Positions 1 to 60,601 of a DNA stretch of 60,601 nucleotides are shown here, piece after piece. The position numbers were made by a program, and so were the translations under genes. Where the stretch lies: positions 1-60,601 of IMG/VR virus record IMGVR_UViG_3300037511_000207. One strand, 5' to 3'. Numbering within the stretch: the stretch's first letter is position 1; each line of letters begins with the position of its first letter. This DNA comes from a virus (taxonomy: Duplodnaviria; Caudoviricetes). The notes beneath the pieces are model-generated. The model did no database searches and had not been told where the DNA came from. It saw nothing but the letters and a program-made list of their open reading frames with translations.

Positions 1-239
1 GACTGAAGACGTAGATCATGTCGCCGCGCATGTGGGTCAGCGTCGTGGTGCTCTTGCCCAGGCTGGCGACGTGCTCGAGCACGCTCGTCACGTGACCGGG
101 ACGGATCTCCGTCACCTTCATGGCGCCGAGGATCGGGAACGCCCAGCGCCGCAGACGGCTGGCGCGTGCGGGTGCGCTGGGTACTCCAAGGTCCAGTTGC
201 ACCTGCACCAGGCGCTTGGCAGCCTCCTCGAAAGTCTCG
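1..239. repeat. Terminal direct repeat, copy 1 (circular assembly overlap)
   Basis: Matches 60363-60601 except 3 substitutions (positions 83, 88, 112). Confidence 0.95.
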
Positions 240-406
240 CCGCCGGGCGTGGGCGCGCCCCGGGTGGGGTCATTTGCCAGCGCGCGCTGCTTGGCTCGCG
301 CCACCCTGAGGTCATCGGTGTGCAGAGGGATCAGCGGACCGTTCGCAAAGCGGACAGAGTACCCGCGGCCGGTTGGAATGAGCGTTCCGGTACGTTTTCG
401 AGGCAT
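1..406 (-). CDS. int: Tyrosine integrase, 5' part (continues across the circular junction)
   Basis: ATG at 406 (MPRKRTGTLIP...ETFEEAAKRLVQVQLDLG) is in frame with 60362..59227; joined ORF is 513 aa. Confidence 0.85.
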   Translation of the reverse strand, partial: MPRKRTGTLIPTGRGYSVRFANGPLIPLHTDDLRVARAKQRALANDPTRGAPTPGGETFEEAAKRLVQVQLDLGVPSAPARASRLRRWAFPILGAMKVTEIRPGHVTSVLEHVASLGKSTTTLTHMRGDMIYVFS

Positions 407-492
407 AGTGTGTCCTGTCTAGTAGATCGGCACTTCTATATCAATCGTTAAGAAAATTCGACCGCACCCCTTCGAAATTCACCCGACGGGTG

Positions 493-528
493 TTTGACTC
501 CAGTCTTTGACGCAGCACAATCAAGTTC
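493..528 (+). promoter_or_regulatory. Sigma70-like promoter, probably leaderless, for the 529..1272 gene
   Basis: TTGACT-N16-CACAAT, then 7 nt to the ATG. Confidence 0.45.
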
Positions 529-1272
529 ATGACGCGCACTCAGTCGAGCAGCAGAAATCGAGCAGTTAACGTGAACCAAACCTCAAGCAACGCAACGCGC
601 AAATCTGAACCCGCACCTCGTGCACCTCGCGCGGTCTCGCCCCAAATTGACCCCAACCAAGTCGATGACGAGATCCAAGCGGAAGTCGAGGCCCAGCTGG
701 CAGCGCAGCGCGCGGAGATCACCGCCAAGCTCGTGGCTGAGAAGACCGAGCGCGAGCGAGTGCGCCGCGCGGAAGAGGCGCGCAAGGCCAGAGAAACAGC
801 TGCGGCGCGCGCCACGACGACCAAGGCGGAGAGCCCCGACGAAGTCTCGGACGCGGAACTCGCCAAGTTCCAGAAGCTGCTGGCGGCGTCGGGTGTGCGT
901 TTGGTTAAGATCCGGAAGGTGCCCGCACGCCGGCGGGTGCCTTCCCGAGAGGAAGCCGATGGCGCCGCGGCGGCTGCTGACGACTACAGCGACACCGAGC
1001 ATGTGCAGGTGGGGTTGCTGGAACTACTCGACAAGCTGGGTGTGGTGCGCACCCGAGACGTGATCGAAAACGTCCGCCACAACGATGGCGCGCCGATGAC
1101 CCCCAGCAACGTGCGGTATCACATGCGGAAGCTAGTGATCCGAGGTCTGGTCAAGAAGATCGAGGAGCCGTACCACTTGAAGCACCTCGGTTGGCGCACG
1201 CGAGATGCGTGGAGCAAGGATCCGCAGAAGTTGCTGGAGTTGCTTGAGGGCAAGAAGACGGTGCGGTCATAA
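529..1272 (+). CDS. Putative DNA-binding regulator (coiled coil plus C-terminal winged-helix-like region); candidate repressor
   Basis: Divergent from int; C-terminal region VRTRDVI...TPSNVRYHMRKLVIRGLVKK looks like a wHTH. Confidence 0.5.
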   Translation: MTRTQSSSRNRAVNVNQTSSNATRKSEPAPRAPRAVSPQIDPNQVDDEIQAEVEAQLAAQRAEITAKLVAEKTERERVRRAEEARKARETAAARATTTKAESPDEVSDAELAKFQKLLAASGVRLVKIRKVPARRRVPSREEADGAAAAADDYSDTEHVQVGLLELLDKLGVVRTRDVIENVRHNDGAPMTPSNVRYHMRKLVIRGLVKKIEEPYHLKHLGWRTRDAWSKDPQKLLELLEGKKTVRS

Positions 1273-1737
1273 CTGCACGGGAGCCAGAAAGCTGGCGCTA
1301 AAGTTGGGTGTGAAGTGCTCCGGGTCACGAGCGAAACCGGCTACGTCGTAGGCTGCGGCAGCTACGAACTCGCAGTCGAAGACACCAAGATTCAGCCGTT
1401 TTCCTTCTACCGAGATGTAGGCAACCCATTGCTGTTGAAGCTTGTTCCAACACACACCCCGGTAGCGCGAGGAGCAGGCCACAGCCTTGTGCAGATTACA
1501 ACGTCTGTTGTCTAAGCCGTTGCCATTGATGTGGTCCGTGTGCATGCCCTTGGGTGTGTTCATGAGCAACGTGTGCATGCGAACAGTGCGTTGACGACCT
1601 TTTCCACAAGTCTCGTTGCGCCTCGCATAGAATGTTCGTCCGTGTTGATGCGCGTGCCACTTGTACTGATTCAAGTGTTCAAAGTCCTCGTCGTCCACGA
1701 GAGCAACCAAACCTTGCGTGAGTTGGATCTCCTTCAC
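1267..1737 (-). CDS. HNH endonuclease with AP2 domain
   Basis: EIQLTQGLVALVDDEDFE, DHINGNGLDNRRCNL, SRYRGV...LGVF...AAAAYD; GTGA overlap with the terL stop. Confidence 0.9.
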   Translation of the reverse strand: MKEIQLTQGLVALVDDEDFEHLNQYKWHAHQHGRTFYARRNETCGKGRQRTVRMHTLLMNTPKGMHTDHINGNGLDNRRCNLHKAVACSSRYRGVCWNKLQQQWVAYISVEGKRLNLGVFDCEFVAAAAYDVAGFARDPEHFTPNFSASFLAPVQL

Positions 1738-3491
1738 TGCGTTGCTCCACCGGCGGCGATTTTGCGTAGGTTCTCCCGATATCGTTCGTTTTTGTTTGCG
1801 AGGTAGTCGAGTGCTTGTGTTCCAGCGTCCGCCTGATCGTCCCAAGTGAAGCGCGGAAACTTTACGAACTCCTCTCGCACCGGGTCTGCTCCCGGACAGA
1901 AGATGATCTGGCCCGCTTCAAACTTGTCGCTGTGTACCCGTAGGCGCTCCTCCTTAGTACCCTCAGGCTCCACTCCGCGGATGCCAATGAACTTCGTTTG
2001 GAACTCCGCAATCAGAGGGATGCCGTTTGCTTTTGCCTCAATCAGCTTGATCCTGGCGTGTTGCTTCCAGAGAGGTCGATCGTGGACCATGGTGAATTGC
2101 GCACGACTTGTGGGGAAGTTCCACAAGCCGCCAACCCAGTCAATCAACAGGTAGTATGTCTCTCCTTCGATCAGGTTTTTGATTCGCACGTCGCCGTTGG
2201 CGCCAGGTACGCGCGCCAATCGGTCGTTGAGATCGGACAGATACTCGCGCACGGCAACCATGCATCGCGTTGCGCACCAGAGTTGACCTGCCACTTTACT
2301 GTGGCTTTCGTTAAGGCTTTTGCTGCTGAAGTCCCAGGAGCTACACCAGCGACCTCGTGAGGGCGGTTCCACCCACTCAAGGCGCGTCCAGGGCTCCTCG
2401 ATTATGCCGCCGGTGGCGGGCGTCGGGTCCTGCTGCAACTGGGCGCTCGCCTCGTTGCGCAGCTTGAGCTCGGTGGCCCGGACGCGCTCCTCAGGGAACA
2501 GGTCCGGCCACAGAAGTTCGCCAACCTCGGTGCGCGGGTCGCGCGCCCACATGGTCCGCTTCACCTGCCGTGCGGGCAGGATCAGCGGCGTGTAGCCCTC
2601 CGCCAGGCAGCGACCCGCCAGATCGTCGGTGTGCACGCGCTGCATGATGACCACGATCCACTGGCGCACGCGGGTCTGCAGTGTGCCATCGAACCAGGTG
2701 TTGACCTTGTCGAAGGCGGCCTTGCGCTGCAAGATGGCGTCCTGTGGCTTCATGGGATCGTCGATCAGCAGGCCATCGACGTGGCGCCCGGTACCCTTGC
2801 CTTCTGGGCTCGTGTTGAAGCGAAAGCCCTTGGCAGTGTTCTTGAACTCGCGCAGCGCGGGCGTCTGGCTCGCCAGCTTGACGTGCGCGCCGTACGCGGC
2901 CTGGTAGTCCGGAGAGTTGATGATCTCGATCATCCGCTCGCTTTGATTGTTGAGCAGCGTCTGATCGAAGCTTCCCGCCAGGAACTGTATGCCGGGGTCG
3001 AGTGTCCAGAACCACGCGGGCCAGAACACACCGCAAGTCAGGCTTTTGGAATGCCCAGGGGGGATGTTGACCACAAGGCGTTTGATCTGTCCGAGCGTGA
3101 CAGCCTCAAGGTGCTCGCAGATAGCGTGAAGATGCCAGTTGTCGCGGAAGGGCTGCGGCACACACCAGAAGATCCGCATAAATTCCGCAAGCCCTCCGTT
3201 GTCCACCAGGTCGCGGATCAGCGCGCCGCTGTCGAAGGCCTCGGGCGTGAGCACATCGGGCTCGACAACGGGCGGCGGGATGAATGCTTCGGGTCCCGTG
3301 CCGAGTGCCGGCGCGGGCTCGCGGCGGGCCGCGGCGGCGTTGATGGCGTCGCGGATCGGCCGTGTGCTGACGCCATAGCGATCCGCAAGGCTGCGGTAGG
3401 TCTCAGGCGGTCCGAGGCCGGATTGCCCGGCCGCGTACAGGCGGACGATCTCCGCCTGCTGGTGCGGGGTGAGAGCTTGCGCGCGGGGCAT
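1734..3491 (-). CDS. terL: Terminase large subunit
   Basis: NIPPGHSKS Walker A, LLIDDP Walker B, IMQRVHTDDLAG, C-terminal DDQADA; extra N-terminal HTH-like segment. Confidence 0.93.
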   Translation of the reverse strand: MPRAQALTPHQQAEIVRLYAAGQSGLGPPETYRSLADRYGVSTRPIRDAINAAAARREPAPALGTGPEAFIPPPVVEPDVLTPEAFDSGALIRDLVDNGGLAEFMRIFWCVPQPFRDNWHLHAICEHLEAVTLGQIKRLVVNIPPGHSKSLTCGVFWPAWFWTLDPGIQFLAGSFDQTLLNNQSERMIEIINSPDYQAAYGAHVKLASQTPALREFKNTAKGFRFNTSPEGKGTGRHVDGLLIDDPMKPQDAILQRKAAFDKVNTWFDGTLQTRVRQWIVVIMQRVHTDDLAGRCLAEGYTPLILPARQVKRTMWARDPRTEVGELLWPDLFPEERVRATELKLRNEASAQLQQDPTPATGGIIEEPWTRLEWVEPPSRGRWCSSWDFSSKSLNESHSKVAGQLWCATRCMVAVREYLSDLNDRLARVPGANGDVRIKNLIEGETYYLLIDWVGGLWNFPTSRAQFTMVHDRPLWKQHARIKLIEAKANGIPLIAEFQTKFIGIRGVEPEGTKEERLRVHSDKFEAGQIIFCPGADPVREEFVKFPRFTWDDQADAGTQALDYLANKNERYRENLRKIAAGGATQ

Positions 3492-3492
3492 C

Positions 3493-5289
3493 CTACAGCC
3501 AGAGCTTTCCGGCGCGCTGGGTCACGATCGTGCGCTTACCGTTCTGATAGGTGAGGATGTGTGAGATCGACCACGAGCTCGGCCCGTGACAGTACGCTAG
3601 GCGGCGGTTGCAGACGCCCGCGCTCGCCACGCCGTTGTGCAGCGTCGCGCGGTGGTCGTGGCCCTTGTTCATGCGCACCGCCATGCGGGCGTAGTTGGCC
3701 GTGTTGCCCCGCGCGCCGTCCGCGCCCTCGTCACCGTGCTGCCCGCACTCGATAGGGTGGTCTGGCGGCCCGATCACGAAGCTCTCGTCTCGGCGCAGGA
3801 AGCGCACGCCAGCCGTGGCGTAGTCGGGCCACGCGCGCGCCACGGCCCACTCCAGGAAGTTCCACTGCTCCGCCTCCGTGCCGCCCACCCGCAGCGCGCG
3901 CACGCGAGCCAGTTGGGCCTCGAGGAAGAACTCAGCGTTCGGCAGGTCCTGGCGGAAGTCGGCCTCGTCTAACCAGCGCTCGCCATGGCGGTCGTGGTTG
4001 CTGCTGACGACCACCGTCTGGCACCAATCGCGCGCCGCGATCGACAGCAGCGACGCGGTGACGCCTACCTCGGTCTCGACGGTGTCCAGTCGCGGGCCGG
4101 CGTGCCACTTTTCGAAGCGCTTGGCGAAGCTCTTGAGCTCGTGGTGGCTGCGGTTCCGGAAGCTCTCCGTGTCGTGCAGGATCTGGATCTCGGGGCGCAG
4201 CACGTCGATCGCCGCGCGGCCGTGTGAGGCTTCCCAGAGCAACGCGCGGACGGTGGGATCGATCTCGCTGGCGTGGACGTCTCCGGGGTTGATCGCCAGG
4301 ATGCGGTGGCCGAGCGTGACCGCCCCGCCCTCCACCCGTCGCGTCAGGTCGTAGAAGGACCCGTCGTCGGTCGCGTTCAGTTGACGGCACCACCAGTCGC
4401 CAGTCGCCAGGTCCACCTCGACCAGCAGCGCGCCGTAGGCGTGGTGGAACTCTCCCTTGAGGCCTTCCTTCTTGGCGATGTAGTTCCGCTGGGTGACGGC
4501 ACCAGTGGTGTAGTTGAACTTCGGCGGGCGGTCCCCGATGACCGGCACGCTCTCGAGCGCGATCTTGGCGTGCGGGAAGATGCCGCTGGCCTCGCCGGCG
4601 TAGCTCTCGAGACCCGACAGCGGACGCACCGCGGTCGGCATGATGTTCATTTCGGCGCACCAGACCAGGTCCGGCGCCAGTTGCCAGCGGCAGCTGCCAT
4701 GGCGGGCGGGGTCGTCGCAGACGTACTCCGCGATCGCCGGGTCGTACCAGAGCCCCTCCGTGTCAGCGGCGCCCGGCGCGCGCCCGGCCTTGGTGGACTT
4801 GGCGCCGAAGGCGGCCTTGTTGTAGCTGAACCGGCTCACCATGATGCGCGCGCCGATGGCGCGGGCATAGGCCTGTAGGTTCGCCAGGAAGTCGGCGTGC
4901 ACCGGGGTGTTGTTCTGCGCGGCCGTCAGGATGTACCGGGCCGTGGTGGCGCCGGAGGGCACCGCGGGCGCTGGATTGGCGCGTGGCGCGGGGACGTGGC
5001 CGTGCACCGGCGGGGGCTCCGGAGCGGGGGCGGCCTTGGCGGCGCGTGCCTGCACCGCCCGCAGGCGGCTCTGCAGCTTGGTGCGCTTCCAACCGAGCGC
5101 GTCGGCGGCCGCGTGCTGGCTGCCATGCTCGCATAGCGCCTTGATGGCGGTCCGCTCCGTCGCGGTCATCGGGGTATCGAGCAGATGGCCATACGCACCG
5201 ACTCCGCGAAAAATGGGCCCTGTCCACGCGGCGCCAGACATCTCACCAACAGCTCCGAAACAACGACCCGCCGGCTTGGCGTCGCTCAC
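3493..5289 (-). CDS. T5 A1-like protein with calcineurin-like metallophosphoesterase domain (putative nuclease)
   Basis: ILTAAQNNTPVH N-terminal block; GDVH, HD, SNHD, HGD, GHDH motifs; start may instead be 5169. Confidence 0.7.
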   Translation of the reverse strand: MSDAKPAGRCFGAVGEMSGAAWTGPIFRGVGAYGHLLDTPMTATERTAIKALCEHGSQHAAADALGWKRTKLQSRLRAVQARAAKAAPAPEPPPVHGHVPAPRANPAPAVPSGATTARYILTAAQNNTPVHADFLANLQAYARAIGARIMVSRFSYNKAAFGAKSTKAGRAPGAADTEGLWYDPAIAEYVCDDPARHGSCRWQLAPDLVWCAEMNIMPTAVRPLSGLESYAGEASGIFPHAKIALESVPVIGDRPPKFNYTTGAVTQRNYIAKKEGLKGEFHHAYGALLVEVDLATGDWWCRQLNATDDGSFYDLTRRVEGGAVTLGHRILAINPGDVHASEIDPTVRALLWEASHGRAAIDVLRPEIQILHDTESFRNRSHHELKSFAKRFEKWHAGPRLDTVETEVGVTASLLSIAARDWCQTVVVSSNHDRHGERWLDEADFRQDLPNAEFFLEAQLARVRALRVGGTEAEQWNFLEWAVARAWPDYATAGVRFLRRDESFVIGPPDHPIECGQHGDEGADGARGNTANYARMAVRMNKGHDHRATLHNGVASAGVCNRRLAYCHGPSSWSISHILTYQNGKRTIVTQRAGKLWL

Positions 5290-5819
5290 GCTGCGCTCCC
5301 GCCTTCCGGGCGCAGCGGCGCGGGTCGCACGAGGCCCAGGCGCTTCTCGCACGCGCGGCGGTCCTTCGGGGCGCGGTATGCCATCATGTCGATGATGGTG
5401 GCGCCGGTGGCGCCCGAGGCCGCGCCGGGCGCGGGCGGCAGCAGCGGGGTCACCCGCGGCCCGGCGGGGCGGCGCGCGCCGGGCGGCGTGCTGCCGGTGA
5501 AGTCCTCGGGCACGTCGTTGGGCCACACCACGCTGCCGATGGTGGCCACCATGCCGAACACCGAACCCCAGGGCACGAAGCACCACTCCGGACGACCGCC
5601 GAACGACAGCGTGCAGCCAAAGCCGTCCTCCTCGATCACCAGGTCCGGGATCGGCCTCGGCAGGTTGTAGCCCACCACCAGCGGCAGGGCGGTGTCGCGC
5701 TGGAACTGTCGCGGGCAGACCACACCAGAACGGCGCGGATCCAGGTGGACGGTCACGTTGCGGCCGTCCTCGAGCAGGTTCAACAGGACGTCGTGCTTGT
5801 TGGGGGTCTGTGCGGTCAT
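5286..5819 (-). CDS. sspB: SspB-like ClpXP specificity adaptor
   Basis: VHLDPRRSGVVCP...PIPDLVI...CTLSFGGRPEWCFVPWGSVFG, followed by a disordered tail ending in RLGLVR. Confidence 0.75.
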   Translation of the reverse strand: MTAQTPNKHDVLLNLLEDGRNVTVHLDPRRSGVVCPRQFQRDTALPLVVGYNLPRPIPDLVIEEDGFGCTLSFGGRPEWCFVPWGSVFGMVATIGSVVWPNDVPEDFTGSTPPGARRPAGPRVTPLLPPAPGAASGATGATIIDMMAYRAPKDRRACEKRLGLVRPAPLRPEGGSAA

Positions 5820-5866
5820 GTTGCGGTCATTTCTTGTTGCGGGGCGGGTGGACGGGGTGGGCGGGT

Positions 5867-6385
5867 TCAGCGCACCGTCTGGCGCAGGAGCTTCTGCGCC
5901 TCGAGGATCTTGCGCTTGTCTTCGACGGACAGTTTGCTCAGGTCGGCCTTGGCGCTCTCGGCGGCGATACCAGCGACCTGCAGGTCTTTGATCAGGTGCA
6001 CGGTCTTCAGCAGATCTCCGAGGGACACGACCGGGCTCACTTCCAGGCTCGACTGGCGCAGCAGCTTGGCGGTCTCCAGTTGCACCATCCTGGTCAGGTT
6101 GCTGATGATCTGGTGCTCCGGGGTGCCAGTGCCGGCGTCCGATTTGGCCAGCTCCGTGGCGCGCTCGTAGGCCAGGGCGCGCTCGGCCCACTCGAACTTG
6201 GTGGCGACGGCCGCGCAGCGTGCCGGGGGCGCTCCACGCGCGGAGCCCTTGTCGAGCCACGCAAGGAAGTCGAGGTAGTCGTTGTCGCTCTCGCCGTCGG
6301 AGGTGCGGGGTTGCCAGATTTCCTGCAGCCCTGCGATGGCGGGCAGCGCGCGAACGGTGCGCGCGATGGCGTTGCGTTGGTTCAC
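5867..6385 (-). CDS. Hypothetical protein, possible terminase small subunit
   Basis: Helical 172 aa protein with WAERALAYE motif, upstream of terL. Confidence 0.35.
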   Translation of the reverse strand: MNQRNAIARTVRALPAIAGLQEIWQPRTSDGESDNDYLDFLAWLDKGSARGAPPARCAAVATKFEWAERALAYERATELAKSDAGTGTPEHQIISNLTRMVQLETAKLLRQSSLEVSPVVSLGDLLKTVHLIKDLQVAGIAAESAKADLSKLSVEDKRKILEAQKLLRQTVR

Positions 6386-7332
6386 TTCAGCCCCCGGCGC
6401 GCGAGTTCGGCCTGGTACAGCGCATGAGACGCAGGCGTGGGCGGGAACGGCTTTGGTTCATCGAACCACCTCGCACATGCATCCAGGACCCGCTGCTCGG
6501 CTCGGCGCCGGTCGTCTGCAGCGAACCAGTCCTCGCGGGTGAGCATGGGGCGCTCGGTGCGGGCCAAATCACGCTCATGAAGCTCCTCAGATGTGCGTTG
6601 ATACTCGTCTTCCGGGTGGTTGAAGGTACAGGCCTCGGTGCGGGTCGGTGCCCCGGGCAGGGAGAGCTGCCTCGCACACTCAGGACAGAGCGAGCTCCAG
6701 GCGTTCGCCGGATGACGGTTGCCATGCACCCAGTCGGTCGGCGCCGCATCGACCAGACACCAGGCGCATTCCCCAGCAGCGGGCTGCTGGTGCCCACAGT
6801 CTGGTCGCACTGAACCTGGGGCGCTTCCCCAGGTGTGTGCTGCAGGCTGCCCGGCGAGGTGGGTCAGCGCTTGGTCGATTCTCCAGCGGCGCGTCTTGCC
6901 TTCAGTCGTTAGCGCTGTCTTCACCAGACCCAGCAGCTCGTTCGCGGCGTCTCGCTCGGCCTGCAGTTTCGTTGCCCCCGCCTGGAACGCTCGCGCCCTT
7001 CGTTCGTTAGCGGCGCTCTCCGCCTTCAGCCGTTCGTTCTCCGCGCGCAGTGCGGCGGCCTCGGATTCGGCCGCGTCAGCTGTGGCCTCAGCCTGGACCA
7101 CGCACTCGGTGCAATGCTGCGCGTTCTTGTCCGCAGCCTCGGCACGGGCGTTGGCGGCGTCACGTTCCGAAGACAATTCGTGCGCCGCGATGCAGTGCTG
7201 TTTGATTGTCTCGCGCTGCTCCGCGACTCGGGCGGTCAGCGCGTCGATGATGCGGAGGGCCTTCCCGAACACCTTCGGGGTGGGCCAATTGCGCTCCTCC
7301 GCGGTCAGCGTCTCTGTTTTCGGTGTGGTCAC
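6382..7332 (-). CDS. Hypothetical coiled-coil protein with CxxC motifs
   Basis: ORF with GTGA overlaps at both ends. Confidence 0.55.
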   Translation of the reverse strand: MTTPKTETLTAEERNWPTPKVFGKALRIIDALTARVAEQRETIKQHCIAAHELSSERDAANARAEAADKNAQHCTECVVQAEATADAAESEAAALRAENERLKAESAANERRARAFQAGATKLQAERDAANELLGLVKTALTTEGKTRRWRIDQALTHLAGQPAAHTWGSAPGSVRPDCGHQQPAAGECAWCLVDAAPTDWVHGNRHPANAWSSLCPECARQLSLPGAPTRTEACTFNHPEDEYQRTSEELHERDLARTERPMLTREDWFAADDRRRAEQRVLDACARWFDEPKPFPPTPASHALYQAELARRGLK

Positions 7333-7501
7333 AGAGACACCTTGATGGTGGTGATCAGCTTGTGAATAAAGCCCGGCATAACGAGACCGGCTGCACCCCG
7401 GTTGAAAGCAATTTCCCCGAGGCGATCGAAGAAAGCGTCGTGTCGCTTCTGTTTCGCCAAACGAGCGCGTCGGTGACGGCGTGCTCGGATCTTCGCGTTG
7501 C

Positions 7502-7720
7502 TCATTCGTCCCCGCCCGCGCTGCGCCCGACCATGAACGGCGCCCCGTTCTCCTGGTGATCGCTGACGCGACCGATCTGGCGCGAGAGGGCTTTGGCCCA
7601 GCTGGCAAGGTCCTGGACCTCGAGTGTCTCGCTGTTCTCGACGAGCTCGTCGAGGGCGCTCTCGGCGATCTCGCGGAAGGCCTCCGTGGTGAATTGGACG
7701 TGCTTGGTTCGTGCTTTCAT
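7502..7720 (-). CDS. Hypothetical protein
   Basis: Protein-like composition; coupled to the next small ORF (7329..7505). Confidence 0.55.
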   Translation of the reverse strand: MKARTKHVQFTTEAFREIAESALDELVENSETLEVQDLASWAKALSRQIGRVSDHQENGAPFMVGRSAGGDE

Positions 7721-7803
7721 CGTGGCGTCTCTGGGGTGGTGCGGGTGATGGGTGGGTGCGGTAACAGTGCGGTCATTTTCATGCGCGCGAATCGCGACAA
7801 GGA

Positions 7804-8118
7804 TCAGTAGGTGTCCGCCGCCATGGTCAGGTTGCGCGACGTGTACTCGACGGGCTCGTCATCCCACCACGCGCAGGTGTCCGTGCGCATCTCGCTGTAG
7901 TTGTGATCGAGCGTGAAGGTGATCAGGCGCAGCGCGCCGCCCTGGGTAGGAGACTTCATGAACTTGGCGACGAACTCGCCGTGGTATCCGACACGAAAGC
8001 CCACGAAATACTGCCAATCGCTCTCCGGAACGCCAGCCAACCACTTGGTAATCAGTGGCAGCAAGTCGGGGCGGTAGCAGTGCCCACGTCCGGTGTCGGT
8101 CTCGTATTCGTACAGCAT
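7804..8118 (-). CDS. Hypothetical protein
   Basis: 104 aa ORF with protein-like composition. Confidence 0.6.
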   Translation of the reverse strand: MLYEYETDTGRGHCYRPDLLPLITKWLAGVPESDWQYFVGFRVGYHGEFVAKFMKSPTQGGALRLITFTLDHNYSEMRTDTCAWWDDEPVEYTSRNLTMAADTY

Positions 8119-8309
8119 GATTCGTTCCAGTTCCGGTTCCTGATGACGCAGTCCTACGTGCGCCCCGTGTGGTGATGGTCCCCGGGGCAGCAGCGCCCCT
8201 TGTTACAATCCTGCCATGTGGAAGTTTGCACGGCCACCCCTGAGGTCATTTTAGTGTAGCGACTTGGCTATGACTTCTTCGTCGTGCTCGCCATGACGGT
8301 GGCACAACT

Positions 8310-9074
8310 CTATCGTGTCGCGATGCTTCGTGTTGCGCGGGTTGCGTGCGGTCCGCGCACGATAGGGAAGGCTTGGCAGCGGCACGGTCCCGCAGCTTCC
8401 CCCGGGTGGCCGTGAAAGTCCGGCAATCCAGCCAATGGCGGACTGTCCCATCGCTGCAACGTACCCTCAAGCGCGACGTGCAGCGGGCGCACGCGCTCGT
8501 CGCGCATCGTCGTCCAGACGTACTGGTCCGCACCGGCGGCGCGGGCGATCGCCTGCACCAAGCGCGCGTGCTCGCGCAGCACGAATCCCGCAATGATTCC
8601 CGCCGCGAGCGCGGCGAGGACTGCAGCTGTGAGGGTTGCGCCCCCAGGCCCTGCACGATGGCGTTCGACGGACTCGGTAACCTCTGCGGTCAGTTCCTCG
8701 AGCGCGGCGGGCGGGGGCGGCGGGGCGGGTGCATTGGTGGCGGCCAGCGCAGCCAGACCAGCGGTGGCGAGCGCCCCCACCACCCCGCGGCGCGCGGCGC
8801 GCACCAGAGCCCCGCCAGCGGCAGCCAGCGCGGCCAGCCAGCGCCGCCCTGGGCGGCCCGGCGCCGGGGCGGGGTCGTCCACCGAGGCGGCATCGGCGCG
8901 CCCGGGAGCGGCGGCCAGGTCCCGCGTGAGCGCCGTCACGAGGCGGGCGGTAATGTGGTCTGGTGGGCGAGGTCCGCGCCGGCGGCGGTAGTCCGCACTC
9001 GGGATCGTCGCGGCGCGGGGATTGGGGCGCGCCGGGCGCGCCGCGCGGCGCTGGCGGGTGATGCGGCGCGCCAT
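8310..9074 (-). CDS. Minor head morphogenesis protein (SPP1 gp7/Mu gpF-like)
   Basis: YVWTTMRDERVRPLH...HPGE...CRC. Confidence 0.85.
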   Translation of the reverse strand: MARRITRQRRAARPARPNPRAATIPSADYRRRRGPRPPDHITARLVTALTRDLAAAPGRADAASVDDPAPAPGRPGRRWLAALAAAGGALVRAARRGVVGALATAGLAALAATNAPAPPPPPAALEELTAEVTESVERHRAGPGGATLTAAVLAALAAGIIAGFVLREHARLVQAIARAAGADQYVWTTMRDERVRPLHVALEGTLQRWDSPPLAGLPDFHGHPGEAAGPCRCQAFPIVRGPHATRATRSIATR

Positions 9075-9420
9075 AAATCAGGCCGGGCCCCGCTCAAACA
9101 GCAGCACCGCCATGGCCGTGTACCAGGTGTCGGCGTCGTACCAATCCGGGAAGGGGCACGACAGGACCAGATCCGCCCAGGCGCTCAGGTGCTTGGCTTC
9201 GAGTGCGGTCATTTTTCCACCAGAAAGCGGGTTGCGTGAATCGCGGCGCGGTCTGCCATGCAAGCGAAGCCTGCCAGCCGATCATGCCAACAGGCCTCCG
9301 CCACAGCCTCCGGCGAGGTGTCCGCGGCGCCAACGAATTTGGCCAGGCGAGCTACCCCGTCCGGATTGCGCGCGACCGCTTTCGCCAACTTCTCGGGCGT
9401 GATGCCGTTGTGGAAGCCGT

Positions 9421-10962
9421 TCATTTCTTCCCCGTGCTCTCCTGTGTCCGCTGCTTGGTGGCGATCTTCGCGGCGCCTGCGGCGCCCGGCGCCCCGGCGG
9501 GCGGCACGTCATCCGGTTCCCCGGCGCTCGTCACGTCGTCGCGGCTGTCCTCAGGCTTCTCGCCGGTGAGCTCGATGGTGGTGCCCTTGGCGCGCGCGGC
9601 GGCGATCTGCCCTGCCCCGAAGCCCATGTCCCAATACGCCTTGTCGGCGTTCGCCATGGCGGTGCGGGTCTGGGCCTTCTCGTTCTCGGAAGTGGCCCAC
9701 AGCGAGGGCCATATGACTTGCACAGGCTTGCCGCCGTTCACGGCCGTGAGCACCTTGTTGAGCTTGGGTCCCAGGCCGTATTTTTGGTCGTTCTCCACGT
9801 CGCTGTAGAACTGCGCCAGGTCGGTGTTGCCGCTGGCGTTGGCGTTCAGGCCGCTCGGTGAGCTCGAGAAGAAGATTCGCGCGGGCGTGCCGGCGGCACC
9901 GGCCACGGCCACCATGAACTGCTGCATGACAGCAGGGACGTCCGTGAGGGACACCTCGGTGCGCGTGTAGTCCTCGTTGTTGTCCGCATCGAGGAACATC
10001 ATCCGGTGGACGGACTTGGTCCGCTGCAACACCTGCAGGCGGTCCTCGATAATGGCGCGGTCCTCGCTCGCCAAGGCCTCCACGAGGCCCGCCAGCTTCA
10101 TGACGCCGATGCTGGCGTCCTGCAGCATGTTGCTCAGGGCGCTCCACGCCAGGCCGTACTGCGCGATCACGTTGAGCACAGGCGTCAGCACACTCACGCC
10201 GATCTCGGGGTAGTCCCCGATCAGGTCCGTGGCGGTGTTGGGCACGCGCAGCGGACGCCCGCTGAAGCGGATGCCGCGGCTGCTGTGGAACACCTGCCCG
10301 ACGCGCGGGTGCGGCGGACCGCTGCCATTGGCGATGATCTCGTAGAGCTCCGGCATGCCAAAGTCCCCGCGGGATGGGTCCGCGAATCGGGTCAGGCAGC
10401 GCAGCTCGGCCTGCGAGATCACGTCGAAGAAATTGATCCCGCCGGCGGCCTGCTCCGGGGTGAGCGCGCTGGCGGGGTTGCCGAGGGCGTACCCGCACAA
10501 GAGGACCGAGCCGCCATAGGCGCGGCCGTCGTTCACCGCGCGCTGGAAGGCGCCGTGGGGGAACCGTTCGGTGAAGTTGAGCGCCTGCCACTCTTGCAGG
10601 AGCTCTTCGCCAGCATCGGGGGTGTCGCCCGCGATCCCGAAGCCACGGACCATGGCGATGCTGGGGCGGAGCTCGATAATGCGATCCGCGAGCCAGTCGA
10701 AGGTGTAGAGCTTGTCGACGGTCTGCGCGGACGGGATACGCCCGCCCCCGTAGAGGAGCTGGCGCGTCGGATCATAGCCCTCGATCCCGAGCCCGGACAC
10801 CGGGTTGCCCCAGGCGCCCACCGCCACGCCCGAGGGGCACAGCGCGGCGCTCGTACCGGCGGCGGTGGAATCGGCGCGGACCGCGTCGATGGCGGTGGCG
10901 GCGCGGGTGACGGCGGCAGAGGCGGCGGAAAGTATGCGGTCGCGGAATCCCATGGTTTTCAT
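9421..10962 (-). CDS. Portal protein (DUF1073-like)
   Basis: RAYGGSVL, FGMPELYEI, FHSSR, SPSGLNA motifs; 513 aa; upstream of the minor head gene. Confidence 0.85.
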   Translation of the reverse strand: MKTMGFRDRILSAASAAVTRAATAIDAVRADSTAAGTSAALCPSGVAVGAWGNPVSGLGIEGYDPTRQLLYGGGRIPSAQTVDKLYTFDWLADRIIELRPSIAMVRGFGIAGDTPDAGEELLQEWQALNFTERFPHGAFQRAVNDGRAYGGSVLLCGYALGNPASALTPEQAAGGINFFDVISQAELRCLTRFADPSRGDFGMPELYEIIANGSGPPHPRVGQVFHSSRGIRFSGRPLRVPNTATDLIGDYPEIGVSVLTPVLNVIAQYGLAWSALSNMLQDASIGVMKLAGLVEALASEDRAIIEDRLQVLQRTKSVHRMMFLDADNNEDYTRTEVSLTDVPAVMQQFMVAVAGAAGTPARIFFSSSPSGLNANASGNTDLAQFYSDVENDQKYGLGPKLNKVLTAVNGGKPVQVIWPSLWATSENEKAQTRTAMANADKAYWDMGFGAGQIAAARAKGTTIELTGEKPEDSRDDVTSAGEPDDVPPAGAPGAAGAAKIATKQRTQESTGKK

Positions 10963-10966
10963 TCAG

Positions 10967-11005
10967 AGTGTAGCATTGGGTCGGTCTGCGGTCACGCTGC
11001 GGTCA
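10967..11005 (-). promoter_or_regulatory. Promoter overlapped by tandem TGACCGCA motifs
   Basis: GTGACC-N17-TACACT with extended -10 TG. Confidence 0.55.
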
Positions 11006-11554
11006 TTTTCCGTCGGAGTCGCGGACGGGCACGTGGCCCTTGCCGGGCACCCAGAAACCCCAGCCCGCCCGAGTGCCGTCGGGGCGCCGCGCGAGCGGCC
11101 CGCACACGAAGAGGGTCCAGACTCCCCGCGCGCCCGGGCCGGGGTGGAGCTCGGCGATCCGGTGATATCGGTCTGCGACGATCCAGTTGAGCCAACGGAC
11201 GCGGCGGTGATAAGCCCGGCCAACATGGCGATAGGGGTGGTCGTGGCCCCAGCAGCACCAGCGCCTCTCGATTTGCTCGGGTGTCTCGAAGATCTCTTCG
11301 GTGTAGCTCCCCCACAGAACAATGCTGAAGCTCCACGAGCTCGGATGGGAATGGTGGCCCGGCGCATCCGGGGCATGGAACTTGTGGAGGTACACGCGCC
11401 AGGGGTTGTGCCCGCTGGGGCCCTGCTCGCGCAAGGAGTAGCGATCGAGGTACGGCGCACCGTCGTGGCGGATGTGGCGGACCCAGCCAAAGGGCAGCCA
11501 CGAGGGGAGGACGCGCGCCAGAGCAGCGATGCGGGTGCGAATGTTGGTTGTCAT
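11003..11554 (-). CDS. Cupin-like hypothetical protein
   Basis: YLHKF...HHSHP...SIVLWGSYTEE...YHRI. Confidence 0.6.
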   Translation of the reverse strand: MTTNIRTRIAALARVLPSWLPFGWVRHIRHDGAPYLDRYSLREQGPSGHNPWRVYLHKFHAPDAPGHHSHPSSWSFSIVLWGSYTEEIFETPEQIERRWCCWGHDHPYRHVGRAYHRRVRWLNWIVADRYHRIAELHPGPGARGVWTLFVCGPLARRPDGTRAGWGFWVPGKGHVPVRDSDGK

Positions 11555-11858
11555 CAATCCACCTGTTCCTGAATCAGTCGGTCTCGGTCTGCTTCGATGA
11601 TCTCGGCCAGTCTGCAAGCGACCATGTAATCGATGAACCCTTGCGGGAACATGTCGATGCTTCCGTTGCCGTTCATTTCGACGCCTCCGTGTACCTCGAG
11701 CGCGCGAGGCGCTCCGTGAGCCAGTCACCCACCGTGCCCGCGCCACCGGGCAGCACCGCGGTCGGCGTCCTTCGTGAGCATGCGAAGCTGGTCGCGAACG
11801 ACCGCAATCAGATTGACCTCGGGCAGGGTGCCCTCGCACTTGGCTTGGCGTGTGGTTT

Positions 11859-12529
<671 letters not shown>

Positions 12530-12533
<4 letters not shown>

Positions 12534-13051
12534 TTTCCTAGCTTCCAGTCGAATTTGGTGGTGGTTGCCTGCAGCACCAAGGCAGCGCGCGCGATGCCGA
12601 TGGCGTCGAGCACGTCGCCGTGGCGCGACGCAGGCACATTATTAGCTATGACCGCACGCTCACCTGCGGTCAAATTGCCCGCGATCTTTTTCTGTACCTG
12701 TTCCTTCGTCAGGCCTGCGCCGTAGCCCAACGCGGCACGCCAGTCCTGTGGGAGGATGGCGAGGCTGCGCGCCGCCGGCACACACGCGAGCGTGAACCCA
12801 GCACGGAAGGCGAGTTGGAGGATGCTGCGAGGGTCGGCGGGGCGCGCCGCCCGCCGCCCGCCACCGCGCGCGGGGAAGATCCACTGCAGCTCGGTGGCGG
12901 CGATGTCCCACCCCTGCCCGCCCGGGCCGGCCCAGATCCATTCCGTGCCGGCCCCGACCAGGCGGTGGCTGGCGCGCACCACCTCCCCCGTGGCGCCGTC
13001 GAGCTCGACAGCGCCCGGCTTCAGGCCAGGATCGATCGCCAGGATGTGCAT
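12530..13051 (-). CDS. RuvC-like Holliday junction resolvase
   Basis: ILAIDPG, ATE, PQDWR...KEQV, DVLDAIGIA. Confidence 0.75.
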
Positions 13052-13117
13052 GTCGGGTTCAGAGCCCCGCGACCGTGCGGCGGATGGCGCTACCGGCGAC
13101 CTGCGGGCACACTTCGG

Positions 13118-13558
13118 TCATTTTGCCACCTCTACGCGCCCGCTCGCCAGCGCGACACTACGATCGCCGGGCAAGATCTCCTGCCACGTGTCCGCCCACG
13201 GTCCCCGGAACGACAACACCCAGGTGCGGCCGCGGGAACGCACCATGTGCGTGGTAGATCGCAGCGTAATGACCGGGAAGATCGACGGCCAGTGGATGTC
13301 CAGACGCCGGAACGGATCGGGCTCGGTGCTGTGGTGATGGATCTCGTTCAGTTCACCTGACAGCACCCAACTGATGCAGTCGAAGGCGTGGCTGTGGTAG
13401 GCGTCGCGGCTGCCGTCCTCGAAGCGCAGCAGCACAATCGACCCGAGGCCCTTGAACTCGAACAGCCAGTGCGCCCACACAGCGCTCTCGGGGCCGCCGT
13501 CCTTGGTGACGCGCAGGATGTTGTGGCGGCGCGCCCACTGGCGCAGCGCGGCGATCAT
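13118..13558 (-). CDS. Cupin-like hypothetical protein
   Basis: YHSHAF...SWVLSGELNE...THMV. Confidence 0.6.
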   Translation of the reverse strand: MIAALRQWARRHNILRVTKDGGPESAVWAHWLFEFKGLGSIVLLRFEDGSRDAYHSHAFDCISWVLSGELNEIHHHSTEPDPFRRLDIHWPSIFPVITLRSTTHMVRSRGRTWVLSFRGPWADTWQEILPGDRSVALASGRVEVAK

Positions 13559-13736
13559 CGGGTAGCCTCCAGTTCTCGCACCAGCCCTGCGACACGCCAG
13601 ATCACTTCGTCACGGAGCGTGACGCGACCGGCGATCACGACACTACCCGCGTCCTGCAACACCTGCAGGATGCGGCGACGAAGCACCTTGCGGTCTTCCT
13701 TGGCGGCCACCTTGGCGACGTGCGACTTCCTGCGGT

Positions 13737-14147
13737 TCACTTGACCACCTCCGCGACGTTCTCGGTCGCCAGCACGGCGCGCGGGGCGCGCGGGGCGATC
13801 CCCAGTCGCTCGCACTCCTCTTGGGCGAACAGACTCGCGCGCCAGACCAGGTTGCCGAGCTCCTCGGTGAGGGCGTCCAGCGGCACCGCGTCGTCCCCGT
13901 ACCGGGTGCGGTACGCCACCATGGCAACGTAGTCCGTCAGATGCCGCACGATGCAGTCCTTGTGGTCGACGGACTTGCCGCGGGCGTGGTGCAGCGGCTC
14001 GCCGGGATTGTGTTTTTGATTTCCCTTGGCGCTGGTGGCGGCCATGAGCGCGAACGCGGCGGGGGCGTACTCGAGCGCGCCTGTCCAGAGCGGAATCTGC
14101 TTGCGAGCGGCGCTGTCGACGGGGAGTGGGCTGATCGGTTCGGTCAT
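13737..14147 (-). CDS. dATP/dGTP diphosphohydrolase-like protein (DUF5664-like)
   Basis: RKQIPLWTG...GNQKHNPGEPLH...DCIVRHL...WRA. Confidence 0.7.
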   Translation of the reverse strand: MTEPISPLPVDSAARKQIPLWTGALEYAPAAFALMAATSAKGNQKHNPGEPLHHARGKSVDHKDCIVRHLTDYVAMVAYRTRYGDDAVPLDALTEELGNLVWRASLFAQEECERLGIAPRAPRAVLATENVAEVVK

Positions 14148-15130
14148 GCTGCTTTCTGTGCCTTCTGCTGTTGGAGGTATTCATCGCACTGGGGTGTTCC
14201 CCAGATCAGTAGGTTGCCGGTGCCATCGACCACGCGCTCGGCGCTCTTGGACCACGTGGCACTGGCGCTCGCGGGGGCCTTCAGCCGCACGTCGGGGATC
14301 TTGCGGGCGCCGATGTTCTCGATCACCCAGGTGAGCTCGGCGGCGGCCTCGGTGACGCGCGGGATCGGGCACTCAAGCACCCATTGGTCGTAGGCGTGCA
14401 CCACCATCCGGCACCCGAACAGCGCGCTCTTGGGGTCGCTGTACGCTCGCCTCTGCAGCTCGAACGTGATGGCGCCGGCGGCGAGCGCCCCGAGGCCCTG
14501 GAACGGGCTGTTACACGCCGCGCAGTATGTCGCCCTGCCCCGCCGCACCACGCTCCCCACGCTGGGGTGGCCGATGATGACATGGTACATCCCGTCCTGG
14601 CGGCGCGTGCTGCGCATGGCGTCCAGGTAGTCCTGGTCGTTCGGGTTGGCGCGGCGCCAGAAGCCCCCGATCCGGACGGCCTCGGCCTCGGACTCCGCCT
14701 TGCTGGGCCTGTAGTTGTTGACCGCCATGGCACCGAGCTTGATCCCGTAGCTGGTCCGCGCGTAGCCGACCAACGTGCGATCCGCCATGCCGCCGGGCTT
14801 GCCGAAGCCTGGCACCTTGCTCAGGTTGCGGGTGTTTGCCATGGCGGCGTCCTTGCCGCCCGGGACCTTCTCGCCGGTGTCGGGGTCCTCGCCCTTGGCG
14901 AGCCGGAAGAAGTCCTTGTAGTCGAGGCCGGCCATCACGGCGCCGGTCACGCAGTGCAGATCCATGCCTGAGTTGATCTGCTTGGCCTTGCGCCAGTCGT
15001 TGAGCAACCAGATCTCGACCTGTGCCAGCGTGCAGAGCTCGAGCGCCTCGATGTCAGCGTCAATGAAGCAGAAGCCCGGGCGCGGGATGAAGCACTCCCG
15101 GACGCTGAAGTCGTTCACTTGCAGGGGCAT
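14144..15130 (-). CDS. DNA polymerase family A, C-terminal (palm/fingers) part
   Basis: VRECF, motif A DADIEALEL, DLH, motif B RNLSKVPGFG, NSPFQG, motif C variant HAYDQ. Confidence 0.85.
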   Translation of the reverse strand: MPLQVNDFSVRECFIPRPGFCFIDADIEALELCTLAQVEIWLLNDWRKAKQINSGMDLHCVTGAVMAGLDYKDFFRLAKGEDPDTGEKVPGGKDAAMANTRNLSKVPGFGKPGGMADRTLVGYARTSYGIKLGAMAVNNYRPSKAESEAEAVRIGGFWRRANPNDQDYLDAMRSTRRQDGMYHVIIGHPSVGSVVRRGRATYCAACNSPFQGLGALAAGAITFELQRRAYSDPKSALFGCRMVVHAYDQWVLECPIPRVTEAAAELTWVIENIGARKIPDVRLKAPASASATWSKSAERVVDGTGNLLIWGTPQCDEYLQQQKAQKAA

Positions 15131-15501
15131 CAGAGCACCTCCACGACAAGTCCTGCTGCGCGCGCCTGGCGCATACAGTCCGCTGTGCCTGGCCCACCGC
15201 GTGGGAACGCCAGCACCAGGGCGCCGAGCTCCACGGCGTGCGCCACCATGGCAGCGTTGCGAATCGGTCCGGCTGCGCGCACATTGCCGGCGCGTCGAGC
15301 GGCATCCCAATCGGCCCGGTGTACCTTGTACTGCTCAGGTCGCAGAGACGTCTTGCACCAATAGAGCGCCTTGGCATCCACACCTGTGGGGCAGTCGCCA
15401 AGAATGACGAAGTCGGGGTCGACGGCTTCGAGGCAGTCGATCACCCAGTCGGTGCTGACAGCTTCGCCATCGCGGGTTCCGGTCACCATCACGACTATCA
15501 C
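15130..15501 (-). CDS. SLOG-family (YspA/DUF2493-like) protein
   Basis: VTGTRD, GDCPTGVD, ADW, AGPIRNAAM, AFP..GTADC. Confidence 0.85.
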   Translation of the reverse strand: MIVVMVTGTRDGEAVSTDWVIDCLEAVDPDFVILGDCPTGVDAKALYWCKTSLRPEQYKVHRADWDAARRAGNVRAAGPIRNAAMVAHAVELGALVLAFPRGGPGTADCMRQARAAGLVVEVL

Positions 15502-17027
15502 GCTGCTTGCTGTTCCTCGCAGTGCGGGCATTGCATCACCACTTTCCCCTTCTTGACCTTGGCTGCGGTCTCGGGATCCAGGCTGACCTCGTGCTCGCAC
15601 GTCGGGCACGCAGCGAAGTAGAAGCTCGTGCGCCGGAAGTTGAGCGTATTGGGGTCGCTGCTCGTGATGCGCAGAGTGTTGGCGATCCCGATGCGGGTGT
15701 GCACCACGCCGCGCGCAAAGATGGCCATGTCCTTGCTCAGCAAGGTCACGTATTCGTTGTACTGTGCCCAGCTCTCGAGCTCGTGGTTCTGGCTGTCCTG
15801 CAGCACGTGGCGACTGGTGGCGATCTCGCCTCCGCCCTTCATTTTGCCGGTCTTCTTGTCCTTCTTCGGCTCGGTGCGCGGGGGGTTGCCTTCGTACGCT
15901 ACGCTGACCGCGGCCTTCAGGGCGCGGGTGTCCTTCTTCCACTGCGGCGCGCCCGTGGCGTCCAGCAGCTGCGTCTTGCAGCCCGGGCAGCCCTTGTGCT
16001 TGACTGCGCGGCGATCCCAGGCCGCCACCTTCTTCTCGGGAGCCTTATCGGGGTCGGGGCGACTCTCCCACCGCACCGGGCACACCTGCGCGGGGCGGTG
16101 GCCGGCTGTCAGCGCTGCGGCGTGGTCGGCCTTGGTGGCCTCGCGCTTGTCCCACTTGGCGGCCTTCTTGGGGTCGGTGGGGCGCTTGGCGGGGTCCGCC
16201 GGGCGGGTGCTGGCGGGCGCGTATTGGGGCTTCAGGAACCCGTTGGTGCGGGCGGCGTCTTGCAGGCGCGCCATGGCGGCGCGCGCCGCGGCACCGAGGT
16301 CCGCCACCGCAGCAGGGTTCACCTTGAGGCCGTAGGTCCGCCAGAGGTGGTGCCCGACGTAGGTCTGGACGGTCTGCGCGAGGTCCTCAAGACGCACTGT
16401 CACCGGGCCGCCGGGCGTCTTGGGGGTGCAGTGGCGCTCCACCATGCGGGCCGCCAGGGGCAGCATGACCTCGCCGTCGTAGTCGGCGTACCCGAACCAC
16501 GGATCGGGGATCTCGTCAGCCATGTACCAGAGCCCGAAGCTGGTGCGGACGTCCACCTTGGCGCCGGCGTGCGTCGGGTGCCAGTCGGGCACCGTGGCCT
16601 CGATCAGCTTGCTTGGCGGACGGATGCCGTACTGCTGCGCCACAGCGTCGAGCCCCAACGGCCCGCCGATGTCCCCACGCGCGATCTGCACCATGCGCTG
16701 CAGGTACATGGTGTCGAGCACCGCGCCTCGCTCGAGCGCGCCCCAGATCAGGTGCGAGAGCTCGGGGTACCACTCGAGCAGCACTCCGATATCGAACGGG
16801 CCGTTGTGGAACCAGATCTGGCTGCGGCTCGGGTCGAACACCATGGCGATGACGTCGCGGAGCTTGCGAGTGGGCACCACGTGGTGGGCGCCGTCAACGG
16901 TACCGTACTGCAGACACACCACTGGCGGGGCCTGCAGCGCGCGGTCGCCGATCGCAAAGGTCTCGGTGTCGCCGCCGATGGCGTCCCGCGGCAGGAGCGC
17001 CATGGCGCTCGGGAGGGCTTCACCCAC
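15498..17027 (-). CDS. DNA polymerase family A, N-terminal (3'-5' exonuclease/thumb) part with C-terminal Zn ribbon
   Basis: DTET, HNGPFD, YADYD exonuclease motifs; TLRITSSDPN; CPTC...CPHC. Confidence 0.85.
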   Translation of the reverse strand: MGEALPSAMALLPRDAIGGDTETFAIGDRALQAPPVVCLQYGTVDGAHHVVPTRKLRDVIAMVFDPSRSQIWFHNGPFDIGVLLEWYPELSHLIWGALERGAVLDTMYLQRMVQIARGDIGGPLGLDAVAQQYGIRPPSKLIEATVPDWHPTHAGAKVDVRTSFGLWYMADEIPDPWFGYADYDGEVMLPLAARMVERHCTPKTPGGPVTVRLEDLAQTVQTYVGHHLWRTYGLKVNPAAVADLGAAARAAMARLQDAARTNGFLKPQYAPASTRPADPAKRPTDPKKAAKWDKREATKADHAAALTAGHRPAQVCPVRWESRPDPDKAPEKKVAAWDRRAVKHKGCPGCKTQLLDATGAPQWKKDTRALKAAVSVAYEGNPPRTEPKKDKKTGKMKGGGEIATSRHVLQDSQNHELESWAQYNEYVTLLSKDMAIFARGVVHTRIGIANTLRITSSDPNTLNFRRTSFYFAACPTCEHEVSLDPETAAKVKKGKVVMQCPHCEEQQAA

Positions 17028-17667
17028 GAGACCACTCCGCCAATCGAATGAGCTCCCGTGCGAACCGCTCCGGCGTGGCGCTTGCGGCGCGCTTGCTCAG
17101 CGTCGGCTTGTTGCGATCGAACCACCCGACCTGGTGCGTGCCGGGCTGGCGGCGCCAGTCGAGTTCGAACGGCGGGCGCGCCCCGCAATAGAGGAGCCAG
17201 GTCCGCTTGCGCGCGCGGTGGCCGTAGGCGGACTGCCAAACCTCACAAGTCCAGCCAATGCTATCGCGGTACGGGTCGCGCTCGAGTGTCCACCCCGTGC
17301 AGTTGCCTGCTACCGCGTCAGCGTGCTCGCCGGGAAAGAAAGTCTTGGGGGTCGTGAGCCCGTGCGCGTCCCACGCATGGGAGCTCGCCGGGTGCTCGAG
17401 TACGCCACCGTGCTGGCGCACCGACGCCAGCGCGCTCGCGAAGCATCCTCCGTCGTCCCCGCCCGGATACCAGGCAGGCAGTTGGCGGCCGTACCGCTTC
17501 CAGTTGACCGCGGCCATGTTGACCCAGAGCTGGCAAGGCGGATGCGCCACCACGGGGTGTGGGCCAGCGTACGACCGCGCGTCGCGGGTCTCGTCCCAGC
17601 AGAGATCCGTCCCCAGCAGCTCAGGGTAGTGACCCCGCGGATCGATGAACAGGGCGGCAACGGTCAA
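17020..17667 (-). CDS. Putative cytosine methyltransferase-like protein
   Basis: VAALF, AHPPCQ, VLEHP, HRARKRTWL. Confidence 0.55.
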   Translation of the reverse strand: MTVAALFIDPRGHYPELLGTDLCWDETRDARSYAGPHPVVAHPPCQLWVNMAAVNWKRYGRQLPAWYPGGDDGGCFASALASVRQHGGVLEHPASSHAWDAHGLTTPKTFFPGEHADAVAGNCTGWTLERDPYRDSIGWTCEVWQSAYGHRARKRTWLLYCGARPPFELDWRRQPGTHQVGWFDRNKPTLSKRAASATPERFARELIRLAEWSRG

Positions 17668-17975
17668 GGATACCCCCGCCCCATGCGGCGCGCCTTGGCT
17701 TCGCGCTTCGCGGCGCGGGCCGCGGCCGCCACCGTCTCGTCGCTCAGGTACTGTGGGTGCGCGGGTGTTGCGGTCGTGGTGGCGCGACGTACCGGGCCCG
17801 GGGTGTCGAAGGTGGTGCGCCAGTCAATGACCCGCCCGCCCTCGCGGATGGCCCACACGATCCAGCGCGTGCCGCGGCCGTCCACTTGGATCGTCGCGGG
17901 AATCTCCGTTGCGCCCGGCACCCAGCGCGGGCCGTTGGGCGCGAGGTAATCGGGGGCTGTGAATGGCAGGGTCAC
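17664..17975 (-). CDS. Hypothetical protein
   Basis: Coupled start/stop overlaps. Confidence 0.5.
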   Translation of the reverse strand: MTLPFTAPDYLAPNGPRWVPGATEIPATIQVDGRGTRWIVWAIREGGRVIDWRTTFDTPGPVRRATTTATPAHPQYLSDETVAAAARAAKREAKARRMGRGYP

Positions 17976-18253
17976 AGCGCGCCCCGTTCCTTCCGGAGCC
18001 GCTCGATCTCAGTATCCAGTTCGATGGCGCGGCGTTCGCGTTGAGCGCGGCGAGTTGCTTCGCACTCGAAGCCGTTCGCCTCCAACCAACGATCACAGCG
18101 AATGTGAGCCGCCGTTCCGCCACTGCGGGTCGGGTTGAGCCCGGCATTGGTGATCGCTTTGATCAACTCGACGGCGGAGCTCAGCTTGTTGGCGTTGTCA
18201 GAACAACGCCAATCACACTTCTCGTCTTCGTATTCTCTTCCGTGGTGACTCAT
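17972..18253 (-). CDS. Hypothetical protein
   Basis: Coupled overlap with the downstream gene. Confidence 0.5.
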   Translation of the reverse strand: MSHHGREYEDEKCDWRCSDNANKLSSAVELIKAITNAGLNPTRSGGTAAHIRCDRWLEANGFECEATRRAQRERRAIELDTEIERLRKERGAL

Positions 18254-18344
18254 ATCGTCCTCGGTTCCATCCCGCACCCCGCCGGCCATGGCGGGGTGCG
18301 GTCATTCTGCGGTCAGATTCACTCAGCGCGATGGCGGTGTGCGA

Positions 18345-18923
18345 TCACGCCGCCTGTTGCTGTGCAGCCTGCTGCGCGGCGCTGGCGACCAGGAACGTGT
18401 CGCGCGGGAAGATCTTCGGGGACCCGTCCGCGTTCTTGTGCTTGATCACGCCTTCCTTGTTCGGCTTGCAGGGCTCGAGCGCACGCTGCCCACGGAACGC
18501 CAGGTCGAGGTCCACGCCCTCCACGGCCGGCGCGGTCGCCGTCGCGGGGGTGCCCTTGCTCAGGCCCATGAGCTCGCCCAGGGCCTCGGCCGCGTTGAAC
18601 GTCACCACGTTGGTGGCGCCGTTCACCGCCATCAGCAGGGGCGTCACCTTCTCCCAGAACATGTTGAAGTCCACGTCGCTGCTGCCGGGGAAGTACGCGA
18701 GGGTGTAGGTCGCGCCCTCGGGCACCAGCTCGCTGCTGCTGCGGGTGATCTGGAACTTGAACTCGTACAGGTTGCCGGCCTTGGGGGCCCGCTGCTTGCT
18801 GACGCGCTTCAGGATGGCGTCGTACTGCACTTCCACGTCGGGGAGCTTCGGGGTCCGGGTGCCGGCGGCCACCTTCTTGGGGTCGTAGCTCTTGGCGAGG
18901 TCGTCATCTCCGATATCGTACAT
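18345..18923 (-). CDS. Hypothetical protein, possible ssDNA-binding protein
   Basis: Strongly GC3-biased codons; located in the replication block. Confidence 0.45.
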   Translation of the reverse strand: MYDIGDDDLAKSYDPKKVAAGTRTPKLPDVEVQYDAILKRVSKQRAPKAGNLYEFKFQITRSSSELVPEGATYTLAYFPGSSDVDFNMFWEKVTPLLMAVNGATNVVTFNAAEALGELMGLSKGTPATATAPAVEGVDLDLAFRGQRALEPCKPNKEGVIKHKNADGSPKIFPRDTFLVASAAQQAAQQQAA

Positions 18924-19036
18924 GATCTAATGGATCCGTTTCTTTGGTTGCTTGTTGTGTCGTTGGGTTGTCAGCACCGCGCGCCTGACGCCCCACCCCA
19001 TGCGTGGGTTTCGCTGCGCGCGCGGTGCGGTCATAG

Positions 19037-19133
19037 GGGCGGATGTTGGGATTTGCACCCAATCAGCAGCGAGCCGGCCTAGCCCGTGATCTGCACCAGG
19101 TTCTGGTGAGCTCTCTTGCGCTCAGCATCCGCC
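19037..19133 (-). ncRNA. tRNA-like RNA (8-bp acceptor stem, 5-bp T stem, non-canonical central arms)
   Basis: GGCGGATG/CATCCGCC, GAGC/GCTC D stem, TTGGG-TGCAAAT-CCCAA T arm; intergenic. Confidence 0.6.
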
Positions 19134-19140
19134 ATAAAAT

Positions 19141-19305
19141 TCATTCGAACCAGAAATGACAATGAACACAGCGTCGAGCCCAGCCTGTGTAGTGTCGGCA
19201 CTTCCAGTTAGATTGGCCACAACTAGGGCAGCGATCCAGTAACCGCCACCACAGTCTCTGCCACCAGCGCGCAGGCTGCATTTGCTGCGAACCAAACATG
19301 TTCAT
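19141..19305 (-). CDS. Small Zn-ribbon protein
   Basis: CPSC...CVHC. Confidence 0.45.
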   Translation of the reverse strand: MNMFGSQQMQPARWWQRLWWRLLDRCPSCGQSNWKCRHYTGWARRCVHCHFWFE

Positions 19306-19307
19306 GC

Positions 19308-20981
19308 TCAGATCTCCACTTCCACTCGGGATACGCGCTTCCACGCCATTCCCGCCGTCTCTGGATCAGGATAGCTGGTGCGGTCATGTTGCGCCAGCAA
19401 TAGCTTCCTCGGTGCGGTCAGATCTTGTTCCGCAATGCGCGCGCGGGCTTCGGCCTGCTGATACGCGCACCAATCCTCGAGGCAGCCGTACACCATGGTC
19501 ACTTCCACCACCTCGGCGTACTGCTCGCTTCGGTGCGTGCGCCCGATGCGCTGCTCTGCGGCCTTGCAATTCGATGGCGGCGACAGGAACAGGTTGCGGT
19601 GGTATCGGTGCTGCAGGTTCTTGCCCGTCGCGCAGCTCTGGCTGCTGCAGATGATCACCGGCGCGATCGTCTCCCCGCGCGCTGCGGGCTTGCAGATCGT
19701 GCTGATGTGCTTCCGGGTGCGGGCGTCGCGCGCCCCCGCACCGAAGTAGGGCCACCCGGTCATGCGGGCGAGCTCCTCGCCGACGCCAATCGGGTCCACC
19801 CAGATGATGCTGCCGCCCCGGTGGCGCTCTGCCAGCGCGGCGCGCTCCTGCCCCCATTGCCGCGCCCACTCGAGCGGGGCGTGCGACAGCCAGGTGGTCT
19901 TGGTCACAGGGCGGTAGCTGTCCCGCACCGCCATCCAGGCCTCGTAGGGTCCGCGCGGCAGGCGGCCCGCGAGCACGGCACGCTCGACCTGGCCGGGGGT
20001 GTCGTACGGGCCCCCCGCCACGGCGGTGTCGGCCTCGATCACATCCCGGCACATGGCGAACCAGGCCTTGCGCGGCTCGGTGTATTCCTTCGGCGGGCGC
20101 GGGATGTGCTCGTAGTACATGCCGTTGGCGAGCATGCGCGCCAGCTGGTACTGCTCGCCAATGCCGGTGTCGAGCACCCAGCCGTCAGGGGCCTCGCCGT
20201 CGTTGCGTAGGCGCTCCCAGTGCGGGATCATCTCCGCGGGCGTCTCTAGGACCTCGTGGCGGATCCGCAGGGGCTTCTCGGTGTAGGTCTCGTCGCTGAT
20301 CACCACGCCCGGCGTGGCGCGGATGCGGGACCAGAAGGCCTCATGCGCACTGGCGTCCTCCCGGAGGCGCTTGCATAGATCGCGGAACTCGGGACCCTCG
20401 GGGCGGCCCTCCCCGCTCAGAGGAATGGGGCCGCCGCGGTCGCTGCCGAGCGCTGGCACAGCCCACACGAGGGTGTGGGCGTACTGGTCGAAGTCCTCCC
20501 CGGGGCTGCCAGAGAGGCACGCCATGGGCACTGCGGGGTTGCCGCGCCGCCACCGATCCATCCGCCGCGCGCGGGCGGAGTCCTTGTAGGGCTTGATCCG
20601 GTGGCACTCGTCGAGGATCACCGCGGTGGGTCGAAGGCTGTCGAGCAACTCGGGGCGGTTGCTGATCGTCTCGTAGCTCTCGAGCCGGTAGTAGCTGGGC
20701 ATCTGCCAGTGGAGGCGGTAGCGCTCAAAGTCCGCGCGCATCTGGGGGATGTTGGCGGCCTCGGTCACCACCAGCGGACGGCCGTCGGGGCCCCCGCCGA
20801 TGATGTTGAGCAGCAGCGCTGCCAGGAGCGTCTTGCCCAACCCTACGCTGGCATTGGTCCACAGGCCGGATGCCTCGTCCGCGCCAAGCAGCGCCACGCC
20901 CTGCAACGGTCGCAGGGACATGGTGCCGTTCGGCGTGCGGTAGATATTCGTGAGAGCCGCGGCGATCTCGAACGGGGTCAT
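19308..20981 (-). CDS. SF2 helicase
   Basis: GLGKT, ILDECH, LSGSP, EQRIGRTHR. Confidence 0.85.
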   Translation of the reverse strand: MTPFEIAAALTNIYRTPNGTMSLRPLQGVALLGADEASGLWTNASVGLGKTLLAALLLNIIGGGPDGRPLVVTEAANIPQMRADFERYRLHWQMPSYYRLESYETISNRPELLDSLRPTAVILDECHRIKPYKDSARARRMDRWRRGNPAVPMACLSGSPGEDFDQYAHTLVWAVPALGSDRGGPIPLSGEGRPEGPEFRDLCKRLREDASAHEAFWSRIRATPGVVISDETYTEKPLRIRHEVLETPAEMIPHWERLRNDGEAPDGWVLDTGIGEQYQLARMLANGMYYEHIPRPPKEYTEPRKAWFAMCRDVIEADTAVAGGPYDTPGQVERAVLAGRLPRGPYEAWMAVRDSYRPVTKTTWLSHAPLEWARQWGQERAALAERHRGGSIIWVDPIGVGEELARMTGWPYFGAGARDARTRKHISTICKPAARGETIAPVIICSSQSCATGKNLQHRYHRNLFLSPPSNCKAAEQRIGRTHRSEQYAEVVEVTMVYGCLEDWCAYQQAEARARIAEQDLTAPRKLLLAQHDRTSYPDPETAGMAWKRVSRVEVEI

Positions 20982-21326
20982 GGTTCCACGCACACCGGCA
21001 TGGCGCAATCACACACGCAGATGTGCGATCGACGCGACACGACACCGCACCGATATCGGCTGTAGCCGAGCTGGCGTTGCAGCCACAGGGCGCACCCGAA
21101 CATGGTGCCGGTTGTGACCTTCATGCCGCGCACCGGACCGCCACCGCCGCGGTGTCGGGCAGTTCAAGGGTGTCGCTCTCGGTGTGGATCAGCGTGTGGA
21201 ATGGGCGCGGGCTGGCTTCGACCAGCAGGACCGTCTCGGCGACGCCCGCCACTCCCGGACGCGCCGGGGGAAGCAGGATCACGTCGCCGCGCTCGATGTC
21301 TTCGGCGCACTCTGTGGCGAAGTCGC

Positions 21327-21899
21327 TCACGCCGCCACCCCCGCCGCCAACATCGCTCCGCGCAAGGCCGCCAGCGCACCAACGACTTGCTTGATCTGGA
21401 TCTCGCAGTCGTAGAGCGCGTCGTGCGTCAACTCCGGGTTGCCTGGCACGGCCGGCATCCCGCCCGGCGCCAGTGCGAACAATGTTCGCGTGTCCCGAGG
21501 ATGTCGGTAGTGCCACGGTACGGGGCGGCCAATCTCAGCGCAGCGTTGCTCGATGATGGCGATATCGAACGTGGCGCCGTGGGACCAGACGGCCTCAGCG
21601 TCCTGTTCCTCGTACCAATCCTTCAGGTCTCGCAGCGCCTCGTCAAGCAACACGCCGGTTGTCTCGATCTTCTTGCCCAGCGAGGCCGCCGGCTTCTGCT
21701 GCATCCACCACGCCACAGTCTTCGGGTCGATGTGACCCTCCCGGTCAATCACGAAGGCGTTGAACGCTCTCGGACGACCGGTGTTGATGCTCTCGATACG
21801 CCCGTCGCGAGGGTCGAACGCGATGGCAGCAATCTGAACGATGGCCGCGTTCTTGCGTGTGGAGAGGGTCTCCAAGTCCAGCATCACGTGTGTCGTCAC
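21327..21899 (-). CDS. DEDDh 3'-5' exonuclease (Rv2179c/DUF5051-like)
   Basis: VMLDLETL, GATFD, RDTRT, HDALYD. Confidence 0.85.
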   Translation of the reverse strand: MTTHVMLDLETLSTRKNAAIVQIAAIAFDPRDGRIESINTGRPRAFNAFVIDREGHIDPKTVAWWMQQKPAASLGKKIETTGVLLDEALRDLKDWYEEQDAEAVWSHGATFDIAIIEQRCAEIGRPVPWHYRHPRDTRTLFALAPGGMPAVPGNPELTHDALYDCEIQIKQVVGALAALRGAMLAAGVAA

Positions 21900-22312
21900 G
21901 CTGCCACCCCCGCGATCGTGGCCGCGTCCAGGCCGAGCCCGTCCGACATCATGTCCTCCTCGAGGTAGCCCGGCACCGCCGCGCGCGGGCGCTCGGAGAG
22001 CAGTCGCGGCCCGCGCTGCTGCGGCACCTCGTCGAGCTGCTCCACCCAGGCGACCGCGCACGCGGCCAACTGGATCAGCTCCTCGCGGAGGTGTGCGACG
22101 TCCAGCGGCGCGCCGCCGCGGGCGCCCGCCGCCAGGTGGTCGGCGACCGGGCGCGCCACCTCGCCGAACTCTTCCGCGAGCACGGCCAGGCACGCCGCCG
22201 GCGCCAGAGCGCCCTGGTGCGCCAGGGTGGCGGGGAACTTCCCCTCCCGGCAGAGGCGCTCCTGGCGGAAGCGCTCGGTCACGATGTCGAGCCAGATGGC
22301 ATCGCGGGTCAT
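21896..22312 (-). CDS. MazG-like nucleotide pyrophosphohydrolase
   Basis: LAEEFGEVAR...LREELIQLAACAVAWVE. Confidence 0.75.
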   Translation of the reverse strand: MTRDAIWLDIVTERFRQERLCREGKFPATLAHQGALAPAACLAVLAEEFGEVARPVADHLAAGARGGAPLDVAHLREELIQLAACAVAWVEQLDEVPQQRGPRLLSERPRAAVPGYLEEDMMSDGLGLDAATIAGVAA

Positions 22313-22505
22313 CGGTCACCCCCGACAACCGGGACCAGCTTCATTTCCTGAACACAACACTGCGAGAACTTCCAACCGCAAGCCTCACAAGCTGTGTAGT
22401 TGTCACAGGCATTCACGAAATGGGTTTCGCGAGTTTCCGAATGCGTCACCCGCCAGAGGTATCCCTTGAACCCCATCGTGGCATTCTTCACATAGACTCG
22501 ATCAT

Positions 22506-24044
22506 TCATCGCTGCCCCACGAACGTGATGCTCACGCCGACCGGCACGCGCGCGAGAAGTGCGTTGATCAGCCCGGCGAGCTCGTCCGCCTCGGGGCACA
22601 CCTCGGGGGCCGGGACCGGGGTCGCCGCCGACGCCGCCGACGCCACCGGGGCCGCGACCTGCGGTTGCACTGCGGTCAGTTTTGCCAAGGCCTCGACGAC
22701 CTCGGGCGGGTTGATGTTGCCGACCACTGGCGGGGCCGCGGGCGGCGGCGCGCCGGCGCCCTGGGCGGCCCTGTTGGCAGCGCGGGTCTGGGCAGCCTTC
22801 TGGCCGCGGGTGAGCTCGGCCGAAGGGGCAGCCGGGGCCACATCCTTCACAGAATCGGCAATAGCAGCCGCAGTCGACGCCGGGGTGGTGTCGACAGGGG
22901 GCGCACTCAGCGCAGTGACAGCTTCGGTCGTGGGGGTCGGCACTGGGGGGCTGGCGGCGGGGGCCTCCTGCACCGGGGCGGGTTGCGCGGCGGGCGCGGC
23001 CGCGATCAGGGCGGCACCACCACCAGCGGCGTTCTTGGCACGGAGGGCTGCGAGTCGTTCTTGGGGTGTGGTCATCTTGCGTACTTTCAGTTGGATCAGG
23101 TCGTTGATGGGTGTTCCGAGAGAAGCAAAGTTGCAGGCGTCGCGCTCGCCAACACCGCACCACCTGCCGCGGTTGCTACATGCGGTCAACGTGCGGTCAA
23201 ATTGGTCCAGGGTGGCGTCGGGGTTGGCGTAGTGCCACTGGTGCAGGTTGTTGATCTTCTGCACGAGCGGGAGGATGGTGTTCGCCATGAAGGCCTGCGC
23301 GGCCTCGGGCGTAGTCCAGTCGGTGGCATCCCACGCGCGCGGCACGCCCTTCGTCAGGAAGTAGATCCACCGCAGCCGAGCGCTCTTGAGGCCGCCCGCC
23401 GCGCCCCCGGGGCCGTTCGGCGCCCCGAGCGCCGCCGGGTCCCAGGTCTGCCAGGGGGCGTCTGGTCCGGCGCGGAACTGGTGCCTGTCGCACAGCAGGA
23501 TCCACGCATAAAACATGGCCTGCAGGTCCTCGTTGAGGCGGTACTCTGCCGACGCACCCAGGTCCGGGTCACCTTCAGGGTCCTCGTCGCCCACGAGCGC
23601 GTATCGCTGGTTGCTGGTGGTCTTGAGGTCCTGGATCACCACCGTGGCGGTCGCGCTCCGCCCATCGCTGTGCCCGTCGATGTACGCCACGTACGGCGAC
23701 CCATCGGGCAGCGTGCCGACGTGCTCGTGCTCCACCAGCATGGGTCCGCACGTGGTCAGGAGGTGGGCGCCCGCTGACAGCACGCGGCCGACGTCGCTCT
23801 CGGGCTCCGAGATCTCGCCCGCGGCCTGGTAGTGCTCCGCCATGGTGTGCAGCGCGCTGCCGAACTCAAGCGCCGTCGAGCTCGACTGCTTCATGCCGAA
23901 GAGATAGTGCCCGGCCGTCTTGCGCTCACACCCGGGGGCGCCCTTTTCGCCGCCGATCGTCTTCAACCGGCTGGCAGAGATCACGGGGCGTTCGTACTCG
24001 GGGCGGGGCTCAGCCGCCGCGGTCGTGGTGGGCGCGGTCATCAT
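22506..24044 (-). CDS. PD-(D/E)XK (Cas4/RecB-like) exonuclease with Ala/Pro-rich tail
   Basis: ISASRL, C, FGSALH, YID, DLKT, QAMFY, C-terminal Cys cluster. Confidence 0.8.
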   Translation of the reverse strand: MMTAPTTTAAAEPRPEYERPVISASRLKTIGGEKGAPGCERKTAGHYLFGMKQSSSTALEFGSALHTMAEHYQAAGEISEPESDVGRVLSAGAHLLTTCGPMLVEHEHVGTLPDGSPYVAYIDGHSDGRSATATVVIQDLKTTSNQRYALVGDEDPEGDPDLGASAEYRLNEDLQAMFYAWILLCDRHQFRAGPDAPWQTWDPAALGAPNGPGGAAGGLKSARLRWIYFLTKGVPRAWDATDWTTPEAAQAFMANTILPLVQKINNLHQWHYANPDATLDQFDRTLTACSNRGRWCGVGERDACNFASLGTPINDLIQLKVRKMTTPQERLAALRAKNAAGGGAALIAAAPAAQPAPVQEAPAASPPVPTPTTEAVTALSAPPVDTTPASTAAAIADSVKDVAPAAPSAELTRGQKAAQTRAANRAAQGAGAPPPAAPPVVGNINPPEVVEALAKLTAVQPQVAAPVASAASAATPVPAPEVCPEADELAGLINALLARVPVGVSITFVGQR

Positions 24045-24104
24045 GCGGTCAGATTGTTCTGCCACGCGCGCTGCACGCGCGCCAGTCCGCGCGCGCCGCG
24101 GCGG

Positions 24105-24668
24105 TCACTTTTCTGGCTGGAATACAGAGCAGTCCGCCACCGCACACAGGCTCTGTAGATCCGCTTCGGTGATGGCGAACTGTTCCGCTGCTTGCGGGGA
24201 CATGACCCCAAGGCCCTGGCCGACGTGATGCGCACCGAGCGCGTGGAGCGCCTCGTGAAGCAGCACCGTCTCGATCATGTAGCCTGGCACCGCTTCGCCG
24301 ATCGCCAGGTATGCGGGGTGCTCGTCACCATCGCCATCGGCCATGTGAGTCAGCCCCCACCAGCCCTCGGCCTCCGCGTCGTTCCGATTCATCCAGAACA
24401 GCGGGATGGCGCCGGCGGGGCGCGGCACCACCGCTACGGTCAGCCCCGTGGCGGCGAGAACGCGCGGCGCCACAGCGTCCCGCGTCCAGTTCTCGAGCGC
24501 GCCATCGGCGGCCCACAGGGTCAGGTCGGCGGGGGCGGCGCCGGCGGCCTGGGCGGGCGCCGCGAGCGCGGCTGCGTACTGCGGCGCGGGGTCGGCGAGC
24601 TCACTCGGTGCGCAGCCCGCCAACGCCCACATCGCGGTCAAAATGGAACAGGCCTTGATTGCGTTCAT
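24105..24668 (-). CDS. Lipoprotein with zincin HExxH motif
   Basis: Lipobox LAGC; HEALHALGAHH; has its own promoter at 24676-24706. Confidence 0.7.
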   Translation of the reverse strand: MNAIKACSILTAMWALAGCAPSELADPAPQYAAALAAPAQAAGAAPADLTLWAADGALENWTRDAVAPRVLAATGLTVAVVPRPAGAIPLFWMNRNDAEAEGWWGLTHMADGDGDEHPAYLAIGEAVPGYMIETVLLHEALHALGAHHVGQGLGVMSPQAAEQFAITEADLQSLCAVADCSVFQPEK

Positions 24669-24748
24669 GCCGAGATGAACGGCACGGTGAGGTCACCGTG
24701 CAGTTAATTCTCTCGATTCGAGCGCTTTATCTGCGCGCCCCCGCCGCC

Positions 24749-25915
24749 TCAGTTCTCGGAGCCGACGCCATCGCTGGCGAACAGCTTGGCCCCGCGCGAC
24801 CCGAACAGCCGCCCGCCGCACACCGCCAGGTTGGGGAGCGTGAACCCCAGCAGCGTCTGCGGCTCGGACCACGTGACGCCGTCGTCCGTGCTGGCCCGGA
24901 CCTGCACGCTCTCAAGGTGCTGCGTGGCAAGCACCAGCAGATCCGTCGTGGGGCACTTGAGGATTCGGATCCCCTGGATGCCGCCCGTGATCGTGCTGGT
25001 CAGCGTGGCGCGCGTCGTCCAGGTGTTCCCGTTCGTGCTGACCGCCACGTCGATCGTGACGAAGTCGTCCTGGTATCCGGCGTGCCAGAGGGTGGCGCCC
25101 TCGTCGCCCGTCACCCAGCCGCTGTCGACGTGGTCCGCGGCGTTGGGAATGGCGCCGCTTGCGGCCGCCCAGGTGACGCCGACGTCGGTCGTTCGCGCGA
25201 TCACGGGCCCGGTGCCGTCCGAGCCGACCGCGACCACCACGCCGCCCGTGAGCGCCGCCAGGCTGGTGACGTCGCCGCTGGTGGCCACGTCGCCAATGTC
25301 CGACAGCGCTGTGGCGGCCGTCCACGCGCCCGCACCGGTGCCGTGCGCCGAGCCGCCCGTGGCGCTCGCCACGATGAAATTGGTTCCCGTAGCGGCCACC
25401 GCCACCAGGTCCCCGAGCAGGCCGGTGCTGGCTCCCGCGCCCCAGCCGTCGCCGTTGTTGGTGCTGCTGGTGTTGCCGGTGCCGCCCAGCCCGATCACCA
25501 CGCTGCGTGTCGAGCTCGGCCCGCGCGCGGCGCCCGCCACGCCGTCGGTGATCTGGTTCAGGACGCCGCGGGACTCCGCCACGTGGCCGTCGGTGGTGGC
25601 CACCACGCCGGTGGTGCTGGCCTTGGCGAGCACGATGGGGGCGGCGTCGAAGTGCCCTGCCACGGCCGCGAACCCTGAGGACAGGTCGTCCTGGTCCTCA
25701 CAGTCGAGCGGGCGGAGCGCAAGCGTCGCCAGGGTGAAGCTGCGGCGGGCCGCCGTGGCGAGCGCGTTGATGTGGAAGTTGACGTGCTGCGCCGCTGCCG
25801 CCACGCCCCGGACGAAGCCATCGGCGTCGCTGGCGGGGTCGATCTTGGTGGCCGTCCCGGTGTCGGGCCCCGTGGCGTAGTTCGTGTTGGTGGCCCACTG
25901 GTGTGCGAGTTTCAT
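24749..25915 (-). CDS. Tail fibre/receptor-binding protein with Asp-box (BNR) repeats
   Basis: AAQHVN N-terminus; STxxGxTW repeats. Confidence 0.65.
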   Translation of the reverse strand: MKLAHQWATNTNYATGPDTGTATKIDPASDADGFVRGVAAAAQHVNFHINALATAARRSFTLATLALRPLDCEDQDDLSSGFAAVAGHFDAAPIVLAKASTTGVVATTDGHVAESRGVLNQITDGVAGAARGPSSTRSVVIGLGGTGNTSSTNNGDGWGAGASTGLLGDLVAVAATGTNFIVASATGGSAHGTGAGAWTAATALSDIGDVATSGDVTSLAALTGGVVVAVGSDGTGPVIARTTDVGVTWAAASGAIPNAADHVDSGWVTGDEGATLWHAGYQDDFVTIDVAVSTNGNTWTTRATLTSTITGGIQGIRILKCPTTDLLVLATQHLESVQVRASTDDGVTWSEPQTLLGFTLPNLAVCGGRLFGSRGAKLFASDGVGSEN

Positions 25916-26577
25916 CGGGTGAACTCCTTTGATCGGAGCGTGATGCGGTCGATCTGACAGGTGCGCAGGGCCGCGCTCATTGCCTGCACCTGCACCACCA
26001 GCCGCACTGGCGTAGCAGTCACGATCTCCGCGCTGTGGATACCGCGCGCCAGGACGCCGCCATTTTCGTCGAGGATCTGGTAGGCCGCCAGGTTGCCGGC
26101 GCCGTTGAACCGCGCGCGGAACGTGCGGAACGTCGTGCTGGTGGCGATCGTGCTGTTGATCAGATCGGTGCCGCTCTCCGAGCTCGCCGAGAACATGTTG
26201 ATGTTGGCGTCCGTGCTCAGGAACACATACCTCGCCACAGCGGCGCTGGCGGGATCATCGTCGTCAAACAGACCCGCCATCACCTGCACGTTGCCGGTGT
26301 TGCTGACACGGAAACGGATCGCGAACTCCTCCACTTGGCTCGCCAGAATCAGGTTGCCGGTAGCCAGGTCGTCTCCGTAGATCAGTCGGCACGTGTCACC
26401 GGAGCTCGCCCCGGTGCTCAGGTTGAGAATGCCCGGGGCATCGGTCTCCGGCGCCGCCCGCGTGACCGTCTCGGTCCCCACGCCGTCAAACACCCAACGA
26501 CCGCTGCGGGTGTACACGTTGTTGCCGTCGACAACGGCGCCAACGAAGTCCTCGTCCAAGATATATCGATCGCTCAT
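25912..26577 (-). CDS. Virion lectin-like protein; paralog of the C-terminal domain of 30084..32033
   Basis: DEDF...PGILNLSTGASSG...IDRITLR. Confidence 0.55.
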   Translation of the reverse strand: MSDRYILDEDFVGAVVDGNNVYTRSGRWVFDGVGTETVTRAAPETDAPGILNLSTGASSGDTCRLIYGDDLATGNLILASQVEEFAIRFRVSNTGNVQVMAGLFDDDDPASAAVARYVFLSTDANINMFSASSESGTDLINSTIATSTTFRTFRARFNGAGNLAAYQILDENGGVLARGIHSAEIVTATPVRLVVQVQAMSAALRTCQIDRITLRSKEFTR

Positions 26578-26596
26578 GGTGTGCTGGTGTCCTCAA

Positions 26597-27160
26597 TCAC
26601 AGCGGGATTGCGCCCGCCCAGTATTCGTCGTTGCTCCACAGATCTCCCCACAGGAACGTCTCGTCGGACTCAGCGCTGCCCGAGACCAGCAGTTGCATGC
26701 CCACGCCGGCGGCGCGGGTCTTCGGGAGCAGGAAGCGCAGAGCCACGAGGCCCTCCGCGCTCACGGCTCCTGGAAGCGTGACCATCAGGTTGGCGAAGCC
26801 GACCGCCACCACGCCAACGGTGCCCGTGAGCCCCGTGGCGAGCAGGATCACGTTGACGATGTCCGCTTCCCGCCCGTGGCTGCGATTGGCGGCGATGCGG
26901 GCGCGCACGACGGCGCGGTAGGTCTCAGTGTTCCACCCCAGGTTGCTTTGCCCAACGATGCGCCCGAGGATGGCGAGGCGCGTCGCGTCGCACGTACGAA
27001 CGTCAAACGCCCCGAGCACCTCCCAGGTGTCATTCTCGAGCTCCTGGACCCGGTTCAGGTAGCTGCGGAGCAGGGCGGCCACAACTGGCTTGCCCCACAG
27101 CGGCGGGATCAGCTTGACGAGCCCGTCGCCGAAATGGCGCTCGATCTGCTCAAGCGCCAC
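26597..27160 (-). CDS. Baseplate wedge protein (DUF2612-like)
   Basis: LAILGRIVG...YRAVVRARIAANRS...AAGV. Confidence 0.7.
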   Translation of the reverse strand: MALEQIERHFGDGLVKLIPPLWGKPVVAALLRSYLNRVQELENDTWEVLGAFDVRTCDATRLAILGRIVGQSNLGWNTETYRAVVRARIAANRSHGREADIVNVILLATGLTGTVGVVAVGFANLMVTLPGAVSAEGLVALRFLLPKTRAAGVGMQLLVSGSAESDETFLWGDLWSNDEYWAGAIPL

Positions 27161-27677
27161 GTGCGCACCCGGCCCCGGCCACACTCGCCGCATGTGCCTG
27201 GATGGCGGCCAGCGCCGCTGTCACGCCGTCGCGCACCGCGGACATGTCCACCAGCTTTCCGGGACAGGTCTTCGTGGTGGGCGCACCTCCGAACATGCGC
27301 TGCGCCTCGCGGTGGCCTGCGACGGCCTTCAGGGGATCCCAGCCGTGCTCGTGGCAGAGCTGCCCGCAGAACATCAGCACTGCTGCGCGCTGCGCGGGCG
27401 TCCACGCCTCGCTGTCGCCATCACCGTACACGCAAAGGCCGACGGTGTCATTGGCGCCCTGCGCGTGCGCACCCAGCATGCTGAGCGGGCGGCCCTGCTC
27501 GATCGTCCCGTCCTTCTTCACGCCAAAGTGATAACCGGCGTCCTTCCAGCCGTTGTGCTCGACGTGGTATCGCCGAATGGCGGCCATGCTGCTGTCCCCA
27601 CGCACGCCGACCGTGTGCAGGACGATACCGCGGAAGTGGCGGGCGGCGGGCGGCGTTGCGGGCGCTGGCGCGGTCAT
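27150..27677 (-). CDS. Endolysin, N-acetylmuramoyl-L-alanine amidase (Amidase_2)
   Basis: IVLHT, GYHF, GAHA, GHRE, KTCPG. Confidence 0.92.
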   Translation of the reverse strand: MTAPAPATPPAARHFRGIVLHTVGVRGDSSMAAIRRYHVEHNGWKDAGYHFGVKKDGTIEQGRPLSMLGAHAQGANDTVGLCVYGDGDSEAWTPAQRAAVLMFCGQLCHEHGWDPLKAVAGHREAQRMFGGAPTTKTCPGKLVDMSAVRDGVTAALAAIQAHAASVAGAGCARGA

Positions 27678-27997
27678 TTGGTCGCCTCCACGGGCACGGC
27701 GCCGTGCGGCGCGGGCGGGGCCGCCGCGGGCCGCGCCCCCAGGAACGTGAGCAGGGCGGTCACGATGGCGGCGATGGCGGCGTTGCTCAGGTACAGCCCG
27801 CCGTTCTCCCGCCAGCCGCGCCGGCGCGCGCTCGCGGGCGCGGCATGGCGCACCACGGGGGCCTCCTCAAGGTCCTCCAGGCGCGCGTCCTGCCCCTTCT
27901 GGCGTTCCTCGAGGCGCGCTACGGTCGTGGCGATGCCGCCCACCTGGGTGGTCAGGGAGTCGATGCGTTCCAAAAGCAGCTCCTCGAACCGCGTCAC
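27674..27997 (-). CDS. Putative holin/lysis membrane protein
   Basis: Coiled coil plus one TM segment, directly upstream of the endolysin. Confidence 0.45.
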   Translation of the reverse strand: MTRFEELLLERIDSLTTQVGGIATTVARLEERQKGQDARLEDLEEAPVVRHAAPASARRRGWRENGGLYLSNAAIAAIVTALLTFLGARPAAAPPAPHGAVPVEATK

Positions 27998-28392
27998 CCG
28001 GCCGCCCTCCGCCACACGCCCGCGGCCACGTACATGTACCGGCGGCTGTCGCCGTTCGTGGTGATCGTCGTGCTGCCGTTGATGGCGCCCTCGGAGACCC
28101 CCACCGTGATCGTTCCGGACCCAGCGTTGCCGAGCACGTCGATCACCAGCACCTCTTGGCCGACCCAAAACCCGTTCTTCAGGGTGACCGCACGCGCACC
28201 GCTGCCGTTCACCAGGATGGTGGGCGAGAACCCGTCCCACGACCCGCTGCCCGCGAGGGACTGCGGGCCGTCGTACCGGATGTTGGTCCCGGCCTCGTTG
28301 GCCCGCGCCACGTACCCCGCCTGGCTGGCAAGCGGGACGTTCATTCCCGCGGTGTATTCATCGATCAGCTGGGTGTCGAGCGGCGTCGCCAT
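27994..28392 (-). CDS. Small virion-like protein
   Basis: Beta-rich; resembles fibre C-terminal modules. Confidence 0.45.
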   Translation of the reverse strand: MATPLDTQLIDEYTAGMNVPLASQAGYVARANEAGTNIRYDGPQSLAGSGSWDGFSPTILVNGSGARAVTLKNGFWVGQEVLVIDVLGNAGSGTITVGVSEGAINGSTTITTNGDSRRYMYVAAGVWRRAAG

Positions 28393-28512
28393 GACTTCCT
28401 GCTAGGATAGCACTCCGGCCGGAGTGCCGCCACTGTGCGGTCATATTCCGGCCCGCCGCGGGCGACGGGACGCACTCAAGTTTCGACCTGCCGATGCCGT
28501 CTTTCTGTCCGC

Positions 28513-28635
28513 ATGCCGTCCACTCCGCCGCACCCAACCCTCCCGCCCGAACCCCCGCCGCACTGGCTGTACCTGCTCGTGGCACTTGTGTGCCTGCTGT
28601 GGTTCGTGATCGCGAATTGGGGTGCGTGGATCTAG
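28513..28635 (+). CDS. Small membrane peptide on the opposite strand
   Basis: WLYLLVALVCLLWFVIANW TM segment in an intergenic gap. Confidence 0.35.
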   Translation: MPSTPPHPTLPPEPPPHWLYLLVALVCLLWFVIANWGAWI

Positions 28636-30083
28636 GCCAGGTCGTCTAGGTCCGTCGCAGAGAACGCCGCCGACTTGAGCGCCACTGCTCGCACGAACCC
28701 CCCGCTCGACAGGAACCCCGCGCCGCCTGCCGTAGCATTCGGCGGCGCCCCGACGGCGAGCCGCGTGGGTGTCGTACTAGGAACACTGAGAGTCGCTTCC
28801 GCGCCATCCACAAGCAGGCGACGATTGAGTTGCACCTCAAGCGCCGTGCCGACGCGCGTGGCCTGGATCGCGTTCTCCTCCGTGCCAGACAGTTCGCTCG
28901 ACCAAACGGCACCGAATGAGTCGGCCTGCGCGCTGATGTTGACCTCCGTGCCCGCGTAAGCGCGGCTCGTGGTTGGGTGAAAGTCGAGGCCCTCGACGAA
29001 CGCGCTCGGCGCCACGAACGAGGAGAGCGCCGCGGGCGCTGGATCGTCGGCGCCGGCCATGATGGCCGCGAAGTCGTACTCCTCCACGAACCCAACGCCG
29101 CCCCACCGGATCAAGTGCAGGCGCCCCGTGAACGGACGATACGCCATATCCTGCACGCGGAGCCCAATCCGGAACCGACGCACAGCTGCGGCAATGCTCA
29201 CGGGAGTGCCGGCGGCGCTCGCCGGAAACACGTAGGCGCGCGGCGTGCCAGATGACTGCGTTGCACCGAGCACGACATAATCCACACCCCCTGCGCTCGC
29301 GAACGCCACCATGCTGACTGGCACGTCGCCTGTGTCCCACGCACCAGACTCCGTCACAACGCCACTCGCAAACGTGGCTGTCACGTCGAGGCGGCGCACC
29401 TCGTCAAACCCCGTCGCCGCCGCGGTGCACTGAAACCAGACATCGCCATTCGGCGCACGGTGCATCGAATTGATGATCGTGTGCAAGGAACTCAGCGCAC
29501 GCCCTGTGATCTCTCCGGTGGTGAGGTTCATGCGGTACAACGCGCAGGGTTCCTTGCAGGCAAACAACAGCGTGTTATCGTCGAGGAAACACACACACTG
29601 CAGTGGAGGCGGCACACCAGCGATCTTCTCGGGTACGCGCCGCTCGAATCGCCAGCCCACACGAGCGAGATCAATCTCGACCGCGCTACCCCCGCTCAAG
29701 GCGCGCAGGCGCACCACCGTTGCGACATTCGCGACCGTCGCGCACAACTCCAGCTTGGGGGCTGTGCCCGTACTGTTCGTGACTGAGACCGCCGTTTCGC
29801 GCACGTCCAGCCCTGCTGCGACAGTGGCCGGCGGACGCACGCGCGCAAACAGCGCGAGGTCCGCTGCTGCGTTCTGGGCCCATGCAGGGAGCACGCCAGA
29901 CAGTTTGGCGTTCGTGCCATTGCCAATGAACCCCGAAGCGCCGATTGGCGTCGGGTTGGCGGCGAGGCCTGCAAGGGCGTTAGTGCCGTTGGTGTCAGAG
30001 AGATTTGAAGTAAGCGGCCACACTACGAGTTCAGCGGCAGGCGGGACAGGCGGATCTTCCGGATCTTCGGGGTCCGTGTTCAG
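28632..30083 (-). CDS. Tail fibre extension (beta-rich, propeller-like), in frame after the UAG of 30084..32033
   Basis: Frame is open from the codon after TAG; begins with linker LNTDPEDPEDPPVPP; first possible start is GTG 30023. Confidence 0.7.
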   Translation of the reverse strand: MNTDPEDPEDPPVPPAAELVVWPLTSNLSDTNGTNALAGLAANPTPIGASGFIGNGTNAKLSGVLPAWAQNAAADLALFARVRPPATVAAGLDVRETAVSVTNSTGTAPKLELCATVANVATVVRLRALSGGSAVEIDLARVGWRFERRVPEKIAGVPPPLQCVCFLDDNTLLFACKEPCALYRMNLTTGEITGRALSSLHTIINSMHRAPNGDVWFQCTAAATGFDEVRRLDVTATFASGVVTESGAWDTGDVPVSMVAFASAGGVDYVVLGATQSSGTPRAYVFPASAAGTPVSIAAAVRRFRIGLRVQDMAYRPFTGRLHLIRWGGVGFVEEYDFAAIMAGADDPAPAALSSFVAPSAFVEGLDFHPTTSRAYAGTEVNISAQADSFGAVWSSELSGTEENAIQATRVGTALEVQLNRRLLVDGAEATLSVPSTTPTRLAVGAPPNATAGGAGFLSSGGFVRAVALKSAAFSATDLDDLA

Positions 30084-32033
<1,950 letters not shown>

Positions 32034-32034
32034 T

Positions 32035-33201
32035 TTAGTTCACGTCTCCGGTGAGCACGATGTTGCTGGCATCCAGCTGCGCGATCTGCGTGCTCTCGAT
32101 CACGATGTTGCCGACGCCAACGGGGCTCGGTGCCGTGCCGATGGTGAAGCTGTCGAAGTCGTCCACGCCGTCGATGAACACCGCGGCACTCAGCTTGTTG
32201 TACTTCACGTCCCCGCCGATGGCGGTCGGCATGGCCGCCACGATGGCGGTCTTGACATCCGCCGCGCTTACGCCGGTGGCGCTCACGATGTCCGCGCTCA
32301 CGTAGATGTCCACCACCTCCGCACGCGAAAACGCTCTCGTGACGGGGGCGCCGTCGGTGCGCGTCGCGGTGCCGGTCTCGTCGCCCACGACCGCGATCCC
32401 CGCGGGGGCTGTCTCGAAGATGGCCTGCGCGATGTCGTCCGCCGCCACGGCGCCCGGGTCGCCATCCCACACCACCACACGGATGCTGTGCGCGGGCAGA
32501 TCGCCCACCGGCGCGTTCGTGGCGTTCTCTTCCACCAGGCACTCGATCACGCCGTCAATCTCGAGCACGTCCGCGCGGATGGCGTCCACGGTCGCGCTGC
32601 CGCCAACCGCGAGCTCCTCCTGGCGACGCAACCTGAGCTCCTCGATCGTCTCTTCGTCGCGCCCCGGGGTGGCGTCCTCCGCGTTCGTGGCGGTGTTGAA
32701 GCCCTCGATCGGGCTGGCGATCACTGTCAGCGTGCCGGCGGCCGCCACGAAGTCCGACCCCGTGCCGTCACTGAGAAACACGACGTCGTAATCCCCCGCC
32801 GTGGTCGTCTCGACGACGTCCCGGTTCACCCAGCGATTGGTGGGTTCGTTGAGCACGTGCACCACCAGGTCGCCGGCGGCAAACACCGTGCTGGCCTCAA
32901 GGTTGCACGTCTCGGTGACAGAACCCGGCTGTGCCGGCTTGCGCTCGGTGCCGGTCAGCAGCGCCAGGGCCACGAGGCGGTCGTCCGTGGCGTTGTCCGG
33001 GTCGACACCATTGTAGGCCTCCTCCAAAATTTCATGCGCTTGTGCCAGATGGTCTGCGAAGATATTGACAATGTTGCCAATCACAGTGGACTCTGAAATG
33101 TCCAACTGCGCAGAGACGGTGCCTCTCAAATCTGAGGCAATGGCAGCAACCAAATCGGCTTGCACGGGTCGTTCAAACCCAGTCTCGGTAATTACGCTCA
33201 T
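32035..33201 (-). CDS. Baseplate J-like protein
   Basis: [34 protein letters not shown]. Confidence 0.9.
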
Positions 33202-33833
33202 GCGGCCTCTCTTTTGGTCGCCCACCTTTTCAGTGCGGCTTGCCGAATAGCTTCACAATGTTCGGCGCTTCGAACGCGCCCTTTTAAGGCGGCACTTAGC
33301 TTTTGCCTAACCTCTTCAGTCGGGCTCTTTCCCGACACGCCTAGTCGTGCACGGCGCATGTTTTCCCGATGTTCGGGGGTGAACTTCACACCCAAACGCG
33401 CCTTCCGAATGTTTTCCTTGTGCGCGGCCGTAAGTGCACGACCGCGCAAACTGGCGCCGACTTTCGCAACAGTGTCTGCATCTCTGGTCCTGCCGAGCTT
33501 TGATTCTCGAATCGCCTGTCGATGCTCTGGACTGTTCTTCCGACCTATGGTGCCTTCTCCCCCGCGCGTCTCATTGAAGGCAGCTGCCAAATGCTTGATC
33601 AACGCAATTTCAACGAGCCTGGCTACGCTGACATTCTCACACCAACCGAGAATCTCAAACACGAACAGGTCATAGCCGTACTTCCTCAACGTTCTTGCGA
33701 ACCGAGTGTTCGACCCGCGCTTGGCTGCAGCGAGGTGTTCTTTAAATCTGACCGCAGGGCGCTGCGTGATCCCCACATACCTACGCCCGGTTGATTTATG
33801 TGTGATCGTGTAAACTGCTGTGGTTGTGCTCAT
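33198..33833 (-). CDS. GIY-YIG homing endonuclease with NUMOD3 repeats
   Basis: VYTI...YVGIT...RFKEH; repeated H/SxEH/TRxKI motifs. Confidence 0.88.
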   Translation of the reverse strand: MSTTTAVYTITHKSTGRRYVGITQRPAVRFKEHLAAAKRGSNTRFARTLRKYGYDLFVFEILGWCENVSVARLVEIALIKHLAAAFNETRGGEGTIGRKNSPEHRQAIRESKLGRTRDADTVAKVGASLRGRALTAAHKENIRKARLGVKFTPEHRENMRRARLGVSGKSPTEEVRQKLSAALKGRVRSAEHCEAIRQAALKRWATKREAA

Positions 33834-34213
33834 GTCACCACCTGGAAATCGAGCACGTCTCGGATCACCTCGCTGGTGTCCGTCAGGCACTCGAACCGAA
33901 CGTTCACTGTAGCAGAAGTGCGGTCAAATTCCACCACCAGGCTCTGGATTGACAGCACCCCCGGCGTCTGGGAAATGAGCTCCTGGAAGCGCCGCCGCAC
34001 GAGCTCGACGCTGGCGCCCGACGCGAGGATCTCCTGGAAGTAGGGCACGCCGACGTTGCGATCATAGCGCCAGCTGCCCTTGAAGATACCCGCGCGCGCC
34101 TTGATAGACTGCGCCACTTTGGCTGCGCCGGAGATCAGTTGCAGGTCGCGGCCGTCCTCGGTCAGCGCCACATCCCCGCGGACCGGGAACCCGCGGTTGA
34201 ATCCGTTCGGCAT
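33830..34213 (-). CDS. Baseplate wedge (gp25/gp46-like)
   Basis: FKGSWRYDRNVGVPY...TPGV. Confidence 0.75.
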   Translation of the reverse strand: MPNGFNRGFPVRGDVALTEDGRDLQLISGAAKVAQSIKARAGIFKGSWRYDRNVGVPYFQEILASGASVELVRRRFQELISQTPGVLSIQSLVVEFDRTSATVNVRFECLTDTSEVIRDVLDFQVVT

Positions 34214-34364
34214 CAGGAGAGCCCCCCAAACCACCAGAGCAACACGATCACGGCCGCCAGCGCTGCTACCGCCAGCGCGTCCGCTGCCAGTCCACGCACT
34301 CGCGCGCGCCAGCCAGGCCGCCCGCGCGCCGCGCCGACCGACCAGAATCCGCCTGTATCCCTCA

Positions 34365-35015
34365 TCATGCCGCCTTCACCTTGGTTGCGTTGAAGTTATC
34401 GGGCCAGTTAGCGCTGCTCAGTGCTGTCCCCAAAGCCACCATGGCCGCCTTAAAAGCCGTGTCTGTGAGCGGAGCCCCAAGGGCGGGCAACGCCGCCGCC
34501 CACGTGTCGAAGACCGTCTTCCAGGTCGTTGGGCTGCTCTGCAGCACCACGGCCAATGCCGCCAAGTCGGACCCTAGGTGCACCTCACTGGCGGCCCCCA
34601 CCGTCACGTGCCCGCCGGTCACCGCCAGGGGGGCCCCTGCGCGACGGAAGCCCGGGATCGCTACCGCGTGCAGGCCGTGGCGCGCGAGCACCGCTGGCGC
34701 GCTCACAGAGCCTGTGGTGAACCACCGTGAGAAGTCTTCCTCACAGAAGACCACCAGCACGGTATCGCCGCCATCGAGCGGCACGTGCACGAAGCCCGCG
34801 GCGCCCCCTGGCCAACACACGGGCACGTCGGCGAGCGGCGGCACATTCTGGCCGCGCAACTGCACCGCGAGCTGCACGGTGGCGGTCTGTTTGGCGACGT
34901 CGTAGGCCTTCACCACGCCCGGCAGGCTCGTGTGGATCCTAGCGGCCAGGCTGTCCTGCACCCCGCGCAGGATCTCCGGCCACTCGGGCTCGTCAATCGT
35001 GCTGAACGCGCTCAC
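34365..35015 (-). CDS. Baseplate spike (Gp138-like)
   Basis: HTSLPGVV..YD, DVPV, GDTVLVVF, RHGL..AIPG. Confidence 0.8.
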   Translation of the reverse strand: MSAFSTIDEPEWPEILRGVQDSLAARIHTSLPGVVKAYDVAKQTATVQLAVQLRGQNVPPLADVPVCWPGGAAGFVHVPLDGGDTVLVVFCEEDFSRWFTTGSVSAPAVLARHGLHAVAIPGFRRAGAPLAVTGGHVTVGAASEVHLGSDLAALAVVLQSSPTTWKTVFDTWAAALPALGAPLTDTAFKAAMVALGTALSSANWPDNFNATKVKAA

Positions 35016-36052
35016 CGCGCCACCTGCTTGAAGCCGACATCGCCAAGTGCTGCGGCAAGCACGGCCGCCTTGCTGCCGGGCGCCGGCGGCGAGCCCACGA
35101 ACTCGACGCTCCAATCTGGACCGTCGCTAGACCCCTTGTGCTGCGTCTTCGAGCACAGGAAGTTCCCCGTGACCCGGGACGATTCCACTCGGAAGACGCG
35201 ACCCGGAAGCAGATCCGCATTCAGGAGCGCGCGCCCCACGAGCTTGCCGTTCTTGTCGATCTGCGGCGTGTCGAGCAACCCGGTGTCGGGCGTCAGGAGC
35301 GGACCCTGCCCCGGGAACGTGGGTGTGCCGACCGGGCCAGCGTAGAAGTTGCCGTCGGCGATACTCCACTCGAACCCGCATGAGCGCATCAGCTGCTCGA
35401 GCTCGGTCGCGCTGTCGCCATGCATCGTGAGCGCCTTGGGTAACGTCTGGCCGCCTGTGAGCAGGCCGGACACCTCGAGCGCGTGCAGCGTGTTTTCCAG
35501 ACCTCCCTTCCCCACCCCCAGCGTGCCCACAAGCTCCCGCACGACCGCGGTAATCGGTGTGCCCGCCACGAAGGTCTTGCTGATCTTGGCGGTCGTGATG
35601 CTGTGCTCCGCGTCGCCGCCGCTGATCTGCGTCAACCAGTCGGGGCCCTGCTTCCACGAAGACACCTTGCGGAGCACGCCGAAGAAGATCTGACCGACGT
35701 GCTCACCGTACCCGGCCTCAATCCGCACGACCACACCCTCGGCATCCGCTGGTGCGAACGCCACGCCGGCCTTGGCTTTCTGGGGCTTCTTGCGCACCGT
35801 GCTCGACAACTTGTGCCGCGGCAGCTTGGCGGCGCCCTGCCCGAAACCGCCCGAGAGCTCCTCGAGCTCGGCGCGCGTGTCCGCGTTCAGGTTGTAGAGC
35901 AACACGTTGGCGTTGTTCGGGGTCAGGGTCTTGTCACGCTGCACGCTGAAGCTGAACGACAGCGGACGGACGTCGTCGACCGAACCGAACTGCTTGTCGG
36001 CGATCGTGATGCGGAACGAGCGCCTGAACAGCGCGTCGGGTGAGAGCGCCAT
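35012..36052 (-). CDS. Baseplate hub protein
   Basis: PNNA...YNL, IEAGY, IFFG, WSIADG, TGLLDTP. Confidence 0.8.
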   Translation of the reverse strand: MALSPDALFRRSFRITIADKQFGSVDDVRPLSFSFSVQRDKTLTPNNANVLLYNLNADTRAELEELSGGFGQGAAKLPRHKLSSTVRKKPQKAKAGVAFAPADAEGVVVRIEAGYGEHVGQIFFGVLRKVSSWKQGPDWLTQISGGDAEHSITTAKISKTFVAGTPITAVVRELVGTLGVGKGGLENTLHALEVSGLLTGGQTLPKALTMHGDSATELEQLMRSCGFEWSIADGNFYAGPVGTPTFPGQGPLLTPDTGLLDTPQIDKNGKLVGRALLNADLLPGRVFRVESSRVTGNFLCSKTQHKGSSDGPDWSVEFVGSPPAPGSKAAVLAAALGDVGFKQVAR

Positions 36053-36240
36053 GGCCTACTCCACCGCCGCGGGCAGCAAGAAAGCGTGCGTCCAGGTGCC
36101 GAAGCCGTCGGCTTCATGTCCGAACCGGACCGTTGCCTCCGGCGAGAACTCCCACAACCCGGAATACCAGTCGTAGTCCAAGTAATGCATGTACGGCGCC
36201 GGATACTCCAGCACGGGCCAACCTGCGTTCGTGTTCTGAC

Positions 36241-36639
36241 TCACAGATCCTCCAGGCTGGTCACGCCTGCGTCGGCGTTCTCTTGCGCGGTGGTGCTCTC
36301 GGTGTAGTAGAGCCGGCAACGTCCGTCGGGGCCGCCCAGGTCATACAGCCCTGGCAGCGCGAGCACGCCGCCCTCGGGCGGATCCGCGAGATTCATGGCC
36401 CACAGAATGCCTGGCGGGCGCTCCGCGACCGTCGAGCGCCGAAGCAGGTCCTGAAACCCGCAGAGGATCAACTGACCGCTCACGATGCGCACGCCGTCGA
36501 GCGTGGCCAGGTCGAAGCTCCACGCATTGCGGCGCTCGCCGAACCGAAACGTGAACAAGTAGTCGACGCCCTCGAGGGCGGTGCGCTGCGTGTAATGCGG
36601 CGTGCCGTCGGTGCGGGTCGGGATTTCAAGGACAGCCAT
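36241..36639 (-). CDS. Baseplate-associated protein
   Basis: Synteny; QRTALEGVDY...W.FDL. Confidence 0.6.
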   Translation of the reverse strand: MAVLEIPTRTDGTPHYTQRTALEGVDYLFTFRFGERRNAWSFDLATLDGVRIVSGQLILCGFQDLLRRSTVAERPPGILWAMNLADPPEGGVLALPGLYDLGGPDGRCRLYYTESTTAQENADAGVTSLEDL

Positions 36640-37481
36640 TACTGCGGCACCCCAAAAAGCTTGTCGATACCTTTGGCGCCTCGCTTGAGGAATGTCTTCC
36701 CCCGCTTTTTCGGATCCGGGTCGGGGGTCTTGGTCGGCGTGTTGCCCTTCTTGACGGCGGGCAGCGCTCGGAAGTCGGCGGGATCAGGCAGCGCCACCAC
36801 GGTACCTGTGACGGCCCGGAACGCGCGGGCCTCCACCTTGAACCGGCCCATGCCGCCTTCCTTCGGCCCCTGACTGAGCTCGACCGACGTCAGCAGATAG
36901 TCGAGGTACAGGCGCCCCTTGAACGAGACCGTCACCAGGAGCCCGGTGTTCATGATCTCGATCAGCGTGTCGAACGTGTCATTGACTCGATCGACCGGAC
37001 CGCCCGTGGCCTGCAGCACGCGCACCTGTAGCTTGCTGGTCGTGACCTTCGTCGTCGAACCCTGCATCGTGGTCGGGGTCTCTTCGCTACCGCCGAACAC
37101 CTCGGCCAACACGTTGCGAATCCCGGTCGACAGTGCCAAGAAGCCGCCAGGGCGGAACTGGCTCTTGCGTACGTTGATGGGAATCACGGCCGGCGCGAAC
37201 GAGCGCGCCTGCACCTCGATGTCGAGCGTAGCCGGCTCAAACCCGCCGGTGGCGAGCGGCGCCATGGGGGTCTGGGACACGACCAGCTCAAAGTTGAGGG
37301 ACTCCGGCTTGATGACGATGTGGTCCGTCACAACTGAACCGGTCTCGACGACGTGATCTGTCAACTGCGCAGTGCGCTTGTCCGTGGTGCTCATGACCAC
37401 GTCCACATCGAGCGTGTTCACGTTGCCAGCGGCGTCGAGCCAACTGAACAAGCTGTCCGCAATGGCTTCGCTGGCACTCAT
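36639..37481 (-). CDS. Tail tube initiator/Dit-like protein
   Basis: TDHVVETGSVVTDHI; follows the tape measure gene. Confidence 0.7.
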   Translation of the reverse strand: MSASEAIADSLFSWLDAAGNVNTLDVDVVMSTTDKRTAQLTDHVVETGSVVTDHIVIKPESLNFELVVSQTPMAPLATGGFEPATLDIEVQARSFAPAVIPINVRKSQFRPGGFLALSTGIRNVLAEVFGGSEETPTTMQGSTTKVTTSKLQVRVLQATGGPVDRVNDTFDTLIEIMNTGLLVTVSFKGRLYLDYLLTSVELSQGPKEGGMGRFKVEARAFRAVTGTVVALPDPADFRALPAVKKGNTPTKTPDPDPKKRGKTFLKRGAKGIDKLFGVPQ

Positions 37482-39082
37482 GGCGACGCCACCCCGAAGC
37501 CCGCACCGATGGCGCTCCGATCACGCCCGCCGAAGACATCGGCCGTGGCGCGCCCGGTCTGCGTCGCGATGTCACGCGCCACCGGGGCGTCGGCGTTGCC
37601 CTGGACCGTGATGTTGTTGTTGATCTCCACCGGCGTCATGTTCTGGTTGCCGTACGGGCTGCGGAATGATGTCGGGGCGGTTGGCTCAATCGGCGCCCAT
37701 GCCGGTGCGGTACTGGGGCCTGTGGTGCCGGCAAGCGGCGCACCTGTCTCGGGATCAATGCCGGCGTTCCGTCGAGCTGCATAGATCTCGTCCTTGAATC
37801 CGGTCACGTCGGCAATCCAGGCCAGGACGTCGGACTCATTCTGCGGTTTCCCGGTCACCGGATCGATTGGCTTCGCCTGCGGACCTGCAGCCTTCTCCTG
37901 GCCGAAGAAACTTTGGGCAAACTTCTCTTTGGCGTACGCCCAGACCTCGTCGATGGCGTTCATCATGGCTCGCTTGAAGCGCCATGCCGCCATCTCCAAC
38001 TCCTGTGAATCGCCCGCCAGCGCTGCGAACAACTTCCCGACGAGTCCAATCAACTCGTTGATTCCGTCGCGGACCTTTCCGATCTTCTCAGCGCCAAAGG
38101 CTGCCTCTAGGAAGTCCCCCAGCAGGCTCTCATCACCGCGCAAGAACCCGACCAGGTCTTCGAGAATCAGAAACAGCCCGATGAACGGCGCCGCCGCCGC
38201 GGCAACCGACACCGCCAGCCCGCCGAACACGTACGTCAGCGCACCCAGCGCGACGATCAGCCCAGCCACCACACTGTTCATCGCGCTGCCGTCCTTGACC
38301 CACTCCCGGATCCACAGCACGACCTTCTCGAGCGCGTCGATGATCGGAACGAAGTAGGGTTTCAGGCGCTTGATCAGTTGCAGCCAGGTGTTGCCCAGCA
38401 GGTCCGCCAGATTGCCGAAAGTCTTCTGCCGCTTGGCGAAGTCCTTGTCGAGCTCGTCACCGGCCTCGCGCACGGCATCGAACACCAGCTTGCTGTTGAT
38501 CTTGCCGGCCTTCGCCATCGCGAGCAGCGTTCCGGGGATGCCGCCGGCGGCCTTCTCGATGATGCGCGCGAGCACGGGCGCCTGTTCCTTGACAGACTTC
38601 AGGTCCTGGGCGGCTGCCTTGAAGTCCTTGCCGAACCCCTGCGCGAGCTGCACCGCCGCGCGATGTGCTTCCTGCGCGCTGGCGCCCGACAGGATCATGG
38701 CCTGCGTCACGCGCTTGGTGAAGTCGAGCACCTCTTCTTGGCTACGGCCCAGGCTCTCGGTCGCGAGCTGATACCGCAGGAAGCTGTCCGCCACATCGCT
38801 GACCGGGACGGCCACCTCGTCGGCGATGCGCTCGACGCCCTTCTGCGCGCTGAGAAACTCCTCAGTGCTGCTGGTGACGGCCTTCAGCTTGTTTTCAAGC
38901 GTGATGTACTCGTCGATGCTGTCGGTGAGCTTGCCGACACCGATGGCAGCCAGTGCGAACTGCGCGATGCGCGCAAGCCCATTGAACTGACTGATCAGCT
39001 TCTGGACGTTCTTCTGCGCGTCCAAAAGAGGTCCCTGATCAACGGTAACGTTGAACGCGACGAGGATGTCCCGAAGTGCGAT
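37478..39082 (-). CDS. Tape measure protein (apparent ATC start; first canonical start is TTG 39025)
   Basis: Tape-measure domain QLAQGF...DLKSVKEQAP; the frame reads IALRDILVAFNVTVD from 39082. Confidence 0.85.
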   Translation of the reverse strand: MALRDILVAFNVTVDQGPLLDAQKNVQKLISQFNGLARIAQFALAAIGVGKLTDSIDEYITLENKLKAVTSSTEEFLSAQKGVERIADEVAVPVSDVADSFLRYQLATESLGRSQEEVLDFTKRVTQAMILSGASAQEAHRAAVQLAQGFGKDFKAAAQDLKSVKEQAPVLARIIEKAAGGIPGTLLAMAKAGKINSKLVFDAVREAGDELDKDFAKRQKTFGNLADLLGNTWLQLIKRLKPYFVPIIDALEKVVLWIREWVKDGSAMNSVVAGLIVALGALTYVFGGLAVSVAAAAAPFIGLFLILEDLVGFLRGDESLLGDFLEAAFGAEKIGKVRDGINELIGLVGKLFAALAGDSQELEMAAWRFKRAMMNAIDEVWAYAKEKFAQSFFGQEKAAGPQAKPIDPVTGKPQNESDVLAWIADVTGFKDEIYAARRNAGIDPETGAPLAGTTGPSTAPAWAPIEPTAPTSFRSPYGNQNMTPVEINNNITVQGNADAPVARDIATQTGRATADVFGGRDRSAIGAGFGVASP

Positions 39083-39086
39083 ATGG

Positions 39087-39359
39087 CTATCCCGTCCTTC
39101 CTCTGCTGTTACGTTGGCGTTCCGCGTCCGCGCGCTGCTTCTCGGCTACTTCTTCGAAAGCGTCGATCACGCAATTCCACTGATCAAGATCGTCGAAGGT
39201 CCAGTGCTCGACGATCTCGTGGTAGGACTGCCCTCTCGACAACTCGTGGGTGCACACTCGAAAGATGGCCCACTCGACGTCGTCCGGGATGTTTAGGCGT
39301 TCGCCTTGCCCAGACCCGCCTTCGCCAGCATCCCGGCGAGCGGGCCGTTGCCTTTTAAA
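39087..39359 (-). CDS. Tail assembly chaperone, -1 frameshift extension (gpGT-like)
   Basis: No start of its own; reached by a -1 shift at T TTA AAA. Confidence 0.7.
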   Translation of the reverse strand, partial: FKRQRPARRDAGEGGSGQGERLNIPDDVEWAIFRVCTHELSRGQSYHEIVEHWTFDDLDQWNCVIDAFEEVAEKQRADAERQRNSRGRTG

Positions 39360-39709
39360 AAGGCCCCGTATTCGCCCTGCACGCACCGCACGATGTACTC
39401 GAGCAGCATGTCGGGGCGGCCACCGAAGACGTGCTCAGCGAGCGCGGGTACGAGCTCCGTGGGCGCATCGCGACCCGGGCCGGTGTACTTGGTGACCTTG
39501 ACGAAGGCGTCGAACAACTCATCCAGGCAGTCGAGGTTTTCCACGATGCGCTGCACGCTGTTGCCCACTTGCCCGTCGGGTGCATGGTGCGCCTCCGCCA
39601 GGGCCGGCAGCAACGTCTTGGCGAGCTGCTTGAACACAGCCAAGGACGTTTTGACCTTCAGGTTACCGACCCTGAAGGCGTACTCACCGATCTCAAAGTC
39701 GACGGCCAT
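39293..39709 (-). CDS. Tail assembly chaperone (gpG-like)
   Basis: Upstream of the tape measure gene; carries the slippery site. Confidence 0.75.
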   Translation of the reverse strand: MAVDFEIGEYAFRVGNLKVKTSLAVFKQLAKTLLPALAEAHHAPDGQVGNSVQRIVENLDCLDELFDAFVKVTKYTGPGRDAPTELVPALAEHVFGGRPDMLLEYIVRCVQGEYGAFLKGNGPLAGMLAKAGLGKANA

Positions 39710-40098
39710 GTCAGCTCCTTTCCACGGCGCCGGCGCGCACGACGCGACAGCCGAAGGTCAACTCCGGCGGCTTGCGCGGGCTGGCGTTCAACTCTGCGGC
39801 GATCGTCTGGCACACATCCGTTGTGACGACCTGCGCCACGTTGGCGAGTTGCGGCTGGCTACCGTCAGCGGGCCGCAGGAGCGCGAACAGAATCACGACA
39901 ACTTCGGCCATAGTCAGGGCCCTCCGCGGCGCGCGCCGGGCAGGTCCTGGCGCGCCTCGAAAACGAGACGCAACGCAGCCTCAGTGGCGGCGCGCACCGC
40001 GGCGGCGTCCTTGGACACCAACCCGTGCACGAGCTTGCCGGCCACGTCCACGACGGACGGCGCGGCGGACTGCAACAGCGCTAGAACTTCGACGACGC

Positions 40099-40371
40099 TC
40101 ACTTGCACGCCTCCTGGCTGCGCTGCAGCTCACTCATGATGTCCGGGTAGGACGGACACTCGGCGAACGGCACGAAGGTATCCCCGAGCCGACACTCGGT
40201 GTCCGCGCGCTCCTGCGCTCGCATGTCGGCGGCCGCGTAGCAGACCGCGCGGCTCGGCGAGACGGCGGCCGGCGTCGCCGCACCGCAGCCCCAGATCAGC
40301 ACCGCGAAGAACAGCACCACGGCCTGCACAACGCGACCCGCCGCGAGGCGGATAGTGTGGACGGCGTTCAC
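40099..40371 (-). CDS. Small lipoprotein
   Basis: Hydrophobic signal plus IWGC lipobox; one of four small ORFs at 39711-40526. Confidence 0.5.
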   Translation of the reverse strand: MNAVHTIRLAAGRVVQAVVLFFAVLIWGCGAATPAAVSPSRAVCYAAADMRAQERADTECRLGDTFVPFAECPSYPDIMSELQRSQEACK

Positions 40372-40559
40372 TGCCCGACCCCCGCATCGGGGCTGGGCGC
40401 GGGCGCGCTCGGCGGCACGGGCGCGCTCTCAGGCAGCGCCTCGAGCGCCTGCTGCGCAGCGGCGAGCAGCGCGAGCAGGGCGGCGAGGACGGCGGCGATT
40501 TTCTTTTTGGACGGAAACTTGATCATGGTGTGGTGGTCTCCCTTGCGGTCAGATGGCGG

Positions 40560-41000
40560 TCAATTTCCCCCAAGCACGAAGCTGCCCGGGGCGATCTTGG
40601 CAAAGAGCTTCCAGTTGACGTCGCCCTTCGTGACGCCCACGGTCTGCTCCGCCATGCTCATGATGCGGCACTGGTCGGTCTGAATCAGCGTGGAGCCCGA
40701 TTCGTCCTGGACGAGCAGCGGCAGGATGCCAGCGCCGTTGAAGGCCTTGCGGTCCGCGATGTGCATCGCGCTCAGCACTTCGTTGCACGAGCTCGTGCCC
40801 TTGAACGACAGCTCGATGTCGTAGCCGTCGTCGTTGGTGCCGCAGATGGCGTAGTGGCCGTCGGCGCCGGGGCCCTCGGTCACGTACGCATCGCCGCGCG
40901 GCGTGATTTTGAAGAACGGATCCGACCTGCCGTCCTCAAGCGGAACACCGCCAAGAATGACGCGGAAAACTTTGGATTCGAATGCGACCAGGCGTGACAT
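40560..41000 (-). CDS. Tail tube protein (DUF3277-like)
   Basis: 146 aa after the sheath gene; GADG, SSCNEVLS. Confidence 0.8.
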   Translation of the reverse strand: MSRLVAFESKVFRVILGGVPLEDGRSDPFFKITPRGDAYVTEGPGADGHYAICGTNDDGYDIELSFKGTSSCNEVLSAMHIADRKAFNGAGILPLLVQDESGSTLIQTDQCRIMSMAEQTVGVTKGDVNWKLFAKIAPGSFVLGGN

Positions 41001-41027
41001 GCTGCGTGGATTCCTTCAGGGGTCAGA

Positions 41028-42380
41028 TCAGAAGTTGACGTTGCCCTTGACTTCGACGCGAAGCATGTCGGTGGGCATCGTACATGCGAACCGGAGATTG
41101 CTCAGCTTGCCTGCGAGCTTGTCGGCATCGCTGATAGTCGCCGCCTTCGGAACCGTGACGGTGAAGCCGCCCGTTTCGCCAGCGGGCGTGATGATGCCCT
41201 GCGACGCGAACGAGGACAGCACGCCGCGGACTGCGGCCGCCATCAGCGCGAACCCGGCGTCGCTCATGGGAATGAACTCGTTGCTCAGAAACGTGCCGAG
41301 CACGGCCTCGCGGATGCGCGCATTGAGCAGGTCGATCGCCTGCTGGATGCGGATCGGGCGGCCCGACGCGGCCTTGCCGAACCACGTGTGCGGCGTGCCG
41401 TCATCGAGAGCGTAGATCAGGACGTTCTTGCCTTTGGCATTGCTGATGTGCGTCGAGCGCAACGCATCCGCGGCCACGCCCGAGAGGTTCTTGAACGCCG
41501 ACGAGCTCGTACCCGGATCGAGCGCCAGCTGGCGTGCCACGACGCACGCGGCGCAGTTGCCGGGCATGTCACCGTTGTGGACGACCGTCGCGCGGTTGTA
41601 GGCCGACGAGAAGAAGTCCTGCGCAACGCCCGTACCCGCGGAGTCCACAACGTTGGTGCTGTCTGCGCTGTGCGCGAAGAACAGCTTCTCGTTAGCTTCC
41701 GCCCACGTCGCGGCCGCGTTGTTCTCCGCCTCAGCGTAGGAGTCGATCACGAAGCCGTAGAAGCTGTTGTCGAGGGCCGCTGCCGCGAGGTCCGTCGCGA
41801 TGCCCGCGTCGGTGCTGACGTCGAGCAGCTTGATCAGCGCCGGATTGGCGCCAGAGATCTGGACGGGTTCGCCCGTCGTGCCGCCCGTGAACGTGAGTTT
41901 GGTCGCCGTGGCGTTGTCGGGTGCGACGGCCGCGCCGGCGATGCCCGCCAGGCTGGCGTCGATCAGGATCTCGAGCGCGTCACAGATGGCGTTGACGCTG
42001 TTGCCGCCGACCGGCACCGTGTGCGAAATGGTGCTGGTGACGTTCTTGTACGTCAGATCGAACTCGTACTTGGTACCCACCGTGGTGACGAGCGGCGTGA
42101 AATCCAGCACGCTCGTGGTCAGCGCCGAGCGCCCGTAGACAAGCACCTGATCGGTGTGCGGGCTCTGGCTGTTCATGCTTGCGGCGAGCAGATAGCCGCG
42201 GTCGTTGACGGTGAACCCGTCGGTCACCATCTCAGAGAGCCCCTCGCTCGAGAGCTCGTAGAGCTTCCCGCCGACGAAGGGTGCGTCGCAGAAGATCGCC
42301 GCGATGCCGAAGTTGGCCGCCGCAGCCGCTCGCGTACCGAGCGTGATGGTCACGTTGACCACTTCGTTGGAGATACTCAT
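41028..42380 (-). CDS. Tail sheath protein (DUF3383-like)
   Basis: VVNVTI...FG, DPGT...FKNLSGV, IPMSDAG. Confidence 0.85.
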   Translation of the reverse strand: MSISNEVVNVTITLGTRAAAAANFGIAAIFCDAPFVGGKLYELSSEGLSEMVTDGFTVNDRGYLLAASMNSQSPHTDQVLVYGRSALTTSVLDFTPLVTTVGTKYEFDLTYKNVTSTISHTVPVGGNSVNAICDALEILIDASLAGIAGAAVAPDNATATKLTFTGGTTGEPVQISGANPALIKLLDVSTDAGIATDLAAAALDNSFYGFVIDSYAEAENNAAATWAEANEKLFFAHSADSTNVVDSAGTGVAQDFFSSAYNRATVVHNGDMPGNCAACVVARQLALDPGTSSSAFKNLSGVAADALRSTHISNAKGKNVLIYALDDGTPHTWFGKAASGRPIRIQQAIDLLNARIREAVLGTFLSNEFIPMSDAGFALMAAAVRGVLSSFASQGIITPAGETGGFTVTVPKAATISDADKLAGKLSNLRFACTMPTDMLRVEVKGNVNF

Positions 42381-42395
42381 TGTCGTTCTTCCTCT

Positions 42396-42433
42396 AGGAT
42401 AGCACCGGATGAGGTGCGGTCAATCTGCGGTCA
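42396..42433 (-). promoter_or_regulatory. Promoter for tail genes, overlapped by tandem TGACCGCA
   Basis: TTGACC-N16-TATCCT with extended -10 TG. Confidence 0.55.
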
Positions 42434-42437
42434 CATT

Positions 42438-43019
42438 TCATGGTGCGGGCGCCGGACGATCGATCGTCTGGTCCGGAACCGGCGGCTCTGCGTCAGCGCC
42501 AATCGTCTCGACCTGCTGCATGTTCGCACCCGCGGGCAGCGGCCCATCCAGGCTGAAGTCAGTCACCGCGCGGAAGTTGGTCTCGAACGCCCACGCGCTC
42601 ACGACGCGCCCGTTGTGGACGAACGGCACGTGGTGCATGTAGGTATTCACGTCGGGCTTGTTGATCACGCCCGCATCCCAGACCAGATCCGGGCGCCGCA
42701 GCCCCGCGCGAATCTTCTCGGCAGTGAACAGCGCATCGCGCCCGGGCGCGTTGTACTGACTCTCCACGCGCACCTGCACGCGCAGGTATTGCAGCGTGCT
42801 GAGCTGCCAGACGAGTTGCGTGTCGTCGTCCTCGTCCGCGCTGTACTCCTCGCGGTCGTGGTCCGAGCCCAACTGTACGATGGTGAGAACCACCACCACG
42901 CCAACGGCCGGGCGCTCCTCGTCGGACCATACTACCGCGCGTGAGCCGACCGCGCCGAGATCGGCGACGCCGTCCCGGATGGCGTTCTGAACGTCCGCGA
43001 TTGAAACCGGAGAGGCCAA
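42438..43019 (-). CDS. Neck/tail terminator protein
   Basis: Synteny before the sheath gene. Confidence 0.6.
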   Translation of the reverse strand: MASPVSIADVQNAIRDGVADLGAVGSRAVVWSDEERPAVGVVVVLTIVQLGSDHDREEYSADEDDDTQLVWQLSTLQYLRVQVRVESQYNAPGRDALFTAEKIRAGLRRPDLVWDAGVINKPDVNTYMHHVPFVHNGRVVSAWAFETNFRAVTDFSLDGPLPAGANMQQVETIGADAEPPVPDQTIDRPAPAP

Positions 43020-43022
43020 GGG

Positions 43023-43526
43023 TCAGCTCTCCTCGCTCTGCCAGTTGATGCTACCTTCGCCGTTGGTCGCGCGCAGGCGGCCGTGGATGGCGTCGGCCAT
43101 CTGCCCGTGCTCCACCAGCGGGCGCGTCTCGGGAGCCTTGCGGGCGAGCGTTGCGGCGGCGTTGGCGGGCTTGATCTCGCCGGCCAGAATGCGCCCCCGG
43201 ATCGACGACATGAGCCCATGTGCGATCTGCTCGAACGGGCGGCTCTCATAGCGCTGCGTGCGCGCCATTCCCTGCATCGCGCTCCGGATCTGCTCGACCA
43301 CGCGCTTGGCGCCGAGCGGCACCCAACCGCGTAGCCACATGCGGGCCGGGATCTTCCCTGCCCCGAACTCGTTAACCGCGGCCACCTCCACGACGGACAG
43401 CGGCCCTTCGTCGTGCCGGTCTGCGCCCTGCTCCTCATGGATGCCGCCTGTGATCTGCATCCGGAGCTCGCGGAACACCTTCAGCGCGCCGCTGTCGGTG
43501 ATCTTCAGGGTGACCCCGTTCGCCAT
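43023..43526 (-). CDS. Neck/tail completion protein
   Basis: NEFG..IPARMWLR; NAAAT...K...PLVEHGQM. Confidence 0.75.
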   Translation of the reverse strand: MANGVTLKITDSGALKVFRELRMQITGGIHEEQGADRHDEGPLSVVEVAAVNEFGAGKIPARMWLRGWVPLGAKRVVEQIRSAMQGMARTQRYESRPFEQIAHGLMSSIRGRILAGEIKPANAAATLARKAPETRPLVEHGQMADAIHGRLRATNGEGSINWQSEES

Positions 43527-43822
43527 CAGACCACCCGGAGCTTGGCGAATGCGTTGCCGCGCTTCAGGCACGCCAGCTCCTGCTGGTACGCGGTGGGCTG
43601 CCCCGGTTCGGACAGCTTGGCGTTGCGCCCCGCCGGCGACAGCGCCAGCATATGCGCGGCCTGCAGCTCGACGGCATCGTCCCGATCGGCGTCGGAAGCC
43701 CAGTTGTCCCCAATGCGGCGCTCAGCGCGCTCAAGCACGGCCGGAATCAGAGTTTCCTGCTCCTCGTGGAGAGCCAGGAACTCAGGGAACGCCACAAGAA
43801 AACTGCTGGCGGTGACGGCCAC
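43526..43822 (-). CDS. Head-tail adaptor (DUF4054-like)
   Basis: FLVAFPEF...AAHML...TAY. Confidence 0.75.
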   Translation of the reverse strand: MAVTASSFLVAFPEFLALHEEQETLIPAVLERAERRIGDNWASDADRDDAVELQAAHMLALSPAGRNAKLSEPGQPTAYQQELACLKRGNAFAKLRVV

Positions 43823-44182
43823 AGATCAGCGCTTTCGAGAAAAGGGGCGAGCGCCGCCCGCGGACGCTGCCGCCACCGGTGCGAGAGTGGGCTGGACCGC
43901 AAAAGTGCCATCGGGGCCGCGCACGGCGGCGGCCCGCTCATACTCGGCCTGTCCGTCCTCGACGAGGAGCGCCACGGCGTCTGCGTGGCTCTCAGGCACC
44001 GTCCAGTACGTCGGGTACTCCGGGACCATCGCGCAATCGACGACGATCGGGCGGACACCTGGCTTCAGTCGAACTCGCATTTGCCTCCAAAACAGAGCGC
44101 CCCCGGCGACCTGCTTTCGCCGCCGCCGGGGGCCTCACCACCACACCATCCGCGGACCACCCGCCGCGCTCGGGGTAGGACG

Positions 44183-45193
44183 TTACGGAGCCGCGGTGAT
44201 CCCGGACATCTTGATCACGTTCTGCGGCGCGAGACAACGCACACCGCCGAGAGCGATCTTGCCCGGAACGAGCCAGCCGTTGGTGCCTCGCAGCGCCTGA
44301 CTGAACTGCAACTCGCGCTGCATCAGCATCTTCGGCGCAAACGGGCTGCTCTTGCTGTACCCGATGGCGCACCCGGTGCCGGCCGAACCCTGATCCGCCA
44401 GCTTGTTCCAGACCTGCACGTCGACGCCGGGGCGCTCGGCGCGGAAGATCGAGAGGGCGCTGCGCTCGAGCGAGTCGGTGCGCTTCTGGTTGGCCTTCTG
44501 GTACGCCGCCAGCGGAAGCAGGATCGTGTCGCACTCGTCATTCTCGAGCGACGCGAGCTCCACTGCGTTGCAGATCTCGTGCAGGTCCGTGACGATCTCC
44601 GCCGCGGTACAACCTGAGGACGTCCACAACAGACCGCCGCCGGTCTTGGTGACCGCCGTCGCGCTGCCGGTGTCGGGCAGGTTGCCGAGACCCTTCATGG
44701 TCACGCCGTTGGCGGTGTGCCCGACGGATGCCACCTTCTCGAAGAACATCTCGATCGAGAGGTTGACGGCCTGGACGTTCTCGGTCGCGAGAGCGATGCC
44801 CAGGTGACCCGCCAACTCGACGTCGCGATCCATGACCGCGTACGCCGTGGCGAACTCGTAGATCGGCAGGAACTGGTTGGTCGTCGAGAACGAGGGCAAC
44901 GGCAGCTCTTGCGTGGGGGCCTTGTTCGTCAGGTTGACAGGCTCCGCCATCTGCGAGCTGTACCGGCGGTCTTCGATCTGCTGGGCCCACGAAGACACCT
45001 GCTCGACGCCGATGTACCGCCGCCACTTGCGCGGACGATACAGGTCCCGGTACTTGCCGGTGAGCTGCGTCAACTCCTGCGGGTACACCAACGTGTCCTG
45101 CCGGAGGTTGGGGTTGTACCCGACGGCCGCCGCTGCGGCCGCGACGGACGCGGCGCCGGGGACGTCGCCGGCCTGGAAAACTTGGATCTTCAT
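44183..45193 (-). CDS. Major capsid protein (DUF2184-like)
   Basis: 336 aa after the decoration and DUF2213 genes; KGLGNLP, GGVRCLAP. Confidence 0.8.
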   Translation of the reverse strand: MKIQVFQAGDVPGAASVAAAAAAVGYNPNLRQDTLVYPQELTQLTGKYRDLYRPRKWRRYIGVEQVSSWAQQIEDRRYSSQMAEPVNLTNKAPTQELPLPSFSTTNQFLPIYEFATAYAVMDRDVELAGHLGIALATENVQAVNLSIEMFFEKVASVGHTANGVTMKGLGNLPDTGSATAVTKTGGGLLWTSSGCTAAEIVTDLHEICNAVELASLENDECDTILLPLAAYQKANQKRTDSLERSALSIFRAERPGVDVQVWNKLADQGSAGTGCAIGYSKSSPFAPKMLMQRELQFSQALRGTNGWLVPGKIALGGVRCLAPQNVIKMSGITAAP

Positions 45194-45217
45194 GACTTCT
45201 CTGAGGTCCTTCTGAGG

Positions 45218-46012
45218 TTACTTGGCCGGGAGACGAATCTGCGCGACCGTGCGCCCGCCGGAGTCGGTGCCCGCGGTCGACATGAACTTGGCGCCCGGGA
45301 CCTTTTCGGCGCGGTTGCCCGAGGTGACGGTGAGGTGCTCACCGAGCTGCAGCACTTCGATCACGCCGCCAGCGGCGGCCGTCACGGTCACGGTCACGGT
45401 GCCGGTAGCCGCGAAGTTCGGCGAAGCGTCGATCAACGCCACGAGGCCTGCCGCGATCTCCGCCACCGTTGCGCTGCTGTCGGCGGAGTAGATGAACGTC
45501 TCGTCGTTGCCCGCCGCGTCCTTGAGCCGCACCAGGTACCCGCCCGTGGTCGTCTGCACCGGCGAAGCCGTCGGCGTGATGACGAGGCCGGCCGCGAAAT
45601 CGTTGTCCACGCGGAACTTGCCGAGCGTCGTGTTGCTGCCACCGTCGCTGGTGTGCCGCAGATACACGTCGCCGCCCACCGCGGGCGAGCCCTCTACCTG
45701 CACCCAGATGTAGCCCTCTTCGAGGACCGACGCCTGCTGCCCGGCGAGGTAGTCCGCCGCCGCGTTGTTGTCGTTCTTGAACTCGGGATCGATCAGCACG
45801 CCTTCGAACAAGGTCCGAACTTCGGCCGCGCTCGCGGGCGCCTTGATCGTCTTCGTCTTCGTCGTGCCGCTCACCACACCGAGGCCGGCGTTGATGTTGG
45901 CTTCGACCACGCGCGCCAAGCTGCTACCGACGTAGCCCTTGCTGCTGGCCGCGATGTGCCCCGCCTTGCCGACGAGGGTCTGCGTCTCGGAAATCTGAAT
46001 GAAAGCGGACAT
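45218..46012 (-). CDS. Capsid decoration protein
   Basis: SVLEEGYIWV...GGDVY; synteny. Confidence 0.7.
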   Translation of the reverse strand: MSAFIQISETQTLVGKAGHIAASSKGYVGSSLARVVEANINAGLGVVSGTTKTKTIKAPASAAEVRTLFEGVLIDPEFKNDNNAAADYLAGQQASVLEEGYIWVQVEGSPAVGGDVYLRHTSDGGSNTTLGKFRVDNDFAAGLVITPTASPVQTTTGGYLVRLKDAAGNDETFIYSADSSATVAEIAAGLVALIDASPNFAATGTVTVTVTAAAGGVIEVLQLGEHLTVTSGNRAEKVPGAKFMSTAGTDSGGRTVAQIRLPAK

Positions 46013-46013
46013 G

Positions 46014-47129
46014 TTACTCGTCCTCCTTGGCGGACAGCTTGCTCGCGAGCGACGCGCGGAACGCCTCGTCGGAATCATTGATGTTGGCGCCCGGCGCCAC
46101 ATCGGCGCGCTTCGGCGCGTGATACTGCGCGGGGGCCGTCGGGGCCGCACCGTCAGCGAGGATGTCGAACATCGCGTCGAGGTACGCCGCGCTCTTGCCG
46201 GCGACCTTCTCGGCGCCGAGCTTCGCGGTCACGGCGTCAGCGCGCACCTGGGCGTCGCTCTTGCCCTTGGTCTCGTAGTCGGCGGGCAGCAGGCGTGCCG
46301 CGCGCGCGAACAGCGCCATGCGCGCTTCCACGGCCGCGTCGATGCGATCCTGGCTGGTGGCCTGCTCGGCCGCGTCCGCGCGAGTCTTCTCGGCGTCCAC
46401 CTTGGCCTGCAGCGCGTCGCGCTCGGCCTCGGCCTTGTCGGCGCGCGCCTTCTCGGCGTTCAACGCCTTCTGGTGAGCAGCCGCGACATGCGCGAAGTGC
46501 TCCGCCGAGCCATACTCGAGCTCGACACCGTCAATGACGATCTTCTTCATGGGGTTTCCTTGGGAGTCGAGCCGGAGTTTCGCTTCGCCGCCGGCACGCG
46601 GCTGTTGATCTGAGGTCAGAATGGCGACGTGGTTGAAGCGGATTTTCCGCTGGATCGCGTCGTACTTGGTGCCATCGGGCGTGATGCCGGGCGTGAAATC
46701 GAGCTCGCAGCTGTACCCGCAGCTGATGCCGCCGGCCTTGCCGCCCTCGATGGCGTTCTGCACGGTACCATCCGCGACCACGAGCTGTGCTCGCAGCCAC
46801 TCGTCCGTCGACCCGTCCACGCGCACGCGCGCTTCGGGCGGCGCGTCGCTGACGTGACCGACCTGGACCGCGGTGGCATTCTCGGGCGAGACGCCGCGGT
46901 CGGGGTGTCGGAGCGTGACGGGTACGCTGCCGAGCGTCGCGAGGCTGTCTTCGGCGAAGACCTCGTCTGCCGGGCGGTACTCCACCAACACGCTGCCGTC
47001 CGCCTGCACGTACTTCTGCGTGCCGGTTCGGGCAATCGTGGCAGGCACGCGGACCGCACCCGCGCCGTTCCGGGCGAACTTGCCCAGACGGCTGGCGGCA
47101 CCCACGTCCGTGCGCTGCACAACTGCCAT
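46014..47129 (-). CDS. Head maturation/scaffold protein (DUF2213-like)
   Basis: ARTG.Q.Y, EYRP.DEVF, PVTLRHP, ISCGY, YDAIQR, NHVA. Confidence 0.9.
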   Translation of the reverse strand: MAVVQRTDVGAASRLGKFARNGAGAVRVPATIARTGTQKYVQADGSVLVEYRPADEVFAEDSLATLGSVPVTLRHPDRGVSPENATAVQVGHVSDAPPEARVRVDGSTDEWLRAQLVVADGTVQNAIEGGKAGGISCGYSCELDFTPGITPDGTKYDAIQRKIRFNHVAILTSDQQPRAGGEAKLRLDSQGNPMKKIVIDGVELEYGSAEHFAHVAAAHQKALNAEKARADKAEAERDALQAKVDAEKTRADAAEQATSQDRIDAAVEARMALFARAARLLPADYETKGKSDAQVRADAVTAKLGAEKVAGKSAAYLDAMFDILADGAAPTAPAQYHAPKRADVAPGANINDSDEAFRASLASKLSAKEDE

Positions 47130-47139
47130 TCTTGGATCA

Positions 47140-47177
47140 GTTTAGCAGGTGCGGTCAACTGTGCAAGGGTGCGGTCA
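47140..47177 (-). promoter_or_regulatory. Promoter for head genes with two TGACCGCA sites
   Basis: TTGCAC-N16-TAAACT with extended -10 TG. Confidence 0.55.
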
Positions 47178-47189
47178 TTTTTGATCCCG

Positions 47190-47723
47190 CTACTCCTGCC
47201 CCGAGCTCGTGAGAGTACTCTGCCAGAGGCGCACGGAGCGCGCGCGAGCGGCATCGAGGACCCGGACGCTCTCCACCGAGATCCCCCACTTGCGGGCGAC
47301 CTTGGCGGCCCGGCGCTCGAGGTCCGGAATCAGCTTACCGCTGAGAACCACATCGCTGGTTCGCCGCTGCACAAGCCAAGCGAGCTCGCCAACGAGAAGA
47401 TCCTGGATGTTGGTGCGCCCGTCGCAGACCTCAAGGAGGTAGCGGCGCGCATCGAAGACGTTGCACACCGCCGTCAGGCGCACCACGACCGCCACGCCGT
47501 CTTTGCACACGAGGGACTGCGGGTCGGTCACGACCCCGTAGTCGCGGGCGTCCTCAGTCTCGGCGGCCTCAAGGATCGGCCACTTCCAGTTGAGCCCGGG
47601 CGCCATGTCGCGCTGAGGGAGGCCAAGGCGTCGAATGAACCCGACCTGTTCGGCGTCGAGCACGGCCCAGAACGCCAGTAAGCGCCAGAACTGGGTCACG
47701 AAATTCAGGAGCTGTGCAATCAC
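47190..47723 (-). CDS. SPFH/Band-7 domain protein
   Basis: RRLG...PGLNWKWP...QSLVCKDG...WGISVESV. Confidence 0.8.
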   Translation of the reverse strand: MIAQLLNFVTQFWRLLAFWAVLDAEQVGFIRRLGLPQRDMAPGLNWKWPILEAAETEDARDYGVVTDPQSLVCKDGVAVVVRLTAVCNVFDARRYLLEVCDGRTNIQDLLVGELAWLVQRRTSDVVLSGKLIPDLERRAAKVARKWGISVESVRVLDAARARSVRLWQSTLTSSGQE

Positions 47724-48769
47724 TCGCGCGGCTCCCGCGGCCCCGCTTCGGCGCACACCGACGCGCCGGCGCTGTCACGCGAAACCTGCGCAACTGGGTC
47801 CGGGCGCGCGAGCGCTCGGTCATAAGTGGCGCAGACAGTGACCGAACGCACGGTGCACGCAACCGGAAGCACCAACACCAACGCCAGTGCGAGCGTGAAA
47901 CCGATACAGATCGACGCCTCTGTCATGACTCCACTCCCGGCGTGTTGTCGGGCTCGTCACCAGGGCCGTCCAACTCCGAAATCATCAGTTCCTCAAAGTA
48001 CAGACGATCGCACCCGACATGCCCGAGCAGCCACCCCCAAAACAGGTTCTCCAGCACGGTCTGCGCGTCGCGCAGCGCCTCCTCGAAGTCCTGGCGCTGG
48101 TACGGCGTCAGGTCCACCGCCGCACCTGCCAGTAGGTCACGCCTGCGCGGCGCAAACCGACCTGGGAATCACCGTGCACAACGTCGACGTCCGCGCGGAC
48201 CGCGAGCACTGGAGCCGGGCGGATCGCGCTCGACCGCGCCGCTCGCCGCACCAACGGCACCGGCGGCGTGTGCCTGCTCGGCGCCAGGTCGTGGTACTCC
48301 AGCAGCTCGACCACCGTCGCGCCTCCGCCGGCGATCACGTCACACCCCACAGCGCCAGCGGCGCGCCATTGGCATCGCGCACCTCGACGAACCGCCGCCC
48401 GCGCTCGCGGGCTCGGCGCTCGAAGTCCTTGCGGGCTGCCGCTCGAAACTCGGGATCGTTCCACTCAGCAGTCTCGCCACTCGAGAGCGAGACAGTCATC
48501 AGCGCGCCGCGCGGCGGGCGGACGGTTCCGGGCACCATGTCGGTCACTGGCGCCCCTCTTCCACCAGCACGACGGTCGGTGCCTCGTGCCACTCGCCGGT
48601 GATGAACTCCTCGGGGATGCGCGGCGGGGCCCAGGCGGGGCGCGGCTGTTGCACCAGCCGCAACGCAGCCCAGAGGCCTGCAGCCTGCAGCACAGCGAGG
48701 GTGATTGCGATCGTCATGTGGATATCCTGGCAGCCGAGACGTCTGCGGTCAAGCTGCGGTCATTTTCAT

Positions 48770-49294
48770 TCACCACGATCGCCAATTCTCCAGCAAGTAC
48801 CAATCCGTGCCAGTCGGCAGCACGTTGTACGCGAGCAGCGCACAATCGCGGTTGATGCTCTGCGGCTTCCCGTCCTTGCTTAGCACCGGCGTGCCGTCGG
48901 GGTTGTTGAACACCAGGCGCCCCACGCCCGCGACCACCGCGCGGCGATGCACGTGTTGCTGCCACCAGCGCGTGCCGATCGCCACGGGCACGAGCGCAAG
49001 AACGCGCACGCCGCTGCTGGCGGCCTTGGCACAGAACGCGCCCGACTGCGCGAATGGCGGATTGACCCACGCCGTGATGCCGTCATGGGCCAGGTCACCA
49101 CCCCAGTCCTGCGTGAGCGCGTCGACCTGCGGGAACGTGTAGCCGCCGCTCTCGCCGACGCAATCGGTCTCCGTGCAGGCAAGGTCCCAGTCGATACGCT
49201 CAAGCGCGAAGCGACGCTTGACGGCCACGAGGAAGCTGGCGGGGGTCCTGTACGTCTGCTGCCCAATTTCCGGGGCACTGTTAGGGCCACTCAT
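48770..49294 (-). CDS. Phage DNA N6-adenine methyltransferase
   Basis: YRTP, DLAC, DALTQDW, WVNPPF. Confidence 0.85.
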   Translation of the reverse strand: MSGPNSAPEIGQQTYRTPASFLVAVKRRFALERIDWDLACTETDCVGESGGYTFPQVDALTQDWGGDLAHDGITAWVNPPFAQSGAFCAKAASSGVRVLALVPVAIGTRWWQQHVHRRAVVAGVGRLVFNNPDGTPVLSKDGKPQSINRDCALLAYNVLPTGTDWYLLENWRSW

Positions 49295-49493
49295 GGCTGC
49301 CACCCCGCCACCTGGTGCGGCAGCTTTCCTGCGTACTTGTCGTGCGGCGGCGGCCTGACGGTGTCGGCCTTACCCATCAACTCCGCGCTCGCGAGCTCGG
49401 CCGCGGCGAGGTCCTCCGCGTGCCGGGCAGCACGCAGGGCTTGCTCCACAGCGGCGACGCGCTCACGCGCGGCCATCAGCTTGCGCAGGGGGC

Positions 49494-50036
49494 TCACGCC
49501 GCCACCGCCGTCGTTGCGGCCGCGCCGCGCGCGCCGTAGTACCACTGCAACTCTTCGTAGGCCGCCACCGCGTCATCGGCAGCCCGGAACGTCCGTGACA
49601 CGGTGCTCTCGTACGGCCGCCCGCCGCCCGCCAGGTGCAGCACCTCAAGCGCCTTGATCTCGATCTGCGGCTTGTTCTTCGTGAGCGCCCGGTGCAGCGT
49701 CGGCATCTGCTTCGCCAGGAACTTCAGGTCAAAGTCCAGCGCGCGATTGCACAGCACGTCGGCCGTCGTCCACGGCCCCGCCAGCAGAAAGCCCTCGCAG
49801 GCCTTCAGGGAGCTGCGGTCCTCTTGGCCGCACTCGGCCAACAGCGCCTCGTGGAAGTCGGGCGCCTTCACCGACCCTGACGGATGGCGCACGACCACAT
49901 TGCAGATGTCGATCACGTCGAAAGTCGGAGCTTCCGCGCTCGCCAGGATGCATGCGACCTCGAGGATGTGGTCGTTGTCCGGGCTGTAGCCCGACGTCGC
50001 CACGTCGAGGATCAGGATGGTTTTCTGTTGGGGCAT
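49494..50036 (-). CDS. Oligoribonuclease-like DEDD fold with degenerate active site
   Basis: LDVATSG...ILEVACI, FDLKFL..QMP.L, FRAADD. Confidence 0.7.
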   Translation of the reverse strand: MPQQKTILILDVATSGYSPDNDHILEVACILASAEAPTFDVIDICNVVVRHPSGSVKAPDFHEALLAECGQEDRSSLKACEGFLLAGPWTTADVLCNRALDFDLKFLAKQMPTLHRALTKNKPQIEIKALEVLHLAGGGRPYESTVSRTFRAADDAVAAYEELQWYYGARGAAATTAVAA

Positions 50037-50037
50037 G

Positions 50038-50550
50038 TTACTCGTTCTCGTCCGTTTCGTCGGTGTTGGGTGGGTTGCAGTGCTTGCACTGGCAGTTGGG
50101 ATCCGCGTGGCGCTTCAGGGTGTCGAGGTAGATCTGGACGCGCTTGCCGTTCTCGTCGCGCCACTTCGTGCGCTTGCGTCTTGGCTTCGGTCCGCGCACG
50201 CCGAGCGGGCGCTGTTCCCACGGCGTGCCTAGTATCGTGGCGGGTGGCGCGGCCAGCGCCGCGGCGATGGCGCGGGCCTCAGGGTCCACGGGCAGGTGGA
50301 GCGCCTCGAGCGTGTTGAACAGCGCACGCAATGCGAGGACCTCGTCTTCGCCCCAGCCCTGGATCGTCACGTGCCCGACCCAACGCCCCGTCCAACCGCC
50401 GCGCGCGCCTGCGCCGTCGGGACTCGCTGTCATGTACTGCGGCGTGTCGAACGGGCTGTCGTAGACCACGCGGACCGCGGCGGTAGCCGAGCACAGGCGC
50501 TGTTTTTGGTACCACGTCGTGCGCACGTGCTCGGTGAGTTGACGCGACAT
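50038..50550 (-). CDS. Hypothetical protein
   Basis: First gene of the leftward operon; C-terminal Cys/His cluster. Confidence 0.5.
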   Translation of the reverse strand: MSRQLTEHVRTTWYQKQRLCSATAAVRVVYDSPFDTPQYMTASPDGAGARGGWTGRWVGHVTIQGWGEDEVLALRALFNTLEALHLPVDPEARAIAAALAAPPATILGTPWEQRPLGVRGPKPRRKRTKWRDENGKRVQIYLDTLKRHADPNCQCKHCNPPNTDETDENE

Positions 50551-50679
50551 GTGCGGCGCCGGCGGCGGGATGGGTGGAGCGGTCACGCCTCCAAAGCATG
50601 CGGTCAAATTCACTCCTGCGCAAGCAGTGCGGTCATTTTCTGCTAAGCTGATCTTCACCCAGGTATTTCCCTGGAGGAG

Positions 50680-50910
50680 GTGCACCCACCCGTGTACGAC
50701 CACGAAGATATCGGTACGTTCGTCAAAGACACCCTCGAAGCGGAAGTCCTCAAGCTTCGCGCAAAGATCCGCCAACTACCCGACCAGTCCTTGCTCGCAT
50801 ACCTGCAGGCATCCGCGCTGGACACATCTGCCAACGCGCAAGTTATGCGGCTTCTGGTCCTTCAGGCGCGCAACGCCAATGCCGCGAATGCGCGGAGACT
50901 CGGCAAGTGA
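50680..50910 (+). CDS. Hypothetical protein
   Basis: GTGA-coupled to the primase gene. Confidence 0.5.
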   Translation: MHPPVYDHEDIGTFVKDTLEAEVLKLRAKIRQLPDQSLLAYLQASALDTSANAQVMRLLVLQARNANAANARRLGK

Positions 50911-53135
50911 CGCCCACACCCAACACGGTGCAGCAGGCCACTCTGCTCGCGCATCAAGGCTTTCGTCTCGTTCCGACCAACGGCAAGGTAGCCACCACCG
51001 ACGGTTTCGGCGCCGAAAACCCTACATTCACGTGCGGCCCGGAGTGGTTCGCCAATCCCGGCACCAAGGTGGGGATCCTGTGTGGCCCCTGCCCTGCGCT
51101 CGGATCTGACTGGCTCTTGTGCGTCGACATCGACGGCGAGAACTGGGACGAGGTACCCGAACTCCGCGCCTTCGTCGACCTGCTGCCGCTGCACACGCTC
51201 GAGAGCCACGGCGGGCGTCACATCTTCCTCCGCGTCCCGGCAACGCGCGCACTCGAGCTCGAGCAGTGGCCCAACGTGTTCCGTACCAAGACGCGCACTG
51301 GCTGCGCCATCGACCTGAAATGGGCTGGCGGCTACGCCTGCGAGGCCTGGGACTGGGAGGCCAGCACGGACACCACAGCGCTGGCGGCGGCGATCGCACC
51401 CCTGCCCGAGGCGGCCCTGGCCATGCTGCTGGAGGCGCGGGCCGCACGCACGACGTCCGCGGCAGGCACCCCGCCCGCGCTGCCCGCGCCCGATCGTGGC
51501 GACGACTTCCTACGCGCGCAGGGCTTCGATCCCGAGCTGGTTCGTGAGGACGCCAAGAAGTGGCTGCTCTCGCCCGCAGCGCCAATGCCGGACGCCGTCG
51601 GTGATGGCGGGACCGCCATGCTGCTGGCCGTGGGCGCGCTCATGGTGGGTTTCGGGCTCGATGATGAGACCGTCTTTGACCTGACTGCGGAGGTCTACTG
51701 CCCGCGCGCGTGGCCCGGGGACGCCCCCGACGAGACCCAGATTGCCCACAAGATCGACCAGATCGACATCAACGGGTCCGAGCGCTTCACTGTGCCGCTG
51801 CAGCTCGCCGTCGTAGCGCGCGAGACCCGAAGGGGTGCAGCTCTGATCCTGGCGCCGGTTTCGATTCCCGAGTTGCCCGCGTCAGTGCCGCCCACACCCG
51901 ATCGTGACCCGACACAGCTACTGGCGACGCTCGAATACCGCCTATCACGCACCGCCAAGGGCGAGCTCAAGAACTCGGTGCACAACACCTTGCTCGTGCT
52001 GTCGCTCCACCCACTGTGGCGCGGGCTATTCGGTTACGACGAGTTCACGCACGACGTTGTTTTTTTGCGCGACCCTATTGGTGTGCTCGAGCTCAACCAA
52101 GTACACGCCGGGGACATCTTCAACGAGGACGTTCATCCCACCCCAATCCGCTCCTGGTTCGGCCGCGGCTTCCACGAGCCCAGCACCGCTGAGATGATCG
52201 CCGCCGTCCACACCGCCGCCAAGGAGCGGCGATTCCACGCCGTGCGGCGCTACTTCGACGGCGTGCGCGGCACCTGGGATGGCGTCGATCGCAACCTGGT
52301 GGACTACCTCGGGGCAGAGCCCACCCCCTACCACCGCGCTGTGTGTGCCAAGTGGCTTCGCAGTGCCGTGGCGCGCGCCATGGTGCCGGGCGCCAAGGCG
52401 GACACCATGCTGATCCTCGAGGGCCGCCAGGGGCTTCGCAAGAGCACGGCGCTGCGGTGCCTGTGCCCCGATGTGCGTTGGTTCTTCGAGGCCGCCTCGC
52501 GCGATGTCGGCTCGAAAGACTTCATGCAGGACATGCGGGGGAAATGGCTCTGCGAGATCCCCGAGGTGGACCAGCTCATTCAGTCCCGGGATGAGAGTGA
52601 GCTCAAGGCACTGCTTTCCAGGGTGTCGGACAACTACCGCGCCTCGTACGCCAGACGGACGCAGGACTTCCTGCGACAACTGGTCTTCGGGGGGACCACC
52701 AACAAGGGGGGTTACCTCCGCGACGAGACGGGCAACCGCCGCTACTGGGCAGTCGCGTGCGGGGTGATCGGGCCGATCCTCGACGGTGCCATCTGCGACG
52801 ACCGAGATCAGCTCTGGGCGCAGGCACTGGCAGAGTACGAGGCCGGTGAGGTCTGGCACCTCACGTCCGAGGAGGACGTCCTGGCTACTCAGGAACAGGC
52901 GGCGCGCCTCGAGACCGACGTGTGGACCGATTCGGTGCAAGCGTGGCTCGAGGTCCGCGGCGACGAGCCCTTCACCCTGGTCGAGGTGCTCGGGTCACTC
53001 AGCGGGGCCAAGCCTGTGGCTGACCTCGACCAGAGGGACATGAACCGGATGGCGAAACTGTTGCGGCACCTCGGGTACGAAGCACGACGCCAGCGCTGCG
53101 GCGGCAGACCGACCAAGCTTTGGGTCCGTTCGTGA
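50907..53135 (+). CDS. Prim-Pol primase fused to VapE/VirE-type helicase
   Basis: VDID, GRHIF; GRQGLRKST Walker A, YRASY, GTTN, DETGNRRYW. Confidence 0.9.
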   Translation: MTPTPNTVQQATLLAHQGFRLVPTNGKVATTDGFGAENPTFTCGPEWFANPGTKVGILCGPCPALGSDWLLCVDIDGENWDEVPELRAFVDLLPLHTLESHGGRHIFLRVPATRALELEQWPNVFRTKTRTGCAIDLKWAGGYACEAWDWEASTDTTALAAAIAPLPEAALAMLLEARAARTTSAAGTPPALPAPDRGDDFLRAQGFDPELVREDAKKWLLSPAAPMPDAVGDGGTAMLLAVGALMVGFGLDDETVFDLTAEVYCPRAWPGDAPDETQIAHKIDQIDINGSERFTVPLQLAVVARETRRGAALILAPVSIPELPASVPPTPDRDPTQLLATLEYRLSRTAKGELKNSVHNTLLVLSLHPLWRGLFGYDEFTHDVVFLRDPIGVLELNQVHAGDIFNEDVHPTPIRSWFGRGFHEPSTAEMIAAVHTAAKERRFHAVRRYFDGVRGTWDGVDRNLVDYLGAEPTPYHRAVCAKWLRSAVARAMVPGAKADTMLILEGRQGLRKSTALRCLCPDVRWFFEAASRDVGSKDFMQDMRGKWLCEIPEVDQLIQSRDESELKALLSRVSDNYRASYARRTQDFLRQLVFGGTTNKGGYLRDETGNRRYWAVACGVIGPILDGAICDDRDQLWAQALAEYEAGEVWHLTSEEDVLATQEQAARLETDVWTDSVQAWLEVRGDEPFTLVEVLGSLSGAKPVADLDQRDMNRMAKLLRHLGYEARRQRCGGRPTKLWVRS

Positions 53136-53264
53136 TCCCCCGATCACCCTGATCACCCTGAAATCTCGGAAAGGTCCAGAAGACTCGATTTCCAGTATGG
53201 CTGAATATGACACTTCTGCGACCTGTCCGGGAAATCGGGGTGATCAGGGTGATCGGGGTGATCA
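53133..53264. repeat. Long imperfect inverted repeat built from GATCACCC units
   Basis: TGATCCCCCGATCACCCTGATCACCCTG ... CGGGGTGATCAGGGTGATCGGGGTGATCA. Confidence 0.8.
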
Positions 53265-53669
53265 GCCCTGGCGATCTGGACCCAACCCGCGGAATTCCAG
53301 TAACACTTGTCCGCTGAGAGCGATCCGAGCCCGACGTATTGTCATGTATTGTCGTTGGAGAGTGAAACTGACTCAATCGGAGCCCCGTGACGTGGTCGGG
53401 ACTCCGGGTGATCGACCGCGCCGACCGCTCTTGTGACCTTTCCAGAAATTTTCTAGGATCCACGCGGGTATGAGAAGCCCCGTCTGGCGATCGCGCACGT
53501 GAGGCCACCCCGCCCTCGCGGCGCTCTGGCGAGCTGCTGCGGGCTTCGTGGCACACATGCGCAGCGCACTCCACCTACGTGTAGTTGCGAGCTCGGCCTG
53601 CGAGAACGGCCCCTAAGTGCCCGAGATCACAGAGATGTGCGCTAGCGTCCACCGCTAGCGGGCTGCGCG

Positions 53670-53739
53670 AGTGGCACAGAGTGTGCCATCCAGTGGCACA
53701 ACTTGTGCCAGACTGTGCCAAGTGGCACAGAGTGTGCCA
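53670..53739. repeat. Three TGGCACA-N3-TGTGCCA palindromes
   Basis: Copies near 53672, 53694 and 53723. Confidence 0.85.
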
Positions 53740-53801
53740 CGCCCTCGCACGCACTGTCGGACATTAGAGACCGAGTGAGTTGGCCACCGGCACTCGTTCA
53801 A

Positions 53802-53957
53802 ATTACAGTGTCACTTGTGGGTTCACTTCGGCACAGTACGATCATCTGGCACGCCACGTGAATTCCAGTGTCACTTGTGGGTTCACTTGGGCACAGTGCC
53901 CGGCCTGCCCCTGCGGGAGCGTGGCCGGATTACAGTGTCACTTGTGGGTTCACTTCG
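53802..53957. repeat. Three direct repeats with core CAGTGTCACTTGTGGGTTCACTT
   Basis: Exact 23-mer at 53806, 53866 and 53933. Confidence 0.9.
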
Positions 53958-53963
53958 GGGCTA

Positions 53964-54215
53964 TCACACCGTGGTGCGGCCCGCGGCACGGCGGGCCAGG
54001 TTGCGCTCGGCAGCGCGGTCCGCCTCAAGGAGCCGGGCCGCCAGCGGGGCGCGCTGCATGGGCGCTACCCGGGCGAGGTACACCGCCGCACTGGCGAACA
54101 GGTCGACGTGGTCATCGCGGCGGCTGAGGATCTCGAGACCCTGGCGAGCGGTGCTGAAGTCACCGGCGAGCAGGGCGGCGTTGGTGGTGTCGAACAGCTG
54201 CGTCGTGGTCTTCAT
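53964..54215 (-). CDS. Small early protein
   Basis: ATG 8 nt after the promoter motif at 54224-54254. Confidence 0.6.
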   Translation of the reverse strand: MKTTTQLFDTTNAALLAGDFSTARQGLEILSRRDDHVDLFASAAVYLARVAPMQRAPLAARLLEADRAAERNLARRAAGRTTV

Positions 54216-54371
54216 GTCCCGAGTGAACGGCGGAGCGCGGTCGCCCTGCAGTCAATTCTGGCGGACGCCGTCAGATCGGTGTGTTCGTGTGGGTGGCGCA
54301 CTGCACCCACCAATCTGACGCCAGCCAGCGCTTTTGACTGCAGACTGGCGGCAAGAGACCGTTCATGTCTA

Positions 54372-54560
54372 GTGAGAGCAACGACGCGGGCAACCGCGGA
54401 GACGACAGCGCCCTGTCAGTGGGCGCCACGCCGATTGATGAACCCGGCCGGATGGATCGGTTCGAGGCCTTCCCTGCCTGAAACTGGGAGCGCAAGCTGC
54501 GCGCCGAGACAGCACCGAAGACCCGGCCGCCCACCATAGCGCGCCGGGTTTCGTGTTTCT
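54372..54560 (+). ncRNA. Candidate structured ncRNA
   Basis: Follows the promoter at 54335; several hairpins including two GCAA tetraloops; terminator-like end; no convincing ORF. Confidence 0.35.
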
Positions 54561-54647
54561 GCACTCCACACCCACAGGGCCACACCGATCTGACGCCAGC
54601 CTGCTCTTTTGACTGCAGTTCGACGCCACGCTACCGTTCTGAGGAGC

Positions 54648-54899
54648 ATGAACACGATGCTGACTGTGCCCGCCGCCGTGATGACTGCCGCCACCCTGAC
54701 CCCGGCCGCCATGGGCGCGCTGCCCGCGTGCGACCTGGTCCTCGGCATCGTGCCCCGCGCCGCCCGCGTCCCCAGCGACATGGCGGAGCTCGCCACAGCG
54801 GCGACCCTAGCGTTCTGCCCGGTGCGTGGTGCCAGCCGCCGTGCTCGCGAGGATCACATCGCAGGCCTGATCAGCTCCTCGCTCGCGATGGCGGCCTGA
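54648..54899 (+). CDS. Small early protein
   Basis: ATG 7 nt after the promoter motif. Confidence 0.55.
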   Translation: MNTMLTVPAAVMTAATLTPAAMGALPACDLVLGIVPRAARVPSDMAELATAATLAFCPVRGASRRAREDHIAGLISSSLAMAA

Positions 54900-54983
54900 A
54901 TCGGGAATCGCCGCCGCGCTGACGAATTGACTCTAGACTGACCGCAGACGACCGCTCACCTCTAACAGGAGCACGACACCACC

Positions 54984-55202
54984 ATGACCATCATCAACGC
55001 CGCCCGCACGATCATCGCCACAGCCGCGCTGCTGCTCGCGCCCGCCGTCTGCCACGCCACGCCACCCACCACGATCGCCGACGCGGCGCGCGCCCCCGGG
55101 GCCAGCTGCGCCCGGGCCACCTACATCCGCCCGAGTGACGGCGCGATCGTGACCCGCGTCGTGTGTGCTCTGCCGGCGCCGGCCCCGCGGGGTGCCAAGT
55201 GA
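54984..55202 (+). CDS. Small secreted protein
   Basis: AGGAG RBS; signal-peptide-like N-terminus. Confidence 0.55.
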   Translation: MTIINAARTIIATAALLLAPAVCHATPPTTIADAARAPGASCARATYIRPSDGAIVTRVVCALPAPAPRGAK

Positions 55203-55369
55203 TCTACACCGACGCACAAGGACGGCCCGTCCCGAAGCCCGATCCGGCGGATTTTCCCGACACAGTCTCCTTTATCCGTGCCTACCACGCATGGCGCGAC
55301 CGCATCGCTGATGTAGGTAACAAGGCGTTCGAGCAGCAGTTCCGCAAGTCCCTCCGAGGTACCAAGTGA
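55199..55369 (+). CDS. Small hypothetical protein
   Basis: GTGA coupling. Confidence 0.5.
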   Translation: MIYTDAQGRPVPKPDPADFPDTVSFIRAYHAWRDRIADVGNKAFEQQFRKSLRGTK

Positions 55370-55635
55370 TGCCGCCGCACGCCGAGGCCATCGTGGTGGT
55401 CGCGAGTCATCGCGCGCGGTCCGTGACCGCTACCATGGCGCAAGCGGAGGCCCTCGCTGACCTGGTGCGCGATCACGGTCTGCCCGCCCGGGTCGTGGTC
55501 GGCCGCAAGCGCGGCGGCATCCGGATCCGCGCAGCCATGCCGCGCCGCCCCACCCGCAGCGGGGTGTGCTGCTGGCGCAGCCCGGTCTGGCTGCCCGTCG
55601 ACCGCGCCGCGGTGCTCGAGTGGCTGGGTTACTGA
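55366..55635 (+). CDS. Small hypothetical protein
   Basis: GAGG RBS; coupled to the upstream gene. Confidence 0.5.
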   Translation: MMPPHAEAIVVVASHRARSVTATMAQAEALADLVRDHGLPARVVVGRKRGGIRIRAAMPRRPTRSGVCCWRSPVWLPVDRAAVLEWLGY

Positions 55636-55777
55636 CCGCACCGCCCCGCCTGACCCGAAAAGGGAATCGACACCGACCAGCATAATTGACTCCAGACTGA
55701 CCGCAGACAGTCGTTCTGTACTAGTGAGAGCAACGACGCGGCACCCGCCGCGACCCACCCCAAAGGACACCGCCACC

Positions 55778-56059
55778 ATGATCCGAGCCACCGTCTACGC
55801 CCGCAGCCAGTACAACCCCTGTTTCGAGGCTGGCGAGAGCCGCACCTTCGGCACCGAGCGTGCCGCCGAGCTCTGGGCTGCCAGTGTGCTGCCGCCCACC
55901 GTGACCACGAACGACTGCTACCACCGCGACGTCGGTCGCGCCCCGAGCGTTCGCCTCGCTCGAGTCGATGGCAACGGCGAGAGCAAGACCCTGCTGCGCT
56001 ATGTCGAAGCGCCCGTGGTCATCCACCGCAGCGTCGGGGAGCTCGGGTACGGTGCCTAA
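55778..56059 (+). CDS. Small hypothetical protein
   Basis: AAGGA RBS after the promoter motif. Confidence 0.55.
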   Translation: MIRATVYARSQYNPCFEAGESRTFGTERAAELWAASVLPPTVTTNDCYHRDVGRAPSVRLARVDGNGESKTLLRYVEAPVVIHRSVGELGYGA

Positions 56060-56549
56060 TCCGACATACGGACAGCTCGCCGCCGGCCGCCGCGACCTGA
56101 AAGGCAAGGCTCGCGCAGCCGCGGAGCTCGAGGCCTGGCACCAGTCACCCGAAGGCGTGACCGCTTACAAGGCCGCCTTCTCCGCCGCGTGCGAGGGTGC
56201 CAACAAACTTGGCATGGATCACGGCATCACGTTCGATGGCCATGTCTCTGGCGGCCGGTTGATCTACGGTGGCTGGCGCGTGTGGCCGCTGCCGGCGAAG
56301 CAGTACCGCTACGGCGCCGACCACACCTGCGGCGTGATCCACCCGGTGGATCGCGAGCGCACGCTGTCCGGACATGGCCCGGAGGCGATCCGCCCGGCGA
56401 GCCCAGTCGGCCCAGACCACCATGGCGGGCCGTGGATCGGGCGCGAGGCGGCGCTTGAGGAGATCCGCGCGTGGCAGGGTGGTGAGCCACTCGGCCCGAA
56501 CGGACTGCTCCCGGCCGGTCACGAAAACGATCCGTCGCGTCGAAAATGA
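56052..56549 (+). CDS. Hypothetical protein
   Basis: GGAG RBS; stop codon is the TGA of the next promoter motif. Confidence 0.55.
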   Translation: MPNPTYGQLAAGRRDLKGKARAAAELEAWHQSPEGVTAYKAAFSAACEGANKLGMDHGITFDGHVSGGRLIYGGWRVWPLPAKQYRYGADHTCGVIHPVDRERTLSGHGPEAIRPASPVGPDHHGGPWIGREAALEEIRAWQGGEPLGPNGLLPAGHENDPSRRK

Positions 56550-56600
56550 CTCCAGACTGACCGCAGACCGCCGTTCACATCAACAGGAGACAACGACGCC

Positions 56601-56891
56601 ATGACCTACCGCAACACCGCCCCGCAACCCATTGCTGCCCGCAAGCCGCTCCGCCTCGGATGCACTCTCGAACAGCACGCCCGCATGGGCATCGACGCGG
56701 TCGTGAACGCTCGCGGCGGTGAGATCTGGCGCAACGACCTGGACGTGATCGAGGAGAACGAGATGGCGCGCGACGCCTGGAAGGTGCGCGACAAGCTCGA
56801 ACGCAACGTGACGATCTACCAGTTCAACAGCCGACACTTCCGCCGGCGCCCGGAACTGCAGTCGCTGCTCACATCGCGATCGGACTGGTGA
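56601..56891 (+). CDS. Hypothetical protein
   Basis: AGGAG RBS after the promoter motif. Confidence 0.6.
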   Translation: MTYRNTAPQPIAARKPLRLGCTLEQHARMGIDAVVNARGGEIWRNDLDVIEENEMARDAWKVRDKLERNVTIYQFNSRHFRRRPELQSLLTSRSDW

Positions 56892-57020
56892 TCTCATGGC
56901 CAGCCTCTTCCGACTCCTCGCCACCATCGCCCTGCTCGCTGGCGCCGCCACGGTGCTCGCGCCCATGCTGACCGCCCTCGAGGGAGCGGCCACGGCCGGT
57001 CATGCGCACCGGAGCGTTCG

Positions 57021-57248
57021 ATGAAAACCCAGATTGCTTGTCTGATTGACAACGCCCGCCGCCTCGGCCACGAGTCGCAGACGGCGGCGTTAGCGATTGA
57101 ACTCGTGACGGCGTCTCCGGCGCACTCGCTCTGTTGCTGGTGCGCCGAGCACGTCGAAGGGGACGCCGTCCGGCTGCCCCGCGGCGGTGAATGCTCGCGG
57201 TGTCCCTACGTCGGACGCGACTGCCTTGTGGTTGTCGTTGCGAATTGA
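57021..57248 (+). CDS. Small Zn-finger protein
   Basis: CCWC...CSRC. Confidence 0.5.
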   Translation: MKTQIACLIDNARRLGHESQTAALAIELVTASPAHSLCCWCAEHVEGDAVRLPRGGECSRCPYVGRDCLVVVVAN

Positions 57249-57283
57249 CTTCAGCCCTCCCCCACCCCGCCGTTCACAGAGAT

Positions 57284-57562
57284 ATGAGCAACGCAACATA
57301 TCAACCCAGCGCAACAGCCGAGCATGCAAAGCAGCTCCGCAATCAGTTCTATCGTGCCTCCGAGGCACCCTATCACGTCTGGGTAAAGCAACCCGGTAAG
57401 CGGGGTGGTTGGAGGCTGGAAGTGAACCCGGAACGTGCGCGCGCTGTGAATCTCGCCCACCAAGTCCGTGACCTGTATCTGGCAGACCCGTTGGACCCCT
57501 GGATCCGCCAATACTGGGCACAGGTGGAAGCGAACTGCGGCCGACTGATGATCAAGATCTGA
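57284..57562 (+). CDS. Hypothetical protein
   Basis: ATG 7 nt after the promoter motif. Confidence 0.55.
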   Translation: MSNATYQPSATAEHAKQLRNQFYRASEAPYHVWVKQPGKRGGWRLEVNPERARAVNLAHQVRDLYLADPLDPWIRQYWAQVEANCGRLMIKI

Positions 57563-57597
57563 CTCCAGTCTGCCCTCAGCGAGCCGTTCACACTATT

Positions 57598-58791
57598 ATG
57601 ACCACCCCCGCGCTCCGATCCTACCAGGCCGCGGCCGTCGCCTCGGTTCGCGCCCACTGGAGCGCCGGGCGGCGCCGCGTGGTGTGCTGTCTGCCCACCG
57701 GCGCAGGCAAGACGGTCGTCGCGACCGCGCTGCTCGCCGGCGCGACCCGACCGCTGGCGCTCGTGCACACACGCACCCTCGCCACCCAGACCCGACGCCG
57801 CTGCCCGGGTGTGCGCGTTCTCACGATCCAGTCGGCCCTCGCGGGCGCGGCCCGGCGCGATGGCACGGTGCTCGCGGCGCTGGCCGCCGCGGATGTCGTC
57901 TTCGTTGATGAGTGCCACCACCTGGCGAGTGCCAGCTGGGTGCGCGTGCTCTCGCTGCTGTCACCCACCGCCCGCATCGTTGGGTGCACCGCCACCCCGG
58001 TACGCGCCGATGGCACCGCGCTGGGCACTGGCGGCGCGGGCTTCGACGCCATGGTGGCGACCGCCCCGTACAGCGCGCTGCTGCGCGCCGGGCACCTGGC
58101 AGCCGTCACGGTAGTGGCCACCCCAGGTATGGCCCCTGCGGCCGCGTACCTGGCCCATGGCCGCGCGGCGGCGGGCGGGTGGCGCCCCGGCATCCTGTTC
58201 GCCCCCACGATCGCAGAGTGCACCGCTGCTGTGGCCACGTTGAGCGCCGCCGGTGTGCGTGCTGCCAGCATCGACGCCACGACCCCCGGTCGGGCCCGCG
58301 CTGCGGCGTTCGCTGCCTACGAGGCCGGCGAGATCGACCTGCTGGCGAGCCCGATGGCGCTGAGCGAGGGCTTCGACTCGCCGCGCGCCGCGGTGTGCGT
58401 GCTCGATCGCGCATGCGCACACGTGGGCACCTACATGCAGATGGCCGGGCGCGTGCTGCGCCCGCACCCCAGCAAGGACCCCGCCAGCGGCGGCGCCCCG
58501 GCCCTGGTGCTTGACTGCCGCGGCGCAAGCGAGCTGCACGGCTCACCCACAGACGACCGGGTCTACAGCCTCGAGGGCGAGGGCATTCGCCCCGCCGCGC
58601 GGGCAGCCACCCCAGGTGGTGGTGGCGTCGGTGGTGCCGTTGGGCGCGCGGGCGCGGCGCGGCGGGTTGCGCGGCCCTCGGGGGTGGTGCGGCGCTCGGC
58701 GCCGGCCGCGGCGGGGTACGCCATCGGCAGTGCGGCGCGCGAGCTCGGCCAGGCCGTGGCGGGGCTGTGGCGATCGTTGTGGGCGGCGTAG
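57598..58791 (+). CDS. SF2 DExH helicase (ResIII/UvsW-like)
   Basis: LRSYQ, PTGAGKT, DECHH, TATP, EGFD, QMAGRVLR. Confidence 0.9.
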   Translation: MTTPALRSYQAAAVASVRAHWSAGRRRVVCCLPTGAGKTVVATALLAGATRPLALVHTRTLATQTRRRCPGVRVLTIQSALAGAARRDGTVLAALAAADVVFVDECHHLASASWVRVLSLLSPTARIVGCTATPVRADGTALGTGGAGFDAMVATAPYSALLRAGHLAAVTVVATPGMAPAAAYLAHGRAAAGGWRPGILFAPTIAECTAAVATLSAAGVRAASIDATTPGRARAAAFAAYEAGEIDLLASPMALSEGFDSPRAAVCVLDRACAHVGTYMQMAGRVLRPHPSKDPASGGAPALVLDCRGASELHGSPTDDRVYSLEGEGIRPAARAATPGGGGVGGAVGRAGAARRVARPSGVVRRSAPAAAGYAIGSAARELGQAVAGLWRSLWAA

Positions 58792-58864
58792 CAAACGGAA
58801 CCCTGCCTTCCCTTTCGTGGTAGTACCGATCGATCGGCTGATCGATCCGATTGACCGGCCTAAT

Positions 58865-59230
58865 CTACGAGCCAAGAAAAACTCGGGGCGGTACAGTGGG
58901 GCTGCACTGCCGGATCCGGAACGCCACGAGGCTGTGCCGAAGCAGCTCGATCCAGGCGCCGCACTCGCAGCGCACCTCGTACAGGCCGTTGTTCGTTGTG
59001 CCCTGGTCGGGGTCCTGCAGCGCGCGGCAGCAGTAGGGGCACTCCGGGGTCTCGGTGAACTCGGGCGGCCCCTGGGGCTCTGTGGTGGCCAGCGCCGGGG
59101 GTGGCTGGGCGGCCGCGACCGCCGACTCGGGCGGCGTGCGGGGCGGGGCGGTGTCGGGCCGGGGAGGGGTGTTTCGTTTTCGTGAAGACATCCCCCAAGC
59201 CAAGCCAGCCCTGTGCCAAGCCACAATCAC
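58865..59230 (-). CDS. Small Zn-ribbon protein downstream of int
   Basis: CPYC...CECG; GTGA overlap with the int stop. Confidence 0.45.
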   Translation of the reverse strand: MIVAWHRAGLAWGMSSRKRNTPPRPDTAPPRTPPESAVAAAQPPPALATTEPQGPPEFTETPECPYCCRALQDPDQGTTNNGLYEVRCECGAWIELLRHSLVAFRIRQCSPTVPPRVFLGS

Positions 59231-60601
59231 CCCCAGGTGGGGCGCTCGGCCTCGAGCTTGAGATCGCCCGCGATCTCGTCGGCGATCGTGCGCAAGTAAG
59301 CCTGCAGCGCGGCGTCGGCGCGACGTGCGGCAGCGCTGCGGACAATCGACAAGTTTGAAGCGACAACTTCTGACCGCACGACGTTCCGAAACACTCCGGA
59401 AACGTCCCGCGTTGGTTCGATAAGCGTTGTGGGTTCGTGTGGTTGTGACCCCGATCGGTGCACATTCGTTCCGGTCGTAGTGAGGTCAGATTCGCTTGAG
59501 GTGCTAGCGGGGTAACTCCCGTGGAGGTTCGAGTCCTCTTCCTCGCACTTGAATGATTCCAAGGCCTTATCCCACTCCGTGGGCTCTGGGGCCGAATCGA
59601 GTATCGACAAGGGACTTGTCGTAACGCCCGCGGCGCGGGTGATCGGGGGTGCTGCACCCCAGGTGGGCACAGCCGCGCTCGGGATGGTGATCGCCTCGGG
59701 CCGGACGTAGCGCATGTGCGTCGACAGCTGGCGGTGGCCGGTCACCTTCATGGCGGTCTGGGCGTTCAAGCCTGCCGCACCGATGGCAGTCGACCACGCT
59801 CGGCGGAACGAGTGGAAGTCGACACGCTTGGTCTTGGCGGTGTTATGGTGGAGCTCGTGGCGATCCACACCGGCCGCCAGCAGCGCCGCGCGCAGGTCGG
59901 CCGCGAATGACTTGCGGGCCGGCGGGAACTGGAAGACCGGCCCGGATACTGGACGACCGGCCGCCACCCACCAAGCGCGGAGCTCGGCCGCCACGGCGTC
60001 GGGCAGGGTCAGGCGCTCAAGCTGGTAGGGAGCCTCGCCAGGGGCGCGGCGCTTGCCTCGCTTGGTCGTCTTCGGGCGCGGGACGTCGGCCCACTCCCAC
60101 CCGGACGAGCGCCCGCGCGGCACATCGATGTGCGTCCAGTCCCACGCTCGCAGGTCACTCGTGCGCATGCCGCCGAAGGCGCGGCTGACGATCGACATCA
60201 TGCGGAGCTGGGGGCGCTCGCGAGTGGTGGGTGCGTCCACGAAGCGGGTGAACTCCTCGTCGCGCAGCAGCACTCGCGGGCGCGGGTCGTCCACCCCAGG
60301 CGGGGTGTCCACGAGCTCGCCGCGCGCAGGGTTGCGCGTGAGGGTCTCTTCCTTCAGAAGACGACTGAAGACGTAGATCATGTCGCCGCGCATGTGGGTC
60401 AGCGTCGTGGTGCTCTTGCCCAGGCTGGCGACGTGCTCGAGCACACTCGCCACGTGACCGGGACGGATCTCCGCCACCTTCATGGCGCCGAGGATCGGGA
60501 ACGCCCAGCGCCGCAGACGGCTGGCGCGTGCGGGTGCGCTGGGTACTCCAAGGTCCAGTTGCACCTGCACCAGGCGCTTGGCAGCCTCCTCGAAAGTCTC
60601 G
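59227..60601 (-). CDS. int: Tyrosine integrase, catalytic part
   Basis: Catalytic set present: GMRTSDL (R), PKT (K), FHSFRR (HxxR), TGH, MRY (Y). Confidence 0.92.
   Translation of the reverse strand, partial: ETFEEAAKRLVQVQLDLGVPSAPARASRLRRWAFPILGAMKVAEIRPGHVASVLEHVASLGKSTTTLTHMRGDMIYVFSRLLKEETLTRNPARGELVDTPPGVDDPRPRVLLRDEEFTRFVDAPTTRERPQLRMMSIVSRAFGGMRTSDLRAWDWTHIDVPRGRSSGWEWADVPRPKTTKRGKRRAPGEAPYQLERLTLPDAVAAELRAWWVAAGRPVSGPVFQFPPARKSFAADLRAALLAAGVDRHELHHNTAKTKRVDFHSFRRAWSTAIGAAGLNAQTAMKVTGHRQLSTHMRYVRPEAITIPSAAVPTWGAAPPITRAAGVTTSPLSILDSAPEPTEWDKALESFKCEEEDSNLHGSYPASTSSESDLTTTGTNVHRSGSQPHEPTTLIEPTRDVSGVFRNVVRSEVVASNLSIVRSAAARRADAALQAYLRTIADEIAGDLKLEAERPTWG
59494..59548 (+). other. attP: attP core: 3' part of tRNA-Leu(GAG), inside int
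   Basis: GCTTGAGGTGC anticodon region, long variable arm, GAGGTTCGAGTCCTC T-arm and TCCTCGCA acceptor strand; the 5' half is absent. Confidence 0.85.
60363..60601. repeat. Terminal direct repeat, copy 2
   Basis: Matches 1-239. Confidence 0.95.

What the first reader, a model, noticed from the sequence alone, without database searches (positions are those of the whole stretch)
5811..56565. Genome-wide, transcription-oriented TGACCGCA motif in 11-bp tandems (stoperator-like)
Seen: TGCGGTCA on the + strand (TGACCGCA on the coding strand) recurs across the leftward arm, often preceded by AAA(A) on the coding strand. Pairs exactly 11 bp apart start at 5811/5822, 7757/7768, 10987/10998, 18297/18308, 23181/23192, 24033/24044, 40544/40555, 42415/42426 and 48744/48755 (three members have one mismatch). 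Singles occur at 9204, 19026, 28436, 33919, 47150, 47170, 50599 and 50628. In the rightward arm the motif flips (54939, 55633, 55698, 56558). A few exceptions exist (12648, 59371). Most sites lie at gene junctions or over promoter -35/spacer regions. Known: mycobacteriophage L5 uses many asymmetric oriented stoperators, and 11-bp direct repeats suit head-to-tail winged-helix binding. Inference: a single phage regulator, possibly 529..1272, silences or activates the whole genome through these sites.
Basis: partly seen in the sequence, partly recalled or inferred. Interest (0 to 1): 0.72.

Follow-up and report, generated by a model that had tools for sequence, protein, structure and literature searches.

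The report
Genome-wide oriented operator-like octamer pairs
A soil phage genome carries dozens of copies of one eight-base word, mostly between genes, pointing the way the genes are read and often doubled one DNA turn apart, which looks like docking sites for a single phage regulator that controls nearly the whole genome.

Summary
TGACCGCA occurs 37 times, against about 3 expected under a codon-aware null. Nineteen copies are fully intergenic (0.19 expected; 9% of the DNA is intergenic). 32 of 37 copies, and all 22 intergenic or boundary copies, point with local transcription. Ten pairs sit exactly 11 bp apart, and no other spacing recurs.

The octamer is not a fixed promoter element. It lies at -35, in the spacer, upstream of promoters, on start or stop codons, or at junctions with no promoter. 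The same right-arm promoter scaffold occurs with the octamer (3 copies) and without it (4 copies).

The best reading is operator / roadblock ("stoperator-like") sites for a head-to-tail DNA-binding protein. That is inferred, not shown.

It belongs to an unnamed 25-member family and sits beside the integrase with its own promoter, placed for a leaderless transcript. Nothing here shows that it binds the octamer.

DNA of related phages could not be reached, so conservation is untested. Verdict: a new variant of a known kind (oriented genome-wide phage repeats); moderate interest.

The parts
5811..5829 (-). Exact tandem pair (two TGACCGCA, 11 bp start to start). The A before the downstream copy plus its TG is the called start codon of gene 5286..5819.
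7757..7775 (-). Tandem pair whose downstream copy is TTACCGCA, in the 83-nt gap upstream of gene 7502..7720. No -10-like element.
9204..9211 (-). Single copy. Its TGA is the stop of gene 9209..9424, and the preceding A plus TG is the start of gene 9078..9212.
10987..11005 (-). Exact tandem pair upstream of the portal gene. The upstream copy's TGA is the stop of gene 11003..11554. The downstream copy sits at -35, 22 nt before the T of TGCTACACT.
13102..13120 (-). Degenerate tandem pair (TGACCGAA / TGCCCGCA) after an AAAA run, in the 66-nt gap upstream of gene 12530..13051.
18297..18315 (-). Exact tandem pair. The 3' half of the downstream copy enters a strong hairpin (a fold of -35.7 kcal/mol over the 83 nt folded).
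19026..19033 (-). Single copy followed at once by a long G+C hairpin (a fold of -38.4 kcal/mol over the 83 nt folded), upstream of gene 18345..18923.
19379..19420 (-). Two copies 34 bp apart inside the 3' end of the helicase-like gene 19308..20981. The downstream copy is 13 nt before the T of AGCTATCCT.
22671..22678 (-). Intragenic single copy, with a 2-mismatch partner 11 bp downstream, inside gene 22506..24044.
23181..23199 (-). Exact tandem pair inside the 512-codon ORF 22506..24044, co-oriented with it.
24033..24051 (-). Tandem pair whose downstream copy is TGACCGCG. The called ATG of gene 22506..24044 starts at the last A of the upstream copy.
28436..28443 (-). Single copy 34 nt before the T of TGCTATCCT, upstream of the gene block that ends in the endolysin (27150..27677).
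33919..33926 (-). Single copy 15 nt before the T of TGCTACAGT, in the 3' end of baseplate gene 33830..34213 and upstream of the GIY-YIG homing-endonuclease ORF.
40544..40562 (-). Tandem pair whose upstream copy is TGACCGCC; that copy's TGA is the stop of gene 40560..41000. It lies 25 nt before the start of gene 40368..40526.
42415..42433 (-). Exact tandem pair upstream of the tail-sheath gene. The downstream copy supplies the -35 of the one strict sigma-70-type match in this arm that bears on a site (TTGACC-16-TATCCT with TG).
47150..47177 (-). Two copies 20 bp apart upstream of the head-maturation protease gene. The downstream copy lies in the promoter spacer, 13 nt before the T of TGCTAAACT.
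48744..48762 (-). Exact tandem pair, 34 and 45 nt before the start of gene 48544..48717.
50599..50635 (-). Two copies 29 bp apart upstream of gene 50038..50550 (start taken as the ATG at 50550).
54928..54946 (+). Right-arm element: a degenerate upstream copy (TGACTCTA, inside TTGACT) plus an exact copy 11 bp downstream, within the scaffold TTGACTnnAG-N15-CCGCTC, upstream of gene 54984..55202.
55633..55640 (+). Single copy whose TGA is the stop codon of gene 55366..55635.
55687..55705 (+). Right-arm element: TGACTCCA plus an exact copy 11 bp downstream, upstream of gene 55778..56059.
56547..56565 (+). Right-arm element: TGACTCCA (its TGA is the stop of gene 56052..56549) plus an exact copy 11 bp downstream, upstream of gene 56601..56891.
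529..1272 (+). Candidate regulator (247 aa): a disordered basic N-terminus, a 54-residue helix (47-100), and a C-terminal winged-helix domain (153-240, pLDDT mostly above 90). It belongs to a 25-member family with no Pfam model. An exact octamer on the opposite strand (1262..1269) overlaps its 3' end and the stop of the HNH gene.
494..521 (+). Sigma-70-type promoter match (TTGACT-16-CACAAT), placed so that transcription would start at or next to the ATG at 529 (leaderless).
459..466 (+). One-mismatch copy (CGACCGCA after AAAATT) in the divergent region between the integrase gene and gene 529, co-oriented with gene 529.
12649..12672 (.). Two exact copies in inverted orientation, 8 bp apart, inside gene 12530..13051. 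This is the only inverted arrangement.

Best explanation
The octamers are binding sites on double-stranded DNA for one sequence-specific phage protein. [quoted passage not shown]

Where a site overlaps a promoter's -35 or spacer, the bound protein would block initiation. At sites between or inside genes with no promoter, it would act as an orientation-dependent roadblock to elongating RNA polymerase. Together the roughly 24 site clusters would keep both arms silent, most plausibly in the lysogen, while the integrase, gene 529 and the primase/helicase gene carry no co-oriented exact site.

The most likely binder is the coiled-coil / winged-helix protein encoded at 529..1272.

Shown: the enrichment, spacing, orientation and placement of the sites, and the predicted fold of the candidate. 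Inferred: that a protein binds, that the effect is negative, that it is polar, and which protein it is.
For: (1) Enrichment is about 100-fold in intergenic DNA (19 against 0.19) and about 5-fold inside genes (15 against 2.88).

(2) 11 bp is the only recurrent spacing (10 pairs). One helical turn is a property of duplex DNA, not of RNA.

(3) There is no fixed geometry relative to promoters. At the six GCTAnnnT -10-like elements that have an octamer within 70 nt upstream, the nearest copy starts 13, 13, 15, 21, 22 and 34 nt before the -10 T. That puts it in the spacer, over -35, or upstream. Other clusters sit on start or stop codons or at junctions with no -10 at all.

(4) The same right-arm scaffold TTGACTnnAG-N15-CCGTTC occurs seven times. 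Three copies have an exact octamer in the spacer (54927, 55686, 56546). Four do not (54255 on the minus strand, 54334, 54609, 57245). So the octamer is an add-on to these promoters, not part of them.

(5) All 22 intergenic or boundary copies are co-oriented with transcription. The same is reported for stoperators, where reversing a site abolishes repression (passages of PMC9283540).

(6) Sites precede genes of every class: portal, sheath, protease, lysis block, replication genes and right-arm genes. That fits global silencing better than control of one temporal class.

(7) Candidate protein. It has a confident winged-helix domain. The nearest structures are all winged-helix nucleic-acid binders (Foldseek E from 4e-3; VIA Z up to 9.2), and the atlas gives MarR/PadR/HTH_5-type neighbours. 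The putative recognition helix and wing are nearly invariant across 25 family members. The gene lies next to the integrase, on the strand opposite to almost all lytic genes, with one of the two strict sigma-70-type matches in the first 20 kb scanned, positioned for a leaderless transcript.
Against: No binding evidence of any kind.

No related genome could be examined, so neither conservation of the sites nor co-variation with the protein is tested. The one relative's fragment (L160, 1,088 bp) has no exact octamer.

Other DNA-binding proteins must exist in this phage, because three palindromic operator-like sites at 53.67-53.75 kb have no assigned binder. About 40 small proteins have no family, so 529..1272 is only the one recognisable candidate.

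Its family hits are below Pfam thresholds.

The right-arm scaffolds lack a canonical -10, so an activator requirement cannot be excluded.

Two downstream copies double as good -35 elements (portal, sheath), which also fits a promoter role.

Anti-oriented intragenic copies (5) slightly exceed the roughly 1.4 expected by chance.

The gene map is home-made.
Confidence: 0.5

Rival explanations
1. Positive control: the tandem is the docking site of a phage activator, or a specificity element that redirects host RNA polymerase to phage promoters, replacing or supplementing the -35.
For: In the portal and sheath clusters the downstream copy is itself a -35 (TTGACC / GTGACC), 16-17 bp from a TG-extended -10. 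In the right arm the upstream degenerate copy coincides with TTGACT, and these scaffolds have no canonical -10, so they might need help. Head-to-tail 11-bp repeats overlapping -35 are how OmpR/PhoB-type activators bind (recalled). Orientation with transcription is obligatory for such elements.
Against: The distance from octamer to -10 varies from 13 to 34 nt. Many clusters have no -10-like element within reach, or lie on start codons or inside genes. Four of seven right-arm scaffolds lack the octamer. Sites precede genes of all classes, not one temporal class. No receiver or Trans_reg_C domain, and no sigma-like protein, appeared among the 65 proteins scanned with Pfam.
Confidence: 0.2
2. RNA-level signal: the word is read on the mRNA (AAAAUGACCGCA...), for example as a binding site for a translational repressor, a processing site between cistrons, or an antitermination/pause element.
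For: Strict co-orientation of all intergenic copies. Location at cistron junctions, often using the motif's own UGA as the upstream stop (6 cases) or its AUG as the start (3 cases). Three sites are followed at once by strong hairpins. Some winged-helix domains bind RNA (SelB appears among the structural neighbours).
Against: An exact 11-nt register (10 pairs, no other recurrent spacing) has a natural reason on duplex DNA and none on single-stranded RNA. The distance to the next start codon ranges from about -1 to 110 nt. Sense-strand folds of the tandems are negligible (0 to -2.7 kcal/mol). No Rfam family matches anywhere in the window. Copies lying at or upstream of the -35 of the portal, sheath and right-arm promoters would not be transcribed from those promoters.
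Confidence: 0.1
3. A DNA-level function unrelated to transcription or to a phage regulator: a host-factor site, a Chi- or KOPS-like polar word, replication-fork barriers, packaging signals or integrase arm-type sites.
For: It is an oriented octamer, like Chi and KOPS (recalled). Orientation flips near the origin-like iteron region at 53.1-53.3 kb. The one copy inside the integrase gene (59371) keeps the right-arm orientation rather than that gene's. In five unrelated viral locus types the same tandem lies near a tyrosine integrase, in four of them 25-316 nt beyond its 3' end. The replication terminator protein RTP is among the candidate's fold neighbours.
Against: The 100-fold intergenic concentration and the tandem form are not properties of Chi or KOPS. 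On the circular map orientation does not flip opposite the putative origin, as bidirectional replication would require; it follows the transcription units. In the window the sites are dispersed, not clustered beside int. The tandem's frequency in other viral contigs is near the control level (75 against 51 loci), and no common neighbour gene exists.
Confidence: 0.1
4. No present function: the copies are remnants of duplicated promoter or junction modules spread by recombination.
For: Right-arm elements share up to 57 nt beyond the octamer. One metagenome contig joins 54912 to 56547, from one element to another (single contig, 24-nt side).
Against: In the left arm only the octamer and the A-run are conserved; the 3-nt spacers and the flanks differ. 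Ten independent pairs keep the exact 11-bp register. Strict orientation.
Confidence: 0.05

Closest known systems
Stoperators and operators of Cluster A mycobacteriophages (L5 gp71, Bxb1, TipsytheTRex repressor)
   Same: More than twenty copies of an asymmetric site dispersed over the genome, at promoters and in short intergenic spaces, with a striking correlation between site orientation and direction of transcription (passages of PMC9283540). The window shows all three.
   Different: There the site is a single 13-mer read by a monomer with two different domains (HTH plus 'Stoperator' domain). Here the site is an 8-mer, commonly doubled head to tail at 11 bp. The only recognisable candidate is a coiled-coil winged-helix protein. 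No window protein matched a PHROG in the transcription-regulation category. The host is probably a member of Pseudomonadota, not an actinobacterium. Function is untested here.
Oriented intergenic repeats of T1-like phages (T1, Stevie), and repeats of Nostoc cyanophages A-1/N-1
   Same: Asymmetric, predominantly intergenic repeats, 16-20 per genome, oriented with transcription in T1 and Stevie. Their role is unknown and their authors compared them with stoperators (passage of PMC4319613; passage of PMC4916379).
   Different: Those are 22-bp (T1-like) or about 11-bp single units in lytic phages, and in the Nostoc phages they are not consistently co-oriented. None is described there as an 11-bp tandem of an octamer.
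Tandem direct-repeat sites of winged-helix response regulators (OmpR/PhoB type) - recalled, not tested
   Same: Head-to-tail binding of two winged-helix domains to direct repeats one helical turn apart, often overlapping the -35.
   Different: No receiver domain or Trans_reg_C domain in any of the 65 proteins scanned. The variable position of the window's sites relative to -10 is unlike the fixed geometry of such activators.
ArsR/MarR/PadR-type winged-helix repressors
   Same: The fold of residues 153-240. JGI labels three family members as ArsR-family regulators.
   Different: All Pfam hits are below threshold (HTH_5 13.8 bits against 22; HTH_20 16.2 against 27). Those families typically bind palindromes as symmetric dimers (recalled). 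This protein has a long N-terminal helix and a disordered basic tail instead of their dimerisation cores.

Membership tests
Stoperator system (Cluster A mycobacteriophage type) | More than 20 copies of one asymmetric site dispersed over the phage genome | tested here: met
   37 exact copies in about 24 clusters, against about 3 expected
Stoperator system (Cluster A mycobacteriophage type) | Sites at promoters and in short intergenic spaces | tested here: met
   19 fully intergenic plus 3 boundary copies of 37, in 8.97% of the sequence (P = 4.5e-11)
Stoperator system (Cluster A mycobacteriophage type) | Site orientation correlates with direction of transcription | tested here: met
   32 of 37 overall; 22 of 22 intergenic or boundary copies
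Stoperator system (Cluster A mycobacteriophage type) | A single 13-bp site read by a monomeric gp71-type repressor (HTH plus Stoperator domain) | tested here: not met
   The unit is an 8-mer, in 10 cases doubled at 11 bp. None of 89 proteins matched a PHROG in the transcription-regulation category. The candidate is a winged-helix protein with a coiled coil.
Stoperator system (Cluster A mycobacteriophage type) | Bound repressor stops elongation, and reversing the site abolishes the effect | not testable with these tools
   Needs reporter assays with the site in both orientations
ArsR/SmtB (HTH_5) or related Pfam winged-helix families | Score above the family's gathering threshold | tested here: not met
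   HTH_20 16.2 bits (cut-off 27), HTH_12 14.1 (21.4), HTH_5 13.8 (22); all fall on residues 165-224
Winged-helix DNA-binding fold (superfamily level) | H1-strand-H2-H3 followed by a beta-hairpin wing | tested here: met
   The AlphaFold2 model has H153-170, E172-174, H175-181, H192-204, E209-217, E221-229, with pLDDT mostly above 90. The top structural matches are all winged-helix domains.
OmpR/PhoB-type response regulator | Receiver domain plus Trans_reg_C winged helix | tested here: not met
   No such Pfam hit among the 65 proteins scanned. The remaining proteins had structural or replication PHROG assignments.
Integrase arm-type sites (attP arms) | Direct repeats clustered beside the integrase gene, flanking a core site | tested here: not met
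   Sites are dispersed over 56 kb. Near int there are only single copies (59371 inside the gene, 1262) and a one-mismatch copy at 459.

The most novel reading that the evidence does not exclude
A stoperator-type, whole-genome silencing system has arisen independently of the actinobacteriophage one, in a temperate myovirus of a soil proteobacterium. An unnamed family of coiled-coil winged-helix proteins (25 members found) would load head to tail on tandem octamers one DNA turn apart. It would block host RNA polymerase both at promoters and, in a direction-dependent way, at some twenty gene junctions.
Probability: 0.3. Interest if true: 0.75.

Novelty: new variant of a known kind. Interest (0 to 1): 0.55.

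Why it matters
Polar, genome-wide silencing by a repressor that also stops elongation has been worked out only in Cluster A mycobacteriophages. Similar oriented repeats in T1-like phages and in cyanophages remain unexplained.

This phage would be a second case with a different molecular design: a short word read twice in tandem, probably by a winged-helix protein, in a different host phylum. That would show the strategy is convergent. It would also give a compact, portable, orientation-dependent transcription block.

The strict 11-bp register and the contrast between promoter scaffolds with and without the octamer make clean predictions for binding and reporter assays. The candidate protein family has no Pfam model.

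Tried and rejected
RELATIVES FOR COMPARATIVE TESTS. The sheath protein found only 24-32% identical viral loci (3) and no bacterial genome locus. The 529-protein family alignment found nothing in viral contigs or species genomes, and one 1,088-bp metagenome fragment with no exact octamer. A 12-kb megablast against deposited phages found nothing.

A UNIVERSAL TGACCGCA-BINDING MODULE.
- The tandem occurs in 75 viral loci, some as 3-6-copy intergenic arrays.
- The same pattern read backwards gives 51 loci.
- 20 of the 75 loci are one phage family.
- Neighbouring genes are heterogeneous: integrases, D5-type primases, an S24 repressor, a terminase.
- None encodes a relative of the 529 protein (best tblastn E = 2.9).
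- The one excess is that 12 of 75 loci have three or more copies in register, against 0 of 51 for the control.

ANTISENSE TERMINATORS. Six tandems or singles score as hairpin plus T-run on the antisense strand. The stems are weak and inconsistent (-1.8 to -9.3 kcal/mol over nine pairs). Terminator-like hits are not above shuffles (12 against 11.0, 7 against 10.4, 9 against 9.6).

STRICT SIGMA-70 PROMOTERS. Not enriched (2, 2 and 1 found, against 1.5, 1.7 and 1.2 in shuffles).

SELF-ASSOCIATION OF THE 529 PROTEIN. The job with two copies of residues 40-247 returned no verdict (score 0.10, mark 0.42). It is neither support nor evidence against.

PUBLIC READS. All runs are kept as contigs. The pieces laid were short and mostly coding, and gave no transcript ends and no usable variation at the sites.

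OTHER SCANS. Rfam gave no match. No tRNA was found. No earlier notes exist for this genome. NCBIfam gave nothing meaningful for the 529 protein or four other small proteins.

LITERATURE. The octamer alone occurs in 1,676 papers. With 'bacteriophage' there are 43 and 35 papers. Judging from the 15 titles and abstract openings listed for each search only, they look like primer or incidental hits, and none describes it as a phage regulatory word. I did not open them.

MINI-ORF IDEA. The 11-bp register automatically makes NTG-ACC-GCA-NNN-TGA a five-codon frame. I rejected this as evidence because it follows from the motif and the spacing alone.

Full report
WHAT THE WINDOW IS

The window is a whole IMG/VR virus record of 60,601 bp, classed as linear and about 67% complete. 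Its two ends overlap by 239 bp at 98.7% identity. The overlap lies inside a tyrosine-integrase gene, and the two protein fragments are 76/78 identical. The unit genome is therefore about 60.36 kb and effectively closed, with one integrase of about 513 residues.

No gene caller was available. I built a gene map from GC3 and codon-usage likelihoods and corrected it in three places:
- start of the 529 gene, supported by the family alignment;
- start at 50550;
- a missed lower-GC homing-endonuclease ORF.

PHROGs and Pfam show a myovirus-type genome. On the minus strand lie the terminase, an HNH endonuclease, a T5 A1-like protein, portal, split DNA polymerase, helicase, exonuclease, lysis genes, baseplate, tape measure, sheath, capsid and protease, from about 1.3 to 50.6 kb. 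A primase/helicase gene lies on the plus strand (50907..53135). It is followed by a 1.2-kb non-coding switch region, a short plus-strand arm of small unknown genes and a helicase (54.3-58.8 kb), and the integrase.

The nearest deposited phages by the A1-like protein infect Alphaproteobacteria (55% identity to PhiJL001). One homologue of the 529 protein is labelled as coming from a Pseudomonadota MAG. The DNA occurs in soil metagenomes.

THE OBSERVATION

The octamer occurs 37 times: 29 with TGACCGCA on the minus strand and 8 on the plus strand. Dinucleotide shuffles give 3.9 +/- 2.1.

A codon-aware null keeps every protein and each gene's codon usage. It gives 3.18 +/- 1.63 (maximum 9 of 400), so codon choice and Met-Thr-Ala starts do not explain the count.
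- Fully intergenic: 19 copies against 0.19 expected, in 8.97% of the sequence.
- Straddling a gene boundary: 3 copies.
- Intragenic: 15 copies against 2.88 expected.

32 of 37 point with local transcription. All 22 intergenic or boundary copies do. The five exceptions are all inside genes.

Ten pairs lie exactly 11 bp apart: six exact on both copies, three with one mismatch, and one doubly degenerate at 13102/13113. No other spacing between 8 and 40 bp occurs twice.

Outside the octamer only an A-rich run at -4 to -1 of the upstream copy is conserved. An unbiased k-mer count on oriented intergenic DNA returns GAAAATGACCGCA(G/C) as the dominant signal.

Eight exact copies and one degenerate pair were missed.

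ANATOMY OF THE CLUSTERS

There are about 24 clusters, roughly one every 2.5 kb. They precede genes of all classes.

The motif's own TGA serves as the stop codon of the upstream gene in six cases (1262, 9204, 10998, 40555, 55633, 56547). The base before it plus TG is, or abuts, a called start codon in three (5819, 9212, 24044). So the sites are packed into very short junctions.

Six clusters are followed by a recurring -10-like element, (T/A)GCTAnnnT. The nearest octamer starts 13, 13, 15, 21, 22 and 34 nt before its T. In the portal and sheath clusters the downstream copy is the -35. The sheath promoter is one of only five strict sigma-70-type matches in the 60 kb scanned. In the protease and helicase-end clusters the copy lies in the spacer, and in the lysis cluster it lies upstream.

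Many other clusters have no -10-like element at all (5811, 7757, 18297, 24033, 40544, 48744 and the intragenic pair 23181).

In the right arm I found a promoter-like scaffold, TTGACTnnAG-N15-CCGTTC, seven times. Three copies carry an exact octamer in the spacer, with the degenerate upstream partner coinciding with TTGACT (54927, 55686, 56546). Four carry none (54255 on the minus strand, 54334, 54609, 57245).

WHAT THIS ARGUES

A promoter element or a classical activator site should keep a fixed distance to the -10 and should be present in every copy of a promoter family. Neither holds.

An RNA signal has no reason to keep an 11-nt register. The sense-strand tandems do not fold (0 to -2.7 kcal/mol), and no Rfam family matches.

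The antisense 'hairpin plus T-run' reading thrown up by the terminator scan is weak and inconsistent (-1.8 to -9.3 kcal/mol).

A Chi- or KOPS-like word would not concentrate 100-fold in intergenic DNA. Its orientation would also follow replication, yet on the circular map the orientation changes only where transcription changes.

One model accounts for all of the following: the helical-turn spacing, the indifference to promoter geometry, the sites on start and stop codons, the intragenic pair, and the strict polarity. That model is a duplex-DNA site for a protein that binds head to tail and interferes with RNA polymerase, at initiation where it overlaps a promoter and during elongation elsewhere. 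This is the logic described for Cluster A mycobacteriophage operators and stoperators. There, reversal of a site abolishes repression (passages of PMC9283540). That the effect here is negative and polar is inference.

THE CANDIDATE BINDER

It gives four sub-threshold hits, all to winged-helix families and all on residues 165-224. It has 24 homologues at 39-57% identity, three of them on ~60 kb contigs.

The family alignment shows a variable basic N-terminus, a coiled-coil-like segment and a nearly invariant C-terminal domain. AlphaFold2 on this alignment gives a 54-residue helix and a confident H-strand-H-H-wing-H domain (mean pLDDT 77.5; C-terminal blocks 90-97).

Structural and feature-based neighbours:
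- Foldseek's best PDB matches are all winged-helix proteins at E = 0.004-0.06.
- The Foldseek-independent search gives Z up to 9.2 to winged-helix domains of many families, none standing out.
- The protein atlas gives MarR/PadR/HTH_5/HTH_24-type neighbours.

The gene lies beside the integrase, on the opposite strand to nearly all lytic genes. It sits behind a TTGACT-16-CACAAT match placed to start transcription at its ATG. By recalled analogy with lambda cI, that is what one expects of a lysogeny-maintenance gene. A one-mismatch octamer lies about 28 nt upstream of that -35.

None of this shows binding. About 40 small proteins have no family. At least one further DNA-binding protein must exist for the palindromes in the switch region.

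WHAT COULD NOT BE DONE

The self-association job gave no verdict. Public runs are stored as contigs and gave no transcript ends.

COMPARISON WITH WHAT IS KNOWN

The three sequence-level hallmarks of stoperators are met. The molecular ones are not: a single 13-mer read by a monomeric gp71-type two-domain repressor.

Oriented intergenic repeats of unknown role have been noted in T1-like phages (passage of PMC4319613) and mentioned for Nostoc cyanophages (passage of PMC4916379). The word 'stoperator' occurs in 24 papers of the library. Judging by their titles, these concern actinobacteriophages except for those two, a T1-like phage paper and a conference report. Of the 24 I opened only three, the two above and PMC9283540, and read passages of each.

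I found no mention of this octamer as a phage signal (listings only).

I therefore file it as a new variant of a known kind. It works like a stoperator system as far as sequence can tell, and it is not a member of the Cluster A family.

SIDE RESULT ON OTHER PHAGES

The same tandem occurs in 75 viral loci. Most of that is chance level, since the reversed control gives 51. But 12 loci have three to five exact copies in register, against none for the control. In five unrelated locus types a tyrosine integrase lies nearby, in four of them within 25-316 nt of its 3' end. That would suit arm-type sites.

The remaining array types sit beside primases, an S24 repressor or a terminase, and none encodes a relative of the 529 protein. 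I see no evidence that these arrays and the window's system share a binder.

Noticed in passing
window 1-239 and 60363-60601: The two ends of the record overlap by 239 bp at 98.7% identity, inside the integrase gene. The genome is effectively closed at about 60.36 kb with one full-length tyrosine integrase of about 513 aa. This contrasts with the 'linear, 67% complete' label.
   Followed up: yes
window 53672-53741: Three palindromes TGGCACA-N3-TGTGCCA, spaced 22 and 29 bp, in the switch region between the two arms. They look like classical dimer operators (an O1-O3-like set). No binder was identified.
   Followed up: partly
window 53138-53265 (and 53403-53414): 9-bp GATCACCC(T) repeats in two inverted arrays directly after the primase/helicase gene. 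They look like origin iterons.
   Followed up: no
window 53801-53964: Three 37-bp direct repeats (86-100% identical), spaced 60 and 67 bp, upstream of the leftward gene 53964..54215.
   Followed up: no
window 54255(-), 54334, 54609, 54927, 55686, 56546, 57245: Seven copies of a bipartite promoter-like scaffold, TTGACTnnAG-N15-CCGTTC (one has CCGCTC, one TCGTTC), with constant spacing and no canonical -10. This may be a promoter class for the right arm whose sigma factor is unknown.
   Followed up: partly
window 33198-33833 (-): A lower-GC ORF encoding a GIY-YIG / group I intron-type homing endonuclease (TIGR01453, 67.1 bits against a cut-off of 56.05), inserted between baseplate genes.
   Followed up: yes
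window 54912 / 56547: One wastewater-run contig joins 54912 to 56547 with 17 other letters between, running from one right-arm element to another. That would suggest module exchange at these repeats. It rests on a single contig with a 24-nt side.
   Followed up: no
L010-L084 / L085-L159 (viral contigs): TGACCGCA arrays of 3-6 copies at 11-bp period occur in several unrelated phages with 36-70% G+C: 12 of 75 loci have three or more exact copies in register, against 0 of 51 for a reversed control. In five locus types a tyrosine integrase lies nearby, some with an arm-DNA-binding domain (PF14657). They may be arm-type sites.
   Followed up: partly
window 18250-18305, 18960-19030, 28395-28440: Strong G+C hairpins (folds of -29 to -38 kcal/mol over the 83 nt folded) lie directly downstream of three octamer sites on the sense strand. 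In two of them the stem starts within the motif's 3' end. No U-run follows.
   Followed up: partly
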